This document shows positions 1 through 64,000 of a stretch of DNA of 64,000 nucleotides, piece by piece. Numbering within the stretch: position 1 is the first letter of the stretch; each line of letters starts with the position of its first letter. Source of the stretch: a virus (taxonomy: Duplodnaviria > Heunggongvirae > Uroviricota > Caudoviricetes); IMG/VR virus record IMGVR_UViG_2687453424_000001; one strand, 5' to 3'. Both the position numbers and the translations under genes were made by a program. The notes under the pieces were generated by a model that saw only the letters and a list, made by a program, of their open reading frames with translations, had not been told where the DNA came from and made no database searches.

Positions 1-280
1 ACCCACACCCACAACTGCCCCCAGTGACCCCAAAGAGACCTCTCAGACCCACAGCTGATGCCCAAATGATACCCCAGACCTACAACTGCCATCCAAGTGA
101 CCCTCCAGACCCACAAGTGCCCCCCACGTGACCCCAAAATAACTCCTCAGACCCACAACTGACCTACAAGTGATCCCAAGTGACCCCCATTACCTACAAC
201 TGCCCCCAAGGTGACCACCAAGTGACCCCCCAGACCCACAACTGCCCCCCCAGTGACCTCAAAGAGACCGCTCAGAACAT
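1..280. repeat. C/A-rich degenerate tandem minisatellite (units of roughly 25-45 bp built on cagacccacaactgcccccagtgacc)
   Basis: Direct reading: repeated variants of acccaca(a/g)ctgcccc..agtgacccc..agac across the first 280 bp. Confidence 0.6.
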
Positions 281-1086
281 GCTGCTCAGGCAGTAGACTT
301 GCAGCTGCTTTCCTATGTTAGGAAATTGAAATGACTTTTGCCTAGCTAGAAGGATGGGATTATTTAGTTTGCTTCTTGGATCAGTTTGAAGTCAAGATCC
401 TCACCTCTTTGTATACAGAGACAGAGGTTTGCACTCTGCAGAAGTGAAGATTCTGATGAGGTGAGGTGGTAAAAGGCAGAAGCTCCCTCCTGAATAGACT
501 TAATGCTCTGTAAACACCAATGTATTGAAACAGAAATGGAATCATAGGAAGGACTCTAAGACACTCAGATTTATTCCACAAGAAGGCTTCTTGTGCAAAC
601 ACGGCTCAGAATAAATCTGAACTCCAGCCTTTAAGTGCTACTTCCAAAAGAAACAGGGGAAAAATGGTCAAGAAGATTTTTAGAATTATTTCTTTTATGT
701 ATCTCGAGCTAATCAAAAGATCCAGATTGTTGCTGAGATGTTAAAACCAATGAACAGATCAGCTGTGTAATCAAAAGAGGTGCACGCACGACTCAAGAGA
801 GTTTCTCCTTCTTGCCTTTTTGTGCCAGGAGGCTGGTAATACCTTCTGACAGCCAAAGATCTCCGTGTCCTGACATACTGTCACTGGAGCTGTCTTTATT
901 TCCAGCCAAACAAGGGGCAGGACAACTGCACCCAGTGAACAGTAACCAATAAAAACTCTCCTTTGAATTAATGCCCTTTTGCACTTCAGGCCTGCCCTGA
1001 AATGTGAAGGCTCTTTATTTTGACCTTAGCCTGGTAAGCAGATGGGAAGTCACCCAAGTGTTTGCTCACATACCTAAAATAGGGAA

Positions 1087-1428
1087 ATGGGGCTTCTTTT
1101 GGTTAGTGCCTGTGTCACATCAGGCTGTTATGTTTTCATAGTGGGGTCCTATGTGCAGATCTTCAGGGCCGTGCTGAGGATCCCCTCTGAGCAGGGACCC
1201 CACAAAGCCTTTCCCACGTGCCTCCCTCACCTGGACGTGCTCTCCCTGTTTGTCAGCACTGGTACCTTTGCCTACCTAAAGCCCCTCTCCGTCTCCTCTG
1301 CCTCCCAGGATCTGGCTATGGTGGTGCTGTACTCAGTGTTGCCTCCAGCAGGAAACCCCCTCATCTGCAGCCTGAGAAACCAGGAGCTCAAGGATGCTCT
1401 GAGGAAGCTGGTGACCAGATGCGTTTGA
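1087..1428 (+). pseudogene. Olfactory receptor gene fragment (TM5-TM7 and C-terminus), 5'-truncated
   Basis: ORF translation has the OR C-terminal pattern (RIPSxxGxxKAF.TC..HL.V, NPLIxSLRN then K.AL.KL). The canonical NPLIY is NPLIC here, and an in-frame stop (taa 1075-1077) lies just upstream with no OR-like TM1-4 in any frame. Confidence 0.5.
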
Positions 1429-1773
1429 GCAGCCATACACTGCTTGCTTTACCCTGGAAACGGTTTCCATTGTAGATCATGACAGACCACGTCTGTCTTT
1501 GCTGCTTTACAGTTCTTTTCCTTTTTCCACTTGAGAAGTTGCTGTCTTCAAAAAAGGTCAGTTTTCATCACCTCCTACTTGTCTGACCCACAGACTTTGT
1601 ATCAATAGAGGTCCCTTTTTGTATGTAAGCACAATAAACCATCCTGCAGCAACTTCTCTGTGCTATGTACTCACATGGCAGGAATGAAAGGGAATGAAAT
1701 CAGCTTTCTGGCTGCTCCAGCTCTGGGATGGCTGCTCTGTGCCTGGAGCAGAAGAGCTCTTGGAGAGCCTGGC

Positions 1774-4700
1774 NNNNNNNNNNNNNNNNNNNNNNNNNNN
1801 NNNNNNNNNNNNNNNNNNNNNNNNNNNNNNNNNNNNNNNNNNNNNNNNNNNNNNNNNNNNNNNNNNNNNNNNNNNNNNNNNNNNNNNNNNNNNNNNNNNN
1901 NNNNNNNNNNNNNNNNNNNNNNNNNNNNNNNNNNNNNNNNNNNNNNNNNNNNNNNNNNNNNNNNNNNNNNNNNNNNNNNNNNNNNNNNNNNNNNNNNNNN
2001 NNNNNNNNNNNNNNNNNNNNNNNNNNNNNNNNNNNNNNNNNNNNNNNNNNNNNNNNNNNNNNNNNNNNNNNNNNNNNNNNNNNNNNNNNNNNNNNNNNNN
2101 NNNNNNNNNNNNNNNNNNNNNNNNNNNNNNNNNNNNNNNNNNNNNNNNNNNNNNNNNNNNNNNNNNNNNNNNNNNNNNNNNNNNNNNNNNNNNNNNNNNN
2201 NNNNNNNNNNNNNNNNNNNNNNNNNNNNNNNNNNNNNNNNNNNNNNNNNNNNNNNNNNNNNNNNNNNNNNNNNNNNNNNNNNNNNNNNNNNNNNNNNNNN
2301 NNNNNNNNNNNNNNNNNNNNNNNNNNNNNNNNNNNNNNNNNNNNNNNNNNNNNNNNNNNNNNNNNNNNNNNNNNNNNNNNNNNNNNNNNNNNNNNNNNNN
2401 NNNNNNNNNNNNNNNNNNNNNNNNNNNNNNNNNNNNNNNNNNNNNNNNNNNNNNNNNNNNNNNNNNNNNNNNNNNNNNNNNNNNNNNNNNNNNNNNNNNN
2501 NNNNNNNNNNNNNNNNNNNNNNNNNNNNNNNNNNNNNNNNNNNNNNNNNNNNNNNNNNNNNNNNNNNNNNNNNNNNNNNNNNNNNNNNNNNNNNNNNNNN
2601 NNNNNNNNNNNNNNNNNNNNNNNNNNNNNNNNNNNNNNNNNNNNNNNNNNNNNNNNNNNNNNNNNNNNNNNNNNNNNNNNNNNNNNNNNNNNNNNNNNNN
2701 NNNNNNNNNNNNNNNNNNNNNNNNNNNNNNNNNNNNNNNNNNNNNNNNNNNNNNNNNNNNNNNNNNNNNNNNNNNNNNNNNNNNNNNNNNNNNNNNNNNN
2801 NNNNNNNNNNNNNNNNNNNNNNNNNNNNNNNNNNNNNNNNNNNNNNNNNNNNNNNNNNNNNNNNNNNNNNNNNNNNNNNNNNNNNNNNNNNNNNNNNNNN
2901 NNNNNNNNNNNNNNNNNNNNNNNNNNNNNNNNNNNNNNNNNNNNNNNNNNNNNNNNNNNNNNNNNNNNNNNNNNNNNNNNNNNNNNNNNNNNNNNNNNNN
3001 NNNNNNNNNNNNNNNNNNNNNNNNNNNNNNNNNNNNNNNNNNNNNNNNNNNNNNNNNNNNNNNNNNNNNNNNNNNNNNNNNNNNNNNNNNNNNNNNNNNN
3101 NNNNNNNNNNNNNNNNNNNNNNNNNNNNNNNNNNNNNNNNNNNNNNNNNNNNNNNNNNNNNNNNNNNNNNNNNNNNNNNNNNNNNNNNNNNNNNNNNNNN
3201 NNNNNNNNNNNNNNNNNNNNNNNNNNNNNNNNNNNNNNNNNNNNNNNNNNNNNNNNNNNNNNNNNNNNNNNNNNNNNNNNNNNNNNNNNNNNNNNNNNNN
3301 NNNNNNNNNNNNNNNNNNNNNNNNNNNNNNNNNNNNNNNNNNNNNNNNNNNNNNNNNNNNNNNNNNNNNNNNNNNNNNNNNNNNNNNNNNNNNNNNNNNN
3401 NNNNNNNNNNNNNNNNNNNNNNNNNNNNNNNNNNNNNNNNNNNNNNNNNNNNNNNNNNNNNNNNNNNNNNNNNNNNNNNNNNNNNNNNNNNNNNNNNNNN
3501 NNNNNNNNNNNNNNNNNNNNNNNNNNNNNNNNNNNNNNNNNNNNNNNNNNNNNNNNNNNNNNNNNNNNNNNNNNNNNNNNNNNNNNNNNNNNNNNNNNNN
3601 NNNNNNNNNNNNNNNNNNNNNNNNNNNNNNNNNNNNNNNNNNNNNNNNNNNNNNNNNNNNNNNNNNNNNNNNNNNNNNNNNNNNNNNNNNNNNNNNNNNN
3701 NNNNNNNNNNNNNNNNNNNNNNNNNNNNNNNNNNNNNNNNNNNNNNNNNNNNNNNNNNNNNNNNNNNNNNNNNNNNNNNNNNNNNNNNNNNNNNNNNNNN
3801 NNNNNNNNNNNNNNNNNNNNNNNNNNNNNNNNNNNNNNNNNNNNNNNNNNNNNNNNNNNNNNNNNNNNNNNNNNNNNNNNNNNNNNNNNNNNNNNNNNNN
3901 NNNNNNNNNNNNNNNNNNNNNNNNNNNNNNNNNNNNNNNNNNNNNNNNNNNNNNNNNNNNNNNNNNNNNNNNNNNNNNNNNNNNNNNNNNNNNNNNNNNN
4001 NNNNNNNNNNNNNNNNNNNNNNNNNNNNNNNNNNNNNNNNNNNNNNNNNNNNNNNNNNNNNNNNNNNNNNNNNNNNNNNNNNNNNNNNNNNNNNNNNNNN
4101 NNNNNNNNNNNNNNNNNNNNNNNNNNNNNNNNNNNNNNNNNNNNNNNNNNNNNNNNNNNNNNNNNNNNNNNNNNNNNNNNNNNNNNNNNNNNNNNNNNNN
4201 NNNNNNNNNNNNNNNNNNNNNNNNNNNNNNNNNNNNNNNNNNNNNNNNNNNNNNNNNNNNNNNNNNNNNNNNNNNNNNNNNNNNNNNNNNNNNNNNNNNN
4301 NNNNNNNNNNNNNNNNNNNNNNNNNNNNNNNNNNNNNNNNNNNNNNNNNNNNNNNNNNNNNNNNNNNNNNNNNNNNNNNNNNNNNNNNNNNNNNNNNNNN
4401 NNNNNNNNNNNNNNNNNNNNNNNNNNNNNNNNNNNNNNNNNNNNNNNNNNNNNNNNNNNNNNNNNNNNNNNNNNNNNNNNNNNNNNNNNNNNNNNNNNNN
4501 NNNNNNNNNNNNNNNNNNNNNNNNNNNNNNNNNNNNNNNNNNNNNNNNNNNNNNNNNNNNNNNNNNNNNNNNNNNNNNNNNNNNNNNNNNNNNNNNNNNN
4601 NNNNNNNNNNNNNNNNNNNNNNNNNNNNNNNNNNNNNNNNNNNNNNNNNNNNNNNNNNNNNNNNNNNNNNNNNNNNNNNNNNNNNNNNNNNNNNNNNNNN

Positions 4701-6838
4701 NNNNNNNNNNNNNNNNNNNNNNNNNNNNNNNNNNNNNNNNNNNNNNNNNNNNNNNNNNNNNNNNNNNNNNNNNNNNNNNNNNNNNNNNNNNNNNNNNNNN
4801 NNNNNNNNNNNNNNNNNNNNNNNNNNNNNNNNNNNNNNNNNNNNNNNNNNNNNNNNNNNNNNNNNNNNNNNNNNNNNNNNNNNNNNNNNNNNNNNNNNNN
4901 NNNNNNNNNNNNNNNNNNNNNNNNNNNNNNNNNNNNNNNNNNNNNNNNNNNNNNNNNNNNNNNNNNNNNNNNNNNNNNNNNNNNNNNNNNNNNNNNNNNN
5001 NNNNNNNNNNNNNNNNNNNNNNNNNNNNNNNNNNNNNNNNNNNNNNNNNNNNNNNNNNNNNNNNNNNNNNNNNNNNNNNNNNNNNNNNNNNNNNNNNNNN
5101 NNNNNNNNNNNNNNNNNNNNNNNNNNNNNNNNNNNNNNNNNNNNNNNNNNNNNNNNNNNNNNNNNNNNNNNNNNNNNNNNNNNNNNNNNNNNNNNNNNNN
5201 NNNNNNNNNNNNNNNNNNNNNNNNNNNNNNNNNNNNNNNNNNNNNNNNNNNNNNNNNNNNNNNNNNNNNNNNNNNNNNNNNNNNNNNNNNNNNNNNNNNN
5301 NNNNNNNNNNNNNNNNNNNNNNNNNNNNNNNNNNNNNNNNNNNNNNNNNNNNNNNNNNNNNNNNNNNNNNNNNNNNNNNNNNNNNNNNNNNNNNNNNNNN
5401 NNNNNNNNNNNNNNNNNNNNNNNNNNNNNNNNNNNNNNNNNNNNNNNNNNNNNNNNNNNNNNNNNNNNNNNNNNNNNNNNNNNNNNNNNNNNNNNNNNNN
5501 NNNNNNNNNNNNNNNNNNNNNNNNNNNNNNNNNNNNNNNNNNNNNNNNNNNNNNNNNNNNNNNNNNNNNNNNNNNNNNNNNNNNNNNNNNNNNNNNNNNN
5601 NNNNNNNNNNNNNNNNNNNNNNNNNNNNNNNNNNNNNNNNNNNNNNNNNNNNNNNNNNNNNNNNNNNNNNNNNNNNNNNNNNNNNNNNNNNNNNNNNNNN
5701 NNNNNNNNNNNNNNNNNNNNNNNNNNNNNNNNNNNNNNNNNNNNNNNNNNNNNNNNNNNNNNNNNNNNNNNNNNNNNNNNNNNNNNNNNNNNNNNNNNNN
5801 NNNNNNNNNNNNNNNNNNNNNNNNNNNNNNNNNNNNNNNNNNNNNNNNNNNNNNNNNNNNNNNNNNNNNNNNNNNNNNNNNNNNNNNNNNNNNNNNNNNN
5901 NNNNNNNNNNNNNNNNNNNNNNNNNNNNNNNNNNNNNNNNNNNNNNNNNNNNNNNNNNNNNNNNNNNNNNNNNNNNNNNNNNNNNNNNNNNNNNNNNNNN
6001 NNNNNNNNNNNNNNNNNNNNNNNNNNNNNNNNNNNNNNNNNNNNNNNNNNNNNNNNNNNNNNNNNNNNNNNNNNNNNNNNNNNNNNNNNNNNNNNNNNNN
6101 NNNNNNNNNNNNNNNNNNNNNNNNNNNNNNNNNNNNNNNNNNNNNNNNNNNNNNNNNNNNNNNNNNNNNNNNNNNNNNNNNNNNNNNNNNNNNNNNNNNN
6201 NNNNNNNNNNNNNNNNNNNNNNNNNNNNNNNNNNNNNNNNNNNNNNNNNNNNNNNNNNNNNNNNNNNNNNNNNNNNNNNNNNNNNNNNNNNNNNNNNNNN
6301 NNNNNNNNNNNNNNNNNNNNNNNNNNNNNNNNNNNNNNNNNNNNNNNNNNNNNNNNNNNNNNNNNNNNNNNNNNNNNNNNNNNNNNNNNNNNNNNNNNNN
6401 NNNNNNNNNNNNNNNNNNNNNNNNNNNNNNNNNNNNNNNNNNNNNNNNNNNNNNNNNNNNNNNNNNNNNNNNNNNNNNNNNNNNNNNNNNNNNNNNNNNN
6501 NNNNNNNNNNNNNNNNNNNNNNNNNNNNNNNNNNNNNNNNNNNNNNNNNNNNNNNNNNNNNNNNNNNNNNNNNNNNNNNNNNNNNNNNNNNNNNNNNNNN
6601 NNNNNNNNNNNNNNNNNNNNNNNNNNNNNNNNNNNNNNNNNNNNNNNNNNNNNNNNNNNNNNNNNNNNNNNNNNNNNNNNNNNNNNNNNNNNNNNNNNNN
6701 NNNNNNNNNNNNNNNNNNNNNNNNNNNNNNNNNNNNNNNNNNNNNNNNNNNNNNNNNNNNNNNNNNNNNNNNNNNNNNNNNNNNNNNNNNNNNNNNNNNN
6801 NNNNNNNNNNNNNNNNNNNNNNNNNNNNNNNNNNNNNN
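1774..6838. other. N-run (assembly gap or masked sequence), 5065 nt
   Basis: Uninterrupted n characters. Confidence 1.
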
Positions 6839-6899
6839 TTTTCCAACTCAGACTGAATCAAGCCTTGAACAATTTGCTCTGACCCTGTTCCTGATGGGT

Positions 6900-7335
6900 T
6901 AGACTTGAGAACTCCTGGGGTCCTTTCCAACCTCTGCTCTCTTATGATCCAACAATGATGGGTTTATGAAGAGTCACAAAAATGCTCCAAGGGCTGGAGC
7001 ACATCTCTGATGAAGACAGGCTGAGAGAGCTGGGGATGTTCAGCCTGGAGAAGACAAGGTTCCAGGGATACATCTTAGCAAGCTGCCCATTTCTAAACAC
7101 GGCCTACAAGAAATCTGGACAGGGGCTTTTTACAAGTGTGTGCAATTACAGGAGAAGGGGAGATGGCTTTGAGCTGAAAGAGGGGGATTTAGATCAGACA
7201 TTAGGAAGGAATTCTTCCCTGTGACAGTGGTGGGACACTGGCACAGGGTGCCCAGAGAAGCTGTGGCTGCCCCGTCCCCGGCAATGTTCAAGGCAAGGTT
7301 GGACACAGGGGCTTGGAGCAACCTGCTCTAGTGGA
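6900..7335 (+). mobile_element. CR1 LINE 3'-end fragments (ORF2 C-terminus and 3' tail)
   Basis: ORF 6982..7224 reads LEHISDEDRLRELGMFSLEK...GDGFELKEG, and the following frame reads VVGHWHRVPREAVAAPSPAMFKARLD, matching the conserved CR1 ORF2 C-terminus ([22 protein letters not shown] ... RVVRHWNRLPREVV..PSLEVFK). 6900-6955 carries a CR1-tail-like ggtcctttccaacc...tatgatcc motif. Confidence 0.7.
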
Positions 7336-7470
7336 CCACCATAAAACACCTCCATAACACCCAGAAACACCTGTGAAACACCTCAAAAATAACCCCAAAC
7401 CACTCCTACAACTGCCGAAGGACACCTTGAAACATCCCCAGAGCCCCCAAAACACCATTGGCATCCTCCA
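7336..7470. repeat. C/A-rich low-complexity repeat (aacacc/aaacacctc units)
   Basis: Direct reading: repeated (a)aacacct motifs. Confidence 0.4.
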
Positions 7471-7979
7471 AACCATTCAGGTCCTTGTCTTCCCCCTGCT
7501 GTGATGCCGTGGCATAAATCAAACCCTAGACACAAAATCCCTGTTCTTGACCCTAATTTTAACCCTCACTGATTTTTATAATGTTATAATATTGTAATAG
7601 AATGTAAGTAAATTATCTATTATAATAATAGAAATGCTTGTCTGTCTATATTACTATTATAAATTATACACTAATATAAATGCTTTTCAGTCCAGTGGGC
7701 CCATGACACCTCAGGTCATAGAAACTGGCCTGAAGGGATGCGTTGCTGCTTGGGTTGGGCTGGGTGTCGCTCAGAACATGCTGAACAATTGCATTGGGCA
7801 TCACTGTCGCTATAGGTCCTTTCTTTTCCCTTTTGGTTCTGTATCTCTCCCCTTGTTGTTTCCATTCTTATTAATAACAATAACACTAATATTACATTGT
7901 GCTTGATTTCAGTTCCTGACCTGTTCTCATCTCCACCTGTGGGTTTCACATTGTTCCCATTCTCCCCCCTATCCCACGC

Positions 7980-8462
7980 GGGTGCTGAGCGAGCGGCTGC
8001 TGGTGCTGAGTTCCCGGCTGGGTTTCAACACTGCCCCTGTCCTGGCCCCTTTGCTGTGGCAGCAGGGGCTGGACGTTTGCACTCTTGGAGCTGGGCTCTT
8101 TGTATGGGCACGCAGCTGGAAGCAGCATTCTTTGGCTCAGGAAGCGCAGCTCCCCAGTGTTGCTGGGGCTGGGGCAGTGCTTGCCAAGGGCAGGGGAGGC
8201 CCAGCAACAGCTCCTGTCCTGGCCCTGCTGCTGGGGGAGCAGAGGGGCTCCCGCGGGCATTGCCGCAGTCAGGATTGCGCAGGTGTGCCCAGAGCCCACC
8301 AGCTCCTTCCCACCTTGCGCAATGCCCGCTGGGCTTCTGGGCTGTGCCTGCGCCTGCCAGGGCCTTTGTCACCTTCCAGAATGCATTGGCAGAGCCCAGC
8401 AGAGCACTGGAGCCTTGCGCAATGCCCGCCGCTGGCCTGGCCTTTACCAGAGCCCAGCGGCA
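7980..8462. repeat. GC-rich satellite-like repeat (unit ~100-140 bp with gcaatgccc and ccttccagaatg cores)
   Basis: ccttgcgcaatgcccgc occurs at 8313 and 8414, and ccttccagaatg at 8372. The same family recurs at 12290-13000, on the other side of the N-run. Confidence 0.5.
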
Positions 8463-11400
8463 NNNNNNNNNNNNNNNNNNNNNNNNNNNNNNNNNNNNNN
8501 NNNNNNNNNNNNNNNNNNNNNNNNNNNNNNNNNNNNNNNNNNNNNNNNNNNNNNNNNNNNNNNNNNNNNNNNNNNNNNNNNNNNNNNNNNNNNNNNNNNN
8601 NNNNNNNNNNNNNNNNNNNNNNNNNNNNNNNNNNNNNNNNNNNNNNNNNNNNNNNNNNNNNNNNNNNNNNNNNNNNNNNNNNNNNNNNNNNNNNNNNNNN
8701 NNNNNNNNNNNNNNNNNNNNNNNNNNNNNNNNNNNNNNNNNNNNNNNNNNNNNNNNNNNNNNNNNNNNNNNNNNNNNNNNNNNNNNNNNNNNNNNNNNNN
8801 NNNNNNNNNNNNNNNNNNNNNNNNNNNNNNNNNNNNNNNNNNNNNNNNNNNNNNNNNNNNNNNNNNNNNNNNNNNNNNNNNNNNNNNNNNNNNNNNNNNN
8901 NNNNNNNNNNNNNNNNNNNNNNNNNNNNNNNNNNNNNNNNNNNNNNNNNNNNNNNNNNNNNNNNNNNNNNNNNNNNNNNNNNNNNNNNNNNNNNNNNNNN
9001 NNNNNNNNNNNNNNNNNNNNNNNNNNNNNNNNNNNNNNNNNNNNNNNNNNNNNNNNNNNNNNNNNNNNNNNNNNNNNNNNNNNNNNNNNNNNNNNNNNNN
9101 NNNNNNNNNNNNNNNNNNNNNNNNNNNNNNNNNNNNNNNNNNNNNNNNNNNNNNNNNNNNNNNNNNNNNNNNNNNNNNNNNNNNNNNNNNNNNNNNNNNN
9201 NNNNNNNNNNNNNNNNNNNNNNNNNNNNNNNNNNNNNNNNNNNNNNNNNNNNNNNNNNNNNNNNNNNNNNNNNNNNNNNNNNNNNNNNNNNNNNNNNNNN
9301 NNNNNNNNNNNNNNNNNNNNNNNNNNNNNNNNNNNNNNNNNNNNNNNNNNNNNNNNNNNNNNNNNNNNNNNNNNNNNNNNNNNNNNNNNNNNNNNNNNNN
9401 NNNNNNNNNNNNNNNNNNNNNNNNNNNNNNNNNNNNNNNNNNNNNNNNNNNNNNNNNNNNNNNNNNNNNNNNNNNNNNNNNNNNNNNNNNNNNNNNNNNN
9501 NNNNNNNNNNNNNNNNNNNNNNNNNNNNNNNNNNNNNNNNNNNNNNNNNNNNNNNNNNNNNNNNNNNNNNNNNNNNNNNNNNNNNNNNNNNNNNNNNNNN
9601 NNNNNNNNNNNNNNNNNNNNNNNNNNNNNNNNNNNNNNNNNNNNNNNNNNNNNNNNNNNNNNNNNNNNNNNNNNNNNNNNNNNNNNNNNNNNNNNNNNNN
9701 NNNNNNNNNNNNNNNNNNNNNNNNNNNNNNNNNNNNNNNNNNNNNNNNNNNNNNNNNNNNNNNNNNNNNNNNNNNNNNNNNNNNNNNNNNNNNNNNNNNN
9801 NNNNNNNNNNNNNNNNNNNNNNNNNNNNNNNNNNNNNNNNNNNNNNNNNNNNNNNNNNNNNNNNNNNNNNNNNNNNNNNNNNNNNNNNNNNNNNNNNNNN
9901 NNNNNNNNNNNNNNNNNNNNNNNNNNNNNNNNNNNNNNNNNNNNNNNNNNNNNNNNNNNNNNNNNNNNNNNNNNNNNNNNNNNNNNNNNNNNNNNNNNNN
10001 NNNNNNNNNNNNNNNNNNNNNNNNNNNNNNNNNNNNNNNNNNNNNNNNNNNNNNNNNNNNNNNNNNNNNNNNNNNNNNNNNNNNNNNNNNNNNNNNNNNN
10101 NNNNNNNNNNNNNNNNNNNNNNNNNNNNNNNNNNNNNNNNNNNNNNNNNNNNNNNNNNNNNNNNNNNNNNNNNNNNNNNNNNNNNNNNNNNNNNNNNNNN
10201 NNNNNNNNNNNNNNNNNNNNNNNNNNNNNNNNNNNNNNNNNNNNNNNNNNNNNNNNNNNNNNNNNNNNNNNNNNNNNNNNNNNNNNNNNNNNNNNNNNNN
10301 NNNNNNNNNNNNNNNNNNNNNNNNNNNNNNNNNNNNNNNNNNNNNNNNNNNNNNNNNNNNNNNNNNNNNNNNNNNNNNNNNNNNNNNNNNNNNNNNNNNN
10401 NNNNNNNNNNNNNNNNNNNNNNNNNNNNNNNNNNNNNNNNNNNNNNNNNNNNNNNNNNNNNNNNNNNNNNNNNNNNNNNNNNNNNNNNNNNNNNNNNNNN
10501 NNNNNNNNNNNNNNNNNNNNNNNNNNNNNNNNNNNNNNNNNNNNNNNNNNNNNNNNNNNNNNNNNNNNNNNNNNNNNNNNNNNNNNNNNNNNNNNNNNNN
10601 NNNNNNNNNNNNNNNNNNNNNNNNNNNNNNNNNNNNNNNNNNNNNNNNNNNNNNNNNNNNNNNNNNNNNNNNNNNNNNNNNNNNNNNNNNNNNNNNNNNN
10701 NNNNNNNNNNNNNNNNNNNNNNNNNNNNNNNNNNNNNNNNNNNNNNNNNNNNNNNNNNNNNNNNNNNNNNNNNNNNNNNNNNNNNNNNNNNNNNNNNNNN
10801 NNNNNNNNNNNNNNNNNNNNNNNNNNNNNNNNNNNNNNNNNNNNNNNNNNNNNNNNNNNNNNNNNNNNNNNNNNNNNNNNNNNNNNNNNNNNNNNNNNNN
10901 NNNNNNNNNNNNNNNNNNNNNNNNNNNNNNNNNNNNNNNNNNNNNNNNNNNNNNNNNNNNNNNNNNNNNNNNNNNNNNNNNNNNNNNNNNNNNNNNNNNN
11001 NNNNNNNNNNNNNNNNNNNNNNNNNNNNNNNNNNNNNNNNNNNNNNNNNNNNNNNNNNNNNNNNNNNNNNNNNNNNNNNNNNNNNNNNNNNNNNNNNNNN
11101 NNNNNNNNNNNNNNNNNNNNNNNNNNNNNNNNNNNNNNNNNNNNNNNNNNNNNNNNNNNNNNNNNNNNNNNNNNNNNNNNNNNNNNNNNNNNNNNNNNNN
11201 NNNNNNNNNNNNNNNNNNNNNNNNNNNNNNNNNNNNNNNNNNNNNNNNNNNNNNNNNNNNNNNNNNNNNNNNNNNNNNNNNNNNNNNNNNNNNNNNNNNN
11301 NNNNNNNNNNNNNNNNNNNNNNNNNNNNNNNNNNNNNNNNNNNNNNNNNNNNNNNNNNNNNNNNNNNNNNNNNNNNNNNNNNNNNNNNNNNNNNNNNNNN

Positions 11401-12042
11401 NNNNNNNNNNNNNNNNNNNNNNNNNNNNNNNNNNNNNNNNNNNNNNNNNNNNNNNNNNNNNNNNNNNNNNNNNNNNNNNNNNNNNNNNNNNNNNNNNNNN
11501 NNNNNNNNNNNNNNNNNNNNNNNNNNNNNNNNNNNNNNNNNNNNNNNNNNNNNNNNNNNNNNNNNNNNNNNNNNNNNNNNNNNNNNNNNNNNNNNNNNNN
11601 NNNNNNNNNNNNNNNNNNNNNNNNNNNNNNNNNNNNNNNNNNNNNNNNNNNNNNNNNNNNNNNNNNNNNNNNNNNNNNNNNNNNNNNNNNNNNNNNNNNN
11701 NNNNNNNNNNNNNNNNNNNNNNNNNNNNNNNNNNNNNNNNNNNNNNNNNNNNNNNNNNNNNNNNNNNNNNNNNNNNNNNNNNNNNNNNNNNNNNNNNNNN
11801 NNNNNNNNNNNNNNNNNNNNNNNNNNNNNNNNNNNNNNNNNNNNNNNNNNNNNNNNNNNNNNNNNNNNNNNNNNNNNNNNNNNNNNNNNNNNNNNNNNNN
11901 NNNNNNNNNNNNNNNNNNNNNNNNNNNNNNNNNNNNNNNNNNNNNNNNNNNNNNNNNNNNNNNNNNNNNNNNNNNNNNNNNNNNNNNNNNNNNNNNNNNN
12001 NNNNNNNNNNNNNNNNNNNNNNNNNNNNNNNNNNNNNNNNNN
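8463..12042. other. N-run, 3580 nt
   Basis: Uninterrupted n characters, flanked on both sides by the same repeat family. Confidence 1.
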
Positions 12043-12124
12043 CCTGCGAGGGGTCACAGCTCAGCCTGGGCAATGGAACAGGGCATCACGGCCACCGACG
12101 AGAAGTGAAGAGTGACCGACATTG

Positions 12125-12290
12125 GCACAGCAGAAAATCATGGAATCCCAGACAGGGCTGGACTGGAAGGGAACTTAAAGCTCCTCCAATCCACTGCCAT
12201 GGGTAGGGACATCTTCCACTAGAACAGTTTACTCCAACCTCTGTCCAACCTGGTCTTGAACACTGCCAGAGTTGGAAGTCACTGATTAAT
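12125..12290. mobile_element. Avian interspersed repeat fragment (LTR-like family common in bird genomes; classification uncertain)
   Basis: Motifs ggaagggaacttaaag...ccactgccatgggtagggacatcttccactag...ccaacctggtcttgaacactgcc match a repeat I recognise from many bird loci. A second copy lies at 28585-28680. Confidence 0.4.
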
Positions 12291-25000: not shown

Positions 25001-27718
25001 NNNNNNNNNNNNNNNNNNNNNNNNNNNNNNNNNNNNNNNNNNNNNNNNNNNNNNNNNNNNNNNNNNNNNNNNNNNNNNNNNNNNNNNNNNNNNNNNNNNN
25101 NNNNNNNNNNNNNNNNNNNNNNNNNNNNNNNNNNNNNNNNNNNNNNNNNNNNNNNNNNNNNNNNNNNNNNNNNNNNNNNNNNNNNNNNNNNNNNNNNNNN
25201 NNNNNNNNNNNNNNNNNNNNNNNNNNNNNNNNNNNNNNNNNNNNNNNNNNNNNNNNNNNNNNNNNNNNNNNNNNNNNNNNNNNNNNNNNNNNNNNNNNNN
25301 NNNNNNNNNNNNNNNNNNNNNNNNNNNNNNNNNNNNNNNNNNNNNNNNNNNNNNNNNNNNNNNNNNNNNNNNNNNNNNNNNNNNNNNNNNNNNNNNNNNN
25401 NNNNNNNNNNNNNNNNNNNNNNNNNNNNNNNNNNNNNNNNNNNNNNNNNNNNNNNNNNNNNNNNNNNNNNNNNNNNNNNNNNNNNNNNNNNNNNNNNNNN
25501 NNNNNNNNNNNNNNNNNNNNNNNNNNNNNNNNNNNNNNNNNNNNNNNNNNNNNNNNNNNNNNNNNNNNNNNNNNNNNNNNNNNNNNNNNNNNNNNNNNNN
25601 NNNNNNNNNNNNNNNNNNNNNNNNNNNNNNNNNNNNNNNNNNNNNNNNNNNNNNNNNNNNNNNNNNNNNNNNNNNNNNNNNNNNNNNNNNNNNNNNNNNN
25701 NNNNNNNNNNNNNNNNNNNNNNNNNNNNNNNNNNNNNNNNNNNNNNNNNNNNNNNNNNNNNNNNNNNNNNNNNNNNNNNNNNNNNNNNNNNNNNNNNNNN
25801 NNNNNNNNNNNNNNNNNNNNNNNNNNNNNNNNNNNNNNNNNNNNNNNNNNNNNNNNNNNNNNNNNNNNNNNNNNNNNNNNNNNNNNNNNNNNNNNNNNNN
25901 NNNNNNNNNNNNNNNNNNNNNNNNNNNNNNNNNNNNNNNNNNNNNNNNNNNNNNNNNNNNNNNNNNNNNNNNNNNNNNNNNNNNNNNNNNNNNNNNNNNN
26001 NNNNNNNNNNNNNNNNNNNNNNNNNNNNNNNNNNNNNNNNNNNNNNNNNNNNNNNNNNNNNNNNNNNNNNNNNNNNNNNNNNNNNNNNNNNNNNNNNNNN
26101 NNNNNNNNNNNNNNNNNNNNNNNNNNNNNNNNNNNNNNNNNNNNNNNNNNNNNNNNNNNNNNNNNNNNNNNNNNNNNNNNNNNNNNNNNNNNNNNNNNNN
26201 NNNNNNNNNNNNNNNNNNNNNNNNNNNNNNNNNNNNNNNNNNNNNNNNNNNNNNNNNNNNNNNNNNNNNNNNNNNNNNNNNNNNNNNNNNNNNNNNNNNN
26301 NNNNNNNNNNNNNNNNNNNNNNNNNNNNNNNNNNNNNNNNNNNNNNNNNNNNNNNNNNNNNNNNNNNNNNNNNNNNNNNNNNNNNNNNNNNNNNNNNNNN
26401 NNNNNNNNNNNNNNNNNNNNNNNNNNNNNNNNNNNNNNNNNNNNNNNNNNNNNNNNNNNNNNNNNNNNNNNNNNNNNNNNNNNNNNNNNNNNNNNNNNNN
26501 NNNNNNNNNNNNNNNNNNNNNNNNNNNNNNNNNNNNNNNNNNNNNNNNNNNNNNNNNNNNNNNNNNNNNNNNNNNNNNNNNNNNNNNNNNNNNNNNNNNN
26601 NNNNNNNNNNNNNNNNNNNNNNNNNNNNNNNNNNNNNNNNNNNNNNNNNNNNNNNNNNNNNNNNNNNNNNNNNNNNNNNNNNNNNNNNNNNNNNNNNNNN
26701 NNNNNNNNNNNNNNNNNNNNNNNNNNNNNNNNNNNNNNNNNNNNNNNNNNNNNNNNNNNNNNNNNNNNNNNNNNNNNNNNNNNNNNNNNNNNNNNNNNNN
26801 NNNNNNNNNNNNNNNNNNNNNNNNNNNNNNNNNNNNNNNNNNNNNNNNNNNNNNNNNNNNNNNNNNNNNNNNNNNNNNNNNNNNNNNNNNNNNNNNNNNN
26901 NNNNNNNNNNNNNNNNNNNNNNNNNNNNNNNNNNNNNNNNNNNNNNNNNNNNNNNNNNNNNNNNNNNNNNNNNNNNNNNNNNNNNNNNNNNNNNNNNNNN
27001 NNNNNNNNNNNNNNNNNNNNNNNNNNNNNNNNNNNNNNNNNNNNNNNNNNNNNNNNNNNNNNNNNNNNNNNNNNNNNNNNNNNNNNNNNNNNNNNNNNNN
27101 NNNNNNNNNNNNNNNNNNNNNNNNNNNNNNNNNNNNNNNNNNNNNNNNNNNNNNNNNNNNNNNNNNNNNNNNNNNNNNNNNNNNNNNNNNNNNNNNNNNN
27201 NNNNNNNNNNNNNNNNNNNNNNNNNNNNNNNNNNNNNNNNNNNNNNNNNNNNNNNNNNNNNNNNNNNNNNNNNNNNNNNNNNNNNNNNNNNNNNNNNNNN
27301 NNNNNNNNNNNNNNNNNNNNNNNNNNNNNNNNNNNNNNNNNNNNNNNNNNNNNNNNNNNNNNNNNNNNNNNNNNNNNNNNNNNNNNNNNNNNNNNNNNNN
27401 NNNNNNNNNNNNNNNNNNNNNNNNNNNNNNNNNNNNNNNNNNNNNNNNNNNNNNNNNNNNNNNNNNNNNNNNNNNNNNNNNNNNNNNNNNNNNNNNNNNN
27501 NNNNNNNNNNNNNNNNNNNNNNNNNNNNNNNNNNNNNNNNNNNNNNNNNNNNNNNNNNNNNNNNNNNNNNNNNNNNNNNNNNNNNNNNNNNNNNNNNNNN
27601 NNNNNNNNNNNNNNNNNNNNNNNNNNNNNNNNNNNNNNNNNNNNNNNNNNNNNNNNNNNNNNNNNNNNNNNNNNNNNNNNNNNNNNNNNNNNNNNNNNNN
27701 NNNNNNNNNNNNNNNNNN
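22074..27718. other. N-run, 5645 nt
   Basis: Uninterrupted n characters. Confidence 1.
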
Positions 27719-27929
27719 GCACTGCAAGTGGAAGCAGTGGTCAAATGGGAAAGGACTCTTAGTGGCTCTGGACTAAGCTAGAAAGAGCTGAGAACTTCCA
27801 ACTGTATCAATACTCTTCCCATTTTCAGTCATCCGTAGAATACTTTATACGCCAAAGGAAAAATGTCAGCAGTGTTATACTAGGAAATAAAGAACACAGA
27901 CAAAAGGATTTTTGATGAGAAAATGAACA

Positions 27930-28470
27930 TGAGCCAGCTGTGTGCAGTCGCTTGGGGTATTGTGTGCAGTTCTGGTGTCCTCAACATCAAAAGGACATGG
28001 AACTGTTGGAGCAAGTCCAGAGGAGGGCCACAAGGATGATCAGGGGACTGGAGCACCTCCCATATGAAGACAGGCTGAGGAAGTTGGGGCTGTTCAGCCT
28101 GGAGAAGAGAAGGCTGCGTGGAGACCTCATAGCAGCCTTCCAGTATCTAAAGGAGGCCTATTAATATGCTGGAGAGGGCCTCTTCACTAGGGACTGTAGT
28201 GATAGGACAAGGGGTAACATGCTCAAACATAAACAGAGGAAGTTGAGATTGGATATAAGGAAGAAGTTCTTGACTGTAAGGGTGGTGAGGCACTGGAAGA
28301 GGTTGCCCAGGGAAGTCGTGAATGCTCCATCCCTGGCAGTGTTCAAGGCCATTTTGGATAGAGCCTTGGGTGACATGGTTTAGTGGGAGGTGTCCCTGCC
28401 CATAGCAGGGGGGTTGGAACTAGATGGTCTTAAGGTCCTTTTCAACCCTAACTATTCTATGATTCTACAA
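27930..28470 (+). mobile_element. CR1 LINE 3'-end fragment (ORF2 C-terminus plus 3' tail)
   Basis: ORF 27940..28164 reads [51 protein letters not shown]; the downstream frame reads RVVRHWKRLPREVVNAPSLAVFKAILDRALGDMV, and the sequence ends with a ggttggaactagatggtcttaaggtcc tail. Near-canonical CR1. Confidence 0.8.
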
Positions 28471-28584
28471 TTCTAAGGCCATGCCGAGCCTCTCTTGTGC
28501 AGCCCAGACTCATCCGAGTCAGAAGTACAAATAGTGAACTTTACAATCAAGTTGGAATTTATCTGCTATCCCTTGTGATTATCA

Positions 28585-28680
28585 GAGCTGGACAAAGCAC
28601 TGCTTCAGAGCAAACCTGACTCCCATCCAACCTGGCCTTGAACACTGCGAAGGATGGGGCAGCCACAGCTTCTCTGCTGG
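28585..28680. mobile_element. Avian interspersed repeat fragment (same family as 12125-12290)
   Basis: ccatccaacctggccttgaacactgcgaaggatggggcagccacagcttctctg. Confidence 0.4.
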
Positions 28681-28757
28681 TTAGGGTTCTCTGCTGGGTT
28701 AGGGTTAGGGTTAGGGTTTTAGGGGGTTAGGGCGTTAGGGGGTTAGGGCGTTAGGGT
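28681..28757 (+). repeat. Short degenerate (TTAGGG)n tract abutting vector sequence
   Basis: ttagggtt...gttagggttagggttagggttttagggggttagggcgttagggggttagggcgttagggt, immediately followed by lambda cos-fragment sequence. Confidence 0.8.
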
Positions 28758-29106
28758 AAAAAGCTCGCTTTCAGCACCTGTCGTTTCCTTTCTTTTCAGA
28801 GGGTATTTTAAATAAAAACATTAAGTTATGACGAAGAAGAACGGAAACGCCTTAAACCGGAAAATTTTCATAAATAGCGAAAACCCGCGAGGTCGCCGCC
28901 CCGTAACCTGTCGGATCACCGGAAAGGACCCGTAAAGTGATAATGATTATCATCTACATATCACAACGTGCGTGGAGGCCATCAAACCACGTCAAATAAT
29001 CAATTATGACGCAGGTATCGTATTAATTGATCTGCATCAACTTAACGTAAAAACAACTTCAGACAATACAAATCAGCGACACTGAATACGGGGCAACCTC
29101 ATGTCC
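28758..29106. other. cos: Bacteriophage lambda cos fragment of a cosmid/BAC vector (joined left and right lambda ends; cosN at ~28890-28901), followed by a SacI-NruI-SacI-SalI linker at 29107-29126
   Basis: Reverse complement of the lambda left end (GGGCGGCGACCTCGCGGGTTTTCGCTATTTATGAAAATTTTCCGG...GCTGAAAGCGAGCTTTTT) joined to the lambda right end (...CCGACAGGTTACG). The right-arm part ends ...ACGGGGCAACCTCATGTCC and is followed by gagctcgcgagctcgtcgac, as in F-based BAC/fosmid vectors. Confidence 0.85.
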
Positions 29107-29349
29107 GAGCTCGCGAGCTCGTCGACAGCGACACACTTGCATCGGATGCAGCCCGGTTAACGTGCCGGCACGGCCTGGGTAACCAGGTATTTTGTCCACA
29201 TAACCGTGCGCAAAATGTTGTGGATAAGCAGGACACAGCAGCAATCCACAGCAGGCATACAACCGCACACCGAGGTTACTCCGTTCTACAGGTTACGACG
29301 ACATGTCAATACTTGCCCTTGACAGGCATTGATGGAATCGTAGTCTCAC

Positions 29350-29435
29350 GCTGATAGTCTGATCGACAATACAAGTGGGACCGTGGTCCCAGACCGATAA
29401 TCAGACCGACAACACGAGTGGGATCGTGGTCCCAG
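29350..29435. repeat. sopC: sopC (parC) centromere-like 43-bp repeats, part before the N-run
   Basis: Units containing the inverted repeat tgggaccgtggtccca spaced by ~43 bp, the F-plasmid partition site. Confidence 0.8.
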
Positions 29436-32400
29436 NNNNNNNNNNNNNNNNNNNNNNNNNNNNNNNNNNNNNNNNNNNNNNNNNNNNNNNNNNNNNNNNN
29501 NNNNNNNNNNNNNNNNNNNNNNNNNNNNNNNNNNNNNNNNNNNNNNNNNNNNNNNNNNNNNNNNNNNNNNNNNNNNNNNNNNNNNNNNNNNNNNNNNNNN
29601 NNNNNNNNNNNNNNNNNNNNNNNNNNNNNNNNNNNNNNNNNNNNNNNNNNNNNNNNNNNNNNNNNNNNNNNNNNNNNNNNNNNNNNNNNNNNNNNNNNNN
29701 NNNNNNNNNNNNNNNNNNNNNNNNNNNNNNNNNNNNNNNNNNNNNNNNNNNNNNNNNNNNNNNNNNNNNNNNNNNNNNNNNNNNNNNNNNNNNNNNNNNN
29801 NNNNNNNNNNNNNNNNNNNNNNNNNNNNNNNNNNNNNNNNNNNNNNNNNNNNNNNNNNNNNNNNNNNNNNNNNNNNNNNNNNNNNNNNNNNNNNNNNNNN
29901 NNNNNNNNNNNNNNNNNNNNNNNNNNNNNNNNNNNNNNNNNNNNNNNNNNNNNNNNNNNNNNNNNNNNNNNNNNNNNNNNNNNNNNNNNNNNNNNNNNNN
30001 NNNNNNNNNNNNNNNNNNNNNNNNNNNNNNNNNNNNNNNNNNNNNNNNNNNNNNNNNNNNNNNNNNNNNNNNNNNNNNNNNNNNNNNNNNNNNNNNNNNN
30101 NNNNNNNNNNNNNNNNNNNNNNNNNNNNNNNNNNNNNNNNNNNNNNNNNNNNNNNNNNNNNNNNNNNNNNNNNNNNNNNNNNNNNNNNNNNNNNNNNNNN
30201 NNNNNNNNNNNNNNNNNNNNNNNNNNNNNNNNNNNNNNNNNNNNNNNNNNNNNNNNNNNNNNNNNNNNNNNNNNNNNNNNNNNNNNNNNNNNNNNNNNNN
30301 NNNNNNNNNNNNNNNNNNNNNNNNNNNNNNNNNNNNNNNNNNNNNNNNNNNNNNNNNNNNNNNNNNNNNNNNNNNNNNNNNNNNNNNNNNNNNNNNNNNN
30401 NNNNNNNNNNNNNNNNNNNNNNNNNNNNNNNNNNNNNNNNNNNNNNNNNNNNNNNNNNNNNNNNNNNNNNNNNNNNNNNNNNNNNNNNNNNNNNNNNNNN
30501 NNNNNNNNNNNNNNNNNNNNNNNNNNNNNNNNNNNNNNNNNNNNNNNNNNNNNNNNNNNNNNNNNNNNNNNNNNNNNNNNNNNNNNNNNNNNNNNNNNNN
30601 NNNNNNNNNNNNNNNNNNNNNNNNNNNNNNNNNNNNNNNNNNNNNNNNNNNNNNNNNNNNNNNNNNNNNNNNNNNNNNNNNNNNNNNNNNNNNNNNNNNN
30701 NNNNNNNNNNNNNNNNNNNNNNNNNNNNNNNNNNNNNNNNNNNNNNNNNNNNNNNNNNNNNNNNNNNNNNNNNNNNNNNNNNNNNNNNNNNNNNNNNNNN
30801 NNNNNNNNNNNNNNNNNNNNNNNNNNNNNNNNNNNNNNNNNNNNNNNNNNNNNNNNNNNNNNNNNNNNNNNNNNNNNNNNNNNNNNNNNNNNNNNNNNNN
30901 NNNNNNNNNNNNNNNNNNNNNNNNNNNNNNNNNNNNNNNNNNNNNNNNNNNNNNNNNNNNNNNNNNNNNNNNNNNNNNNNNNNNNNNNNNNNNNNNNNNN
31001 NNNNNNNNNNNNNNNNNNNNNNNNNNNNNNNNNNNNNNNNNNNNNNNNNNNNNNNNNNNNNNNNNNNNNNNNNNNNNNNNNNNNNNNNNNNNNNNNNNNN
31101 NNNNNNNNNNNNNNNNNNNNNNNNNNNNNNNNNNNNNNNNNNNNNNNNNNNNNNNNNNNNNNNNNNNNNNNNNNNNNNNNNNNNNNNNNNNNNNNNNNNN
31201 NNNNNNNNNNNNNNNNNNNNNNNNNNNNNNNNNNNNNNNNNNNNNNNNNNNNNNNNNNNNNNNNNNNNNNNNNNNNNNNNNNNNNNNNNNNNNNNNNNNN
31301 NNNNNNNNNNNNNNNNNNNNNNNNNNNNNNNNNNNNNNNNNNNNNNNNNNNNNNNNNNNNNNNNNNNNNNNNNNNNNNNNNNNNNNNNNNNNNNNNNNNN
31401 NNNNNNNNNNNNNNNNNNNNNNNNNNNNNNNNNNNNNNNNNNNNNNNNNNNNNNNNNNNNNNNNNNNNNNNNNNNNNNNNNNNNNNNNNNNNNNNNNNNN
31501 NNNNNNNNNNNNNNNNNNNNNNNNNNNNNNNNNNNNNNNNNNNNNNNNNNNNNNNNNNNNNNNNNNNNNNNNNNNNNNNNNNNNNNNNNNNNNNNNNNNN
31601 NNNNNNNNNNNNNNNNNNNNNNNNNNNNNNNNNNNNNNNNNNNNNNNNNNNNNNNNNNNNNNNNNNNNNNNNNNNNNNNNNNNNNNNNNNNNNNNNNNNN
31701 NNNNNNNNNNNNNNNNNNNNNNNNNNNNNNNNNNNNNNNNNNNNNNNNNNNNNNNNNNNNNNNNNNNNNNNNNNNNNNNNNNNNNNNNNNNNNNNNNNNN
31801 NNNNNNNNNNNNNNNNNNNNNNNNNNNNNNNNNNNNNNNNNNNNNNNNNNNNNNNNNNNNNNNNNNNNNNNNNNNNNNNNNNNNNNNNNNNNNNNNNNNN
31901 NNNNNNNNNNNNNNNNNNNNNNNNNNNNNNNNNNNNNNNNNNNNNNNNNNNNNNNNNNNNNNNNNNNNNNNNNNNNNNNNNNNNNNNNNNNNNNNNNNNN
32001 NNNNNNNNNNNNNNNNNNNNNNNNNNNNNNNNNNNNNNNNNNNNNNNNNNNNNNNNNNNNNNNNNNNNNNNNNNNNNNNNNNNNNNNNNNNNNNNNNNNN
32101 NNNNNNNNNNNNNNNNNNNNNNNNNNNNNNNNNNNNNNNNNNNNNNNNNNNNNNNNNNNNNNNNNNNNNNNNNNNNNNNNNNNNNNNNNNNNNNNNNNNN
32201 NNNNNNNNNNNNNNNNNNNNNNNNNNNNNNNNNNNNNNNNNNNNNNNNNNNNNNNNNNNNNNNNNNNNNNNNNNNNNNNNNNNNNNNNNNNNNNNNNNNN
32301 NNNNNNNNNNNNNNNNNNNNNNNNNNNNNNNNNNNNNNNNNNNNNNNNNNNNNNNNNNNNNNNNNNNNNNNNNNNNNNNNNNNNNNNNNNNNNNNNNNNN

Positions 32401-33845
32401 NNNNNNNNNNNNNNNNNNNNNNNNNNNNNNNNNNNNNNNNNNNNNNNNNNNNNNNNNNNNNNNNNNNNNNNNNNNNNNNNNNNNNNNNNNNNNNNNNNNN
32501 NNNNNNNNNNNNNNNNNNNNNNNNNNNNNNNNNNNNNNNNNNNNNNNNNNNNNNNNNNNNNNNNNNNNNNNNNNNNNNNNNNNNNNNNNNNNNNNNNNNN
32601 NNNNNNNNNNNNNNNNNNNNNNNNNNNNNNNNNNNNNNNNNNNNNNNNNNNNNNNNNNNNNNNNNNNNNNNNNNNNNNNNNNNNNNNNNNNNNNNNNNNN
32701 NNNNNNNNNNNNNNNNNNNNNNNNNNNNNNNNNNNNNNNNNNNNNNNNNNNNNNNNNNNNNNNNNNNNNNNNNNNNNNNNNNNNNNNNNNNNNNNNNNNN
32801 NNNNNNNNNNNNNNNNNNNNNNNNNNNNNNNNNNNNNNNNNNNNNNNNNNNNNNNNNNNNNNNNNNNNNNNNNNNNNNNNNNNNNNNNNNNNNNNNNNNN
32901 NNNNNNNNNNNNNNNNNNNNNNNNNNNNNNNNNNNNNNNNNNNNNNNNNNNNNNNNNNNNNNNNNNNNNNNNNNNNNNNNNNNNNNNNNNNNNNNNNNNN
33001 NNNNNNNNNNNNNNNNNNNNNNNNNNNNNNNNNNNNNNNNNNNNNNNNNNNNNNNNNNNNNNNNNNNNNNNNNNNNNNNNNNNNNNNNNNNNNNNNNNNN
33101 NNNNNNNNNNNNNNNNNNNNNNNNNNNNNNNNNNNNNNNNNNNNNNNNNNNNNNNNNNNNNNNNNNNNNNNNNNNNNNNNNNNNNNNNNNNNNNNNNNNN
33201 NNNNNNNNNNNNNNNNNNNNNNNNNNNNNNNNNNNNNNNNNNNNNNNNNNNNNNNNNNNNNNNNNNNNNNNNNNNNNNNNNNNNNNNNNNNNNNNNNNNN
33301 NNNNNNNNNNNNNNNNNNNNNNNNNNNNNNNNNNNNNNNNNNNNNNNNNNNNNNNNNNNNNNNNNNNNNNNNNNNNNNNNNNNNNNNNNNNNNNNNNNNN
33401 NNNNNNNNNNNNNNNNNNNNNNNNNNNNNNNNNNNNNNNNNNNNNNNNNNNNNNNNNNNNNNNNNNNNNNNNNNNNNNNNNNNNNNNNNNNNNNNNNNNN
33501 NNNNNNNNNNNNNNNNNNNNNNNNNNNNNNNNNNNNNNNNNNNNNNNNNNNNNNNNNNNNNNNNNNNNNNNNNNNNNNNNNNNNNNNNNNNNNNNNNNNN
33601 NNNNNNNNNNNNNNNNNNNNNNNNNNNNNNNNNNNNNNNNNNNNNNNNNNNNNNNNNNNNNNNNNNNNNNNNNNNNNNNNNNNNNNNNNNNNNNNNNNNN
33701 NNNNNNNNNNNNNNNNNNNNNNNNNNNNNNNNNNNNNNNNNNNNNNNNNNNNNNNNNNNNNNNNNNNNNNNNNNNNNNNNNNNNNNNNNNNNNNNNNNNN
33801 NNNNNNNNNNNNNNNNNNNNNNNNNNNNNNNNNNNNNNNNNNNNN
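29436..33845. other. N-run, 4410 nt, lying inside the sopC repeat array
   Basis: Uninterrupted n characters with sopC repeats on both flanks. Confidence 1.
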
Positions 33846-34020
33846 TCTGATTATCAGACCGACGATACGAGTGGGACCGTGGTCCCAGACTAATAATCAG
33901 ACCGACGATACGAGTGGGACCGTGGTCCCAGACTAATAATCAGACCGACGATACGAGTGGGACCGTGGTCCCAGTCTGATTATCAGACCGACGATACAAG
34001 TGGAACAGTGGGCCCAGAGA
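33846..34020. repeat. sopC: sopC (parC) 43-bp repeats, part after the N-run
   Basis: Three to four units of cagaccgacgatacgagtgggaccgtggtcccagactaataat. Confidence 0.85.
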
Positions 34021-34105
34021 GAATATTCAGGCCAGTTATGCTTTCTGGCCTGTAACAAAGGACATTAAGTAAAGACAGATAAACGTAGACTAAAACGTGG
34101 TCGCA

Positions 34106-35077
34106 TCAGGGTGCTGGCTTTTCAAGTTCCTTAAGAATGGCCTCAATTTTCTCTATACACTCAGTTGGAACACGAGACCTGTCCAGGTTAAGCACCATTT
34201 TATCGCCCTTATACAATACTGTCGCTCCAGGAGCAAACTGATGTCGTGAGCTTAAACTAGTTCTTGATGCAGATGACGTTTTAAGCACAGAAGTTAAAAG
34301 AGTGATAACTTCTTCAGCTTCAAATATCACCCCAGCTTTTTTCTGCTCATGAAGGTTAGATGCCTGCTGCTTAAGTAATTCCTCTTTATCTGTAAAGGCT
34401 TTTTGAAGTGCATCACCTGACCGGGCAGATAGTTCACCGGGGTGAGAAAAAAGAGCAACAACTGATTTAGGCAATTTGGCGGTGTTGATACAGCGGGTAA
34501 TAATCTTACGTGAAATATTTTCCGCATCAGCCAGCGCAGAAATATTTCCAGCAAATTCATTCTGCAATCGGCTTGCATAACGCTGACCACGTTCATAAGC
34601 ACTTGTTGGGCGATAATCGTTACCCAATCTGGATAATGCAGCCATCTGCTCATCATCCAGCTCGCCAACCAGAACACGATAATCACTTTCGGTAAGTGCA
34701 GCAGCTTTACGACGGCGACTCCCATCGGCAATTTCTATGACACCAGATACTCTTCGACCGAACGCCGGTGTCTGTTGACCAGTCAGTAGAAAAGAAGGGA
34801 TGAGATCATCCAGTGCGTCCTCAGTAAGCAGCTCCTGGTCACGTTCATTACCTGACCATACCCGAGAGGTCTTCTCAACACTATCACCCCGGAGCACTTC
34901 AAGAGTAAACTTCACATCCCGACCACATACAGGCAAAGTAATGGCATTACCGCGAGCCATTACTCCTACGCGCGCAATTAACGAATCCACCATCGGGGCA
35001 GCTGGTGTCGATAACGAAGTATCTTCAACCGGTTGAGTATTGAGCGTATGTTTTGGAATAACAGGCGCACGCTTCAT
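34106..35077 (-). CDS. sopB: F-plasmid partition protein SopB (ParB), 323 aa
   Basis: Full-length ORF whose translation I recognise as F SopB ([22 protein letters not shown]...). The start overlaps the sopA stop by 1 nt (taATG), as in F. Confidence 0.95.
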
Positions 35078-36252
35078 TATCTAATCTCCCAGCGTGGTTT
35101 AATCAGACGATCGAAAATTTCATTGCAGACAGGTTCCCAAATAGAAAGAGCATTTCTCCAGGCACCAGTTGAAGAGCGTTGATCAATGGCCTGTTCAAAA
35201 ACAGTTCTCATCCGGATCTGACCTTTACCAACTTCATCCGTTTCACGTACAACATTTTTTAGAACCATGCTTCCCCAGGCATCCCGAATTTGCTCCTCCA
35301 TCCACGGGGACTGAGAGCCATTACTATTGCTGTATTTGGTAAGCAAAATACGTACATCAGGCTCGAACCCTTTAAGATCAACGTTCTTGAGCAGATCACG
35401 AAGCATATCGAAAAACTGCAGTGCGGAGGTGTAGTCAAACAACTCAGCAGGCGTGGGAACAATCAGCACATCAGCAGCACATACGACATTAATCGTGCCG
35501 ATACCCAGGTTAGGCGCGCTGTCAATAACTATGACATCATAGTCATGAGCAACAGTTTCAATGGCCAGTCGGAGCATCAGGTGTGGATCGGTGGGCAGTT
35601 TACCTTCATCAAATTTGCCCATTAACTCAGTTTCAATACGGTGCAGAGCCAGACAGGAAGGAATAATGTCAAGCCCCGGCCAGCAAGTGGGCTTTATTGC
35701 ATAAGTGACATCGTCCTTTTCCCCAAGATAGAAAGGCAGGAGAGTGTCTTCTGCATGAATATGAAGATCTGGTACCCATCCGTGATACATTGAGGCTGTT
35801 CCCTGGGGGTCGTTACCTTCCACGAGCAAAACACGTAGCCCCTTCAGAGCCAGATCCTGAGCAAGATGAACAGAAACTGAGGTTTTGTAAACGCCACCTT
35901 TATGGGCAGCAACCCCGATCACCGGTGGAAATACGTCTTCAGCACGTCGCAATCGCGTACCAAACACATCACGCATATGATTAATTTGTTCAATTGTATA
36001 ACCAACACGTTGCTCAACCCGTCCTCGAATTTCCATATCCGGGTGCGGTAGTCGCCCTGCTTTCTCGGCATCTCTGATAGCCTGAGAAGAAACCCCAACT
36101 AAATCCGCTGCTTCACCTATTCTCCAGCGCCGGGTTATTTTCCTCGCTTCCGGGCTGTCATCATTAAACTGTGCAATGGCGATAGCCTTCGTCATTTCAT
36201 GACCAGCGTTTATGCACTGGTTAAGTGTTTCCATGAGTTTCATTCTGAACAT
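35077..36252 (-). CDS. sopA: F-plasmid partition ATPase SopA (ParA), 391-aa ORF
   Basis: Translation matches F SopA, including the deviant Walker A motif ([19 protein letters not shown]). The annotated start may be the internal Met 3 codons downstream (MKLMETLNQ). Confidence 0.95.
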
Positions 36253-36559
36253 CCTTTAATCATTGCTTTGCGTTTTTTTATTAAATCTTGCAATTTACTG
36301 CAAAGCAACAACAAAATCGCAAAGTCATCAAAAAACCGCAAAGTTGTTTAAAATAAGAGCAACACTACAAAAGGAGATAAGAAGAGCACATACCTCAGTC
36401 ACTTATTATCACTAGCGCTCGCCGCAGCCGTGTAACCGAGCATAGCGAGCGAACTGGCGAGGAAGCAAAGAAGAACTGTTCTGTCAGATAGCTCTTACGC
36501 TCAGCGCAAGAAGAAATATCCACCGTGGGAAAAACTCCAGGTAGAGGTACACACGCGGA

Positions 36560-36830
36560 TAGCCAATTCAGAGTAATAAACTGTGATAATCAACCCTCAT
36601 CAATGATGACGAACTAACCCCCGATATCAGGTCACATGACGAAGGGAAAGAGAAGGAAATCAACTGTGACAAACTGCCCTCAAATTTGGCTTCCTTAAAA
36701 ATTACAGTTCAAAAAGTATGAGAAAATCCATGCAGGCTGAAGGAAACAGCAAAACTGTGACAAATTACCCTCAGTAGGTCAGAACAAATGTGACGAACCA
36801 CCCTCAAATCTGTGACAGATAACCCTCAGA
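36560..36830. promoter_or_regulatory. incC: incC iteron region of the F replicon (RepE-binding direct repeats)
   Basis: Repeated tgtgaca(a/g)a(c/t)(t/c)(g/a)ccctca(a/g) elements between sopA and repE (e.g. tgtgacaaactgccctcaaat, tgtgacaaattaccctcag, tgtgacgaaccaccctcaaat, tgtgacagataaccctcag). Confidence 0.75.
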
Positions 36831-37900
<1,070 letters not shown>

Positions 37901-38359
37901 GTTTTTTCAGGCATCGTGTGTAAGCAGAATATATAAGTGCTGTTCCCTGGTGCTTCCTCGCTCACTCGAGGGCTTCGCCCTGTCGCTCGACTGCGGCGAG
38001 CACTACTGGCTGTAAAAGGACAGACCACATCATGGTTCTGTGTTCATTAGGTTGTTCTGTCCATTGCTGACATAATCCGCTCCACTTCAACGTAACACCG
38101 CACGAAGATTTCTATTGTTCCTGAAGGCATATTCAAATCGTTTTCGTTACCGCTTGCAGGCATCATGACAGAACACTACTTCCTATAAACGCTACACAGG
38201 CTCCTGAGATTAATAATGCGGATCTCTACGATAATGGGAGATTTTCCCGACTGTTTCGTTCGCTTCTCAGTGGATAACAGCCAGCTTCTCTGTTTAACAG
38301 ACAAAAACAGCATATCCACTCAGTTCCACATTTCCATATAAAGGCCAAGGCATTTATTC

Positions 38360-38810
38360 TCAGGATAATTGTTTCAGCATCGCAACCGCATCAGACTCCG
38401 GCATCGCAAACTGCACCCGGTGCCGGGCAGCCACATCCAGCGCAAAAACCTTCGTGTAGACTTCCGTTGAACTGATGGACTTATGTCCCATCAGGCTTTG
38501 CAGAACTTTCAGCGGTATACCGGCATACAGCATGTGCATCGCATAGGAATGGCGGAACGTATGTGGTGTGACCGGAACAGAGAACGTCACACCGTCAGCA
38601 GCAGCGGCGGCAACCGCCTCCCCAATCCAGGTCCTGACCGTTCTGTCCGTCACTTCCCAGATCCGCGCTTTCTCTGTCCTTCCTGTGCGACGGTTACGCC
38701 GCTCCATGAGCTTATCGCGAATAAATACCTGTGACGGAAGATCACTTCGCAGAATAAATAAATCCTGGTGTCCCTGTTGATACCGGGAAGCCCTGGGCCA
38801 ACTTTTGGCG
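38360..38810 (-). CDS. resD: Tyrosine site-specific recombinase ResD (labelled redF in BAC vector maps), C-terminal ~150 aa only; N-terminus lost in N-run
   Basis: Visible translation ...VTPHTFRHSYAMHMLYAGIPLKVLQSLMGHKSISSTEVYTKVF... carries tyrosine-recombinase box II (HxxR) and the catalytic Tyr context; its position beside ori2 fits the F/BAC backbone. Confidence 0.8.
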
Positions 38811-41800
38811 NNNNNNNNNNNNNNNNNNNNNNNNNNNNNNNNNNNNNNNNNNNNNNNNNNNNNNNNNNNNNNNNNNNNNNNNNNNNNNNNNNNNNNNNNN
38901 NNNNNNNNNNNNNNNNNNNNNNNNNNNNNNNNNNNNNNNNNNNNNNNNNNNNNNNNNNNNNNNNNNNNNNNNNNNNNNNNNNNNNNNNNNNNNNNNNNNN
39001 NNNNNNNNNNNNNNNNNNNNNNNNNNNNNNNNNNNNNNNNNNNNNNNNNNNNNNNNNNNNNNNNNNNNNNNNNNNNNNNNNNNNNNNNNNNNNNNNNNNN
39101 NNNNNNNNNNNNNNNNNNNNNNNNNNNNNNNNNNNNNNNNNNNNNNNNNNNNNNNNNNNNNNNNNNNNNNNNNNNNNNNNNNNNNNNNNNNNNNNNNNNN
39201 NNNNNNNNNNNNNNNNNNNNNNNNNNNNNNNNNNNNNNNNNNNNNNNNNNNNNNNNNNNNNNNNNNNNNNNNNNNNNNNNNNNNNNNNNNNNNNNNNNNN
39301 NNNNNNNNNNNNNNNNNNNNNNNNNNNNNNNNNNNNNNNNNNNNNNNNNNNNNNNNNNNNNNNNNNNNNNNNNNNNNNNNNNNNNNNNNNNNNNNNNNNN
39401 NNNNNNNNNNNNNNNNNNNNNNNNNNNNNNNNNNNNNNNNNNNNNNNNNNNNNNNNNNNNNNNNNNNNNNNNNNNNNNNNNNNNNNNNNNNNNNNNNNNN
39501 NNNNNNNNNNNNNNNNNNNNNNNNNNNNNNNNNNNNNNNNNNNNNNNNNNNNNNNNNNNNNNNNNNNNNNNNNNNNNNNNNNNNNNNNNNNNNNNNNNNN
39601 NNNNNNNNNNNNNNNNNNNNNNNNNNNNNNNNNNNNNNNNNNNNNNNNNNNNNNNNNNNNNNNNNNNNNNNNNNNNNNNNNNNNNNNNNNNNNNNNNNNN
39701 NNNNNNNNNNNNNNNNNNNNNNNNNNNNNNNNNNNNNNNNNNNNNNNNNNNNNNNNNNNNNNNNNNNNNNNNNNNNNNNNNNNNNNNNNNNNNNNNNNNN
39801 NNNNNNNNNNNNNNNNNNNNNNNNNNNNNNNNNNNNNNNNNNNNNNNNNNNNNNNNNNNNNNNNNNNNNNNNNNNNNNNNNNNNNNNNNNNNNNNNNNNN
39901 NNNNNNNNNNNNNNNNNNNNNNNNNNNNNNNNNNNNNNNNNNNNNNNNNNNNNNNNNNNNNNNNNNNNNNNNNNNNNNNNNNNNNNNNNNNNNNNNNNNN
40001 NNNNNNNNNNNNNNNNNNNNNNNNNNNNNNNNNNNNNNNNNNNNNNNNNNNNNNNNNNNNNNNNNNNNNNNNNNNNNNNNNNNNNNNNNNNNNNNNNNNN
40101 NNNNNNNNNNNNNNNNNNNNNNNNNNNNNNNNNNNNNNNNNNNNNNNNNNNNNNNNNNNNNNNNNNNNNNNNNNNNNNNNNNNNNNNNNNNNNNNNNNNN
40201 NNNNNNNNNNNNNNNNNNNNNNNNNNNNNNNNNNNNNNNNNNNNNNNNNNNNNNNNNNNNNNNNNNNNNNNNNNNNNNNNNNNNNNNNNNNNNNNNNNNN
40301 NNNNNNNNNNNNNNNNNNNNNNNNNNNNNNNNNNNNNNNNNNNNNNNNNNNNNNNNNNNNNNNNNNNNNNNNNNNNNNNNNNNNNNNNNNNNNNNNNNNN
40401 NNNNNNNNNNNNNNNNNNNNNNNNNNNNNNNNNNNNNNNNNNNNNNNNNNNNNNNNNNNNNNNNNNNNNNNNNNNNNNNNNNNNNNNNNNNNNNNNNNNN
40501 NNNNNNNNNNNNNNNNNNNNNNNNNNNNNNNNNNNNNNNNNNNNNNNNNNNNNNNNNNNNNNNNNNNNNNNNNNNNNNNNNNNNNNNNNNNNNNNNNNNN
40601 NNNNNNNNNNNNNNNNNNNNNNNNNNNNNNNNNNNNNNNNNNNNNNNNNNNNNNNNNNNNNNNNNNNNNNNNNNNNNNNNNNNNNNNNNNNNNNNNNNNN
40701 NNNNNNNNNNNNNNNNNNNNNNNNNNNNNNNNNNNNNNNNNNNNNNNNNNNNNNNNNNNNNNNNNNNNNNNNNNNNNNNNNNNNNNNNNNNNNNNNNNNN
40801 NNNNNNNNNNNNNNNNNNNNNNNNNNNNNNNNNNNNNNNNNNNNNNNNNNNNNNNNNNNNNNNNNNNNNNNNNNNNNNNNNNNNNNNNNNNNNNNNNNNN
40901 NNNNNNNNNNNNNNNNNNNNNNNNNNNNNNNNNNNNNNNNNNNNNNNNNNNNNNNNNNNNNNNNNNNNNNNNNNNNNNNNNNNNNNNNNNNNNNNNNNNN
41001 NNNNNNNNNNNNNNNNNNNNNNNNNNNNNNNNNNNNNNNNNNNNNNNNNNNNNNNNNNNNNNNNNNNNNNNNNNNNNNNNNNNNNNNNNNNNNNNNNNNN
41101 NNNNNNNNNNNNNNNNNNNNNNNNNNNNNNNNNNNNNNNNNNNNNNNNNNNNNNNNNNNNNNNNNNNNNNNNNNNNNNNNNNNNNNNNNNNNNNNNNNNN
41201 NNNNNNNNNNNNNNNNNNNNNNNNNNNNNNNNNNNNNNNNNNNNNNNNNNNNNNNNNNNNNNNNNNNNNNNNNNNNNNNNNNNNNNNNNNNNNNNNNNNN
41301 NNNNNNNNNNNNNNNNNNNNNNNNNNNNNNNNNNNNNNNNNNNNNNNNNNNNNNNNNNNNNNNNNNNNNNNNNNNNNNNNNNNNNNNNNNNNNNNNNNNN
41401 NNNNNNNNNNNNNNNNNNNNNNNNNNNNNNNNNNNNNNNNNNNNNNNNNNNNNNNNNNNNNNNNNNNNNNNNNNNNNNNNNNNNNNNNNNNNNNNNNNNN
41501 NNNNNNNNNNNNNNNNNNNNNNNNNNNNNNNNNNNNNNNNNNNNNNNNNNNNNNNNNNNNNNNNNNNNNNNNNNNNNNNNNNNNNNNNNNNNNNNNNNNN
41601 NNNNNNNNNNNNNNNNNNNNNNNNNNNNNNNNNNNNNNNNNNNNNNNNNNNNNNNNNNNNNNNNNNNNNNNNNNNNNNNNNNNNNNNNNNNNNNNNNNNN
41701 NNNNNNNNNNNNNNNNNNNNNNNNNNNNNNNNNNNNNNNNNNNNNNNNNNNNNNNNNNNNNNNNNNNNNNNNNNNNNNNNNNNNNNNNNNNNNNNNNNNN

Positions 41801-43161
41801 NNNNNNNNNNNNNNNNNNNNNNNNNNNNNNNNNNNNNNNNNNNNNNNNNNNNNNNNNNNNNNNNNNNNNNNNNNNNNNNNNNNNNNNNNNNNNNNNNNNN
41901 NNNNNNNNNNNNNNNNNNNNNNNNNNNNNNNNNNNNNNNNNNNNNNNNNNNNNNNNNNNNNNNNNNNNNNNNNNNNNNNNNNNNNNNNNNNNNNNNNNNN
42001 NNNNNNNNNNNNNNNNNNNNNNNNNNNNNNNNNNNNNNNNNNNNNNNNNNNNNNNNNNNNNNNNNNNNNNNNNNNNNNNNNNNNNNNNNNNNNNNNNNNN
42101 NNNNNNNNNNNNNNNNNNNNNNNNNNNNNNNNNNNNNNNNNNNNNNNNNNNNNNNNNNNNNNNNNNNNNNNNNNNNNNNNNNNNNNNNNNNNNNNNNNNN
42201 NNNNNNNNNNNNNNNNNNNNNNNNNNNNNNNNNNNNNNNNNNNNNNNNNNNNNNNNNNNNNNNNNNNNNNNNNNNNNNNNNNNNNNNNNNNNNNNNNNNN
42301 NNNNNNNNNNNNNNNNNNNNNNNNNNNNNNNNNNNNNNNNNNNNNNNNNNNNNNNNNNNNNNNNNNNNNNNNNNNNNNNNNNNNNNNNNNNNNNNNNNNN
42401 NNNNNNNNNNNNNNNNNNNNNNNNNNNNNNNNNNNNNNNNNNNNNNNNNNNNNNNNNNNNNNNNNNNNNNNNNNNNNNNNNNNNNNNNNNNNNNNNNNNN
42501 NNNNNNNNNNNNNNNNNNNNNNNNNNNNNNNNNNNNNNNNNNNNNNNNNNNNNNNNNNNNNNNNNNNNNNNNNNNNNNNNNNNNNNNNNNNNNNNNNNNN
42601 NNNNNNNNNNNNNNNNNNNNNNNNNNNNNNNNNNNNNNNNNNNNNNNNNNNNNNNNNNNNNNNNNNNNNNNNNNNNNNNNNNNNNNNNNNNNNNNNNNNN
42701 NNNNNNNNNNNNNNNNNNNNNNNNNNNNNNNNNNNNNNNNNNNNNNNNNNNNNNNNNNNNNNNNNNNNNNNNNNNNNNNNNNNNNNNNNNNNNNNNNNNN
42801 NNNNNNNNNNNNNNNNNNNNNNNNNNNNNNNNNNNNNNNNNNNNNNNNNNNNNNNNNNNNNNNNNNNNNNNNNNNNNNNNNNNNNNNNNNNNNNNNNNNN
42901 NNNNNNNNNNNNNNNNNNNNNNNNNNNNNNNNNNNNNNNNNNNNNNNNNNNNNNNNNNNNNNNNNNNNNNNNNNNNNNNNNNNNNNNNNNNNNNNNNNNN
43001 NNNNNNNNNNNNNNNNNNNNNNNNNNNNNNNNNNNNNNNNNNNNNNNNNNNNNNNNNNNNNNNNNNNNNNNNNNNNNNNNNNNNNNNNNNNNNNNNNNNN
43101 NNNNNNNNNNNNNNNNNNNNNNNNNNNNNNNNNNNNNNNNNNNNNNNNNNNNNNNNNNNNN
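38811..43161. other. N-run, 4351 nt, between the resD 5' part and the cat promoter
   Basis: Uninterrupted n characters. Confidence 1.
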
Positions 43162-43275
43162 AAATGAGACGTTGATCGGCACGTAAGAGGTTCCAACTTT
43201 CACCATAATGAAATAAGATCACTACCGGGCGTATTTTTTGAGTTATCGAGATTTTCAGGAGCTAAGGAAGCTAAA
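43162..43275 (+). promoter_or_regulatory. Tn9 cat promoter and RBS region
   Basis: Sequence immediately upstream of cat (...ttttgagttatcgagattttcaggagctaaggaagctaaaATG) is the standard cat cassette leader. Confidence 0.8.
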
Positions 43276-43935
43276 ATGGAGAAAAAAATCACTGGATATA
43301 CCACCGTTGATATATCCCAATGGCATCGTAAAGAACATTTTGAGGCATTTCAGTCAGTTGCTCAATGTACCTATAACCAGACCGTTCAGCTGGATATTAC
43401 GGCCTTTTTAAAGACCGTAAAGAAAAATAAGCACAAGTTTTATCCGGCCTTTATTCACATTCTTGCCCGCCTGATGAATGCTCATCCGGAATTTCGTATG
43501 GCAATGAAAGACGGTGAGCTGGTGATATGGGATAGTGTTCACCCTTGTTACACCGTTTTCCATGAGCAAACTGAAACGTTTTCATCGCTCTGGAGTGAAT
43601 ACCACGACGATTTCCGGCAGTTTCTACACATATATTCGCAAGATGTGGCGTGTTACGGTGAAAACCTGGCCTATTTCCCTAAAGGGTTTATTGAGAATAT
43701 GTTTTTCGTCTCAGCCAATCCCTGGGTGAGTTTCACCAGTTTTGATTTAAACGTGGCCAATATGGACAACTTCTTCGCCCCCGTTTTCACCATGGGCAAA
43801 TATTATACGCAAGGCGACAAGGTGCTGATGCCGCTGGCGATTCAGGTTCATCATGCCGTTTGTGATGGCTTCCATGTCGGCAGAATGCTTAATGAATTAC
43901 AACAGTACTGCGATGAGTGGCAGGGCGGGGCGTAA
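43276..43935 (+). CDS. cat: Chloramphenicol acetyltransferase (Tn9 type I CAT), 219 aa
   Basis: Full-length [76 protein letters not shown]...[28 protein letters not shown]. Confidence 0.97.
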
Positions 43936-43947
43936 TTTTTTTAAGGC

Positions 43948-44202
43948 CATAGGCAAGGTGAGTTTACACGCGCCATTGTATATCGCGTTCCTACACGCCT
44001 GCCGGTTGGCGACATCAGCCGGCAACATGAGAATGGAAATGGCGGCGATGGAGAGCCCGAAAACGACGACGAATTTGGGGAAATACGCTTGGTTAGCGTC
44101 GTCCGGGTGCTGGTAATTGACGAGGAGGTAGACATTGAAGAGGAACACTAGGACGCATACGATTATGGCGACGATTACCAGAGCGAGGTTGAAATCGCCC
44201 AT
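43948..44202 (-). CDS. Plant LMBR1-like membrane protein, first coding exon, truncated by the vector junction
   Basis: Minus-strand translation from ATG at 44202..44200 reads MGDFNLALVIVAIIVCVLVFLFNVYLLVNYQHPDDANQAYFPKFVVVFGLSIAAISILMLPADVANRQACRNAIYNGACKLTLPM, which I recall as the conserved N-terminus of plant LMBR1-like proteins. Similarity stops where cat-downstream vector sequence begins (~43946). Confidence 0.6.
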
Positions 44203-45378
44203 CGTTAAAAGCCCTCGACTCGATTCGAATCGAATCGATAGCGGTAGATTCAACAGGAGATTTGAGAAATTAGGGTTTGCTTTTAACCCTTCGAATTTTA
44301 ATTCGAAGAATTTCGTAGATCTGAGCTTTCCTCTGTGTGTGTGTGTTTTTTTGAAAGGGAAAGGGGGGAGGTTGGGCTCCGGTGAGGTGGTTTGTTGAAT
44401 TTTGGGGTTAATTTTGACGTGTTGGAATTAAATGACGTTATTATCCTTGTGAATTGGTTAAATGACGGGTTGAAAATAGCGAGGAAGAGAGTTGCAGATG
44501 GGGTTGAATGTAACATCACCTTATATTCCCGTGACAAGCATCGAACCAGCCTGTCCAAGGCAAGAAGTTGTTTTTTAAAAAAAAAATTTACATGTAAGAA
44601 ATAACGCTATTTGAACTTTTAGACCGCTTTCTTTATCTTTTATTCCCGTAGAGAAATTCTCTCAATTTTGTTCTTTTTTTTTCCTCAAATCTTTTATTGT
44701 TCTTAATTATACCCTTCAATTGATATAAAAAAATAATTAGTAATTCTTTTTAGGTACGTAAGATTGAGATACTATTATGAATGAAAATTCTAGCTCAAGC
44801 TCCTCACATTTTATTAACGAACTCTTAAATTTTAATTTAAAACTAAACAAGTTTTTAATTTTAACAAAGATTTAACTGTCATTAGATTCGATGTTAATTG
44901 ACTTTTTTACTCACATGATATATTACTTGACGAATTAACATGATAATGTGATTGTTGACGTGGCTAAAAAAATATAATGAGTTTGGTCACATTAGTTGCG
45001 CGTGACCTCACCAATTCACTAAATCATATATCATGTGGACAGGAAAAATAATTAATATTGACTCTAATATTGATTAAATTTTTATTAAAATTAAAAGCTT
45101 GTTCGATTTTAAATCAAAATTTAAGAGTTTGTTTGAATGCAATAATTAAATAAATGATGATAGTACGTAAAATGTTTTTAGGATTGAAGCCATAATTTTA
45201 AGACAATATAAGCAACAAGTGTCTTATTTACTCATGTTCTCACCTAAAGACTTTTTTATGTTGTTACTTAGTGCATGTTTGGTTTAACTTTTTTTCAGTT
45301 TATCTATTTATTGAAAGTAAAAGTTAGGCCAAATATAATATTTTGAAAAACTCTTAAAAAAAAGTAACTTTTTTTAAG

Positions 45379-48300
45379 NNNNNNNNNNNNNNNNNNNNNN
45401 NNNNNNNNNNNNNNNNNNNNNNNNNNNNNNNNNNNNNNNNNNNNNNNNNNNNNNNNNNNNNNNNNNNNNNNNNNNNNNNNNNNNNNNNNNNNNNNNNNNN
45501 NNNNNNNNNNNNNNNNNNNNNNNNNNNNNNNNNNNNNNNNNNNNNNNNNNNNNNNNNNNNNNNNNNNNNNNNNNNNNNNNNNNNNNNNNNNNNNNNNNNN
45601 NNNNNNNNNNNNNNNNNNNNNNNNNNNNNNNNNNNNNNNNNNNNNNNNNNNNNNNNNNNNNNNNNNNNNNNNNNNNNNNNNNNNNNNNNNNNNNNNNNNN
45701 NNNNNNNNNNNNNNNNNNNNNNNNNNNNNNNNNNNNNNNNNNNNNNNNNNNNNNNNNNNNNNNNNNNNNNNNNNNNNNNNNNNNNNNNNNNNNNNNNNNN
45801 NNNNNNNNNNNNNNNNNNNNNNNNNNNNNNNNNNNNNNNNNNNNNNNNNNNNNNNNNNNNNNNNNNNNNNNNNNNNNNNNNNNNNNNNNNNNNNNNNNNN
45901 NNNNNNNNNNNNNNNNNNNNNNNNNNNNNNNNNNNNNNNNNNNNNNNNNNNNNNNNNNNNNNNNNNNNNNNNNNNNNNNNNNNNNNNNNNNNNNNNNNNN
46001 NNNNNNNNNNNNNNNNNNNNNNNNNNNNNNNNNNNNNNNNNNNNNNNNNNNNNNNNNNNNNNNNNNNNNNNNNNNNNNNNNNNNNNNNNNNNNNNNNNNN
46101 NNNNNNNNNNNNNNNNNNNNNNNNNNNNNNNNNNNNNNNNNNNNNNNNNNNNNNNNNNNNNNNNNNNNNNNNNNNNNNNNNNNNNNNNNNNNNNNNNNNN
46201 NNNNNNNNNNNNNNNNNNNNNNNNNNNNNNNNNNNNNNNNNNNNNNNNNNNNNNNNNNNNNNNNNNNNNNNNNNNNNNNNNNNNNNNNNNNNNNNNNNNN
46301 NNNNNNNNNNNNNNNNNNNNNNNNNNNNNNNNNNNNNNNNNNNNNNNNNNNNNNNNNNNNNNNNNNNNNNNNNNNNNNNNNNNNNNNNNNNNNNNNNNNN
46401 NNNNNNNNNNNNNNNNNNNNNNNNNNNNNNNNNNNNNNNNNNNNNNNNNNNNNNNNNNNNNNNNNNNNNNNNNNNNNNNNNNNNNNNNNNNNNNNNNNNN
46501 NNNNNNNNNNNNNNNNNNNNNNNNNNNNNNNNNNNNNNNNNNNNNNNNNNNNNNNNNNNNNNNNNNNNNNNNNNNNNNNNNNNNNNNNNNNNNNNNNNNN
46601 NNNNNNNNNNNNNNNNNNNNNNNNNNNNNNNNNNNNNNNNNNNNNNNNNNNNNNNNNNNNNNNNNNNNNNNNNNNNNNNNNNNNNNNNNNNNNNNNNNNN
46701 NNNNNNNNNNNNNNNNNNNNNNNNNNNNNNNNNNNNNNNNNNNNNNNNNNNNNNNNNNNNNNNNNNNNNNNNNNNNNNNNNNNNNNNNNNNNNNNNNNNN
46801 NNNNNNNNNNNNNNNNNNNNNNNNNNNNNNNNNNNNNNNNNNNNNNNNNNNNNNNNNNNNNNNNNNNNNNNNNNNNNNNNNNNNNNNNNNNNNNNNNNNN
46901 NNNNNNNNNNNNNNNNNNNNNNNNNNNNNNNNNNNNNNNNNNNNNNNNNNNNNNNNNNNNNNNNNNNNNNNNNNNNNNNNNNNNNNNNNNNNNNNNNNNN
47001 NNNNNNNNNNNNNNNNNNNNNNNNNNNNNNNNNNNNNNNNNNNNNNNNNNNNNNNNNNNNNNNNNNNNNNNNNNNNNNNNNNNNNNNNNNNNNNNNNNNN
47101 NNNNNNNNNNNNNNNNNNNNNNNNNNNNNNNNNNNNNNNNNNNNNNNNNNNNNNNNNNNNNNNNNNNNNNNNNNNNNNNNNNNNNNNNNNNNNNNNNNNN
47201 NNNNNNNNNNNNNNNNNNNNNNNNNNNNNNNNNNNNNNNNNNNNNNNNNNNNNNNNNNNNNNNNNNNNNNNNNNNNNNNNNNNNNNNNNNNNNNNNNNNN
47301 NNNNNNNNNNNNNNNNNNNNNNNNNNNNNNNNNNNNNNNNNNNNNNNNNNNNNNNNNNNNNNNNNNNNNNNNNNNNNNNNNNNNNNNNNNNNNNNNNNNN
47401 NNNNNNNNNNNNNNNNNNNNNNNNNNNNNNNNNNNNNNNNNNNNNNNNNNNNNNNNNNNNNNNNNNNNNNNNNNNNNNNNNNNNNNNNNNNNNNNNNNNN
47501 NNNNNNNNNNNNNNNNNNNNNNNNNNNNNNNNNNNNNNNNNNNNNNNNNNNNNNNNNNNNNNNNNNNNNNNNNNNNNNNNNNNNNNNNNNNNNNNNNNNN
47601 NNNNNNNNNNNNNNNNNNNNNNNNNNNNNNNNNNNNNNNNNNNNNNNNNNNNNNNNNNNNNNNNNNNNNNNNNNNNNNNNNNNNNNNNNNNNNNNNNNNN
47701 NNNNNNNNNNNNNNNNNNNNNNNNNNNNNNNNNNNNNNNNNNNNNNNNNNNNNNNNNNNNNNNNNNNNNNNNNNNNNNNNNNNNNNNNNNNNNNNNNNNN
47801 NNNNNNNNNNNNNNNNNNNNNNNNNNNNNNNNNNNNNNNNNNNNNNNNNNNNNNNNNNNNNNNNNNNNNNNNNNNNNNNNNNNNNNNNNNNNNNNNNNNN
47901 NNNNNNNNNNNNNNNNNNNNNNNNNNNNNNNNNNNNNNNNNNNNNNNNNNNNNNNNNNNNNNNNNNNNNNNNNNNNNNNNNNNNNNNNNNNNNNNNNNNN
48001 NNNNNNNNNNNNNNNNNNNNNNNNNNNNNNNNNNNNNNNNNNNNNNNNNNNNNNNNNNNNNNNNNNNNNNNNNNNNNNNNNNNNNNNNNNNNNNNNNNNN
48101 NNNNNNNNNNNNNNNNNNNNNNNNNNNNNNNNNNNNNNNNNNNNNNNNNNNNNNNNNNNNNNNNNNNNNNNNNNNNNNNNNNNNNNNNNNNNNNNNNNNN
48201 NNNNNNNNNNNNNNNNNNNNNNNNNNNNNNNNNNNNNNNNNNNNNNNNNNNNNNNNNNNNNNNNNNNNNNNNNNNNNNNNNNNNNNNNNNNNNNNNNNNN

Positions 48301-49520
48301 NNNNNNNNNNNNNNNNNNNNNNNNNNNNNNNNNNNNNNNNNNNNNNNNNNNNNNNNNNNNNNNNNNNNNNNNNNNNNNNNNNNNNNNNNNNNNNNNNNNN
48401 NNNNNNNNNNNNNNNNNNNNNNNNNNNNNNNNNNNNNNNNNNNNNNNNNNNNNNNNNNNNNNNNNNNNNNNNNNNNNNNNNNNNNNNNNNNNNNNNNNNN
48501 NNNNNNNNNNNNNNNNNNNNNNNNNNNNNNNNNNNNNNNNNNNNNNNNNNNNNNNNNNNNNNNNNNNNNNNNNNNNNNNNNNNNNNNNNNNNNNNNNNNN
48601 NNNNNNNNNNNNNNNNNNNNNNNNNNNNNNNNNNNNNNNNNNNNNNNNNNNNNNNNNNNNNNNNNNNNNNNNNNNNNNNNNNNNNNNNNNNNNNNNNNNN
48701 NNNNNNNNNNNNNNNNNNNNNNNNNNNNNNNNNNNNNNNNNNNNNNNNNNNNNNNNNNNNNNNNNNNNNNNNNNNNNNNNNNNNNNNNNNNNNNNNNNNN
48801 NNNNNNNNNNNNNNNNNNNNNNNNNNNNNNNNNNNNNNNNNNNNNNNNNNNNNNNNNNNNNNNNNNNNNNNNNNNNNNNNNNNNNNNNNNNNNNNNNNNN
48901 NNNNNNNNNNNNNNNNNNNNNNNNNNNNNNNNNNNNNNNNNNNNNNNNNNNNNNNNNNNNNNNNNNNNNNNNNNNNNNNNNNNNNNNNNNNNNNNNNNNN
49001 NNNNNNNNNNNNNNNNNNNNNNNNNNNNNNNNNNNNNNNNNNNNNNNNNNNNNNNNNNNNNNNNNNNNNNNNNNNNNNNNNNNNNNNNNNNNNNNNNNNN
49101 NNNNNNNNNNNNNNNNNNNNNNNNNNNNNNNNNNNNNNNNNNNNNNNNNNNNNNNNNNNNNNNNNNNNNNNNNNNNNNNNNNNNNNNNNNNNNNNNNNNN
49201 NNNNNNNNNNNNNNNNNNNNNNNNNNNNNNNNNNNNNNNNNNNNNNNNNNNNNNNNNNNNNNNNNNNNNNNNNNNNNNNNNNNNNNNNNNNNNNNNNNNN
49301 NNNNNNNNNNNNNNNNNNNNNNNNNNNNNNNNNNNNNNNNNNNNNNNNNNNNNNNNNNNNNNNNNNNNNNNNNNNNNNNNNNNNNNNNNNNNNNNNNNNN
49401 NNNNNNNNNNNNNNNNNNNNNNNNNNNNNNNNNNNNNNNNNNNNNNNNNNNNNNNNNNNNNNNNNNNNNNNNNNNNNNNNNNNNNNNNNNNNNNNNNNNN
49501 NNNNNNNNNNNNNNNNNNNN
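45379..49520. other. N-run, 4142 nt
   Basis: Uninterrupted n characters. Confidence 1.
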
Positions 49521-52234
49521 CTTCTGTTATTTTAAAAATACAATTAAATTTTTATTTTTATTTCAAAAATATCTTCAATTGTTAAAAATAATTACAATAT
49601 TATTTTTTTTAAAAAATACTTTCTATGATAATTTTAACAAAAATTATAATTTATAAAAAAGAACTTATAAAAAAAATTTACCAAACAACTTTAACTTAAT
49701 TTTAAAAATTATTACTTTTCATAAAAACTTCATAATAGCTTTTATGTTAGAAAAAAGTCAAGTCAAACAAGCTCTTAATTTAATCTTAACAATGGCTTTG
49801 CCTCTATTTGAGCATTAACCACACGTAATGTCATCAAGGGAGAAGAAGTAGTTGCCATTTTGGGCTAGTCATGAATTGAGAAGAGAAGCGTAGCATGAAG
49901 AGTACCTAGCATTGATTGCATTATCAAGCTTATATCTTCATCAGAAACTAAACCCAAATGGCAGAGCAAAACATCAAAATGGGAAGCTTTTTTCCTCATT
50001 TTTTGAATTTCTAGCGCAACCCTTTTCAGAGAACTACTTAGTCATCCTGATATCACCTCCATTTCACCTGTATTTTGTCAGTTCCTTTCATGGCGATGGC
50101 TACAACTTTTTGCACTGCTTCTGTAATGATTCCGAGTAAATAATTATTTGTTGATTATGTACCTTGCTGGTGGTTGGTTTATGTATGATGGAAATCTTAA
50201 TCTTTTCAATTTTCCTGGGAATTTCAGACTGTGACTGTGACCACCATTTCTTTTGATTCTTAATCTATGCCTCATTTGTCAAGAGAAAGAGTTTTCATGC
50301 ATCAGTTGGACCCAGAGTCCTGGATTTAACTTTTAACAGGAACACGTGAAATGATTATATCTTGTCAAATATTTAGACAAAAAGTTATCTCAATTTTGGG
50401 TACAAACTCCTTTCCCTGTATCCTGGAGGACTAGTGGGTAGAGGAGAGAAAGACAGCTGCTTGGTTTTTTTTTTTTTCTTACAATTTCCCCTGTTTTTTC
50501 GTACACGATGCCGCCACAGAGCCTGTACCGAGCTGACAACAACTTTCCATCTACTTCTTGATGAATGACTCTTTTATTCGTTCAATCTTTGCCTTGAATT
50601 GCTTTGCCGGATCTCCCATTCAAATTCTGGGATTGAAACCTGGCAGCAATTCTTTCCTGCCATTACTCTTTGTAGAATAACTCTCCCCGGTAATACCCTG
50701 AATCCATTATTTACTATCCTGGAAGATTGGCTCTATCTGGCAATAGTTTTCTCAAGTTCCAGATTTTCAACTTTCGTTTCTTTCTTTAGCGTTGATCTGA
50801 CAACGTTTCTGTCACTGTCATTCATTCCGATGATGGAGATGGGGAAAAGGGTTAACACCAGATTCAAAATGCAAACATCTAAGACTACGAAATTAATCAA
50901 ACAAGGATTCATTTAGCAGGAACTGGGAAGAACATTAAATGCTGTCTTCAACTTGTAAATTTATACATTGATAAATGAAATCCAAGCAAGTTTTTCACAT
51001 GGATTATGCAGATTGTATATCAGAGAAACTCTTTTCGAGACAGGGCATGTGAAAATCTAGCTGGAAAGCCAAGGGAAAAGCTTTAAAGCTTGATGAATTT
51101 CATCCGGATCTTGTACCACCCTCCCTTGCATAATCCGATAGCCTTCCATCCTTGTCTGAATAAAGATCTGATATCATTACGTTTTACTACCTTCATTTGA
51201 TTATGTCCATCTGCCATTTCCAAACTTGCAAATGAATGTACTCTTCCCTATGATCTTACCCTTTTTCCATTGATGGTGCTTCATCTTTATACTAATAGTT
51301 GATGGCGCTGCTACCAGTCTCCTTTACCCAAGCAACAGATTCAGTTCATTGGCTTCGATTGTTGCTTGCGCCAGTTCTTTGTTAGAGGCTCTAATGAAAT
51401 CCCAACTATTTTAGTTTTATCCGTGCTACTTCTACCGGCGGTTGGACAGTTTTTTCTATGGTCGGAAATTCGCCGGATTAATGCCGCTAATGTATTGATT
51501 AAACCGTATTTAGTTTTCTAACATATGATATTAATTATATGATAACACTCTTTTATCTCATAAATCTCAATTTATCCGTTTTAAACCTTAAATTCCAGAC
51601 TTCTAAAGGTTAGGAATAAAATATCTTTTTGAAAATTATTCGACAACATGACTGTTTTTTAAATATTATTTAAGAACAATTCAATAATTAAGAATAACAA
51701 TAAATACGATAATTATGATTATATTTTTTTATGAAAACAGCATCGATTATTCTTAATTAATATTAATTTTATATGTCATATAAGATTATATAATATCACT
51801 CTTTTATCTCAAAATTTCGGTTCACCCACCTTAAAATTTAAATTCGAAACTTTTAAAAATAGAATTGGGTTTGGAAATTGTTCAAGAGTAATAATCAGTG
51901 ACAGAAACAAATGCCGACAATTATATCTTCCACCAAACCAACGGCGACTATTCAATTCTACCTAACCAAATTTTCGTTTTGACTTTCAACCATCCAATAA
52001 CCTCATGCCACGTCAGAAAGCAACCCCGCATGTAACTACCTTAGCAGATATTAACCGTCACCTCTTCCCGGCTTACTCCAACTACCAGTCGTAGCAAGAA
52101 GAAGAAGACTGATCGGTGAGCTTCCAGTTAACTCCGATTCTTCCACTCTCCTTCATGGACTCTGCTCCCCCAATTCTCCAAACTTCCATTTCTTTAATCC
52201 CTAGCGTCAGGGTTTCCTTCTCGATTTCTCAAAT

Positions 52235-55200
52235 ATGGCGGAGCCAAATCGGAGTTCACCTTCCGCCTCCGCCTCCGCCTCTGCCTCCTCCTCCTCTTCA
52301 TCTTCGTCTTACAGGGAGGATTCAGGCGGTGCGGCCGGGGCGGCGGCGTCGTCTTCGGGTACTTCTTCGCAGGTTCGAGAGGAAGAGGAAGGGCAAGATC
52401 ACGAGTATCGGCAGCATCTGCAGCATTTTCATAACCCTGAGCTAGAGAATCAGCACATTGACCTAGTTTCTTATAGAGGTAACTTATCTGGTTTCGATGA
52501 TTCGTCAACGGTGATTGGAGACGACACGTGGTCTTGCATCATCGTGGTTCTCACTTTTTGGTTTTTCGGTTAGTACCCTTTTCCCCTTTCTCATGAATCG
52601 CTCGTTCTTTACATTTGAAAGTAAAAGCTTTTATCTTATGTTGATTCTTTTCGATTGATTTTCTTTTTGAATCGAACAGTGTCTATGACTTTGATTTTGG
52701 GTGTTTACGGGGCGGTGAATATACGGGTCGGTCCGAATTGTTCCCTTCTACTTCAACCGAATCCTATTTTTGTTCAGAGTGTAAAGGTGATTTGCCTTTT
52801 TCTTTTTTCCTTTCTAATTTTTTGATTCGTTTCATGCTTTTTCTTTAAAGGGAAGGGTGGTTTTTGGGTCTATATCTTATTTGGCTTTGTGTTAGGTTGA
52901 GGAGGTAGATGATACCAAGCCAGGGCTCAAACTATATGGATTTTATAAATCTCCATCTCTTGATGTAGTGACTACCTGGTCTGAAACTCGTACCGCTACT
53001 GTTCAAGCTGATTCTCACAAGGCAAGTTCGGTTTCTTGTTCTGTTTTTTGCTTGAATGTTTTGGTTCTGAACTTGTATTTCATTTCCCAAATTTTTTTTA
53101 TATTATCCAGGAGTGGATTCATTATCTGAACAGGGGCTCTCAAGTTAATATTTCATATAATGTGAACTCAGCAGGCTCCTCTGTTTTCCTTATAATTGCT
53201 CAAGGTATCCTGAAACACTAAAAGCTTTTTCAGAATGTGTTTCTCAAAGAATTATTTTCACAAAGTGTGTGTGGAAATGCTGTAGATTAAGTAATTGAAT
53301 CCTGGGAATCTGATGCTTTAATTCATTTTGTCACATTGCAGGCAGTGAGGGCCTTTCTCAATGGCTTGAGGACCCAACATATCCTAACACCACTTTGTCG
53401 TGGAACATTGTTCGTGGTGAGATGGAAATGCAAAAGTATGAATGTTCTTACTATATAGAGTTTTATGCTGACTTTGATATTACTTTTCGGCAGGAAGTGG
53501 TATGATTCAGCAGGATATATATAGATCTTCAAGTTACTATATTGCACTGGGTAATTTGAACTCAGAGGATGTGGAGGTAATTGAAAAAATTTGACCTGCC
53601 GAGCTTGGTTTGTTGTTTTGGTTCTTTCATTGAAGTTCTGCTAAAATATTTGAGATATTGAGATCAAAACTTCATTGTCTTCTGTTACCAACCTCAGAAA
53701 AGAAACGTTTCATGGTGCTTGTCCCTTTTGATTTGTCAGAATTGATATTATGATATGATTGAAGAATCGGATTAACTTACTAAGAAAGGGTTACTTTAAT
53801 CCATTTAAGCAATGCTACATTGTAACTGTGGTGGAAATATTATAAGTGCAGCAATGTCAAGTAAAACTTTGGGCTGAGGAGGGTGTTTATTTCTGCAAGG
53901 CTGCAGTTATAGAAGTATAGGAATCTATAATATGGATTGACATTTTTATGGTAAACATGAGAACATAAATGCTGCAAGTCTCAATTTACTTTAAAAGTTT
54001 GTATGAATGTCAGATGGACTAATGGGCAAAATTGAATAGCCATGGATCCATTTTCCTAACAATTATTTAAGCATATGACTTCAAAATATTAATTCCAAGA
54101 AACTCAGAACCTGCCAAGTCAGGTTTGAGAGGCAGGTATATATAATGGATATCTCAAGTTCAAGTAAATGCGCTGTAGGTGACAAAAAAGCCTATCATTC
54201 TCTCAGATTTCACTGAACCTTTTCTTTTTATTAGATGCTGTTCCCTTGCCCTTTTTTGTGTTCTTTGGTTTCATCTTTTCACATAAAAATTGAGTTGATT
54301 TTAACATTGAACAGGTGGAGTTAAACATCACAGTCAGGGCTTTCATCTACAATACAACTGAAGCTTACTACAGATGTACCTTCGGTAATGGCCTGTGTAG
54401 CTTGAGTGTTTTGTTTCCTCAGGGAAATTCTGTTGTCTTGACTTCTCCAGGTCTAGAACAGGTAAATCTCTTTTTATTTTAAACCTAAATCCTACTTTCT
54501 ATGTCTTTCTTGAGATTATGTCGTTTTGAAGGCTGTTACAGCGGCATTCCTATGTTATTAGGCATGATAAATATATGTTCTAATGCTTCCGTCTGTGCTG
54601 AATAATTTCTTATCTTTTGAAGTGCTATACTGAATAATTTCTAAATCCTGTTTTAGAAAGTCTTTTCATTTTCTGTTCTCCCTCTTTTTGGCTACTTCAG
54701 AGTACATCTGCAGATGACTGGTCTGTCAGATTGTCATATGGACCAAGATGGATTATATATATAGTTGGCATTGGTAAAGTTCTTTCTTTTAATTACTCTA
54801 AATGCGCAACCTTTACAAATGTTTCATGTTTAAATCTTGAATTCTAATTTTCTTCTTAAAGGTGGAATGACAGCAATCATGTTGGTAGCCTTCAACTTCT
54901 TAAACAAGTTCCAATTTACCCGTGGAGGTGAAACAAATCTTCATTATGGGGAGAATGCTTCTGCAAGGGCCCCTCTGCTTTCTAACAAAGATGATGATAT
55001 CTCAAGTTGGGGTTCATCCTACGATTCTGTCTCAAGTGATGAGGCAGATCTTGAAGATTTTCTGGCAGCAGGTTCTGTTGAAGGGACATCAATAAGAGAA
55101 GGTGAAAACAGTAACAATACCCGACGTCTTTGTGCAATTTGCTTCGATGCTCCAAGGGACTGCTTCTTCCTTCCTTGTGGGCACTGTGTGGCTTGCTTTG

Positions 55201-55463
55201 CATGTGGATCTAGGTAACTACTTTGCATCCTCACCTTTTTTACACGAAAGGTTGCTTTGGAAATAGTCTAGCTTCATTCTTAACCCTGCTCCCAATTTAC
55301 AACAGCAGGCTGTTCATCACCCTTAATGGTTCCCAGAACTTGAAATTTGCTCCTATCTGATGTTGTGCTGTAACTGATCTTTTGCAGAATCGCAGAGGCT
55401 GCTGGAACTTGCCCCATTTGCCGTCGGAACATGAAGAAAGTGAGGAAGATTTTCACAGTATAA
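52235..55463 (+). CDS. Plant APD-like transmembrane RING-type (C3HC4) E3 ubiquitin ligase gene, predicted 10 exons, ~488 aa
   Basis: Manual gene model: exons 52235..52568, 52680..52786, 52896..53021 (GC donor), 53111..53204, 53342..53416, 53494..53576, 54315..54461, 54701..54773, 54862..55213, 55388..55463, total 1467 nt in frame. Acceptors are AG and donors GT apart from one GCAAGT. The C-terminus carries RING motif [41 protein letters not shown] split by the last intron; hydrophobic segments and a Ser/Ala-rich N-terminus are present. Individual splice boundaries are less certain than the gene call. Confidence 0.7.
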
Positions 55464-56742
55464 GTCACATTGAGCTCCTTTGCCAGCAGCAGAGCTTGCA
55501 CAGCCTGCCTGCTTCAATGAGTTGCAGTACGTTTTTGATGGGTCACTGCTTTTTATGCTCAAGTAAATGACACTCAGAAGGGGGATTATAAGCATTGATT
55601 TTTTTTAAAAGATGGAAGGAGCCATGCATTTTGTTTCCCTGGATGGCCTTCCACCATGTAATACTATCATCGGTACATAATGTTCGAGTAGACCAAGTCA
55701 AAGCTTCCAATGTAACTCTTTTCATTTCCCCCCCATTGATTACCAATTTAAGGCGCAGCAACTTCAAACTGAGATACTGTACCTTCCTGTCCTTCATTCT
55801 TTGGTATCTTTCAGCCTTCTCAACAGCATCAAGTAAACGACTAATCCAATCCCGTTTTTAATGCTTTTAGAGTATTTCTTACTATATTTTTTAATATTAT
55901 ATTCGAACATTTAATTCAATAATAAATATAAATATCTTTTTATTTAAAAAATAAAGTCGAATCCTTTATTAAAAAAAAAAAGGGTTCGGATGTCTTTTTT
56001 TTTAAATAAATAAAATTCAAATTTAATCAAAACTTAATCAATTTGTTTTATATTACAGTTTTAAAAAACAATAGTAAATCTCATAATAATTATGCATTAG
56101 AATAAAATTAAATATTTAACTGTTTTGATTATAATAAATTAAGGATGAAATGACAGGAGGGAGAAGGAAGATTTGCTTCTTTTTCTTTTTTCCACGAGGA
56201 AGTGGACTGGCGGAAAGAGAGTCAAAGCCATAGTTGACAGAAGTTGCAGTAGACAAGTTCGAGAAGCTTTCCTTTTCCTTTCTCTATTTCCCCCCACCTT
56301 CTGAACGTGGGGATCAAGATAACTATGGCCAACAAGATTGGAAACGAGCGGCGGCCTTCACTGCCTTCCTCCCAGCCTCTTAATATACTTTCTTTTTTCC
56401 CATCCCTGTTTTTGGCCCACCGCTTCTTCAGACCATGGTCATAATCATGACAGTGACATCAAAGTCAAAATTTTATTGTTAATAAAATATAACCTAATGT
56501 TTTTAGTCAACAGATTAATTGAACTAACTTTGACTACTTTATTTAACGAATTGCACAAAATCAACCAAGTTCGAGCTAGTTTATAATTAATTTATTCATA
56601 TTATTAGTTAAATTTAATTAAGTAAAATTGTGATATTTTATAATTTGATTCGAATAAGTTTTAAATTAAAAAATTAGGTTTGGACAATGATCACAAAATA
56701 TTTGTTTTTCGAATTTGATTATAAATGTTATTTTTAATAATT

Positions 56743-59700
56743 NNNNNNNNNNNNNNNNNNNNNNNNNNNNNNNNNNNNNNNNNNNNNNNNNNNNNNNNNN
56801 NNNNNNNNNNNNNNNNNNNNNNNNNNNNNNNNNNNNNNNNNNNNNNNNNNNNNNNNNNNNNNNNNNNNNNNNNNNNNNNNNNNNNNNNNNNNNNNNNNNN
56901 NNNNNNNNNNNNNNNNNNNNNNNNNNNNNNNNNNNNNNNNNNNNNNNNNNNNNNNNNNNNNNNNNNNNNNNNNNNNNNNNNNNNNNNNNNNNNNNNNNNN
57001 NNNNNNNNNNNNNNNNNNNNNNNNNNNNNNNNNNNNNNNNNNNNNNNNNNNNNNNNNNNNNNNNNNNNNNNNNNNNNNNNNNNNNNNNNNNNNNNNNNNN
57101 NNNNNNNNNNNNNNNNNNNNNNNNNNNNNNNNNNNNNNNNNNNNNNNNNNNNNNNNNNNNNNNNNNNNNNNNNNNNNNNNNNNNNNNNNNNNNNNNNNNN
57201 NNNNNNNNNNNNNNNNNNNNNNNNNNNNNNNNNNNNNNNNNNNNNNNNNNNNNNNNNNNNNNNNNNNNNNNNNNNNNNNNNNNNNNNNNNNNNNNNNNNN
57301 NNNNNNNNNNNNNNNNNNNNNNNNNNNNNNNNNNNNNNNNNNNNNNNNNNNNNNNNNNNNNNNNNNNNNNNNNNNNNNNNNNNNNNNNNNNNNNNNNNNN
57401 NNNNNNNNNNNNNNNNNNNNNNNNNNNNNNNNNNNNNNNNNNNNNNNNNNNNNNNNNNNNNNNNNNNNNNNNNNNNNNNNNNNNNNNNNNNNNNNNNNNN
57501 NNNNNNNNNNNNNNNNNNNNNNNNNNNNNNNNNNNNNNNNNNNNNNNNNNNNNNNNNNNNNNNNNNNNNNNNNNNNNNNNNNNNNNNNNNNNNNNNNNNN
57601 NNNNNNNNNNNNNNNNNNNNNNNNNNNNNNNNNNNNNNNNNNNNNNNNNNNNNNNNNNNNNNNNNNNNNNNNNNNNNNNNNNNNNNNNNNNNNNNNNNNN
57701 NNNNNNNNNNNNNNNNNNNNNNNNNNNNNNNNNNNNNNNNNNNNNNNNNNNNNNNNNNNNNNNNNNNNNNNNNNNNNNNNNNNNNNNNNNNNNNNNNNNN
57801 NNNNNNNNNNNNNNNNNNNNNNNNNNNNNNNNNNNNNNNNNNNNNNNNNNNNNNNNNNNNNNNNNNNNNNNNNNNNNNNNNNNNNNNNNNNNNNNNNNNN
57901 NNNNNNNNNNNNNNNNNNNNNNNNNNNNNNNNNNNNNNNNNNNNNNNNNNNNNNNNNNNNNNNNNNNNNNNNNNNNNNNNNNNNNNNNNNNNNNNNNNNN
58001 NNNNNNNNNNNNNNNNNNNNNNNNNNNNNNNNNNNNNNNNNNNNNNNNNNNNNNNNNNNNNNNNNNNNNNNNNNNNNNNNNNNNNNNNNNNNNNNNNNNN
58101 NNNNNNNNNNNNNNNNNNNNNNNNNNNNNNNNNNNNNNNNNNNNNNNNNNNNNNNNNNNNNNNNNNNNNNNNNNNNNNNNNNNNNNNNNNNNNNNNNNNN
58201 NNNNNNNNNNNNNNNNNNNNNNNNNNNNNNNNNNNNNNNNNNNNNNNNNNNNNNNNNNNNNNNNNNNNNNNNNNNNNNNNNNNNNNNNNNNNNNNNNNNN
58301 NNNNNNNNNNNNNNNNNNNNNNNNNNNNNNNNNNNNNNNNNNNNNNNNNNNNNNNNNNNNNNNNNNNNNNNNNNNNNNNNNNNNNNNNNNNNNNNNNNNN
58401 NNNNNNNNNNNNNNNNNNNNNNNNNNNNNNNNNNNNNNNNNNNNNNNNNNNNNNNNNNNNNNNNNNNNNNNNNNNNNNNNNNNNNNNNNNNNNNNNNNNN
58501 NNNNNNNNNNNNNNNNNNNNNNNNNNNNNNNNNNNNNNNNNNNNNNNNNNNNNNNNNNNNNNNNNNNNNNNNNNNNNNNNNNNNNNNNNNNNNNNNNNNN
58601 NNNNNNNNNNNNNNNNNNNNNNNNNNNNNNNNNNNNNNNNNNNNNNNNNNNNNNNNNNNNNNNNNNNNNNNNNNNNNNNNNNNNNNNNNNNNNNNNNNNN
58701 NNNNNNNNNNNNNNNNNNNNNNNNNNNNNNNNNNNNNNNNNNNNNNNNNNNNNNNNNNNNNNNNNNNNNNNNNNNNNNNNNNNNNNNNNNNNNNNNNNNN
58801 NNNNNNNNNNNNNNNNNNNNNNNNNNNNNNNNNNNNNNNNNNNNNNNNNNNNNNNNNNNNNNNNNNNNNNNNNNNNNNNNNNNNNNNNNNNNNNNNNNNN
58901 NNNNNNNNNNNNNNNNNNNNNNNNNNNNNNNNNNNNNNNNNNNNNNNNNNNNNNNNNNNNNNNNNNNNNNNNNNNNNNNNNNNNNNNNNNNNNNNNNNNN
59001 NNNNNNNNNNNNNNNNNNNNNNNNNNNNNNNNNNNNNNNNNNNNNNNNNNNNNNNNNNNNNNNNNNNNNNNNNNNNNNNNNNNNNNNNNNNNNNNNNNNN
59101 NNNNNNNNNNNNNNNNNNNNNNNNNNNNNNNNNNNNNNNNNNNNNNNNNNNNNNNNNNNNNNNNNNNNNNNNNNNNNNNNNNNNNNNNNNNNNNNNNNNN
59201 NNNNNNNNNNNNNNNNNNNNNNNNNNNNNNNNNNNNNNNNNNNNNNNNNNNNNNNNNNNNNNNNNNNNNNNNNNNNNNNNNNNNNNNNNNNNNNNNNNNN
59301 NNNNNNNNNNNNNNNNNNNNNNNNNNNNNNNNNNNNNNNNNNNNNNNNNNNNNNNNNNNNNNNNNNNNNNNNNNNNNNNNNNNNNNNNNNNNNNNNNNNN
59401 NNNNNNNNNNNNNNNNNNNNNNNNNNNNNNNNNNNNNNNNNNNNNNNNNNNNNNNNNNNNNNNNNNNNNNNNNNNNNNNNNNNNNNNNNNNNNNNNNNNN
59501 NNNNNNNNNNNNNNNNNNNNNNNNNNNNNNNNNNNNNNNNNNNNNNNNNNNNNNNNNNNNNNNNNNNNNNNNNNNNNNNNNNNNNNNNNNNNNNNNNNNN
59601 NNNNNNNNNNNNNNNNNNNNNNNNNNNNNNNNNNNNNNNNNNNNNNNNNNNNNNNNNNNNNNNNNNNNNNNNNNNNNNNNNNNNNNNNNNNNNNNNNNNN

Positions 59701-60502
59701 NNNNNNNNNNNNNNNNNNNNNNNNNNNNNNNNNNNNNNNNNNNNNNNNNNNNNNNNNNNNNNNNNNNNNNNNNNNNNNNNNNNNNNNNNNNNNNNNNNNN
59801 NNNNNNNNNNNNNNNNNNNNNNNNNNNNNNNNNNNNNNNNNNNNNNNNNNNNNNNNNNNNNNNNNNNNNNNNNNNNNNNNNNNNNNNNNNNNNNNNNNNN
59901 NNNNNNNNNNNNNNNNNNNNNNNNNNNNNNNNNNNNNNNNNNNNNNNNNNNNNNNNNNNNNNNNNNNNNNNNNNNNNNNNNNNNNNNNNNNNNNNNNNNN
60001 NNNNNNNNNNNNNNNNNNNNNNNNNNNNNNNNNNNNNNNNNNNNNNNNNNNNNNNNNNNNNNNNNNNNNNNNNNNNNNNNNNNNNNNNNNNNNNNNNNNN
60101 NNNNNNNNNNNNNNNNNNNNNNNNNNNNNNNNNNNNNNNNNNNNNNNNNNNNNNNNNNNNNNNNNNNNNNNNNNNNNNNNNNNNNNNNNNNNNNNNNNNN
60201 NNNNNNNNNNNNNNNNNNNNNNNNNNNNNNNNNNNNNNNNNNNNNNNNNNNNNNNNNNNNNNNNNNNNNNNNNNNNNNNNNNNNNNNNNNNNNNNNNNNN
60301 NNNNNNNNNNNNNNNNNNNNNNNNNNNNNNNNNNNNNNNNNNNNNNNNNNNNNNNNNNNNNNNNNNNNNNNNNNNNNNNNNNNNNNNNNNNNNNNNNNNN
60401 NNNNNNNNNNNNNNNNNNNNNNNNNNNNNNNNNNNNNNNNNNNNNNNNNNNNNNNNNNNNNNNNNNNNNNNNNNNNNNNNNNNNNNNNNNNNNNNNNNNN
60501 NN
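56743..60502. other. N-run, 3760 nt
   Basis: Uninterrupted n characters. Confidence 1.
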
Positions 60503-61171
60503 AATTATTTTAAATTTGAATTTTTATGAATATTGGTAATTAAATTTGAATGTTAAATATATTAATTGAATTCGGGTAAACTATATAATTAAATTTTAAT
60601 GGAATTCGGGCATCTATTTGGTGATATTCTTTAAGTCTTTCTTAAAAAAAAGAAAAACAATTAAGGGCAAATAAAGTACAATTAATTATTTGCCATTAAC
60701 AGCTTAAAATAATCAAATGCGGAGAAAGACTGCTGTGCCGCTACTTCCAACGAATGAATGGAAACCCGCCTTCCCACGTCAGCACACTTTCCCCGAACCG
60801 GGGTTTTCGCATAGCGAAATTGCGTGGCCTCCAACCCTACTATACACTATGTCTGAATCTCCTTTTAAGATTGCTTGAAACCTCTATCTCCACCGTCCGA
60901 TGGAAATATCATTTACCAGGATGAACATCGTAGGCCAAATCAGGAAGAGTGTACGTAAACTAACCCACAGGGTAAGTCTCCTCACTTCCAAGCAAGAACC
61001 ATTCAAAACTCTCGTCTACTTAAACCTATCTCTCGCCACCTTCTCTGCTTCGCCTCTTCTCTCCCAATTCCTTCAATTATCTTCTATTTGGGTTTTGTTT
61101 TTGGATTTTGATCTTTCCATTTGCAAAGGAAAAAAGCTCGTCTCTCTTTCTGTTTCTGTAGCTTTTTGGGT

Positions 61172-62101
61172 ATGGCAGGAACCGGGGTGGTTGCTGTTTA
61201 TGGAAACGGGGCGATAACCGAAACCCACAAGTCTCCTTTCTCAGTGAAAGTTGGGTTGGCGCAAATGCTCCGAGGCGGGGTCATCATGGACGTGGTCACC
61301 CCGGAACAAGCCCGCATCGCTGAAGAAGCGGGAGCCTGCGCCGTCATGGCTCTCGAGCGAGTCCCGGCCGATATCCGAGCTCAAGGCGGTGTGGCCCGAA
61401 TGAGTGATCCACAACTCATCAAGGAAATTAAGCAAGCGGTTACTATCCCCGTCATGGCTAAGGCCCGTATTGGTCATTTCGTTGAGGCCCAGATCCTTGA
61501 AGCCATCGGAATCGATTATGTTGACGAGAGCGAAGTGCTTACCCCAGCCGACGAAGAGAACCACATTAACAAACATAATTTTCGGATTCCTTTCGTTTGC
61601 GGGTGTCGGAATTTGGGGGAAGCGCTTCGGAGGATCCGGGAAGGAGCTGCTATGATTCGAACCAAAGGAGAAGCTGGGACCGGCAACATTATCGAAGCCG
61701 TTAGGCACGTGAGGTCCGTGATGGGAGACATTAGGGTGCTTAGAAACATGGATGATGATGAGGTTTTCAGCTTCGCTAAGAAAATTCAGTCCCCATACGA
61801 TTTGGTCATGCAGACGAAGCAACTGGGGAGGTTGCCCGTGGTGCACTTTGCTGCCGGAGGAGTGGCGACGCCGGCTGATGCGGCGTTGATGATGCAGTTG
61901 GGCTGCGATGGAGTGTTTGTGGGGTCTGGGGTTTTTAAGAGTGGTGACCCGGCGAGACGGGCCCGGGCTATTGTCCAGGCCGTCACTCATTATAGTGACC
62001 CGGACGTGCTTGCTGAAGTTAGCTGTGGGCTTGGTGAGGCTATGGTTGGTCTTAATTTGAATGATAAGAAGGTTGAGAGGTTCGCGGCTCGGTCTGAATA
62101 A
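61172..62101 (+). CDS. PDX1: Plant pyridoxal 5'-phosphate synthase subunit PDX1 (SNZ/PdxS family), intronless, 309 aa
   Basis: Uninterrupted ORF; from [42 protein letters not shown]... to ...VERFAARSE it is near-identical to plant PDX1 as I recall it (Arabidopsis PDX1.3). The track ORF starts 17 codons upstream at 61121, but the conserved start is the Met at 61172. Confidence 0.9.
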
Positions 62102-63817
62102 TGTGTTTGAAGCTTTTCGGGCTACGTGGAGGTGAGAAATTCCACTGTTATTATATTTAATTTTTGTCTTTTTTAAGCGTTTAAGCTTGAAAATTTGATG
62201 GTATATAATGTATTTGATTTTTAAGTTGAATAATTTTTGTCTAGTAGTGAACTTTCTACTGTTCTTTTATTGGTTTTTGTATGTCAAATTTCTGAATTGG
62301 GAAATGGATTGGGTTATTAGCCGTGAATGGGGTATGACTGCTTTGTTTCTCTTTGGTGACATCAATGGTGATTCTTTATGCAAATAGTAAAGCTGCCTGC
62401 TAAAGTGATGAGTTTTTGAGAGATACTTGGCTTTCCTGTTCTTTTCGTATTGTTTACGCATACATAGCTTTGGATTCTACTATACTTTCCCGATTTTCAA
62501 CATAGTTTGGTGACGATTTGGACTGCACCATTTTGATTATAATAAGTTGTTGATGCATTTCATTGAACTTCTACTGTGATGTTTTGTTGTCATATTCTTT
62601 TGTTACAATTTTGAAGTAGTTGGGAGGTAGTGATTGATAGCAAAAGGTGACTTGATGTTACTGGATTTTGACATAAATGATACTACTATAACATGCTTCC
62701 AAAGTGATGCTTGTAGTTAGTTGAGCTTCTGAATGTGAAGTCATTTATTCATTCCTCCCAATTTGTCCACTTGATGCTGGTATATTGGATTTTTGTTGTT
62801 AGTTTTTTGCTTTCTGCCGAATGCTTCATACGTTACTTGCTTTTGATATTTGAGCAATGTTTTGAAGCATTCATCATTGTGGAGAGGTTTTGATTGCCTT
62901 TGCAGGAATCCTTTCACCATGGGACTGGTACCATCGCCTGCATTATGTGCACTTTTTCCAGATTATGCAAGTCAAAAGTGTAGTTTTTGATACAGTGGGG
63001 TGTACCTTTATGTCTAAATGGATGTTTTCGATAAACTCTGCTGTTTCGTTATCTCTTTTAAGATTGCTAGGAATTATAACAGCTTGTCTCTGCATTCTGC
63101 AAGTATACTCATGTAATTTTTCGTTAATTAGGCTCTACAGAAACTTTACCTGCATTTTCAGATGGTATTGGTCCATGGTTTAAGTGGCTTTGCTGGTTAC
63201 CAAATTTTCTTTTTGTTCCATCTTGATGCATGTATGCTATCCTACCTGCTGAATAAAATTTTCCATTACTTGGTCATCTAGCCTGTAATTATTTTTGTTG
63301 CTGGTAGCCCCCTGGTTTTTCCTCCTAGGAGAATCTCCCTGATGAAAAGCATACAAGACTAGTGCATAGACACTTCATATACTGTTTTAATTGAGATGAG
63401 TTATAGCCTTATTTTCAAACCCGAAAACCAGATCTGATCTGAAATTAGCTTGAACCTGAAATGACTTTGAACTTGTAATGTTCTGAATCTATAATTCAAA
63501 ACGATCCAATCTACTTCTTCTAACAGAAATGAGATTCCTACTTTAATAAGCCATTTCTCTCAACTAAACATGTAAACATGTTGTAATTGGGGATGACGGA
63601 CGGAAAGGTGGGTGGGGTTATGTGCTGCTGGTTTTAAACAAGATTTCCCCATTAAAACATGTTGCGAAGAAGAGGCATATGAATTCAATAAAAAGATCTC
63701 AGAACTCTGAAGCTAACATGAGCGAATTACAACAAACAGAAACTTGCTGATTAGCAAGGCTCGTAACTACTTCACAATTAGTAAAAACTTGAGCAGAAAC
63801 GACTCTAGCTCCTCAAA

Positions 63818-64000
63818 TTACTCTTTGCCCACGGCTTGTAAGAGAAGGAGCAATTGAAAAAAGTAGTACGAAGCACCCCCAAGCGTAGCATATTGCAACT
63901 TTTCAGGTCCTTCCACTTCCGGGAAATCACCATCTGCAGCACGATTGAATCCTCCGGCCAACCACCCCAAGTTCTTGTATCCTCCCTCGTATAACTTTGA
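63818..64000 (-). CDS. Possible 3'-terminal coding exon of a plant gene running off the window edge (rhodanese-like C-terminus?)
   Basis: Minus-strand frame open from the window edge to a stop at 63820..63818: SKLYEGGYKNLGWLAGGFNRAADGDFPEVEGPEKLQYATLGGASYYFFQLLLLLQAVGKE*. Resembles the end of a rhodanese-like domain followed by a hydrophobic tail; weak recollection only. Confidence 0.3.
   Translation of the reverse strand, partial: SKLYEGGYKNLGWLAGGFNRAADGDFPEVEGPEKLQYATLGGASYYFFQLLLLLQAVGKE

Follow-up and report, generated by a model that had tools for sequence, protein, structure and literature searches.

Bird, BAC vector and Theobroma cacao DNA joined in one gapped scaffold, with a cacao clone as the probable contaminant

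How DNA from a bird, a cloning vector and a plant could come to lie end to end in one stretch is the question raised by the window analysed here (64,000 nucleotides). An earlier note had divided it into these three compartments and read it as a chimeric or contaminated scaffold. All three are present: a bird compartment (1-28757) with avian homologues, a vector compartment (28758-43947) with mini-F and lambda identities, and a plant compartment (43948-64000, plus strand) identical or nearly so to cacao. The chimeric reading holds as well, given the incompatible origins, the blunt joins off the cloning site and the mis-sized gaps described below.

Composition and gaps of the window

More than half of the window (36,354 of 64,000 positions, 57%) is N, in nine runs that leave ten contigs. 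The compartments are chains of contig pieces, six in the bird part, three in the vector part (with 6.4 kb of actual BAC backbone) and three in the cacao part. The comparison of composition proposed in the earlier note separates them: GC content is 49.6% in the bird part, 46.1% in the vector part and 37.1% in the cacao part, with CpG observed/expected ratios of 0.20 (CpG-depleted), 0.96 and 0.72, respectively. The N content with its nine runs had not been remarked on before, nor had the fact that the plant is identifiable to cultivar.

Across all four gaps that fall within the vector and cacao parts, the sequence stays collinear with its references, allowing the gaps to be measured. The two vector gaps (4410 and 4351 N) stand for 215 and 1 real bases, and the two cacao gaps (4142 and 3760 N) for 53 and 24. 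Gross mis-sizing of this kind is typical for faulty scaffolding.

The bird contigs and the vector backbone

The N map places the bird contigs at 1-1773, 6839-8462, 12043-14878, 20260-21511, 21532-22073 and 27719-28757, separated in order by 5065, 3580, 5381, 20 and 5645 N. The olfactory-receptor fragment reported earlier (1087..1428, plus strand) is of OR14 type (OR14J1-like) and comprises the C-terminal part only, covering positions 180-277 of 280 in the Pfam 7tm_4 profile. The best 120 of its 1375 matches are all from birds (66-79% identity). No receptor sequence was found upstream of it in any frame, and it is probably a truncated pseudogene.

The CR1 LINEs noted previously are also there, as at least four fragments. 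The one closest to the vector (27919..28470, plus strand), recognised from its translation, comprises the ORF2 C-terminus, the 3' UTR and a terminal ATTCTATG-type repeat, and terminates in attctatgattctacaattcta; it has more than 6000 homologues, and all the named ones are from birds. A second 3' fragment (6970..7328, plus strand) carries the ORF2 C-terminal motifs LEHISDEDRLRELGMFSLEK and PREAVAAPSPAMFKARLD in translation and shares 73% DNA identity with 28029-28349. The 3' end fragment at 14415..14687 (plus strand; translated motif LPTEVVLSPSLAVFKRR) is presumably CR1 as well, judging from the likeness of its translated motifs. The fragment at 20532..20978 (minus strand; translated motif FFKKGKMDEPGNYRPVSLTF) belongs to ORF2 directly upstream of the reverse-transcriptase core, and has no match in Pfam because it ends short of the RT domain. 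TRF detects a degenerate vertebrate-type telomere array, (TTAGGG)n, of ~51 units at 21685..22018 (plus strand; period 6, 51.3 copies), with 32 matches to TTAGGGTTAGGG observed against 0.19 expected. Short degenerate telomere-like repeats recur at 28670..28757 (plus strand), where they form the bird flank of the first junction.

The contig 20260-21511 begins exactly at a HindIII site (AAGCTT), the sole cloning-enzyme site among the 18 contig ends, which hints that the bird DNA may have been cloned too. A BAC carrying bird DNA and another carrying cacao DNA could have been sequenced together, in which case their shared vector would have collapsed and the assembler would have walked from bird through vector to cacao. 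The bird DNA would then be clone-derived as well, rather than whole-genome shotgun. Vector sequence common to two clones is a textbook example of a bridging repeat, and the bird gaps of 3.6-5.6 kb are similar in size to the gaps of the foreign part, which are demonstrably wrong. However, neither junction coincides with the cloning site, the entire lacZ/cloning-site/loxP block is absent, and the bird flank of the first junction is telomere-like repeat rather than a restriction site. Such a double-clone origin is considered unlikely.

Alignment identifies 28758-43947 as an engineered E. coli BAC backbone of the pBeloBAC11/pIndigoBAC type. All 4965 of 4965 vector bases compared are identical to mini-F vectors, 678 of 678 to the cos-sopC portion of a pCC1-type vector, and the cat part is likewise 100% identical to the latter. 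The cos, sopC/B/A, incC, repE, ori2, resD and cat elements listed in the earlier note were each recovered by ORFs, repeats, Pfam or identity. The lambda cos fragment (28758..29105, minus strand; 348 bases, 100% identical to lambda) contains the cosN motif at ~28888-28901 and ends ~65 bp short relative to related vectors. The sopC centromere repeats (29122..34020, minus strand; 43-bp units, TRF period 43) are collinear with pMiniF and pCC1-type records and are interrupted by the gap at 29436-33845. The ORFs for sopB (ParB-type partition protein, 323 aa; 34106..35077), sopA (partition ATPase; 35077..36252) and repE (replication initiator, 251 aa; 36831..37586), all on the minus strand, are named from the annotation of 100% identical records. 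Of two direct-repeat families, the five iterons at 36578..36834 are what we take to be incC, following established mini-F anatomy, and the four at 37679..37777 are ori2. The resD remnant (38360..38707, minus strand) is a tyrosine recombinase fragment (Pfam Phage_integrase, E = 3e-14), and two matching reference records label this region tyrosine recombinase/resolvase. The second vector gap (38811..43161) replaces exactly one base, an A of the A run starting the cat-gene segment; its flanks map to 15479 and 15481 in one vector reference and to 2113 and 2111 in another. In the cat ORF (Tn9 chloramphenicol acetyltransferase; 43276..43935, plus strand), a silent C>T at 43494 abolishes an EcoRI site (GAATTC to GAATTT). 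This change is engineered, and is common to the pCC1-type vector, whereas pMiniF is without it. The oriV insert of the pCC1-type vector was not found in the backbone, and pCC1 was rejected as its identity for that reason.

Vectors of the pIndigoBAC536/pBeloBAC11 type consist of mini-F, Tn9 cat, lambda cosN, loxP and a lacZ cloning site. The window resembles them in that it follows mini-F collinearly and at 100% identity through ori2, repE, incC and sopA/B/C, lambda cos adjoins sopC, the cat EcoRI site is removed and oriV is absent. It differs in missing ~860 bp, made up of the ~65 bp lambda end, loxP, lacZ-alpha, the cloning site and the cat 3' flank; a search of the window for loxP, lacZ primer sites, T7, SP6 and NotI found none of them. 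pIndigoBAC536 is a 7507 bp vector with cosN and loxP and unique HindIII, BamHI and EcoRI sites (PMC3213141). Among this vector and its siblings, which include pECBAC1 and pIndigoBAC-5, the choice of pIndigoBAC536 itself is by inference.

The cacao compartment and its possible source

By sequence identity, the compartment 43948-64000 comes from chromosome 5 of Theobroma cacao cv. Matina 1-6, at a distance of ~0.82 Mb from its end (GCA_000403535.1, CM001883.1, ~0.82-0.84 Mb, reversed). Its three contigs are 99.7%, 99.9% and 100% identical to that chromosome over 1431, 7222 and 3498 bases, and identity is higher than to five other cacao/Herrania assemblies. Agreement this close, here and in the vector, goes far beyond chance. 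There is no true substitution in 12.1 kb: of the seven differences, six are in homopolymer run length and the seventh is a swapped base pair next to a run of T. Genes, order and orientation are the same as in the Matina chromosome, from which the window otherwise differs in the 53 and 24 bases replaced by N and in a cut exon at its vector end.

The three plant genes proposed earlier are upheld by Pfam and by cacao annotation. The cut exon is the first coding exon of an LMBR1-like gene (43948..44202, minus strand; Pfam LMBR1, E = 1.5e-14), which the cacao annotation places at the corresponding position. A multi-exon APD-type RING E3 ligase gene follows at 52235..56305 (plus strand; approximate coordinates, transferred from Matina chromosome 5). 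Its RING exon lies in 54837-55217, with zf-C3HC4_3 found by Pfam on a window ORF, and the full set of APD1-4_N, APD1-4_M and zf-C3HC4_3 is annotated at the identical locus in cacao. PDX1, a pyridoxal phosphate synthase subunit (61172..62101, plus strand; Pfam SOR_SNZ, E = 3e-113), is intronless and encodes 309 aa. In an exact-protein look-up this protein occurred only in six cacao/Herrania assemblies, and the gene order LMBR1 - APD - PDX1 is the same in the assemblies that have it. In Criollo the corresponding locus lies at 0.74 Mb, compared with 0.82 Mb for Matina.

In 2011, 27 Matina 1-6 BACs were sequenced by 454 Titanium with linear and 3-kb paired-end libraries; they had pIndigoBAC536 as their vector and belonged to a physical-map contig located distally on linkage group 5. 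Their pseudomolecule aligned with Criollo Tc05 over its first 3.5 Mb (PMC3154204, PMC3173454). The window matches this pool (Feltus et al. 2011, PMC3154204) in cultivar, vector family, chromosome end and homopolymer-error chemistry, and overlong gaps would result if its 3-kb paired library were mistaken for a larger one. The 454 pool, which spans ~3 Mb of distal cacao chromosome 5, is thus a plausible but unproven source; the link to it is circumstantial and comes only from the cultivar, the type of vector, the region of the chromosome and the kind of errors, and several laboratories worked with Matina 1-6 BACs.

The polarity could also be the reverse, the window being the record of a plant or BAC project with bird DNA as the contaminant. 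The cacao part reaches the window end, it includes contigs (7.2 and 3.5 kb) larger than the bird ones, and BAC-pool assemblies of exactly this cacao region used a scaffolding assembler (PMC3154204). However, the 3-kb paired library of the published pool (PMC3154204) cannot bridge the 3.6-5.6 kb gaps seen. The public Matina assembly is gap-free at the locus, so the window does not come from that record, and the PDX1 look-up returned only chromosome-scale cacao/Herrania records, none so structured. A plant-project origin therefore appears highly improbable.

Junctions and assembly of the scaffold

The first junction falls exactly where the earlier note had put it (28757/28758), the lambda/vector match beginning at 28758. 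It falls in lambda-derived sequence, within the loop between the arms of a 15-bp inverted repeat, at a point where pCC1-type vectors stay in lambda sequence and the window turns to bird. For the second junction the proposed site stands, but the coordinate moves by one base, to 43947..43948 from 43946/43947. Here the vector, 12 nt beyond the cat stop codon, is joined bluntly to exon 1 of the LMBR1-like gene; the vector would run on as AGTTATTGG, and the cacao sequence before the join reads GATCCTT. Both junctions are inside contigs, blunt, free of shared homology and off the vector cloning site. Thus, neither is a normal clone junction or a plausible natural insertion.

A real molecule, either a cacao BAC integrated near a bird-cell telomere or a rearranged E. 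coli clone carrying both DNAs, would account for junctions that lie within contigs rather than at N gaps. Blunt, homology-free joins are as in non-homologous end joining, and telomere-like repeats are present at one of them. However, there are zero true substitutions relative to the cultivar reference or the vector, the scaffolding errors in the foreign part are of the kind typical for a minor contaminant, and neither of the two sequence collections scanned contains the junction strings. We also know of no experiment that placed a cacao BAC into a bird. Almost no weight is given to a real molecule.

The window is very probably a gapped draft scaffold that chains real bird contigs to a contaminant from a cacao BAC clone, and the bird would be the host. 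Shotgun-sequenced BAC DNA or reads, most probably from pyrosequencing, would have entered a bird whole-genome read set. The assembler may then have made short contigs from the contaminant that broke off in homopolymers, in AT-rich low-complexity DNA and in the sopC tandem repeat. Mate pairs would have linked these contigs, and a true spacing ~4 kb below the assumed library size would make the gaps ~4 kb too long. Two fusions of unrelated DNA, through either a chimeric read or the joining of contig ends, would complete the scaffold: one from the telomere-like-repeat end of a bird contig to the middle of the vector cos fragment, the other from the 3' flank of cat to the interior of the cacao exon. 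Against this explanation, an overlap-based assembler seldom makes a blunt join within a contig without a supporting read. The arrangement is of low biological interest, and its relevance is to database hygiene alone. It resembles the contamination of public draft assemblies surveyed by Conterminator (PMC7218494), in that DNA of another kingdom and a cloning vector lie within a single-organism scaffold. It differs in that the contaminant is traceable to cultivar, chromosome region and vector lineage, and is joined within contigs, not on a separate small contig.

Three incompatible kinds of DNA in one scaffold

The window joins bird DNA (1-28757), a cloning-vector fragment (28758-43947) and cacao DNA (43948-64000). 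The three compartments proposed in an earlier note on this DNA exist, although its second boundary (43946/43947) is off by one base and belongs at 43947/43948. A comparison of composition, also suggested there, separates all three: GC content is 49.6% in the bird part, 46.1% in the vector and 37.1% in the cacao part, and observed/expected CpG is 0.20, 0.96 and 0.72, respectively. The reading of the whole as a chimeric or contaminated scaffold is supported by its incompatible bird, engineered-vector and cacao-cultivar sequences. The arrangement is an artefact of assembly and contamination, not a real feature, and is of low biological interest. It is a matter of data quality and not of biology, with its practical use in curating the record: the foreign part should be taken out, and the rest of the assembly needs screening for cacao chromosome 5 and BAC vector. 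Gene models, synteny or horizontal-transfer claims drawn across the compartments would be false, for example a 'bird PDX1', a 'bird chloramphenicol-resistance gene' or plant genes beside olfactory receptors.

CR1 LINEs and an olfactory-receptor fragment, as noted earlier, are found in the bird part, and their relatives are avian. The receptor (1087-1428) is represented by its C-terminal part only (positions 180-277 of 280 in Pfam 7tm_4), and no receptor sequence was found upstream in any frame; this C-terminal third is probably a pseudogene fragment. The best 120 of its 1375 matches are all bird OR14-type receptors (66-79% identity), and the best match, a kea receptor, is just 72% identical. 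There are at least four CR1 fragments. The copy at 27919-28470 terminates in a ATTCTATG-type repeat, and more than 6000 homologues of its ORF2 C-terminus were found, all the named ones being from birds. CR1 is also found in other reptiles and so is not bird-specific on its own, nor do its copies point to a single species. Positions 21685-22018, in the interior of the bird part, hold about 335 bp of degenerate (TTAGGG)n repeats, and at the start of this part is a tandem array (39-262) whose nested periods are about 31, 42 and 83 bp. The contig 20260-21511 opens exactly with AAGCTT (HindIII, 20260-20265). None of the other 17 of the 18 contig ends has the site of a common cloning enzyme, and this one may be the trace of a clone end in bird DNA.

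The vector and its lineage

The F-plasmid BAC backbone described in the earlier note (cos, sopC/B/A, incC, repE, ori2, resD, cat) is borne out by sequence identities, ORFs, iterons and Pfam matches. The stretch 33846-38810 matches three small mini-F laboratory plasmids at 4965 of 4965 bases, and the F plasmid itself shows 100% identity over 4863 bases of it. The ori2, repE, incC, sopA, sopB and sopC module is present in vector order and collinear across gaps. The SopB, SopA, RepE and CAT ORFs are all intact, incC has five iterons and ori2 four, and the resD remnant matches Pfam Phage_integrase. The lambda cos region is represented by 348 bases (28758-29105, 100% identical) with the cosN end motif at about 28888, and is cut off at 28758. 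The cosN fragment adjoins sopC, as it also does in CP036489.1. This record and NZ_CP104070.1, two 'plasmid' records with pCC1-type vector, align with the window from 28758 across cos and on into sopC, one with 100% identity, the other with a single mismatch, and both also match its cat segment. Single-base differences from CP036489.1 occur at two positions, 34098 and 35323, where the window has the base of the F and mini-F plasmids.

A block of about 616 bp that lies between ori2 and resD in the pCC1-type vectors of these two records, and which we take to be the oriV high-copy origin that sets pCC1BAC/pCC1FOS apart, is absent from the window. This places the backbone with the older pBeloBAC11/pIndigoBAC kind, and a pCC1-type vector was rejected. 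In cat, a silent C>T change at 43494 turns GAATTC into GAATTT, with loss of the EcoRI site; it is common to the pCC1-type vector and is not in the mini-F plasmids. We take the loss of this site as a marker of the pIndigoBAC/pECBAC lineage. EcoRI is a unique cloning site of pIndigoBAC536, consistent with an EcoRI-less cat (PMC3213141). Judged from sequence, the lambda fragment and the silent cat change together indicate an engineered vector, and a natural F plasmid with Tn9 was rejected on these two features. The change at 43494 is also a handy marker for telling this vector lineage from natural Tn9 cat. In an exact-protein look-up, CAT matched bacterial records only.

A motif search of the window found no loxP, lacZ-alpha cloning site, M13 primer sites, T7, SP6 or NotI; the compartment is therefore a vector fragment and not a whole vector. 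Its visible part amounts to 6429 bases, with a further 216 hidden in gaps, and about 860 bp of vector are missing, including the entire cloning site. CP036489.1 (Rahnella aquatilis, 49 kb) and NZ_CP104070.1 (Alicyclobacillus fastidiosus, 40 kb) each contain an entire pCC1-type fosmid/BAC vector, including cos, loxP and lacZ, and both have the look of contaminating cloned DNA that was deposited as a natural plasmid.

Cacao DNA and the length of the gaps

The plant genes listed in the earlier note, PDX1, an APD-like RING E3 gene and an LMBR1-like exon, are present, and in cacao gene order. PDX1 (61172-62101) is intronless and encodes 309 aa (Pfam SOR_SNZ, E = 3e-113). An exact-protein look-up placed it on six records only, all of them chromosome-scale or multi-megabase assemblies of Theobroma cacao and Herrania. 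Its neighbourhood in all six is LMBR1 (-), APD-type RING E3 (+), PDX1 (+), rhodanese (-) and symplekin (+), and the window has LMBR1 (-), APD RING E3 (+) and PDX1 (+). The 3' end of a rhodanese-domain gene on the minus strand, transferred from the cacao annotation, enters the window end (63818-64000). The three plant contigs are 99.72%, 99.89% and 100% identical to CM001883.1 of GCA_000403535.1 at about 0.82-0.84 Mb, which we take to be chromosome 5 of Theobroma cacao cv. Matina 1-6. The other cacao/Herrania assemblies are 96-99.4% identical, except that one of them ties with the Matina 1-6 assembly on one of the three contigs. Over 12.1 kb, all differences from the reference are homopolymer length changes or lie directly beside one, with no true base substitutions, and the cultivar is therefore identified. 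These differences suggest a homopolymer-error-prone chemistry such as pyrosequencing. Sequence alone can trace a contaminant to cultivar, chromosome region and vector lineage.

The gap structure of the window, absent from the earlier note, alters the reading of its compartments. N occupies 36,354 of the 64,000 positions, in nine runs (1774-6838, 8463-12042, 14879-20259, 21512-21531, 22074-27718, 29436-33845, 38811-43161, 45379-49520 and 56743-60502), and in place of continuous sequence there is a chain of ten short contigs (0.5-7.2 kb). The vector and cacao sequences can be traced directly across their four gaps, as they are collinear with the references. In 29436-33845, 4410 N are written for 215 missing bases, which are five sopC repeat units (excess 4195). 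In 38811-43161, 4351 N stand for 1 base, an A of the A run at the start of the cat-gene segment (excess 4350). The cacao gaps 45379-49520 (4142 N for 53 bases, excess 4089) and 56743-60502 (3760 N for 24 bases, excess 3736) fall in AT-rich DNA, which in the former is also homopolymer-rich. The breaks are at typical assembler failure spots and are therefore genuine contig breaks, not the result of masking. That the N runs are masked real sequence of equal length was rejected, because both vector and cacao continue collinearly on the far side of the runs, with a loss of just 1-215 bases. No overlap between contig ends was found across any of the nine gaps.

The excess is nearly constant over the four vector and cacao gaps (3.7-4.4 kb), as would be expected if the linking mates were about 4 kb closer than the library size assumed by the scaffolder. 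The five gaps of the bird part may be equally unreliable in length; N-run lengths in such scaffolds can err by kilobases. The gap at 21512-21531 is exactly 20 N long, the only such gap beside others of 3.6-5.6 kb, and resembles a minimum length fixed by the assembler's convention. It is possible that the record belongs to a plant project with bird contamination, although the gap sizes fit this poorly and the public cacao assembly is gap-free at this locus. A real insertion in a bird is very unlikely, given the obvious scaffolding errors in the foreign part and the lack of true substitutions from the laboratory vector or the cultivar reference.

The joins and a possible source

Both junctions are internal to contigs (27719-29435 and 43162-45378), and neither is at a gap. 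Junction 1 (28757/28758) is inside the cos fragment. From this point related vectors continue for about 65 more lambda bases and then loxP, whereas the window turns to telomere-like repeat, the bird side (28670-28757) consisting of short degenerate vertebrate-type telomere repeats. The break falls in the loop between perfect 15-bp inverted arms, GAAAGGAAACGACAG and CTGTCGTTTCCTTTC. Near this junction two copies of 'ttctctgctgg' flank TTAGGG. The telomere-type repeats here and at 21685-22018 may represent an interstitial array, the end of a chromosome or piled-up telomeric reads. At junction 2 (43947/43948), the vector ends 12 nt past the cat stop codon and about 370 bp before the cloning site, and the cacao side begins within coding exon 1 of the LMBR1-like gene. 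Just before the junction the cacao reference has GATCCTT, and no HindIII or EcoRI site was found near it in cacao. A normal cloning junction of an MboI clone was rejected here, since the vector side is off the cloning site and the MboI site (GATC) starts 7 nt outside the join.

A HindIII, BamHI or EcoRI vector site with a matching insert site, as in a genuine insert-vector junction, is present at neither join. There are no shared bases at either join, and they are therefore neither cloning junctions nor overlap-driven mis-joins. Exact-match scans with both junction strings gave no match in the prokaryotic genome collection or the metagenome collection. The joins probably come from chimeric reads or from contig ends that were concatenated bluntly. 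The absence of cloning-site sequence makes it improbable that a bird BAC and a cacao BAC were bridged by their common vector, despite the one bird contig that starts exactly at a HindIII site (20260). We give almost no credence to the joins being real molecules, in which BAC DNA with cacao chromosome 5 would have been physically linked to the end of a bird chromosome, or to a tract of telomere repeats, either through end joining in transfected cells or when a jumping library was prepared.

Three BAC libraries of Matina 1-6 (HindIII, MboI and EcoRI) were made in pIndigoBAC536 (PMC3173454). A tiling path of 27 clones, taken from all three, covers a physical-map contig of about 3 Mb from the distal end of linkage group 5; these clones were pooled and sequenced with 454 Titanium from linear and 3-kb paired-end libraries (SRA027323 and SRA027324), which gave a pseudomolecule that could be aligned to the first 3.5 Mb of Criollo Tc05 (PMC3154204). 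Literature searches found nothing specific on a bird genome contaminated with cacao, or on a bird genome sequenced at the facility that handled this pool. On chromosome 5, the cacao locus of the window is at 0.74 Mb in the assembly of Criollo and at 0.82 Mb in that of Matina. The published 454 BAC pool is a plausible source on circumstantial grounds, as it agrees with the window in cultivar, vector family, chromosome region and type of error. If a 3-kb paired library had been taken for one of about 7-8 kb, this would account for the gap excess.

Follow-up and report, generated by a model that had tools for sequence, protein, structure and literature searches.

A telomere-type tract joined to BAC vector cos DNA is very probably a non-biological chimera in a contaminated bird scaffold

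The window, i.e., the whole 64,000-nt stretch of DNA that was analysed, contains a point at which a degenerate telomere-type tract of bird origin runs directly into the lambda cos fragment of a bacterial artificial chromosome (BAC) vector. This junction is a feature of neither the bird genome nor any standard vector, and we consider it very likely to be a non-biological chimera within a contaminated scaffold. The conclusion follows from the combination of one vector arc that lacks its cloning cassette, two blunt joins that connect this arc to DNA of two kingdoms, cacao DNA of the genotype used for BAC libraries, and gaps that are mis-sized.

Results

The junction between the telomere-type tract and lambda cos DNA

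The junction reads ...ggttagggcgttagggt/aaaaagctcgctttcagc..., and by direct reading the break lies at 28757/28758, with the bird telomere-type tract on one side and, according to the alignments, nucleotide (nt) 144 of the lambda left end on the other. Megablast against phage records identified lambda-type cos DNA at 100% identity over 28758-29105, starting exactly at 28758. The longer stretch 28758-29435 matched two PLSDB records, CP036489.1 (hereafter L001) at 100% and NZ_CP104070.1 (hereafter L002) at 99.9%. These two records were used as the vector references; they are listed as plasmids and are in truth BAC or fosmid clones. In a three-way alignment of the window with L001 and L002 all columns were identical from 28758 onwards, and there was no similarity upstream. 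An earlier note, made from the sequence alone, had described a telomere-type tract abutting lambda cos at 28757/28758; direct reading, megablast and the three-way alignment all confirm this, and the alignment to the two BAC-clone records gives the exact breakpoint.

In L001 and L002 the bases before the break, i.e., ahead of the shared start aaaaagctc, are ...ggaaacgacagaggcc, also given as ...cggacaaaaacagagaaaggaaacgacagaggcc, and SacI, loxP and NotI lie upstream of this point. The break corresponds to lambda 144/145 in the vector's copy and to 145/146 in NC_001416 numbering. At nt 138-139 NC_001416 reads GAGGCTTTTT, while BAC vectors, the window and several lambda-like phage records read GAGCTTTTT; the vector copy is thus without one G at 138/139 and its cos coordinates are shifted by one relative to NC_001416. 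The distance of about 130 nt from cosN given in the earlier note was therefore slightly short; counted from the lambda left end, 144 nt of the vector copy precede the break. The vector layout described in the note was right, since in both BAC-clone references the lambda fragment continues for 54 nt past the break, normally to nt 199, and is followed by loxP, NotI, lacZ-alpha and the cloning site. With the reference lambda fragment extending beyond the break towards loxP and the polylinker, the proposal that the break lies away from any cloning site holds.

The junction is blunt: the alignment left zero shared bases between the two sides and no microhomology. It falls within the 25 nt that separate two inverted-repeat arms of cosB, each a perfect 16-nt copy (window 28778-28793; L001 8980-8995), which we take to be R2 and R1 of lambda cosB, and only the cosN-proximal arm is kept in the window. 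Over its final 357 nt the bird flank is free of AAGCTT, GGATCC, GAATTC and GATC.

Searches for the same join elsewhere were negative. The 23-nt junction had no exact match in metagenome, genome and viral contig collections, no match among the 72,556 plasmid records of PLSDB ended at the breakpoint, and a literature search returned no paper combining pBeloBAC11, TTAGGG and cos. The earlier note had named, as a refutation of its reading, a vector in which TTAGGG adjoins this part of cos; none was found, although this is weak evidence as the collections are not vector databases.

The retained vector backbone

Downstream of the break the vector can be followed through three contigs (28758-29435, 33846-38810 and 43162-43947), which amount to 6,650 bp of retained backbone once true distances are restored. 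The first begins with nt 1-144 of the vector's copy of the lambda left end (28758-28901, minus strand; megablast, alignment to NC_001416 and direct reading), in which the 12-nt cohesive-end sequence at 28890-28901 shows cos in its joined form. The lambda right-end part of the cos fragment, approximately the last 204 nt, follows on the minus strand at 28902-29105 (megablast, 100%), and then the SacI linker, F-plasmid DNA and the first 43-nt repeats of sopC at 29106-29435 on the plus strand (PLSDB match, BLAST and TRF). The contig ending at 29435 stops inside the sopC repeat array.

The second contig (33846-38810, plus strand; BLAST onto L001 and the L001 annotation) carries the backbone from the rest of sopC to the resolvase. 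According to the L001 annotation sopB lies at 34106-35077, sopA at 35077-36243, repE at 36831-37586 and the resolvase gene at 38360-38707, all on the minus strand. The third holds the cat cassette (43162-43947, plus strand; BLAST), including an intact open reading frame for chloramphenicol acetyltransferase at 43276-43935 on the plus strand.

BLAST placed window 28758-29435 (cos to the first sopC repeats) on L001 9001-9678, 33846-37969 (rest of sopC, sopB, sopA and repE) on 9894-14017, 37965-38810 (the ori2/resolvase region) on 14634-15479, and 43162-43947 (cat) on 15481-16266, the last at 100% identity. The segments 29106-29435 and 33846-38810 are collinear with the annotated L001/L002 backbone at 99.95-100% identity. 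Within one contig the window cleanly skips 616 nt of L001 (14018-14633), a segment which we take to be the oriV insert of pCC1-type vectors. The lack of oriV assigns the backbone in the window to the pBeloBAC11/pIndigoBAC type. Two substitutions in the 4,124-bp sopC-repE segment set it apart from L001, and the aligned parts are otherwise 100% identical. These substitutions, at 34098 in or near the end of sopB and at 35323 in sopA, are possible markers of vector lineage.

The two reference records are themselves of note. CP036489.1 is deposited as 'Rahnella aquatilis plasmid pMEM40-2' and NZ_CP104070.1 as 'Alicyclobacillus fastidiosus plasmid unnamed3', and each contains the full backbone of a pCC1-type BAC or fosmid, with a T7 promoter, polylinker, NotI, loxP, cos, sopABC, repE and cat together with the 616-nt putative oriV segment. 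Their inserts start at the cloning site, that of L001 being plant-like in appearance, and both look like clones in a cloning vector that entered the database as natural plasmids.

The missing cassette and the second vector end

Vector identity ends for a second time at 43947, 11-12 nt past the cat stop codon, where the window reads ...gcgtaatttttttaaggc/cataggcaagg.... The reference continues beyond the end of cat for approximately 370 nt, via NotI, the lac promoter and SP6, to a HindIII site. In the window the alignments instead place the cat 3' end directly against Theobroma cacao DNA, namely exon 1 of an LMBR1-like gene, at 43947/43948, and this second junction is likewise blunt in the alignment, with zero shared bases and no microhomology. 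Both vector ends are therefore off the cloning site, and polylinker sequence is absent at both joins.

The arc that is missing between the two ends measures 867 nt, 497 nt on the T7 side and 370 nt on the SP6 side, and would contain two NotI sites, lacZ-alpha, the SP6 and T7 promoters, the polylinker, loxP and lambda 145-198. A short-word BLAST of the cassette arcs against the whole window returned nothing beyond 11-12-mers attributable to chance and one 16-nt arm of the cosB repeat (arc 477-492 against window 28793-28778). The retained arc ends 109 nt outside one NotI site and 115 nt outside the other, and this near-symmetry points to a process centred on the cassette, not to random shearing.

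The bird flank and its telomere-type tracts

To the left of the tract lie unique DNA and the 3' end of a CR1 element (approximately 27960-28450) in the flank 27719-28680 (plus strand; direct reading and TRF). The CR1 end carries a terminal 8-nt repeat at 28454-28475, reported by TRF as ATTCTACA x2.8. A CR1 3' end with such an octamer repeat is a hallmark of avian and reptile genomes. The open reading frame in the contig 20260-21511 is presumably a CR1-type reverse transcriptase, judged by its motif. Further upstream, at 1087-1428, there is an OR14-like receptor fragment whose named homologues are all avian, spread over many bird orders, the best being 72-79% identical. As a C-terminal OR14-type fragment without an upstream open reading frame, it is probably a pseudogene or truncated copy. 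The CR1 3' end with its octamer repeat and the OR14-like fragment identify the left flank as avian. A short tandem repeat is also present at the very start of the window (within 1-300).

The tract at the junction (28681-28757, plus strand; direct reading, motif count and TRF) is 77 nt long and degenerate. Its G-strand runs 5' to 3' towards the vector, and its last unit is truncated, ...TTAGGGT. The tract begins inside an 18-nt duplication, TTCTCTGCTGGGTTAGGG x2 (x2.1 in TRF), and TRF further reports (GGGTTA)3.8 at 28696-28718 and a 16-nt unit, GGGTTAGGGCGTTAGG, repeated 3.1 times at 28708-28756. Only 3.8 units of the 77 nt are perfect, the remainder being 8- and 16-nt variants, and the tract is continuous with the CR1 element and unique bird DNA. 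Exact-match scans of metagenome, genome and viral collections for the native bird sequence beyond the tract gave no match.

A second, longer degenerate TTAGGG array of 334 nt occupies 21685-22018 (plus strand; motif count and TRF). The motif TTAGGGTTAGGG, with at most one mismatch, occurs 32 times in the window against 0.19 expected, and 30 of these 12-mers fall within this array, oriented like the junction tract. As the array gives way to non-telomeric DNA, it reads as interstitial. A (GGTCAAA)4.6 microsatellite runs directly into the array (21653-22073), the variants TTAGGGG, TTACGG and TTTTAGGG occur within it, and after its abrupt stop the contig closes with 54 nt of AT-rich DNA. The stretch 21653-22073 could be an interstitial telomeric sequence or else a further chimeric join.

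One bird contig starts exactly with a HindIII site, AAGCTT, at 20260-20265, for which the chance is approximately 0.5% over 20 contig ends when HindIII alone is considered. This start suggests a clipped HindIII cloning junction, and with it BAC-derived bird data in the assembly. Turkey was considered as the bird; according to its genome paper, BAC-end sequences served solely for chromosome alignment, which speaks neither for nor against turkey.

The cacao flank

The right flank is AT-rich and opens with a minus-strand open reading frame typical of exon 1 of a plant LMBR1-like gene. DNA alignment identified the whole of 43948-64000 (plus strand), in three collinear contigs, as DNA of Theobroma cacao (Matina 1-6). 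Compared with GCA_000403535.1 (Matina 1-6), contigs 43948-45378, 49521-56742 and 60503-64000 are 99.7%, 99.9% and 100% identical, respectively, and all differences are in homopolymer lengths or at the edge of homopolymer runs. The genes in this flank are the LMBR1-like exon 1 (43948-44210, minus strand; open reading frame and DNA alignment), an APD-type RING gene (approximately 52.3-55.5 kb, plus strand; open reading frame and DNA alignment) and an intronless PDX1 (61171-62101, plus strand), whose open reading frame is identical to T. cacao EOY07201.1 in an exact-sequence look-up. Their order is that of the cacao chromosome record CM001883.1. In total the window holds at least 12 kb of sequenced cacao DNA, or approximately 20 kb including N runs.

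Native cacao DNA reads ...gagccagaGATCcttc/cataggcaagg... across the position of the second join, which lies within the exon, 7 nt from the nearest GATC (chance 3.4%). Neither AAGCTT nor GAATTC occurs in native DNA within 300 nt of it. A HindIII site at the join, suggested by a Met-Lys-Leu reading, was rejected, as homologues read MK[DQT]LW and the native DNA is without AAGCTT. Cotton was likewise rejected as the source of the plant flank: PDX1 is 97% identical to Gossypium cluster representatives, but the DNA of Gossypium loci is only 76-85% identical.

For Matina 1-6, BAC libraries were constructed in pIndigoBAC536 with HindIII, MboI and EcoRI (PMC3173454), and such libraries fit a backbone without oriV. 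The fusion of this vector end to Theobroma cacao DNA shows that the vector came from a BAC clone of a plant, foreign to the bird.

Layout of the scaffold and its gaps

The window consists of ten contigs of 0.5-7.2 kb, separated by N runs of either 20 or 3,580-5,645 nt, and the first junction sits in a contig of 1,717 nt (27719-29435). Four of the N runs could be tested against a reference and all four are inflated, by 3.7-4.35 kb. Vector alignment gives a true distance of 215 bp for the 4,410-nt run at 29436-33845 and of 1 bp for the 4,351-nt run at 38811-43161, and cacao alignment gives 53 bp for the 4,142-nt run at 45379-49520 and 24 bp for the 3,760-nt run at 56743-60502. At these gaps the contigs break off within the sopC repeats, within low-complexity A/T-rich sequence or, in one case, at a 1-nt hole. 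The pattern would be that of thinly covered DNA linked by read pairs whose real span was far below the nominal insert size. The five N runs of the bird part measure 5065, 3580, 5381, 20 and 5645 nt, and the four large ones are probably wrong-sized in like manner.

Discussion

Proposed origin of the junction

We propose that a pBeloBAC11/pIndigoBAC-type backbone entered the data with a Theobroma cacao (Matina 1-6) BAC clone that is foreign to the bird. The retained arc runs from lambda nt 144 through sopC, sopB, sopA, repE and ori2 to 11 nt past the cat stop, with unrelated DNA butt-joined at each edge, i.e., bird CR1 and interstitial or subtelomeric TTAGGG DNA at the cos edge and a cacao exon at the cat edge. 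Two routes to such a chimera may be considered.

The leading one is data processing, to which we assign about half of the total weight. Cassette-proximal vector sequence would have been clipped or masked, the masked bases dropped and the flanks abutted, and the backbone, being common to clones of different projects, would have let the scaffolder pass from a bird insert to a cacao insert. There are weak hints of this in the GATC 7 nt from the cacao join, given that one Matina library was cut with MboI, and in the AAGCTT at the start of a bird contig; each coincidence is weak individually, and both were found after several patterns had been examined. Standard vector clipping truncates reads and does not abut flanks, so this route requires an unusual step, e.g., the deletion of masked consensus bases. 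We also know of no vector-module boundary that matches the edges of the arc, which lie inside natural Tn9 and lambda sequence.

The other route, a molecule that was physically real but artificial, seems to us somewhat less than evenly likely. A clone could have been built on a vector that, once linearised at the cloning site, was chewed back by approximately 0.4-0.5 kb from each end, or library construction could have yielded a chimera by blunt co-ligation. A clone with a chewed-back vector would give white, chloramphenicol-resistant colonies.

Three further ways of producing the joins were considered and set aside. An overlap or de Bruijn (k-mer) mis-join through shared sequence is contradicted by the zero shared bases at both joins. 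Mate-pair circularisation junctions were rejected by coordinate reasoning, as the sides are not an insert length apart in the required order on the BAC map. The co-ligation of a single randomly sheared vector fragment is disfavoured, since the ends lie at such similar distances outside the NotI sites and the whole backbone is spanned.

Alternative explanations

A single rearranged bird BAC clone is the most viable of the alternatives, though we regard it as unlikely. Here a genuine bird insert with telomere-type repeats at its end would have undergone a deletion in E. coli of the T7-side polylinker, lacZ-alpha, loxP and 54 nt of cos, so that the join would exist physically in a single clone and the assembly error would be confined to the cacao side. 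Such a clone would keep cat, repE/ori2 and sopABC and would form white colonies, tandem repeats are unstable in E. coli, and the neighbouring bird contig that begins at a HindIII site suggests that bird BAC-derived data are present. However, the second vector end has lost its sequence as far as the cat stop too, and is joined to DNA of a different kingdom, so that two independent rare deletions would be required. Illegitimate recombination in E. coli is generally known to use a few shared bases, yet microhomology is absent, and the near-symmetry around the NotI cassette is left unexplained.

A purpose-built vector would make the join a true cloning or design junction, and we think this distinctly improbable. 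It could be a BAC designed to seed telomeres or truncate chromosomes, with (TTAGGG)n beside cos, or a backbone from which inverse PCR had left out the cassette and into which sheared DNA was cloned blunt. The clean backbone ends, approximately 110 nt outside the NotI sites, are where inverse-PCR primers might be placed, and both inserts are blunt-joined at arbitrary genomic positions, as in a random-shear library. For a seeding vector, however, the tract would have to be an engineered seed, i.e., a clean array, whereas it is degenerate, measures no more than 77 nt and runs on without a break from CR1 and unique bird DNA; in addition, there is no eukaryotic marker and no second telomere module. 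The absence of the junction from the PLSDB records, the three contig collections and the literature search also speaks against a designed vector, and the documented Matina 1-6 libraries were made by restriction cloning in standard pIndigoBAC536. A telomere-seeded vector is thus very unlikely, and the evidence favours the same reading as the earlier note, which had preferred a mis-join or a rearranged clone to a deliberately designed telomere vector.

Genuine integration of a cacao BAC or fragment next to telomeric repeats in the bird or a cell line, with end resection during non-homologous end joining (NHEJ), is given practically no weight, and its more specific form, in which the fragment integrated at or was capped next to the bird telomeric array and the blunt resected ends are NHEJ scars, fares if anything slightly worse. 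Blunt joins with approximately 0.4-0.5 kb lost per side resemble what is generally known of transgene integration junctions, and the TTAGGG strand is oriented as at a chromosome end. Yet no way is conceivable in which a cacao BAC clone could have entered a bird genome, the gaps are those of thinly covered, mis-sized vector and cacao data, and the cacao DNA matches the very reference genotype from which BAC libraries were made.

Implications for the bird assembly

The sequence presented as bird contains contamination of approximately 6.65 kb of BAC vector in addition to the cacao DNA. Since the vector and cacao DNA are joined inside contigs, simple end-trimming would not remove them; the bird assembly should be cleared of 28758-64000 together with the join at 28757/28758, and no reliance should be placed on the gap sizes. 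The inflated gaps would distort analyses of synteny, gene content, telomere-proximal structure and horizontal transfer, and scans for interstitial telomeres, plant-like bird genes and lambda or F-plasmid sequences would return false positives here. The value of the finding is practical, not biological, and the junction is not a real biological feature.

Comparison with known systems

The order of segments in the window is the same as in pBeloBAC11 and pIndigoBAC536, vectors with an F-factor mini-replicon, lambda cosN and P1 loxP. The cos fragment, SacI linker, start of sopC, ori2-to-resolvase region and cat are 100% identical to the L001 backbone, and the features of this vector family that are found in the window are sopC, sopB, sopA, repE and ori2 in order, a Tn9-type cat and the lack of oriV. 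In contrast, the family's cos fragment of approximately 400 bp comprises the lambda right end and the left end to nt ~199, whereas the window stops at nt 144; loxP and the NotI-flanked lacZ-alpha/polylinker with T7 and SP6 are absent from the window; and neither join shows the HindIII, BamHI or EcoRI site or half-site of a canonical BAC junction. The backbone in the window is a truncated copy, not a variant vector.

Vectors for telomere seeding and chromosome truncation resemble the window in having TTAGGG beside plasmid DNA, with the G-strand directed towards the end of the genomic segment. They carry near-perfect (TTAGGG)n of several hundred bp, unlike the short and degenerate tract of the window, which is set in native bird sequence. 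Avian interstitial and subtelomeric arrays resemble the window in that it has two degenerate TTAGGG arrays of the same orientation in adjacent contigs, near CR1 and an OR14-like pseudogene; unlike those arrays, the one at 28681-28757 is cut short by the vector, so that its native length and terminal status cannot be read from it.

As a whole, the structure falls into the familiar class of vector and cross-species contamination of draft assemblies, at which NCBI VecScreen and FCS are directed. It differs in that the vector, instead of lying at a scaffold end or in a contig of its own, is butt-joined inside contigs to both genomes, and in that the cassette is selectively absent. It shares with this class the vector together with DNA of another kingdom, short contigs, mis-sized gaps and chimeric joins.

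Follow-up and report, generated by a model that had tools for sequence, protein, structure and literature searches.

Oversized N-runs in a composite of avian-type, BAC vector and cacao DNA, probably gap placeholders of uninformative length

Comparison with reference sequences led us to consider the long N-runs that interrupt the F-based BAC backbone of this viral record as probable gap placeholders, whose length says nothing about the missing sequence and would have been estimated by a scaffolder working on contaminated or composite sequence, a reading to which we assign a probability of about 0.6. The window, i.e., the whole stretch of 64,000 nucleotides that was analyzed, combines avian subtelomeric DNA with a truncated BAC backbone and with chromosome sequence of Theobroma cacao, and this composite is not biological. 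For each of the four N-runs comparable with references, the 3760 to 4410 N of the window stand for 1 to 215 bp, in agreement with the suspicion, expressed in the initial annotation, that the gap sizes are not those of real sequence. As 215 bp and one base of ordinary vector are what the two vector N-runs replace, and as the same kind of mismatch is found in plant DNA, the anomaly is an artefact of assembly or data processing and not biology. The record holds no biological novelty.

Composition of the window and identity of its vector backbone

Three sources follow one another in the window, namely avian-type subtelomeric DNA (1-28757), truncated vector (28758-43947) and, from 43948 to 64000, DNA of Theobroma cacao. 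The long N-runs, eight in number (3580-5645 N each), and one run of 20 N bring the total to 36354 N, which is 57% of all bases in the window. The N-runs had initially been described as an anomaly of the vector backbone; they are indeed present there, at exactly 29436-33845 (4410 N) and 38811-43161 (4351 N) and made up of N only, but they are not confined to it. Four of the eight long runs, to which no strand applies, lie in the avian-type part (1774-6838, 8463-12042, 14879-20259 and 22074-27718), together with the short 20-N run (21512-21531), which presumably reflects a minimum-gap convention. Telomere repeats and what we take to be CR1-type repeats were recognized in the avian-type part, and both remain visible and unmasked. 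An olfactory-receptor ORF is also present in this part, and an exact look-up of it gave no entry.

In the vector part, positions 28758-29435, 33846-38810 and 43162-43947 are 100% identical to pBeloBAC11-type/mini-F references (CP036489.1, hereafter L003; NZ_CP053593.1, L001; CP053596.1, L002). Order and spacing, once compared with these references, proved colinear, in the order cos, sopC, sopB, sopA, repE/ori2, resD remnant and cat, with 215 bp and one base of reference sequence at the two N-runs. The phage lambda cos fragment (28758-29105) shows 100% identity to lambda-type phages, an annotated cos site included, and likewise to L003 from position 2822. A 4965-nt alignment with 100% identity to both L001 and L002 spans the annotated sopA and sopB. 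On the minus strand, sopB (ParB-family partition protein, 34106-35077) was mapped from L001 5846-6817, sopA (partition ATPase, 35077-36243) from L001 4680-5846, and the replication initiator repE (36831-37586) from L001 3337-4092; ori2/incC iteron regions flank repE, and iteron-like TGTGACAAA repeats were seen on both sides of it. A truncated remnant of the tyrosine recombinase gene resD (38360-38707, minus strand) was mapped from L002 3586-3933, where it is annotated as "tyrosine-type recombinase/integrase", the annotation in L003 being "resolvase". On the plus strand, the start of a Tn9-derived cat-upstream segment (38718-38810) lies to the left of the second N-run, and the cat promoter and leader, followed by catA1 (43162-43947; CDS 43276-43935), lie to its right, these 786 nt being 100% identical to L003 9302-10087. 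As a replication and partition module, accompanied by cat, the backbone is complete and functional-looking.

The joins between the three sources are abrupt. The vector match starts at 28758, right after avian (TTAGGG)n-like repeats, and stops at 43947 (L003 10087), 12 nt past the cat stop codon, so that the vector ends at arbitrary bases, with telomere repeats on one side and a cacao exon on the other. The reference runs on into loxP, NotI and lacZ-alpha to the left of L003 2822 and into AGTTATTGG...NotI...lacZ to the right of L003 10087, and the window lacks this sequence beyond the vector ends (loxP, lacZ-alpha and the MCS/cloning site). Reading of the sequence revealed no HindIII, BamHI or EcoRI site at either vector join; the nearest GATC in cacao is located 5 nt upstream of the vector join. 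Neither the bird/vector nor the vector/cacao junction had a match in the genome_contigs, metagenome_contigs and viral_contigs collections, which does not prove that the record is unpublished. The truncation of the vector, the missing cloning site and the abrupt joins to avian telomeric and cacao DNA had escaped the initial annotation.

Length of the N-runs compared with reference spacing

The size comparison rests on four reference-testable N-runs, two in the vector and two in cacao, and on independent references: five BAC/mini-F-type vector records (with base-level alignment of three), thousands of natural catA1 plasmids and, for cacao, five assemblies.

The first vector N-run (29436-33845) puts 4410 N in place of 215 bp and replaces exactly five consecutive ACTAATAATC-type sopC units of 43 bp each; the only unrepresented reference bases at sopC are L003 3500-3714, or L001 7078-7292. 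To its left, about two units of 43 bp remain visible (29353-29435; TRF period 43, 1.9 copies) and match L003 at 100% up to position 3499, while about four units are visible to its right (33846-34018; TRF period 43, 3.9 copies), beginning at the first base of a TCTGATTATC-type unit. The break falls between a left contig end in ...CCCAG and a right contig start in TCTGATTATC, which is the point where the unit starts diverge. In the reference, TRF counts 10.7 units. The sopC centromere of the F plasmid is composed of 12 direct repeats of 43 bp (PMC3177203), as stated in the initial annotation. The units of the window share this period of 43 and do not differ from the reference units, but only about six of them are visible. 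The five that are missing correspond to an assembly gap and not to a biological variant.

The second vector N-run (38811-43161) puts 4351 N in place of a single base, one A of GGCGAAAATGAG, in Tn9-derived sequence upstream of cat. Indeed, a 600-nt flank-to-flank query across this N-run aligns to 601 bases in four vector records (600/601 nt), in which the resD remnant is fused to the Tn9 cat cassette, and L003 position 9301 is the only base left unrepresented. Natural catA1 plasmids (e.g., R100) match the query in one piece from 208, which corresponds to window position 38718, to 600, i.e., across the site of the N-run. This N-run had been placed between resD and the cat promoter, described as close neighbours; close neighbours they are, but the N-run is not at their joint, as it lies 93 nt inside a contiguous Tn9-derived segment that starts near 38718. 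The break point, GGCG / AAAATGAG, is in unique sequence, being neither repeat nor low complexity. From these alignments, it is ordinary pBeloBAC11-type backbone that would lie under the vector N-runs, with nothing hidden there.

The N-run oversizing is not specific to the vector but extends to the neighbouring cacao DNA. Here the visible pieces show 99.7-100% identity to the Theobroma cacao Matina 1-6 assembly (L004), and every difference is a change in homopolymer length, which fits the expectation for an independent consensus. The first cacao N-run (45379-49520) puts 4142 N in place of 53 bp of A/T-rich low-complexity sequence; its flanks are located at positions 2030 and 2084 of the Matina 1-6 sequence, which is free of N, and are spaced by 40-57 bp in four other assemblies (L005, L007, L008 and L009), the placement in L006 not being clean. 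The second one (56743-60502) puts 3760 N in place of 24 bp of pure A/T sequence, with flanks at Matina 1-6 positions 9307 and 9332 and the identical 24-bp spacing in L005, L007 and L009.

N length and reference spacing thus compare as 4410 vs. 215, 4351 vs. 1, 4142 vs. 53 and 3760 vs. 24, which leaves an excess (N minus real length) of 4195, 4350, 4089 and 3736, respectively (mean 4092, sd 226). The vector N-runs exceed the sequence that they replace by a factor of about 20 to 4000. In the independent references, each of the four testable N-runs has flanks that are either adjacent or separated by 24-215 bp; no exact suffix/prefix overlap of gap flanks, which would indicate a negative true gap, was found, the flanks of the avian-type N-runs included. 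Contigs end at repeats or low-complexity sequence in three of the four tested gaps (the sopC array and the two A/T stretches), the exception being the gap upstream of cat.

Origin of the N-runs

The reading as scaffold gaps would involve contigs produced by an error-tolerant, overlap-type assembly and broken at repeats and low-complexity stretches. A scaffolder may then have chained these contigs by means of long-insert read pairs, with distance estimates about 4 kb too large, for example as a result of a mis-specified or very imprecise insert size, and the vector would be contamination that was never trimmed. In favor of assembly, the sopC gap removes exactly five near-identical ACTAATAATC units, and the two gaps in cacao are located in A/T low-complexity sequence. 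The single 20-N run and the homopolymer-only differences from the cacao reference are further traits suggestive of an assembly. Against it, the break upstream of cat occurs in non-repeat sequence with the loss of one base, which is odd for an assembler; the abrupt bird/vector and vector/cacao joins lie inside visible "contigs", and no single sample or cloning step explains them; and one size class of N-runs extends over three unrelated sources, which uniform post-processing would fit at least equally well.

These last features are those that make another origin possible, although we hold it to be the less probable one, in which N blocks of about 3.5-5.6 kb were written after assembly into concatenated bird, vector and cacao fragments, and would be neither scaffolder estimates nor masks. 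It accommodates the three unrelated sources with blunt joins devoid of linker or restriction site, the size class common to all three with 57% of the window being N, the break upstream of cat in unique sequence with its single lost base, and the absence of both chimeric junctions from the three public contig collections searched. However, pasting at random would not remove five near-identical sopC units in register, nor would it hit A/T low-complexity sequence at both cacao sites. Moreover, 1-215 bp of real sequence is lost at every tested site, which resembles contig ends and not insertions, and the homopolymer-only differences in cacao point to real, independently assembled contigs.

Masking was the other possibility raised in the initial annotation. 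In its equal-length form, the N-runs would cover real sequence of about 4 kb, with true insertions (cassettes or mobile elements, for instance) in sopC and upstream of cat, and we consider it very improbable. The length of the N-runs is the sole support that the window itself provides, to which may be added that sequence collections are said to hold some masked stretches. This reading was rejected because the flanks are adjacent, or nearly so, in every reference, reference spacing differing from N length at four of four sites. It would, in addition, need each of the two cacao sites to carry an insertion of about 4 kb, in DNA that elsewhere shows 99.7-100% identity to Matina 1-6. Insertion of a transposon or IS into the backbone was rejected as well, since reading of the sequence showed no target-site duplication at either vector site, where one base and 215 bp were lost instead. 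Hard-masking of repeats or low-complexity sequence was also rejected, since telomere arrays and CR1-type repeats were left visible, and since a single base would have been "masked" upstream of cat.

A deliberate, equal-length redaction that covers real, engineered cassettes of about 4 kb in sopC, in the region upstream of cat and in the cacao DNA of a purpose-built construct would mean that something real is hidden from view, and it appears extremely unlikely. No more credible is a genuine BAC clone, i.e., vector plus insert with N-runs as unfinished clone sequence: its replication and partition module and its cat gene would suit such a clone, but this junction was rejected in view of the missing cloning site, lacZ-alpha and loxP, of joins that lie elsewhere than at the reference vector's cloning site and have no restriction site, of "insert" sides that come from bird and plant, and of the excessive length of the vector gaps.

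Significance and comparison with known systems

The importance of these observations is one of data hygiene only, and they raise no question of biology. The window does not represent a contiguous piece of natural DNA, no meaning attaches to coordinates or distances measured across any N-run, and its BAC backbone is untrimmed vector contamination. Findings that rely on neighbourhood or spacing here (of the kind "gene X lies 5 kb from Y") are to be discarded.

The vector part is closest to pBeloBAC11/pIndigoBAC-type mini-F BAC or fosmid backbones, to which the visible 6429 nt of the window are 100% identical and colinear, 6645 nt of reference span being accounted for. L003 carries a pCC1-type oriV insertion, which is missing from the window, L001 and L002 alike. 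By contrast with the reference, the window lacks a part of about 860 bp (loxP, NotI, lacZ-alpha and MCS), its copy is interrupted by two N blocks, and its ends are at arbitrary bases. With regard to the gaps, the window resembles draft-assembly scaffolds, in which N-only runs of variable length separate contigs kept in reference order and orientation (here in vector and cacao), with breaks at a tandem repeat or low-complexity sequence in three of the four tested gaps and, in this window, one short 20-N run. It differs from scaffolds with estimated gap sizes in that the estimates miss the real size by about 3.7-4.35 kb at each of the four testable gaps, and in that one gap lies in unique sequence with a single base lost. 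The window is also comparable to records of vector or cross-species contamination and chimeric joins, in which vector lies between DNA of unrelated organisms without any cloning-site junction. Typical vector contamination, however, is located at the ends of reads or contigs and includes the polylinker, whereas the polylinker is exactly what is missing here and the vector is flanked by a bird telomere and a plant exon.

Vector backbone and its missing bases

Of the window's bases, 36354 (57%) are N, divided among nine runs at 1774-6838 (5065 N), 8463-12042 (3580), 14879-20259 (5381), 21512-21531 (20), 22074-27718 (5645), 29436-33845 (4410), 38811-43161 (4351), 45379-49520 (4142) and 56743-60502 (3760). 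The two vector runs, located exactly where the initial annotation had placed them, are thus two of eight similar-sized runs (3.6-5.6 kb) scattered through the entire window. The run of 20 N is the sole short one, unlike the other eight, and by its appearance presumably reflects a scaffolder's minimum-gap convention.

The vector was compared by local BLAST with NZ_CP053593.1 (L001, pMiniF_lacIq), CP053596.1 (L002) and CP036489.1 (L003, a pCC1-type backbone carrying cos, loxP and lacZ). Order and spacing were checked in this way against pBeloBAC11-type references, and all vector pieces were 100% identical: window 28758-29435 to L003 2822-3499, window 33846-38810 to L001 7077-2113 (4965 nt) and window 43162-43947 to L003 9302-10087. 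Only L003 3500-3714 (215 bp) and L003 9301 (1 base) lacked a counterpart in the window. According to a register printout, the 215 bp missing at 29436-33845 are exactly five successive ACTAATAATC-type sopC units, while the base missing at 38811-43161 is one A of GGCGAAAATGAG. By TRF, the reference has 10.7 of the 43-bp sopC units and the window 1.9 + 3.9; the published number is 12 repeats of 43 bp (PMC3177203).

The lambda cos region was 100% identical to window 28758-29105, and reference annotation, carried over, placed sopB (34106-35077), sopA (35077-36243), repE (36831-37586) and a resD remnant (38360-38707) on the minus strand and cat (43276-43935) on the plus strand. Since the Tn9-derived segment starts at about 38718, the run at 38811-43161 breaks contiguous Tn9 sequence 93 nt in, and does not lie at the resD/cat joint. 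When the 300 nt on each side of this run were joined (600 nt) and searched against a plasmid collection, 601 bases aligned at 99.8% identity with four mini-F/BAC/fosmid-type records, and query positions 208-600, spanning the site of the run, were contiguous in thousands of natural catA1 plasmids. Every defining feature of pBeloBAC11-type mini-F vectors tested was present except the loxP/lacZ-alpha cloning region, and the pCC1 oriV insertion was absent; judged by its sequence, the backbone is a standard vector of this type without that insertion.

It should be noted that L003 ("Rahnella aquatilis plasmid pMEM40-2", 2300-10460) and NZ_CP104070.1 (an "Alicyclobacillus fastidiosus" plasmid) each contain a BAC/fosmid cloning backbone in full, with polylinker, lacZ-alpha, loxP, cos, sopCBA, repE and cat; L003 has an additional block of ~617 bp between repE and the resD remnant, taken as pCC1 oriV. 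Both are probably cloning-vector constructs or contamination rather than natural plasmids of the named species.

Cacao segment as a control

The plant N-runs provided the decisive control for those of the vector. Segment 43948-64000 corresponds to the reverse strand of CM001883.1 (Matina 1-6) at ~825-837 kb. Encoded there are an intron-containing APD-type RING E3 gene (~52.2-55.5 kb), an intronless PDX1 gene (61172-62101) whose protein is exact in six assemblies, GCA_000403535.1 (Matina 1-6, CM001883.1) and GCA_000208745.2 among them, and the 3' end of a minus-strand rhodanese gene (from ~63818). From their accession numbers, we take both assemblies to be Theobroma cacao. Against the N-free Matina 1-6 reference, window 43948-45378, 49521-56742 and 60503-64000 matched positions 596-2030, 2084-9307 and 9332-12829, with 99.7-100% identity across the three pieces. 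All differences were homopolymer-length changes, which, on this comparison, is consistent with a consensus built independently from the same genotype or a very close one. The 4142-N run replaces 53 bp and the 3760-N run 24 bp, both A/T-rich and of low complexity; four other cacao assemblies gave 40-57 bp and ~24 bp.

At the four testable sites, two in vector and two in cacao, the N-runs thus exceed the missing sequence by 4195, 4350, 4089 and 3736 nt (mean 4092, sd 226). We conclude, with a probability of about 0.93, that N length is uninformative and that nothing is hidden. The initial annotation had regarded the vector runs as oversized and offered either unreal gap sizes or deliberate masking; the former is supported at these sites. 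Given the flank spacing of 1-215 bp in the references, equal-length masking is excluded unless four insertions of ~4 kb are assumed, all of them missing from the references, coupled to small deletions and lacking a target-site duplication.

Avian-type segment and chimeric joins

Segment 1-28757 is animal DNA, which we take to be avian from its features. It contains CR1-type 3' ends, a GNYRPVSLT reverse-transcriptase motif and two arrays of vertebrate telomere repeats (21685-22018 and 28670-28756). Both (TTAGGG)n arrays are degenerate, with the G-rich strand 5' to 3'; the former is internal (~51 units, 83% match) and preceded by a GGTCAAA mini-array (21653-21684), and the latter runs right up to the vector join. 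The arrays may mark where distinct source records end, or may be the interstitial and terminal telomere repeats of a bird microchromosome. An olfactory-receptor C-terminal fragment (1087-1428; Pfam 7tm_4, E = 4.9e-12, profile positions 180-277 of 280) is probably a truncated pseudogene, since no upstream coding part was recognisable; the gene-position collection had no entry for its exact product. Two GC-rich repeat families, the first characterised by motifs such as GCAATGCCCGC...CATTCCAGAATG and the second resembling ACCCACAACTGCCCCCAGTGACCCC, recur among the avian-type pieces on both sides of N-runs (8000-8462, 12330-13000, 20480-20560, also 1-290 and 7340-7480), and this sharing suggests that these pieces derive from one repetitive subtelomeric region.

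At 28757/28758, the vector adjoins the avian-type (TTAGGG)n repeats on its lambda cos side; at 43947/43948, unrelated sequence begins 12 nt past the cat stop codon. The loxP, NotI and lacZ-alpha/MCS lying leftward of L003 2822, and AGTTATTGG...NotI...lacZ rightward of 10087, are all absent from the window. The right join meets cacao DNA in the first exon of an LMBR1-domain gene (minus strand, Matina 1-6 gene table). No linker, restriction site or shared k-mer was found at either join, and neither junction was found in genome, metagenome or viral contig collections. No natural molecule, and no normal BAC clone, can unite a bird telomere, a BAC backbone lacking its cloning site and a plant exon.

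Origin of the N-runs

The runs are most plausibly, though far from surely, scaffold gaps whose sizes were badly overestimated, in a sequence that is contaminated or composite. Their break points resemble contig ends of an assembler: at sopC, the left piece ends in ...CCCAG and the right piece begins TCTGATTATC, precisely where unit starts diverge, dropping five near-identical intervening units, and both cacao breaks lie within A/T low-complexity sequence. These assembler-like breaks favour overestimated gaps over the main rival, that N blocks were pasted in during composition of the window or of its source. Such pasting, which we hold to be the less likely origin at roughly one chance in three, accords with the blunt joins of three sources, with the uniform size class that the runs show in unrelated sources and with the break upstream of cat, which falls in unique sequence with the loss of only one base.

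The oversized runs are an artefact without biological content, and the only value of the finding is to warn against trusting distances and adjacency in the window. Compared with scaffold gaps as usually built, the window's N-runs are alike in order and orientation, but their lengths, which should approximate the gaps, do not.

Follow-up and report, generated by a model that had tools for sequence, protein, structure and literature searches.

In BAC clones of the pBeloBAC11/pIndigoBAC536 type, the insert sits at the polylinker (HindIII, EcoRI, BamHI), and lacZ-alpha, T7/SP6 and loxP are kept at its flanks. E. coli deletion derivatives of such clones keep the replication, partition and selection functions and lose dispensable DNA by the cloning site. 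Mate-pair circularisation junction reads, which come from Roche 454 and Illumina jumping libraries, are blunt fusions with an end-to-start geometry. Vector and cross-species contamination, with its chimeric contigs, is the target of NCBI VecScreen and FCS in draft assemblies.

The stretch of 64,000 nucleotides analysed here (the window) has something in common with each of these. Like a real pBeloBAC11/pIndigoBAC536-type clone, it carries cos, sopC, sopB, sopA, repE, resD and cat, at 100% identity to the reference vector L001 and the BAC clone L009, and its cat lacks the EcoRI site, as does that of L009. Unlike such a clone, however, it has no insert at a polylinker and none of the elements that would flank one. 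With draft-assembly contamination it shares an unscreened vector within a scaffold, the bridging of unrelated taxa by that common vector, low coverage, homopolymer errors and wrong gap sizes, and we see no essential difference from that class; what is unusual is that the vector is chimeric at both of its ends, each time away from the cloning site. Taken as a whole, the window is mosaic: bird DNA comes first, then vector pieces in their proper order that total about 6.6 kb, then colinear cacao DNA (Table 1). Because vector and a cacao sequence cut in mid-exon sit on one scaffold with bird DNA, the window is a contaminated draft-assembly artefact, of sequencing or of assembly, and not biology. 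For the join between vector and cacao at 43947/43948, we put the probability of an artefactual chimeric join, present in no organism's genome, at about 0.93.

Table 1. Positions of bird, vector and cacao features in the window (L001, reference vector; L009, BAC clone; L003, intact cacao locus)
Feature	Position	Strand	Basis
AAGCTT at the very first bases of bird piece 4	20260..20265		resembles a HindIII BAC insert end
Second off-site junction, bird degenerate (TTAGGG)n to vector AAAAAGCTCGC	28757..28758		vector comparison
Lambda-cos fragment and first sopC repeats, vector	28758..29435	+	678/678 identity to L009
Mini-F BAC backbone	33846..38810	-	100% identity to L001 7077 to 2113
sopC repeats	within 33846..38810	-	mini-F backbone
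sopB	34109-35080	-	mini-F backbone
sopA	~35080-36246	-	mini-F backbone
repE	~36834-37589	-	mini-F backbone
resD fragment	38363-38809	-	mini-F backbone
cat promoter and leader, BAC vector	43162..43275	+	100% identity to L009
Intact catA1 (Tn9-type chloramphenicol acetyltransferase) ORF, 219 aa and stop	43276..43935	+	identical to catA1
Final 12 vector nt after cat stop (TTTTTTTAAGGC)	43936..43947	+	reference vector comparison
Chimeric junction	43947..43948		vector L009 8790/8791 replaced by cacao L003 595/596
Codons 1-85 of exon 1 (117 codons intact), cacao LMBR1/LIMR-family gene	43948..44202	-	Pfam and reference locus L003
Cacao 5' UTR and upstream intergenic DNA	44203..45378		L003 851-2030, 99.7%, homopolymer indels only
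Colinear cacao DNA with APD/RING-finger gene	49521..56742	+	L003 2084-9307
Colinear cacao DNA	60503..64000	+	L003 9332-12829, 100% identity
Intronless PDX1	61172-62101	+	exact protein in six cacao-group assemblies

The vector ends just past the cat stop codon

Within the vector part, resD, repE and sopABC are contiguous and in the right order and orientation, and the full-length cat ORF is contiguous with them: the piece that starts at 43162 continues the one that ends at 38810, with a single vector base missing between the two (L001 7077 to 2113, then 2111 to 1326). From 43162 to 43947, a segment comprising the cat promoter, catA1 and the nucleotides that follow its stop codon (43933-43935), identity to the mini-F BAC vector sequence of L009 is 786/786 (100%). 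The EcoRI site of catA1 is lost through a synonymous change of GAATTC to GAATTT at 43494. The original prediction had a short vector-like tail after the cat stop. That tail exists, but it is 12 nt long rather than 11 and ends at 43947 rather than ~43946.

It had also been claimed that the vector is not broken at its polylinker, and this was borne out, since an unbroken clone of this vector type has 365 bp (backbone, lac promoter, M13R and SP6) between the breakpoint position and the HindIII site. Neither loxP, T7, SP6 and M13 sites nor lacZ-alpha nor a polylinker was found anywhere in the window.

A cacao LMBR1-like exon is truncated at the join

From 43948 onward, the window matches chromosome 5 of Theobroma cacao cv. 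Matina 1-6 at 99.7-100%, with homopolymer differences only; at these homopolymers the window is the odd one out against five cacao assemblies. Positions 43948-45378 correspond to L003 596-2030, and the stated identity range holds across the three cacao pieces. The locus lies at 0.82 Mb on Matina chr5 and at 0.74 Mb on Criollo chrV, and the gene order LMBR1(-)/RING(+)/PDX1(+) is the same in six cacao-group assemblies. The naming of the plant, like the finding that the other vector end is joined off-site to bird DNA, goes beyond the original prediction.

The cacao sequence that abuts the vector is the start of a first exon. Read on the minus strand from Met1 (44202-44200), positions 44202-43948 give the 85 codons MGDFNL...ACKLTLPM. 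This fragment matches Pfam LMBR1 (PF04791; E=1.4e-14, 54.4 bits against a cut-off of 31.9) and is 67-84% identical to plant homologues; the corresponding cacao gene, for a membrane protein (512 aa), is annotated with the same family. The exon had been described as cut in mid-sequence at ACKLTLPM, and the comparison with the intact locus agrees, 85 of 117 codons remaining. Past ACKLTLPM the frame runs directly into the reverse complement of cat, and at this point the cacao genome and homologues from lycophyte to angiosperms go on with KDLWLAVYIVDAVLVFFIIPFAMFYYEGDQDK. The possibility that some plant LMBR1-like exon ends naturally here had been raised against the chimeric reading; instead, the intact cacao locus and 11 homologues all extend 32 codons past the break. 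The break likewise lacks a GT splice donor, as had been noted, the natural donor (AA/GTGTGT) being ~95 bp further along in L003. A complete LMBR1 first exon with its donor and downstream gene is absent, and the remainder of the 512-aa gene is not in the window.

The join is blunt and free of homology

At 43947/43948 the sequence passes from one reference to the other within a single phosphodiester bond: vector matches up to 43947 and cacao from 43948, and the two references diverge from the window there (AGTTATTGG... for the vector and ...GAGATCCTT for cacao). The reference vectors carry on with AGTTATTGGTGCCC..., the window carries on with CATAGGCAAGG, and the intact cacao locus reads ...GAGATCCTT/CATAGG at the break. 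Because two unrelated references match at 99.7% or better to the same bond, chance resemblance is excluded. The suggestion that a vector reference might itself contain the plant sequence failed as well: all 835 plasmid records that match the junction query do so at bases 1-786 only, and none (0/835) continues past base 786. The junction 33-mer GCGTAATTTTTTTAAGGCCATAGGCAAGGTGAG is absent from three public contig collections (genome, viral and metagenome), which fits a one-off event but proves nothing, and no record of the junction-spanning chimeric ORF was found. With the exon and the vector records both arguing for it, the original reading of a chimeric join is upheld.

There is no homology at the join (0 bp of microhomology) and no site. 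No restriction site lies at the break, HindIII, EcoRI and BamHI sites are absent within 200 bp of the cacao break, and the nearest GATC ends 3 nt before it. A restriction-site or designed join was rejected, since the break is not a cutting position for any enzyme of defined recognition site, and the zero microhomology led us to reject a microhomology-mediated or template-switch fusion. T-DNA, marker, transposon and adaptor sequences were not found at the join, nor was a circularisation linker remnant; a transposon or sequencing-transposon end, a T-DNA and a 454/Illumina adaptor or linker were rejected on these grounds. A vector variant with its cloning site after cat was rejected because the reference backbones continue identically past the breakpoint.

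These same data bear on whether vector and insert could meet legitimately here, as they would in a BAC or fosmid library or with such a variant vector. Vector does abut genomic DNA, and the insert stays colinear with the cacao genome over 12 kb or more. However, two NEB mini-F plasmids and one BAC clone continue identically for >110 nt past the breakpoint, neither breakpoint, vector or genomic, has a restriction site, the nearest GATC lying 3 nt away, and T7, SP6 and polylinker sequence is absent from the window. A polylinker break, a matching genomic site and polylinker-flanking elements would mark a legitimate junction, and all three are missing; we regard such a boundary as highly improbable.

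A second off-site junction joins the vector to bird DNA

At its other end, 28757/28758, the vector cos region is joined to bird telomere-type repeats. The vector fragment at 28758 starts 68 bp beyond loxP, at a distance of 497 bp from the HindIII site, so that ~870 bp around the vector cloning site is missing and the two joins lie 365 and 497 bp off the site, inside the backbone. To the left of the vector are an avian OR14-like fragment, (TTAGGG)n and a fragment resembling CR1 reverse transcriptase, the last judged by eye (Pfam gave no match). All named matches of the olfactory-receptor fragment are of the avian OR14 type, with the best in kea, at an identity of only ~72-79%. We considered the budgerigar and turkey CABOG/454 assemblies as the bird source, and neither could be tied to the window. 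A literature search for cacao contamination in bird assemblies returned nothing relevant, and an Rfam scan of the window found no RNA families.

Sources unable to share one genome thus meet on a single scaffold: bird sequence (OR14-like, CR1-like and (TTAGGG)n), a BAC vector from E. coli, and part of cacao chromosome 5. This weighs heavily against genuine integration of the vector into a eukaryotic genome, whether in a transgenic or BAC-transfected organism or by natural transfer of a cat-bearing plasmid. Illegitimate integration does typically leave blunt, homology-free joins, and eukaryotic DNA does lie beside a resistance gene here. But the two flanks of the vector belong to different kingdoms, one being bird and the other cacao, six cacao-group assemblies carry the locus unbroken, and T-DNA borders and 35S, nos, nptII, hpt or bar sequences are absent. 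Moreover, the backbone is that of an engineered BAC vector from whose cat the EcoRI site has been removed. Integration seems to us improbable in the extreme.

Origin of the fusion

The two partners, the exact breakpoint, the truncation of exon and vector, the lack of homology or site at the join, the mosaic make-up of the scaffold and its false gap lengths are shown directly; we infer both the step at which the fusion arose and the source of the reads. The vector partner is a mini-F of the pBeloBAC11/pIndigoBAC536 type, cut 12 nt past the cat stop and 365 bp short of HindIII. The cacao and vector sequence most likely derives from BAC-clone reads of low coverage, prone to homopolymer errors and unscreened for vector, which presumably entered one data set or assembly together with reads from bird BACs or bird genomic DNA, where the common vector would have bridged the sources into a bird-vector-cacao scaffold. 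The join itself would then be a blunt fusion of two unrelated ends that arose in the library, as a chimeric molecule made by co-ligation or by circularisation without a linker, and was accepted by the assembler presumably because true reads near the cloning site were missing.

The placement of the breakpoints counts against a plain chimera. Both vector breakpoints fall in the ~870-bp dispensable cloning-site segment, with all replicon and selection functions intact, and two random breaks would both spare these functions with a chance of only ~1.3%, so that either a coverage hole from vector trimming or real, selected deletion clones would be needed. The breakpoints lie off the Tn9, pBR322 and lambda module boundaries, where a match would have favoured a trimming boundary, and the idea that the missing ~870 bp marks such a boundary is unproven.

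Deletion clones would account for this placement. A cacao BAC could have become a deletion derivative by illegitimate recombination in E. coli, losing the vector downstream of cat, the cloning site and the insert as far as the LMBR1-like exon, while chloramphenicol selection preserved cat; the molecule would be real and still a laboratory artefact. The cat ORF is spared by only 12 nt, all replication and partition genes are kept, the orientation suits (cat, then 365 bp, then insert in the intact vector), and the other breakpoint, too, lies in dispensable DNA, the pairing that random breakage would so rarely give. Such deletions usually use short homologies, however, and there is none at this join. 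The second off-site junction with bird DNA would moreover require one data set to contain two rare deleted clones of different species, whereas the vector, as the most abundant sequence, should often turn up in chimeric reads from BAC-pool libraries. We therefore think a deletion derivative unlikely, and give no better odds to its fuller form, a physical fusion in which homology-independent end joining stripped a BAC of its cloning region and some of its insert, with the breakpoint past the cat stop fixed by selection and a similar event in a bird BAC. If that were so, the window would record two selected deletion events, the bird one at a telomere-repeat tract.

The library-molecule origin that we prefer could also take a specific form: the circularisation junction of a cacao BAC mate-pair fragment of ~8-11 kb, read without linker and assembled as contiguous. 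The fragment would run from the exon breakpoint rightwards to the T7-side HindIII insert end, through loxP, cos and sopCBA, and on through repE and resD to end 12 nt past cat. The end-to-start geometry is exact for one BAC-sized circular template, both parts being on the plus strand with the vector in the order cos to cat, and a blunt join with 0 bp of homology is what circularisation should give. In the cacao reference, HindIII sites occur 1.15-3.1 kb rightward of the breakpoint, which implies fragments of 8.3-10.2 kb, but such sites are frequent here, so the fit in size is weak evidence, and no BAC end is known there. On the bird side there would be a mirror-image fragment: bird piece 4, upstream of the bird junction, begins with AAGCTT, which looks like a vector-trimmed HindIII BAC insert end. 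Against this, no linker remnant is present, the implied span exceeds the 3 kb of the published cacao paired-end library, and circularisation alone fails to explain why the breakpoints flank the cloning site. We hold this form to be doubtful.

The gap lengths also show that mate-pair spans were mis-specified in this assembly, in keeping with a circularisation library. The N runs of the window are 3760-4410 long where the true gaps are 1-215 bp, an overstatement of ~4 kb; the gap before 49521, for example, is 53 bp in truth and 4142 in the window, and that before 60503 is 24 bp against 3760. We rejected the idea that the N runs mask real sequence, since in the references no more than those 1-215 bp lie between the flanking pieces.

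Consequences and probable source

The matter is one of data hygiene only, and no new biology is to be expected from it. The scaffold nevertheless sets a functional chloramphenicol-resistance gene, an F-plasmid replicon and 14 kb of cacao DNA beside bird DNA, and if left in a public assembly it invites false calls of horizontal gene transfer, of a eukaryotic resistance gene and of a truncated or fused LMBR1-like gene. The region from 28758 to at least 64000 deserves a contamination flag, and the gap lengths of the scaffold are not to be trusted.

BAC libraries of Matina 1-6 were built in pIndigoBAC536 (PMC3173454), and 27 BACs, covering ~3 Mb at distal LG5, were sequenced from 454 linear and 3-kb paired-end libraries (PMC3154204). 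The LG5 BAC assembly was made with CABOG, and the region aligns to the first 3.5 Mb of Criollo Tc05 (PMC3154204). The cacao locus of the window falls inside this ~3-Mb chromosome-5 interval of the published pooled BAC/454 project, which is probably the source of the contamination; the link is circumstantial, drawn from where the locus lies, the genotype, the lineage of the vector and the kind of errors seen. A contaminant traceable to one specific 3-Mb cacao interval is unusual for draft assemblies, and the cacao LG5 BAC pool in pIndigoBAC536, as the probable source, gives curators a concrete screen.

The junction joins BAC vector to cacao genomic DNA

The join at 43947/43948 fuses engineered vector to cacao genomic DNA within a cross-kingdom mosaic scaffold, which bears out the chimeric join proposed in the original prediction. 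On the vector side, the whole piece holding the junction was compared by megablast with 72,556 plasmid records. All 835 records that matched did so only over query bases 1 to 786 (window 43162-43947), which places the end of the vector-like sequence at 43947, 12 nt past the cat stop. A vector-like run reaching from the stop to the break, and the lack of plant-like sequence in vector references, both agree with the prediction; the predicted length of 11 nt, ending at ~43946, does not. After TTTTTTTAAGGC, two NEB mini-F plasmids (L001 and L002) and the BAC clone CP036489.1 continue with AGTTATTGGTGCCCTTAAACGCC, whereas the window reads CATAGGCAAGGTGAG. The vector genes of the window (sopC, sopB, sopA, repE, resD and cat) form a series of single order and orientation.

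CP036489.1 has the identical type of backbone with its cloning region intact. Here the cat-side breakpoint is followed by NotI, the lac promoter, M13R and an SP6-like promoter, with HindIII coming after them at a distance of 365 bp; as anticipated, the vector was not broken at its polylinker. At the opposite vector end, the window's cos fragment starts 497 bp after HindIII, and the stretch between them holds the polylinker, T7, M13F, lacZ-alpha, NotI, loxP and 68 bp of cos. None of the cloning-region elements on either side of HindIII (polylinker, promoters, primer sites and loxP) was found in the whole window. The window thus lacks ~870 bp of vector flanking the cloning site, and each vector end breaks off inside the backbone. 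CP036489.1 differs in carrying an extra 621 bp (oriV-sized) that the window backbone lacks. At 43494, cat has GAATTT for GAATTC, a synonymous change that abolishes an EcoRI site and is common to the window and CP036489.1, in contrast to the NEB plasmids. The change is a lineage marker of EcoRI-compatible BAC vectors, presumably characteristic of the pIndigoBAC536, pECBAC1 and pCC1 lineage.

On the other side of the break, the truncated product matches Pfam LMBR1 (PF04791) above the cut-off, as do all 57 homologues found. Eleven homologues, ranging from a lycophyte to monocots and dicots, were aligned; the ten that share a conserved exon have K-x-LWLAVYIVDAVLVFFVIPFAMFYYEGDQDK after LTLPM, with many ending at residue 117. 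Six assemblies, Matina 1-6 and Criollo cacao among them, encode the exact protein of the intronless PDX1 gene (61172-62098), and their gene order is that of the window: LMBR1 (-), APD/RING (+), PDX1 (+). Against the intact Matina 1-6 locus (L003), the first cacao-aligned base is exactly 43948, to the left of which intact cacao reads ...GAGCCAGAGATCCTT. There the exon reaches codon 117, with its donor (AA/GTGTGT) ~95 bp beyond the break, so the window's copy stops short at codon 85. No splice signal is present at this position, and the reading frame passes straight into the reverse complement of cat. Both the mid-exon truncation and the absence of a GT donor had been foreseen.

Features of the window and their reference matches
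Feature	Position	Strand	Details
Piece 1	1-1773
Piece 2	6839-8462
Piece 3	12043-14878
Piece 4	20260-21511
Piece 5	21532-22073
Piece 6	27719-29435
Piece 7	33846-38810
Piece 8	43162-45378		2,217 bases; holds cat/LMBR1-like junction
Piece 9	49521-56742
Piece 10	60503-64000
N run	29436-33845		4,410 N; true gap 215 bp of sopC repeats (vector reference)
N run	38811-43161		4,351 N; true gap 1 vector base (vector reference)
N run	45379-49520		4,142 N; true gap 53 bp cacao (cacao reference)
N run	56743-60502		3,760 N; true gap 24 bp (cacao reference)
Homopolymer-length miscalls	44577, 44674, 50465, 55980, 55993, 56736		versus five independent cacao assemblies
Avian OR14-type (gamma-c) olfactory receptor, C-terminal half	1078-1425	+	PF13853
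CR1 reverse transcriptase-like fragment	20532-20978		by eye, no Pfam match
CR1-like 3' end	~27900-28450		by eye, no Pfam match
(GGGTTA)~51 array	21685-22018		vertebrate-type telomere repeat within bird sequence
Mini-F match	29122-29435		L001 7606->7293
Mini-F match	33846-38810		L001 7077->2113
Mini-F match	43162-43947		L001 2111->1326
cat ORF	43276-43935	+	219 aa; stop 43933-43935
LMBR1-like coding fragment	44202-43948	-	MGDFNLALV...NGACKLTLPM, 85 codons
Cacao match	43948-45378		L003 596-2030, 99.7% identity
Cacao match	49521-56742		L003 2084-9307, 99.9% identity
Cacao match	60503-64000		L003 9332-12829, 100% identity
Exact PDX1, Theobroma cacao Matina 1-6			GCA_000403535.1, CM001883.1, 0.82 Mb
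Exact PDX1, Criollo			GCA_000208745.2, LT594792.1, 0.74 Mb

At the join itself two unrelated ends meet bluntly, with 0 bp of microhomology and no base common to vector and cacao. No HindIII, EcoRI or BamHI site occurs in cacao within 200 bp of the break, and the closest GATC ends 3 nt before it. When all commercial enzymes were compared with the three breakpoints, only near-siteless specificities "cut" there. Searches for T-DNA borders, plant markers, IS1, IS10, Tn5, Mu or Tn7 ends, and 454 or Illumina adaptors or linkers were negative. An exact search for the junction 33-mer in GTDB genome contigs, IMG/VR and the JGI metagenome collections found no match, and the 101-aa chimeric ORF across the junction is not on record.

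Bird DNA lies beyond a second vector junction

The window runs from bird through ~6.6 kb of vector to cacao, DNAs that cannot share one genome. The DNA left of the vector is avian, as indicated by the CR1-like stretches, the (GGGTTA)~51 array and the olfactory-receptor fragment. Essentially all of the 120 listed matches to this fragment are avian OR14-type receptors, the best being from kea (~72% identity). The receptor is in frame as a fragment only, possibly reflecting a pseudogene or sequencing errors. A separate 31/42/83-bp tandem repeat occupies 39-262, at the window's left edge. At 28757/28758 (region 28670-28770), CR1-like bird sequence gives way to degenerate TTAGGG repeats, which join directly onto the lambda-cos segment of the vector at AAAAAGCTCGC; intact vector has ...GAGGCC ahead of this sequence. 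The fusion is 497 bp from HindIII and 68 bp past the expected loxP position. Bird piece 4 opens exactly with AAGCTT (HindIII, 20260-20265), for which the chance is ~0.5% over 20 piece ends. This start looks like a vector-trimmed HindIII BAC insert end and suggests BAC-derived reads as the origin of the bird DNA too.

Origin of the mosaic

The window is not continuous but consists of ten pieces separated by N runs. In the four runs measured against vector and cacao references, the excess over the true gap is constant (~3.7-4.35 kb each), and N-run lengths are no measure of distance. Such an excess would fit a scaffolder giving the mates of a short-span library ~4 kb too long a span; the wrong gap sizes suggest a mis-specified mate-pair span at scaffolding. 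The lone 20-N gap (21512-21531) has what we take to be the smallest size written by Celera/CABOG and Newbler. All differences between the window and Matina 1-6 fall in or beside homopolymer runs. At 44674, 55980, 55993 and 56736 the window alone differs from 5/5 independent cacao assemblies, and these errors therefore belong to the window. The pattern is consistent with low-coverage pyrosequencing-type data.

Three Matina 1-6 BAC libraries (HindIII, EcoRI and MboI) were made in pIndigoBAC536 (PMC3173454). At the distal end of linkage group 5, Feltus et al. covered ~3 Mb with 27 Matina 1-6 BACs, sequenced by 454 Titanium from linear libraries and paired-end libraries of 3 kb, with Lucy trimming against the pIndigoBAC536 HindIII splice and CABOG assembly; their pseudomolecule aligned to the first 3.5 Mb of Criollo Tc05 (PMC3154204). 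The window locus, at 0.74-0.82 Mb of chromosome 5, falls within this sequenced interval, which is <1% of the genome. Circumstantially, genotype, vector lineage, position and error type all fit, and this BAC pool is the probable source of the cacao-plus-vector sequence.

We infer that unscreened BAC-derived reads of two projects met in one assembly, where the common vector would have bridged them and a chimeric molecule would have extended each open vector end. That molecule could be an ordinary library chimera of co-ligated fragments. It could also be a fragment of 8-11 kb joined end to start on circularisation, with no linker at the junction. This geometry agrees with both sides, and from HindIII sites located 1.15-3.1 kb to the right of the break, fragment lengths of 8.3-10.2 kb would be expected; but HindIII sites are common, and the cacao library described in the publication was 3 kb. 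Alternatively, it could be a BAC clone that really underwent a deletion and was maintained by chloramphenicol selection. The two vector breakpoints lie within the dispensable ~870 bp and spare cat by 12 nt, for which two random breaks would have a chance of ~1.3%; this otherwise unexplained placement favors the deletion derivative. A coverage hole from trimming around the cloning site would also explain it, although neither breakpoint matches a boundary between vector modules. All three are laboratory or computational artefacts. The junction is not a biological feature, and the stretch should be handled as vector and cross-species contamination.

Vector sequence in records filed as bacterial plasmids

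CP036489.1 is filed as "Rahnella aquatilis plasmid pMEM40-2" (49,310 bp). It holds a full vector of BAC/fosmid type (cat, resD, repE, sopABC, cos, loxP, lacZ-alpha and T7/SP6) and a ~41-kb HindIII insert with sparse, fragmented annotation (TIR domain, AAA ATPase and DUF3458 split over five CDS). The record resembles a BAC clone of eukaryotic, probably plant, DNA that was deposited as a bacterial replicon. The cos-sopC vector segment is also present in NZ_CP104070.1, a 39.8-kb Alicyclobacillus "plasmid".

Follow-up and report, generated by a model that had tools for sequence, protein, structure and literature searches.

A Theobroma cacao locus with the gene order LMBR1, APD, PDX1 adjoining a mini-F vector in a 64-kb window

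On Arabidopsis chromosome 5, the genes named in the literature as pdx1.3 (At5g01410), APD2 (At5g01450) and 'LIMR family protein At5g01460' lie in one region (Table 1). APD1 and APD2 are plant-specific RING proteins, the loss of which leads to more bicellular-like pollen in Arabidopsis, and APD1-4 are reported to act as E3 ligases and to take part in pollen mitosis II (Luo et al. 2012, as cited in PMC4036515). Two cacao genomes, Matina 1-6 (GCA_000403535.1) and Criollo B97-61/B2 (GCA_000208745.2), are named as references in the literature. Records exist of BAC libraries of Matina 1-6 made in pIndigoBAC536, and of pooled linkage group 5 BACs sequenced by 454. The pBeloBAC11/pIndigoBAC-type mini-F vectors were compared here via pMiniF_lysY, NZ_CP053598.1.

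The window, namely the whole 64-kb stretch of DNA that was analysed, is divided by nine N-runs into ten sequenced stretches, and DNA from three unrelated sources, a vertebrate, a mini-F BAC-type vector and a plant, is joined within it (Table 1). The reverse-transcriptase-like fragment in the vertebrate part, which we take to be CR1-like, had no match in Pfam. Positions 1-22073 had no match in E. coli genomes, and this region is of vertebrate rather than bacterial origin. N accounts for 7902 of the 20053 positions of the plant part, where no Rfam family reached the threshold, and a search of 49521-56742 found no repeat of at least 40 bases. As expected, the cacao pieces had no match in phage and plasmid collections. 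The initial annotation had placed the start of the plant segment at 43948, which proved exact, as the vector match ends at 43947. Its wording 'contaminating species' presumes that the non-plant part is the host.

Table 1. Features of the 64-kb window and gene orders at the plant loci compared with it
Feature or locus	Position	Strand	Remarks
Vertebrate DNA	1-28757		
Olfactory-receptor fragment	1078-1425		Pfam 7tm_4
Reverse-transcriptase-like fragment	20532-20978		
Mini-F BAC-type vector	28758-43947		lambda cos fragment, sopC, sopB, sopA, repE, resD fragment, catA1
catA1 chloramphenicol acetyltransferase gene	43276-43935	+	In mini-F BAC-type vector; non-plant context
Blunt vector/cacao junction	43947/43948		12 nt past cat stop codon; no microhomology
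Plant DNA	43948-64000		Theobroma cacao; runs on to window end
First plant piece	43948-45378		L001 596-2030; 1431/1435 identical, 99.72 % to Matina 1-6
LMBR1-like (LIMR family) gene	44202->43948	-	First 85 codons of exon 1; starts MGDFNLALVIV at 44202
N-run, LMBR1-APD intergenic	45379-49520		4142 positions; flanks at L001 2030 and 2084
Second plant piece	49521-56742		L001 2084-9307; 7218/7226 identical, 99.89 % to Matina 1-6
APD-type membrane-anchored RING E3 ligase gene	52235-55463	+	10 exons, 488 aa, complete
APD exons 1-5	52235-52568, 52680-52786, 52896-53021, 53111-53204, 53342-53416	+	GC donor at 52896-53021
APD exons 6-10	53494-53576, 54315-54461, 54701-54773, 54862-55213, 55388-55463	+	
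N-run, APD-PDX1 intergenic	56743-60502		3760 positions; flanks at L001 9307 and 9332
Third plant piece	60503-64000		L001 9332-12829; 3498/3498 identical, 100 % to Matina 1-6
PDX1 (pyridoxal 5'-phosphate synthase subunit, PdxS/SNZ family)	61172-62101	+	Intronless, 309 aa, complete
Rhodanese-domain gene, 3' end	63818-64000	-	Last 60 codons + stop; cut by window edge
A. thaliana chromosome 5 (TAIR10)	CP002688.1 172013-192526		methyltransferase(-), LMBR1 509 aa(-), APD 444 aa(+), AT5G01445(+), PqqF-like(-), Got1(+), glutaredoxin(+), PDX1.3(+), symplekin(+)
A. thaliana chromosome 2			GDSL lipase, APD, APD, PDX1.1
Apricot (Prunus armeniaca)			LMBR1(-), APD(+), PDX1(+), symplekin(+)
Poplar			GDSL(-), APD(+), PDX1(+), rhodanese(-)
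Grape copy 1			APD, PI-PLC, rhodanese(-)
Grape copy 2			APD, GT90, PDX1
Tetracentron			APD, GT90; no LMBR1 or PDX1 within 10 kb
Kiwifruit			APD, NIF(-); no LMBR1 or PDX1 within 10 kb

By BLASTN, the three sequenced pieces of the plant part lie in order on the Matina 1-6 chromosome record CM001883.1 (the locus designated L001 in Table 1) with identities of 99.7-100 %, and map to approximately 824,956-837,189, a span of 12.2 kb. The order of accession numbers in both cacao references suggests that this record is chromosome 5. Genes, order and strands are the same in the plant part and at the Matina 1-6 locus. The differences are in the lengths of A/T homopolymers, save for one 2-nt substitution beside a T-run, and in the cut inside exon 1 of LMBR1, where the plant part is fused to the vector. 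Genes for exactly this 309-aa PDX1 protein lie on six chromosome-scale records, those of Matina 1-6, Criollo B97-61/B2, Herrania umbratica, GCA_036851095.1, GCA_036851125.1 and GCA_036851155.1. As these six records share an identical PDX1 and the DNA of the window is near-identical to that of Matina 1-6, the resemblance is not due to chance. Criollo is 98.0-99.4 % identical over the three plant pieces, falling to 92 % in a single 410-base stretch within the first of them. The naming of the species by BLASTN, which the initial annotation had proposed, thus gives Theobroma cacao, with Matina 1-6 as the best match. Since the three pieces are collinear with one place on Matina 1-6, the plant segment is one genuine contiguous locus from Matina 1-6-type cacao, as had been supposed from conserved microsynteny. 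Collinearity with the cacao reference is the stronger proof of contiguity.

The two N-runs in the plant part, of 4142 and 3760 positions, correspond to only 53 and 24 A/T-rich bases, respectively, in the Matina 1-6 reference, and therefore conceal no genes. N-runs in the vector are likewise mis-sized, with 4410 N in place of 215 bases of sopC repeats and 4351 N in place of a single base. A candidate reading in which the N-runs cover further genes, on some 4 kb of real plant sequence, was rejected on both counts. The long N-runs are wrongly sized scaffold gaps, and we speculate that they came from scaffolding by read pairs, the insert size of which was taken as several kb. In the six reference loci, LMBR1 and APD are in fact about 3.95 kb apart, and the true APD-PDX1 spacer measures about 1.1-2 kb.

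Three plant genes had been recognised in the segment by the initial annotation. The APD and PDX1 genes are complete, and the LMBR1-like gene is present merely as a fragment of 85 codons. The PDX1 protein matches the Pfam family SOR_SNZ over profile positions 2-207 of 207 (376.9 bits, cut-off 27), and the stop codon of its gene ends at 62101. It is identical to Arabidopsis PDX1.3 at 286/309 positions (92.6 %) in an ungapped alignment, and the N-termini read MAGTGVV in cacao and MEGTGVV in Arabidopsis PDX1.3, a difference that the initial annotation had correctly given. In the PLP synthase complex, PDX1 acts as the synthase subunit, and motif lysines have a catalytic role in PdxS/PDX1. The lysine motifs MAKARIG and RTKGEAG are intact in the cacao protein and identical to those of AtPDX1.3. 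Scores against solved chains were 624 bits for PDX1.3, 585 bits for PDX1.1 and 423 bits for PDX1.2, and on sequence grounds the protein is predicted to be of the catalytic type (PDX1.1/1.3) rather than a PDX1.2 pseudoenzyme, with a predicted PLP synthase activity in partnership with a PDX2 glutaminase. The window contains no gene for PDX2.

The exon structure of the APD gene is a manual splice model. All 488/488 residues of the modelled protein are identical to those of T. cacao protein P0001 save for a 3-residue splice difference (QVI/VIQ), and the best match is from T. cacao (99 %). Among named proteins, its closest relatives are 'E3 ubiquitin-protein ligase APD2' and 'APD1-4'. The protein contains the domains APD1-4_N (84.4 bits) and APD1-4_M (115.9 bits), together with a C-terminal C3HC4 RING (zf-C3HC4_3, 48.6 bits), all above the Pfam cut-offs, the combination found in APD1-4 RING E3 proteins. 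It also has two hydrophobic segments, at about aa 100-122 and 339-360. From these domains, the cacao APD gene is predicted to encode a RING E3 ligase.

The two remaining genes are represented by fragments. The LMBR1-like gene is truncated at 43948 by the vector junction, and only codons 1-85 lie in the window, whereas the intact gene encodes 510-512 aa in all six reference loci. The 85-aa fragment nevertheless matches Pfam LMBR1 (54.4 bits, cut-off 31.9). At the other end, the rhodanese gene is located on L001 at 12647-13379(-), where 12647 corresponds to window position 63818, and the frame of the tail in the window is open and terminates in a stop.

All six loci that carry the identical PDX1 have the order LMBR1(-), APD(+), PDX1(+), rhodanese(-), symplekin(+). 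The order LMBR1-like(-), APD-like(+), PDX1(+) that the initial annotation described is therefore found both in our gene models and in the six reference loci, and protein matches and gene order in the best-match genomes lead to one taxon for all three genes. It had also described PDX1.3, APD2 and an LMBR1-like gene as neighbours in Arabidopsis. The AGI codes and the order were right, although the neighbourhood is looser than stated, as four genes (AT5G01445, PqqF-like, Got1 and glutaredoxin, over about 10 kb) separate APD2 and PDX1.3 on chromosome 5 but not in cacao. The Arabidopsis block further differs from that of cacao in lacking a rhodanese gene between PDX1.3 and symplekin (presumably At5g01400), and in its LMBR1-APD spacer of 0.58 kb. 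It shares LMBR1, APD, PDX1 and symplekin in order and relative orientation. Relative to the cacao proteins, the identity of LMBR1 at the N-terminus is 87 %, and that of APD is 30-44 % in pieces. A homology search with a 40-aa C-terminal fragment of Arabidopsis APD2 gave no match. The statement that PDX1.1 lies near APD genes on chromosome 2 was borne out, as two APD genes are directly upstream of it. The arrangement of APD(+) directly upstream of PDX1(+) is as in cacao, but APD is tandemly duplicated, a GDSL lipase gene takes the place of LMBR1 upstream, and a 2OG-oxygenase gene takes the place of rhodanese or symplekin downstream.

The same order and relative strands are thus found in independent genomes. 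LMBR1(-)/APD(+)/PDX1(+)/symplekin(+) is, from the genomes compared, an ancestral rosid block, kept in malvids and fabids alike. However, LMBR1 was not seen beside APD within 10 kb in poplar, grape, Tetracentron or kiwifruit, so that not all eudicots have the full block. The APD-PDX1 linkage, also present in poplar, in one of the grape copies and on Arabidopsis chromosome 2, is older and has been partly eroded elsewhere. There is no sign of a functional coupling of LMBR1-like, APD and PDX1, and that they adjoin is best explained by an ancestral order that has been kept.

The vector part carries sopC, sopB, sopA, repE, ori2, the resD fragment and cat, 99.9-100 % identical to those of mini-F, together with a lambda cos fragment. 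Copies of catA1 on 829 plasmid records match its catA1 gene at 99.9-100 % identity, and window positions 43162-43947 correspond to pMiniF_lysY 2260-1475. A copy-control (oriV) vector was considered and rejected, since window positions 33846-38810 are contiguous with mini-F without oriV. Unlike mini-F vectors, the window lacks the stretch from 12 nt past cat via the cloning site into cos, and at either end the vector passes into foreign DNA at a non-canonical point. At the cacao end, the sequence reads GGGGCGTAATTTTTTTAAGGC on the vector side and then CATAGGCAAGG on the cacao side. Vector identity stops at 43947 and cacao identity starts at 43948, which is position 596 of L001. A 47-mer spanning the junction had no match in genome, viral and metagenome contig collections. 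The vector/cacao join is a chimera, either physical or assembler-made, and the plant DNA is inert cargo.

How the window came about, and from which plant, may be read in other ways. The comparison took in six assemblies only, and GCA_036851155.1 is, like Matina 1-6, 100 % identical to positions 60503-64000, both of which leave some room for a donor from another Theobroma or Herrania species, or from another cacao genetic group. We regard such a donor as unlikely, as the 7.2-kb piece has 2 mismatches (plus homopolymer indels) to Matina 1-6 versus 37 to GCA_036851155.1 and 63-86 to each of the other three cacao-like loci, and Herrania is just 90-94 % identical over the three plant pieces. These data would not tell Matina 1-6 apart from a closely related Amelonado clone. 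As for the gene order, the four unrelated genes between APD2 and PDX1.3, and the eudicots in which LMBR1 is not beside APD, could be taken to mean that what cacao and Arabidopsis share is coincidence and not conserved synteny. That is highly improbable given that LMBR1, APD, PDX1 and symplekin have the same order and strands in cacao, Herrania, apricot and Arabidopsis chromosome 5, and that the APD-PDX1 linkage is also present on Arabidopsis chromosome 2 and in poplar and grape.

We consider it very probable that the window combines a piece of a Matina 1-6-type cacao chromosome with a mini-F vector through clone contamination, chimeric joining and scaffolding. In the simplest reading, cloned cacao DNA would have entered the assembly of another project as contamination and would then have been chimerically joined to other sequence and scaffolded. 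Given the Matina 1-6 BAC libraries, cloned cacao DNA is a plausible, if unproven, source, and we infer a laboratory origin of the chimera. Those libraries, the direct contact between mini-F vector and cacao DNA, and differences of the homopolymer type, which suggest independent sequencing of the same genotype, would also suit a genuine BAC or fosmid insert end, with the record being an unfinished clone sequence that includes its vector. However, the join lies 12 nt past the cat stop, distant from lacZ and the cloning site, and is therefore not a simple BAC insert end. Neither a cloning site nor a half-site was found at it, and no loxP, T7, SP6, M13 or lacZ-alpha motif is present anywhere in the window. 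The far end of the vector, moreover, breaks off within the lambda cos fragment and abuts vertebrate DNA (28757/28758), and cacao and vertebrate DNA are not expected in one clone, all of which makes a genuine insert end very improbable. The sequence runs through 43947/43948 without an intervening N, as would be seen if the plant DNA were truly integrated in a host genome, having arrived as a transgene or through horizontal transfer. Against integration stand the 99.7-100 % identity, even in introns and intergenic DNA, to the reference clone of a cultivated cacao, the flanking laboratory vector with cat, repE and sopABC, and the mis-sized scaffold gaps, and its probability is negligible. A vertebrate-vector-cacao molecule physically present in the source organism, whether an integrated transgene or the product of horizontal transfer, is just as implausible. 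In a milder variant, conceivable in the strict sense, vertebrate, vector and cacao DNA form a real rearranged chimeric clone, which, if true, would be relevant to curation alone.

Clone contamination with chimeric joining being the preferred reading, the source record merits screening for vector and foreign DNA, and removal of the plant/vector part. The value for curation lies in naming the foreign DNA as Matina 1-6-type Theobroma cacao next to a mini-F BAC-type vector, in showing that the N-gaps of the record are mis-sized, and in showing that the window fuses three unrelated sources. The cacao locus itself is already known and present in public cacao assemblies, and beyond the flagging of the record there is no novelty in it. 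Its biological weight is small, and its gene order simply reflects an ancestral synteny that was kept.

The two joins between the vector and foreign DNA (28757/28758 and 43947/43948) contain no N, and the sequence is continuous over both. The mini-F BAC-type vector is truncated on both sides: one of its ends lies within the lambda cos fragment, the other 12 nt downstream of the cat stop codon, and the entire cloning-site, lacZ and loxP region is absent. For four N-runs a reference was available for comparison, and in each of them the sequence replaced was far shorter than the run itself (see the table). These four look like scaffold gaps whose sizes were set on the mistaken assumption that inserts were several kb long. 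Elsewhere, a single run of only 20 N is surrounded by N-runs of 3.5-5.6 kb, which suggests that the source record contained two different kinds of gap.

Positions of features in the window
Feature	Position	Strand	Reference sequence at N-run
Olfactory-receptor fragment (Pfam 7tm_4)	1078-1425		
AAGCTT (HindIII)	20260-20265		
RT-like fragment	20532-20978		
N-run, 20 N	21512-21531		
N-run, 4410 N	29436-33845		215 bases
N-run, 4351 N	38811-43161		1 base
N-run, 4142 N	45379-49520		53 bases
N-run, 3760 N	56743-60502		24 bases
Rhodanese-domain gene, last 60 codons (window edge)	63818-64000	minus	

Window 1-28757 is vertebrate DNA and not bacterial. It includes an olfactory-receptor fragment and an RT-like fragment, which is similar to the CR1 LINEs of birds and reptiles; a Pfam search of the latter gave no match. 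The HindIII site is the exact start of the sequence piece that follows a run of 5381 N, as would be expected at the end of a HindIII BAC insert after the vector had been trimmed off.

The Theobroma cacao part differs from the Matina 1-6 reference in the lengths of A/T homopolymers at window 44560-44680, 50464-50480, 55965-56000 and 56738, and the sole other difference is a 2-nt substitution beside a T-run at approximately 55994. Differences of this kind are typical of 454 or long-read error and suggest that the same genotype was sequenced independently. The rhodanese-domain gene, which comes next in the cacao locus, was absent from the initial annotation. In the APD gene model that agrees with the annotated cacao protein P0001 and with Herrania, intron 3 has a GC donor (53021/53022). 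An alternative GT donor lies 9 nt downstream, and its use would add Ala-Ser-Ser, as is found in a second annotated cacao protein, P0002.

Loci L010 and L011 are both found in GCA_019202805.1 (CM032910.1 226403-260732), an Arabidopsis assembly that, judged by how protein P0256 is named, appears to be A. suecica. PDX1.3 is present there in two identical copies separated by 13.4 kb, with a glutaredoxin gene before each of them; the two copies form a local tandem duplication. For grape, one copy of the block, L020 (Vitis vinifera, CP126655.1 8560559-8587210), has a PI-PLC gene between APD and the rhodanese gene, at the place expected for PDX1. The other grape copy has kept PDX1, with a GT90 gene in between, the same as in Tetracentron.
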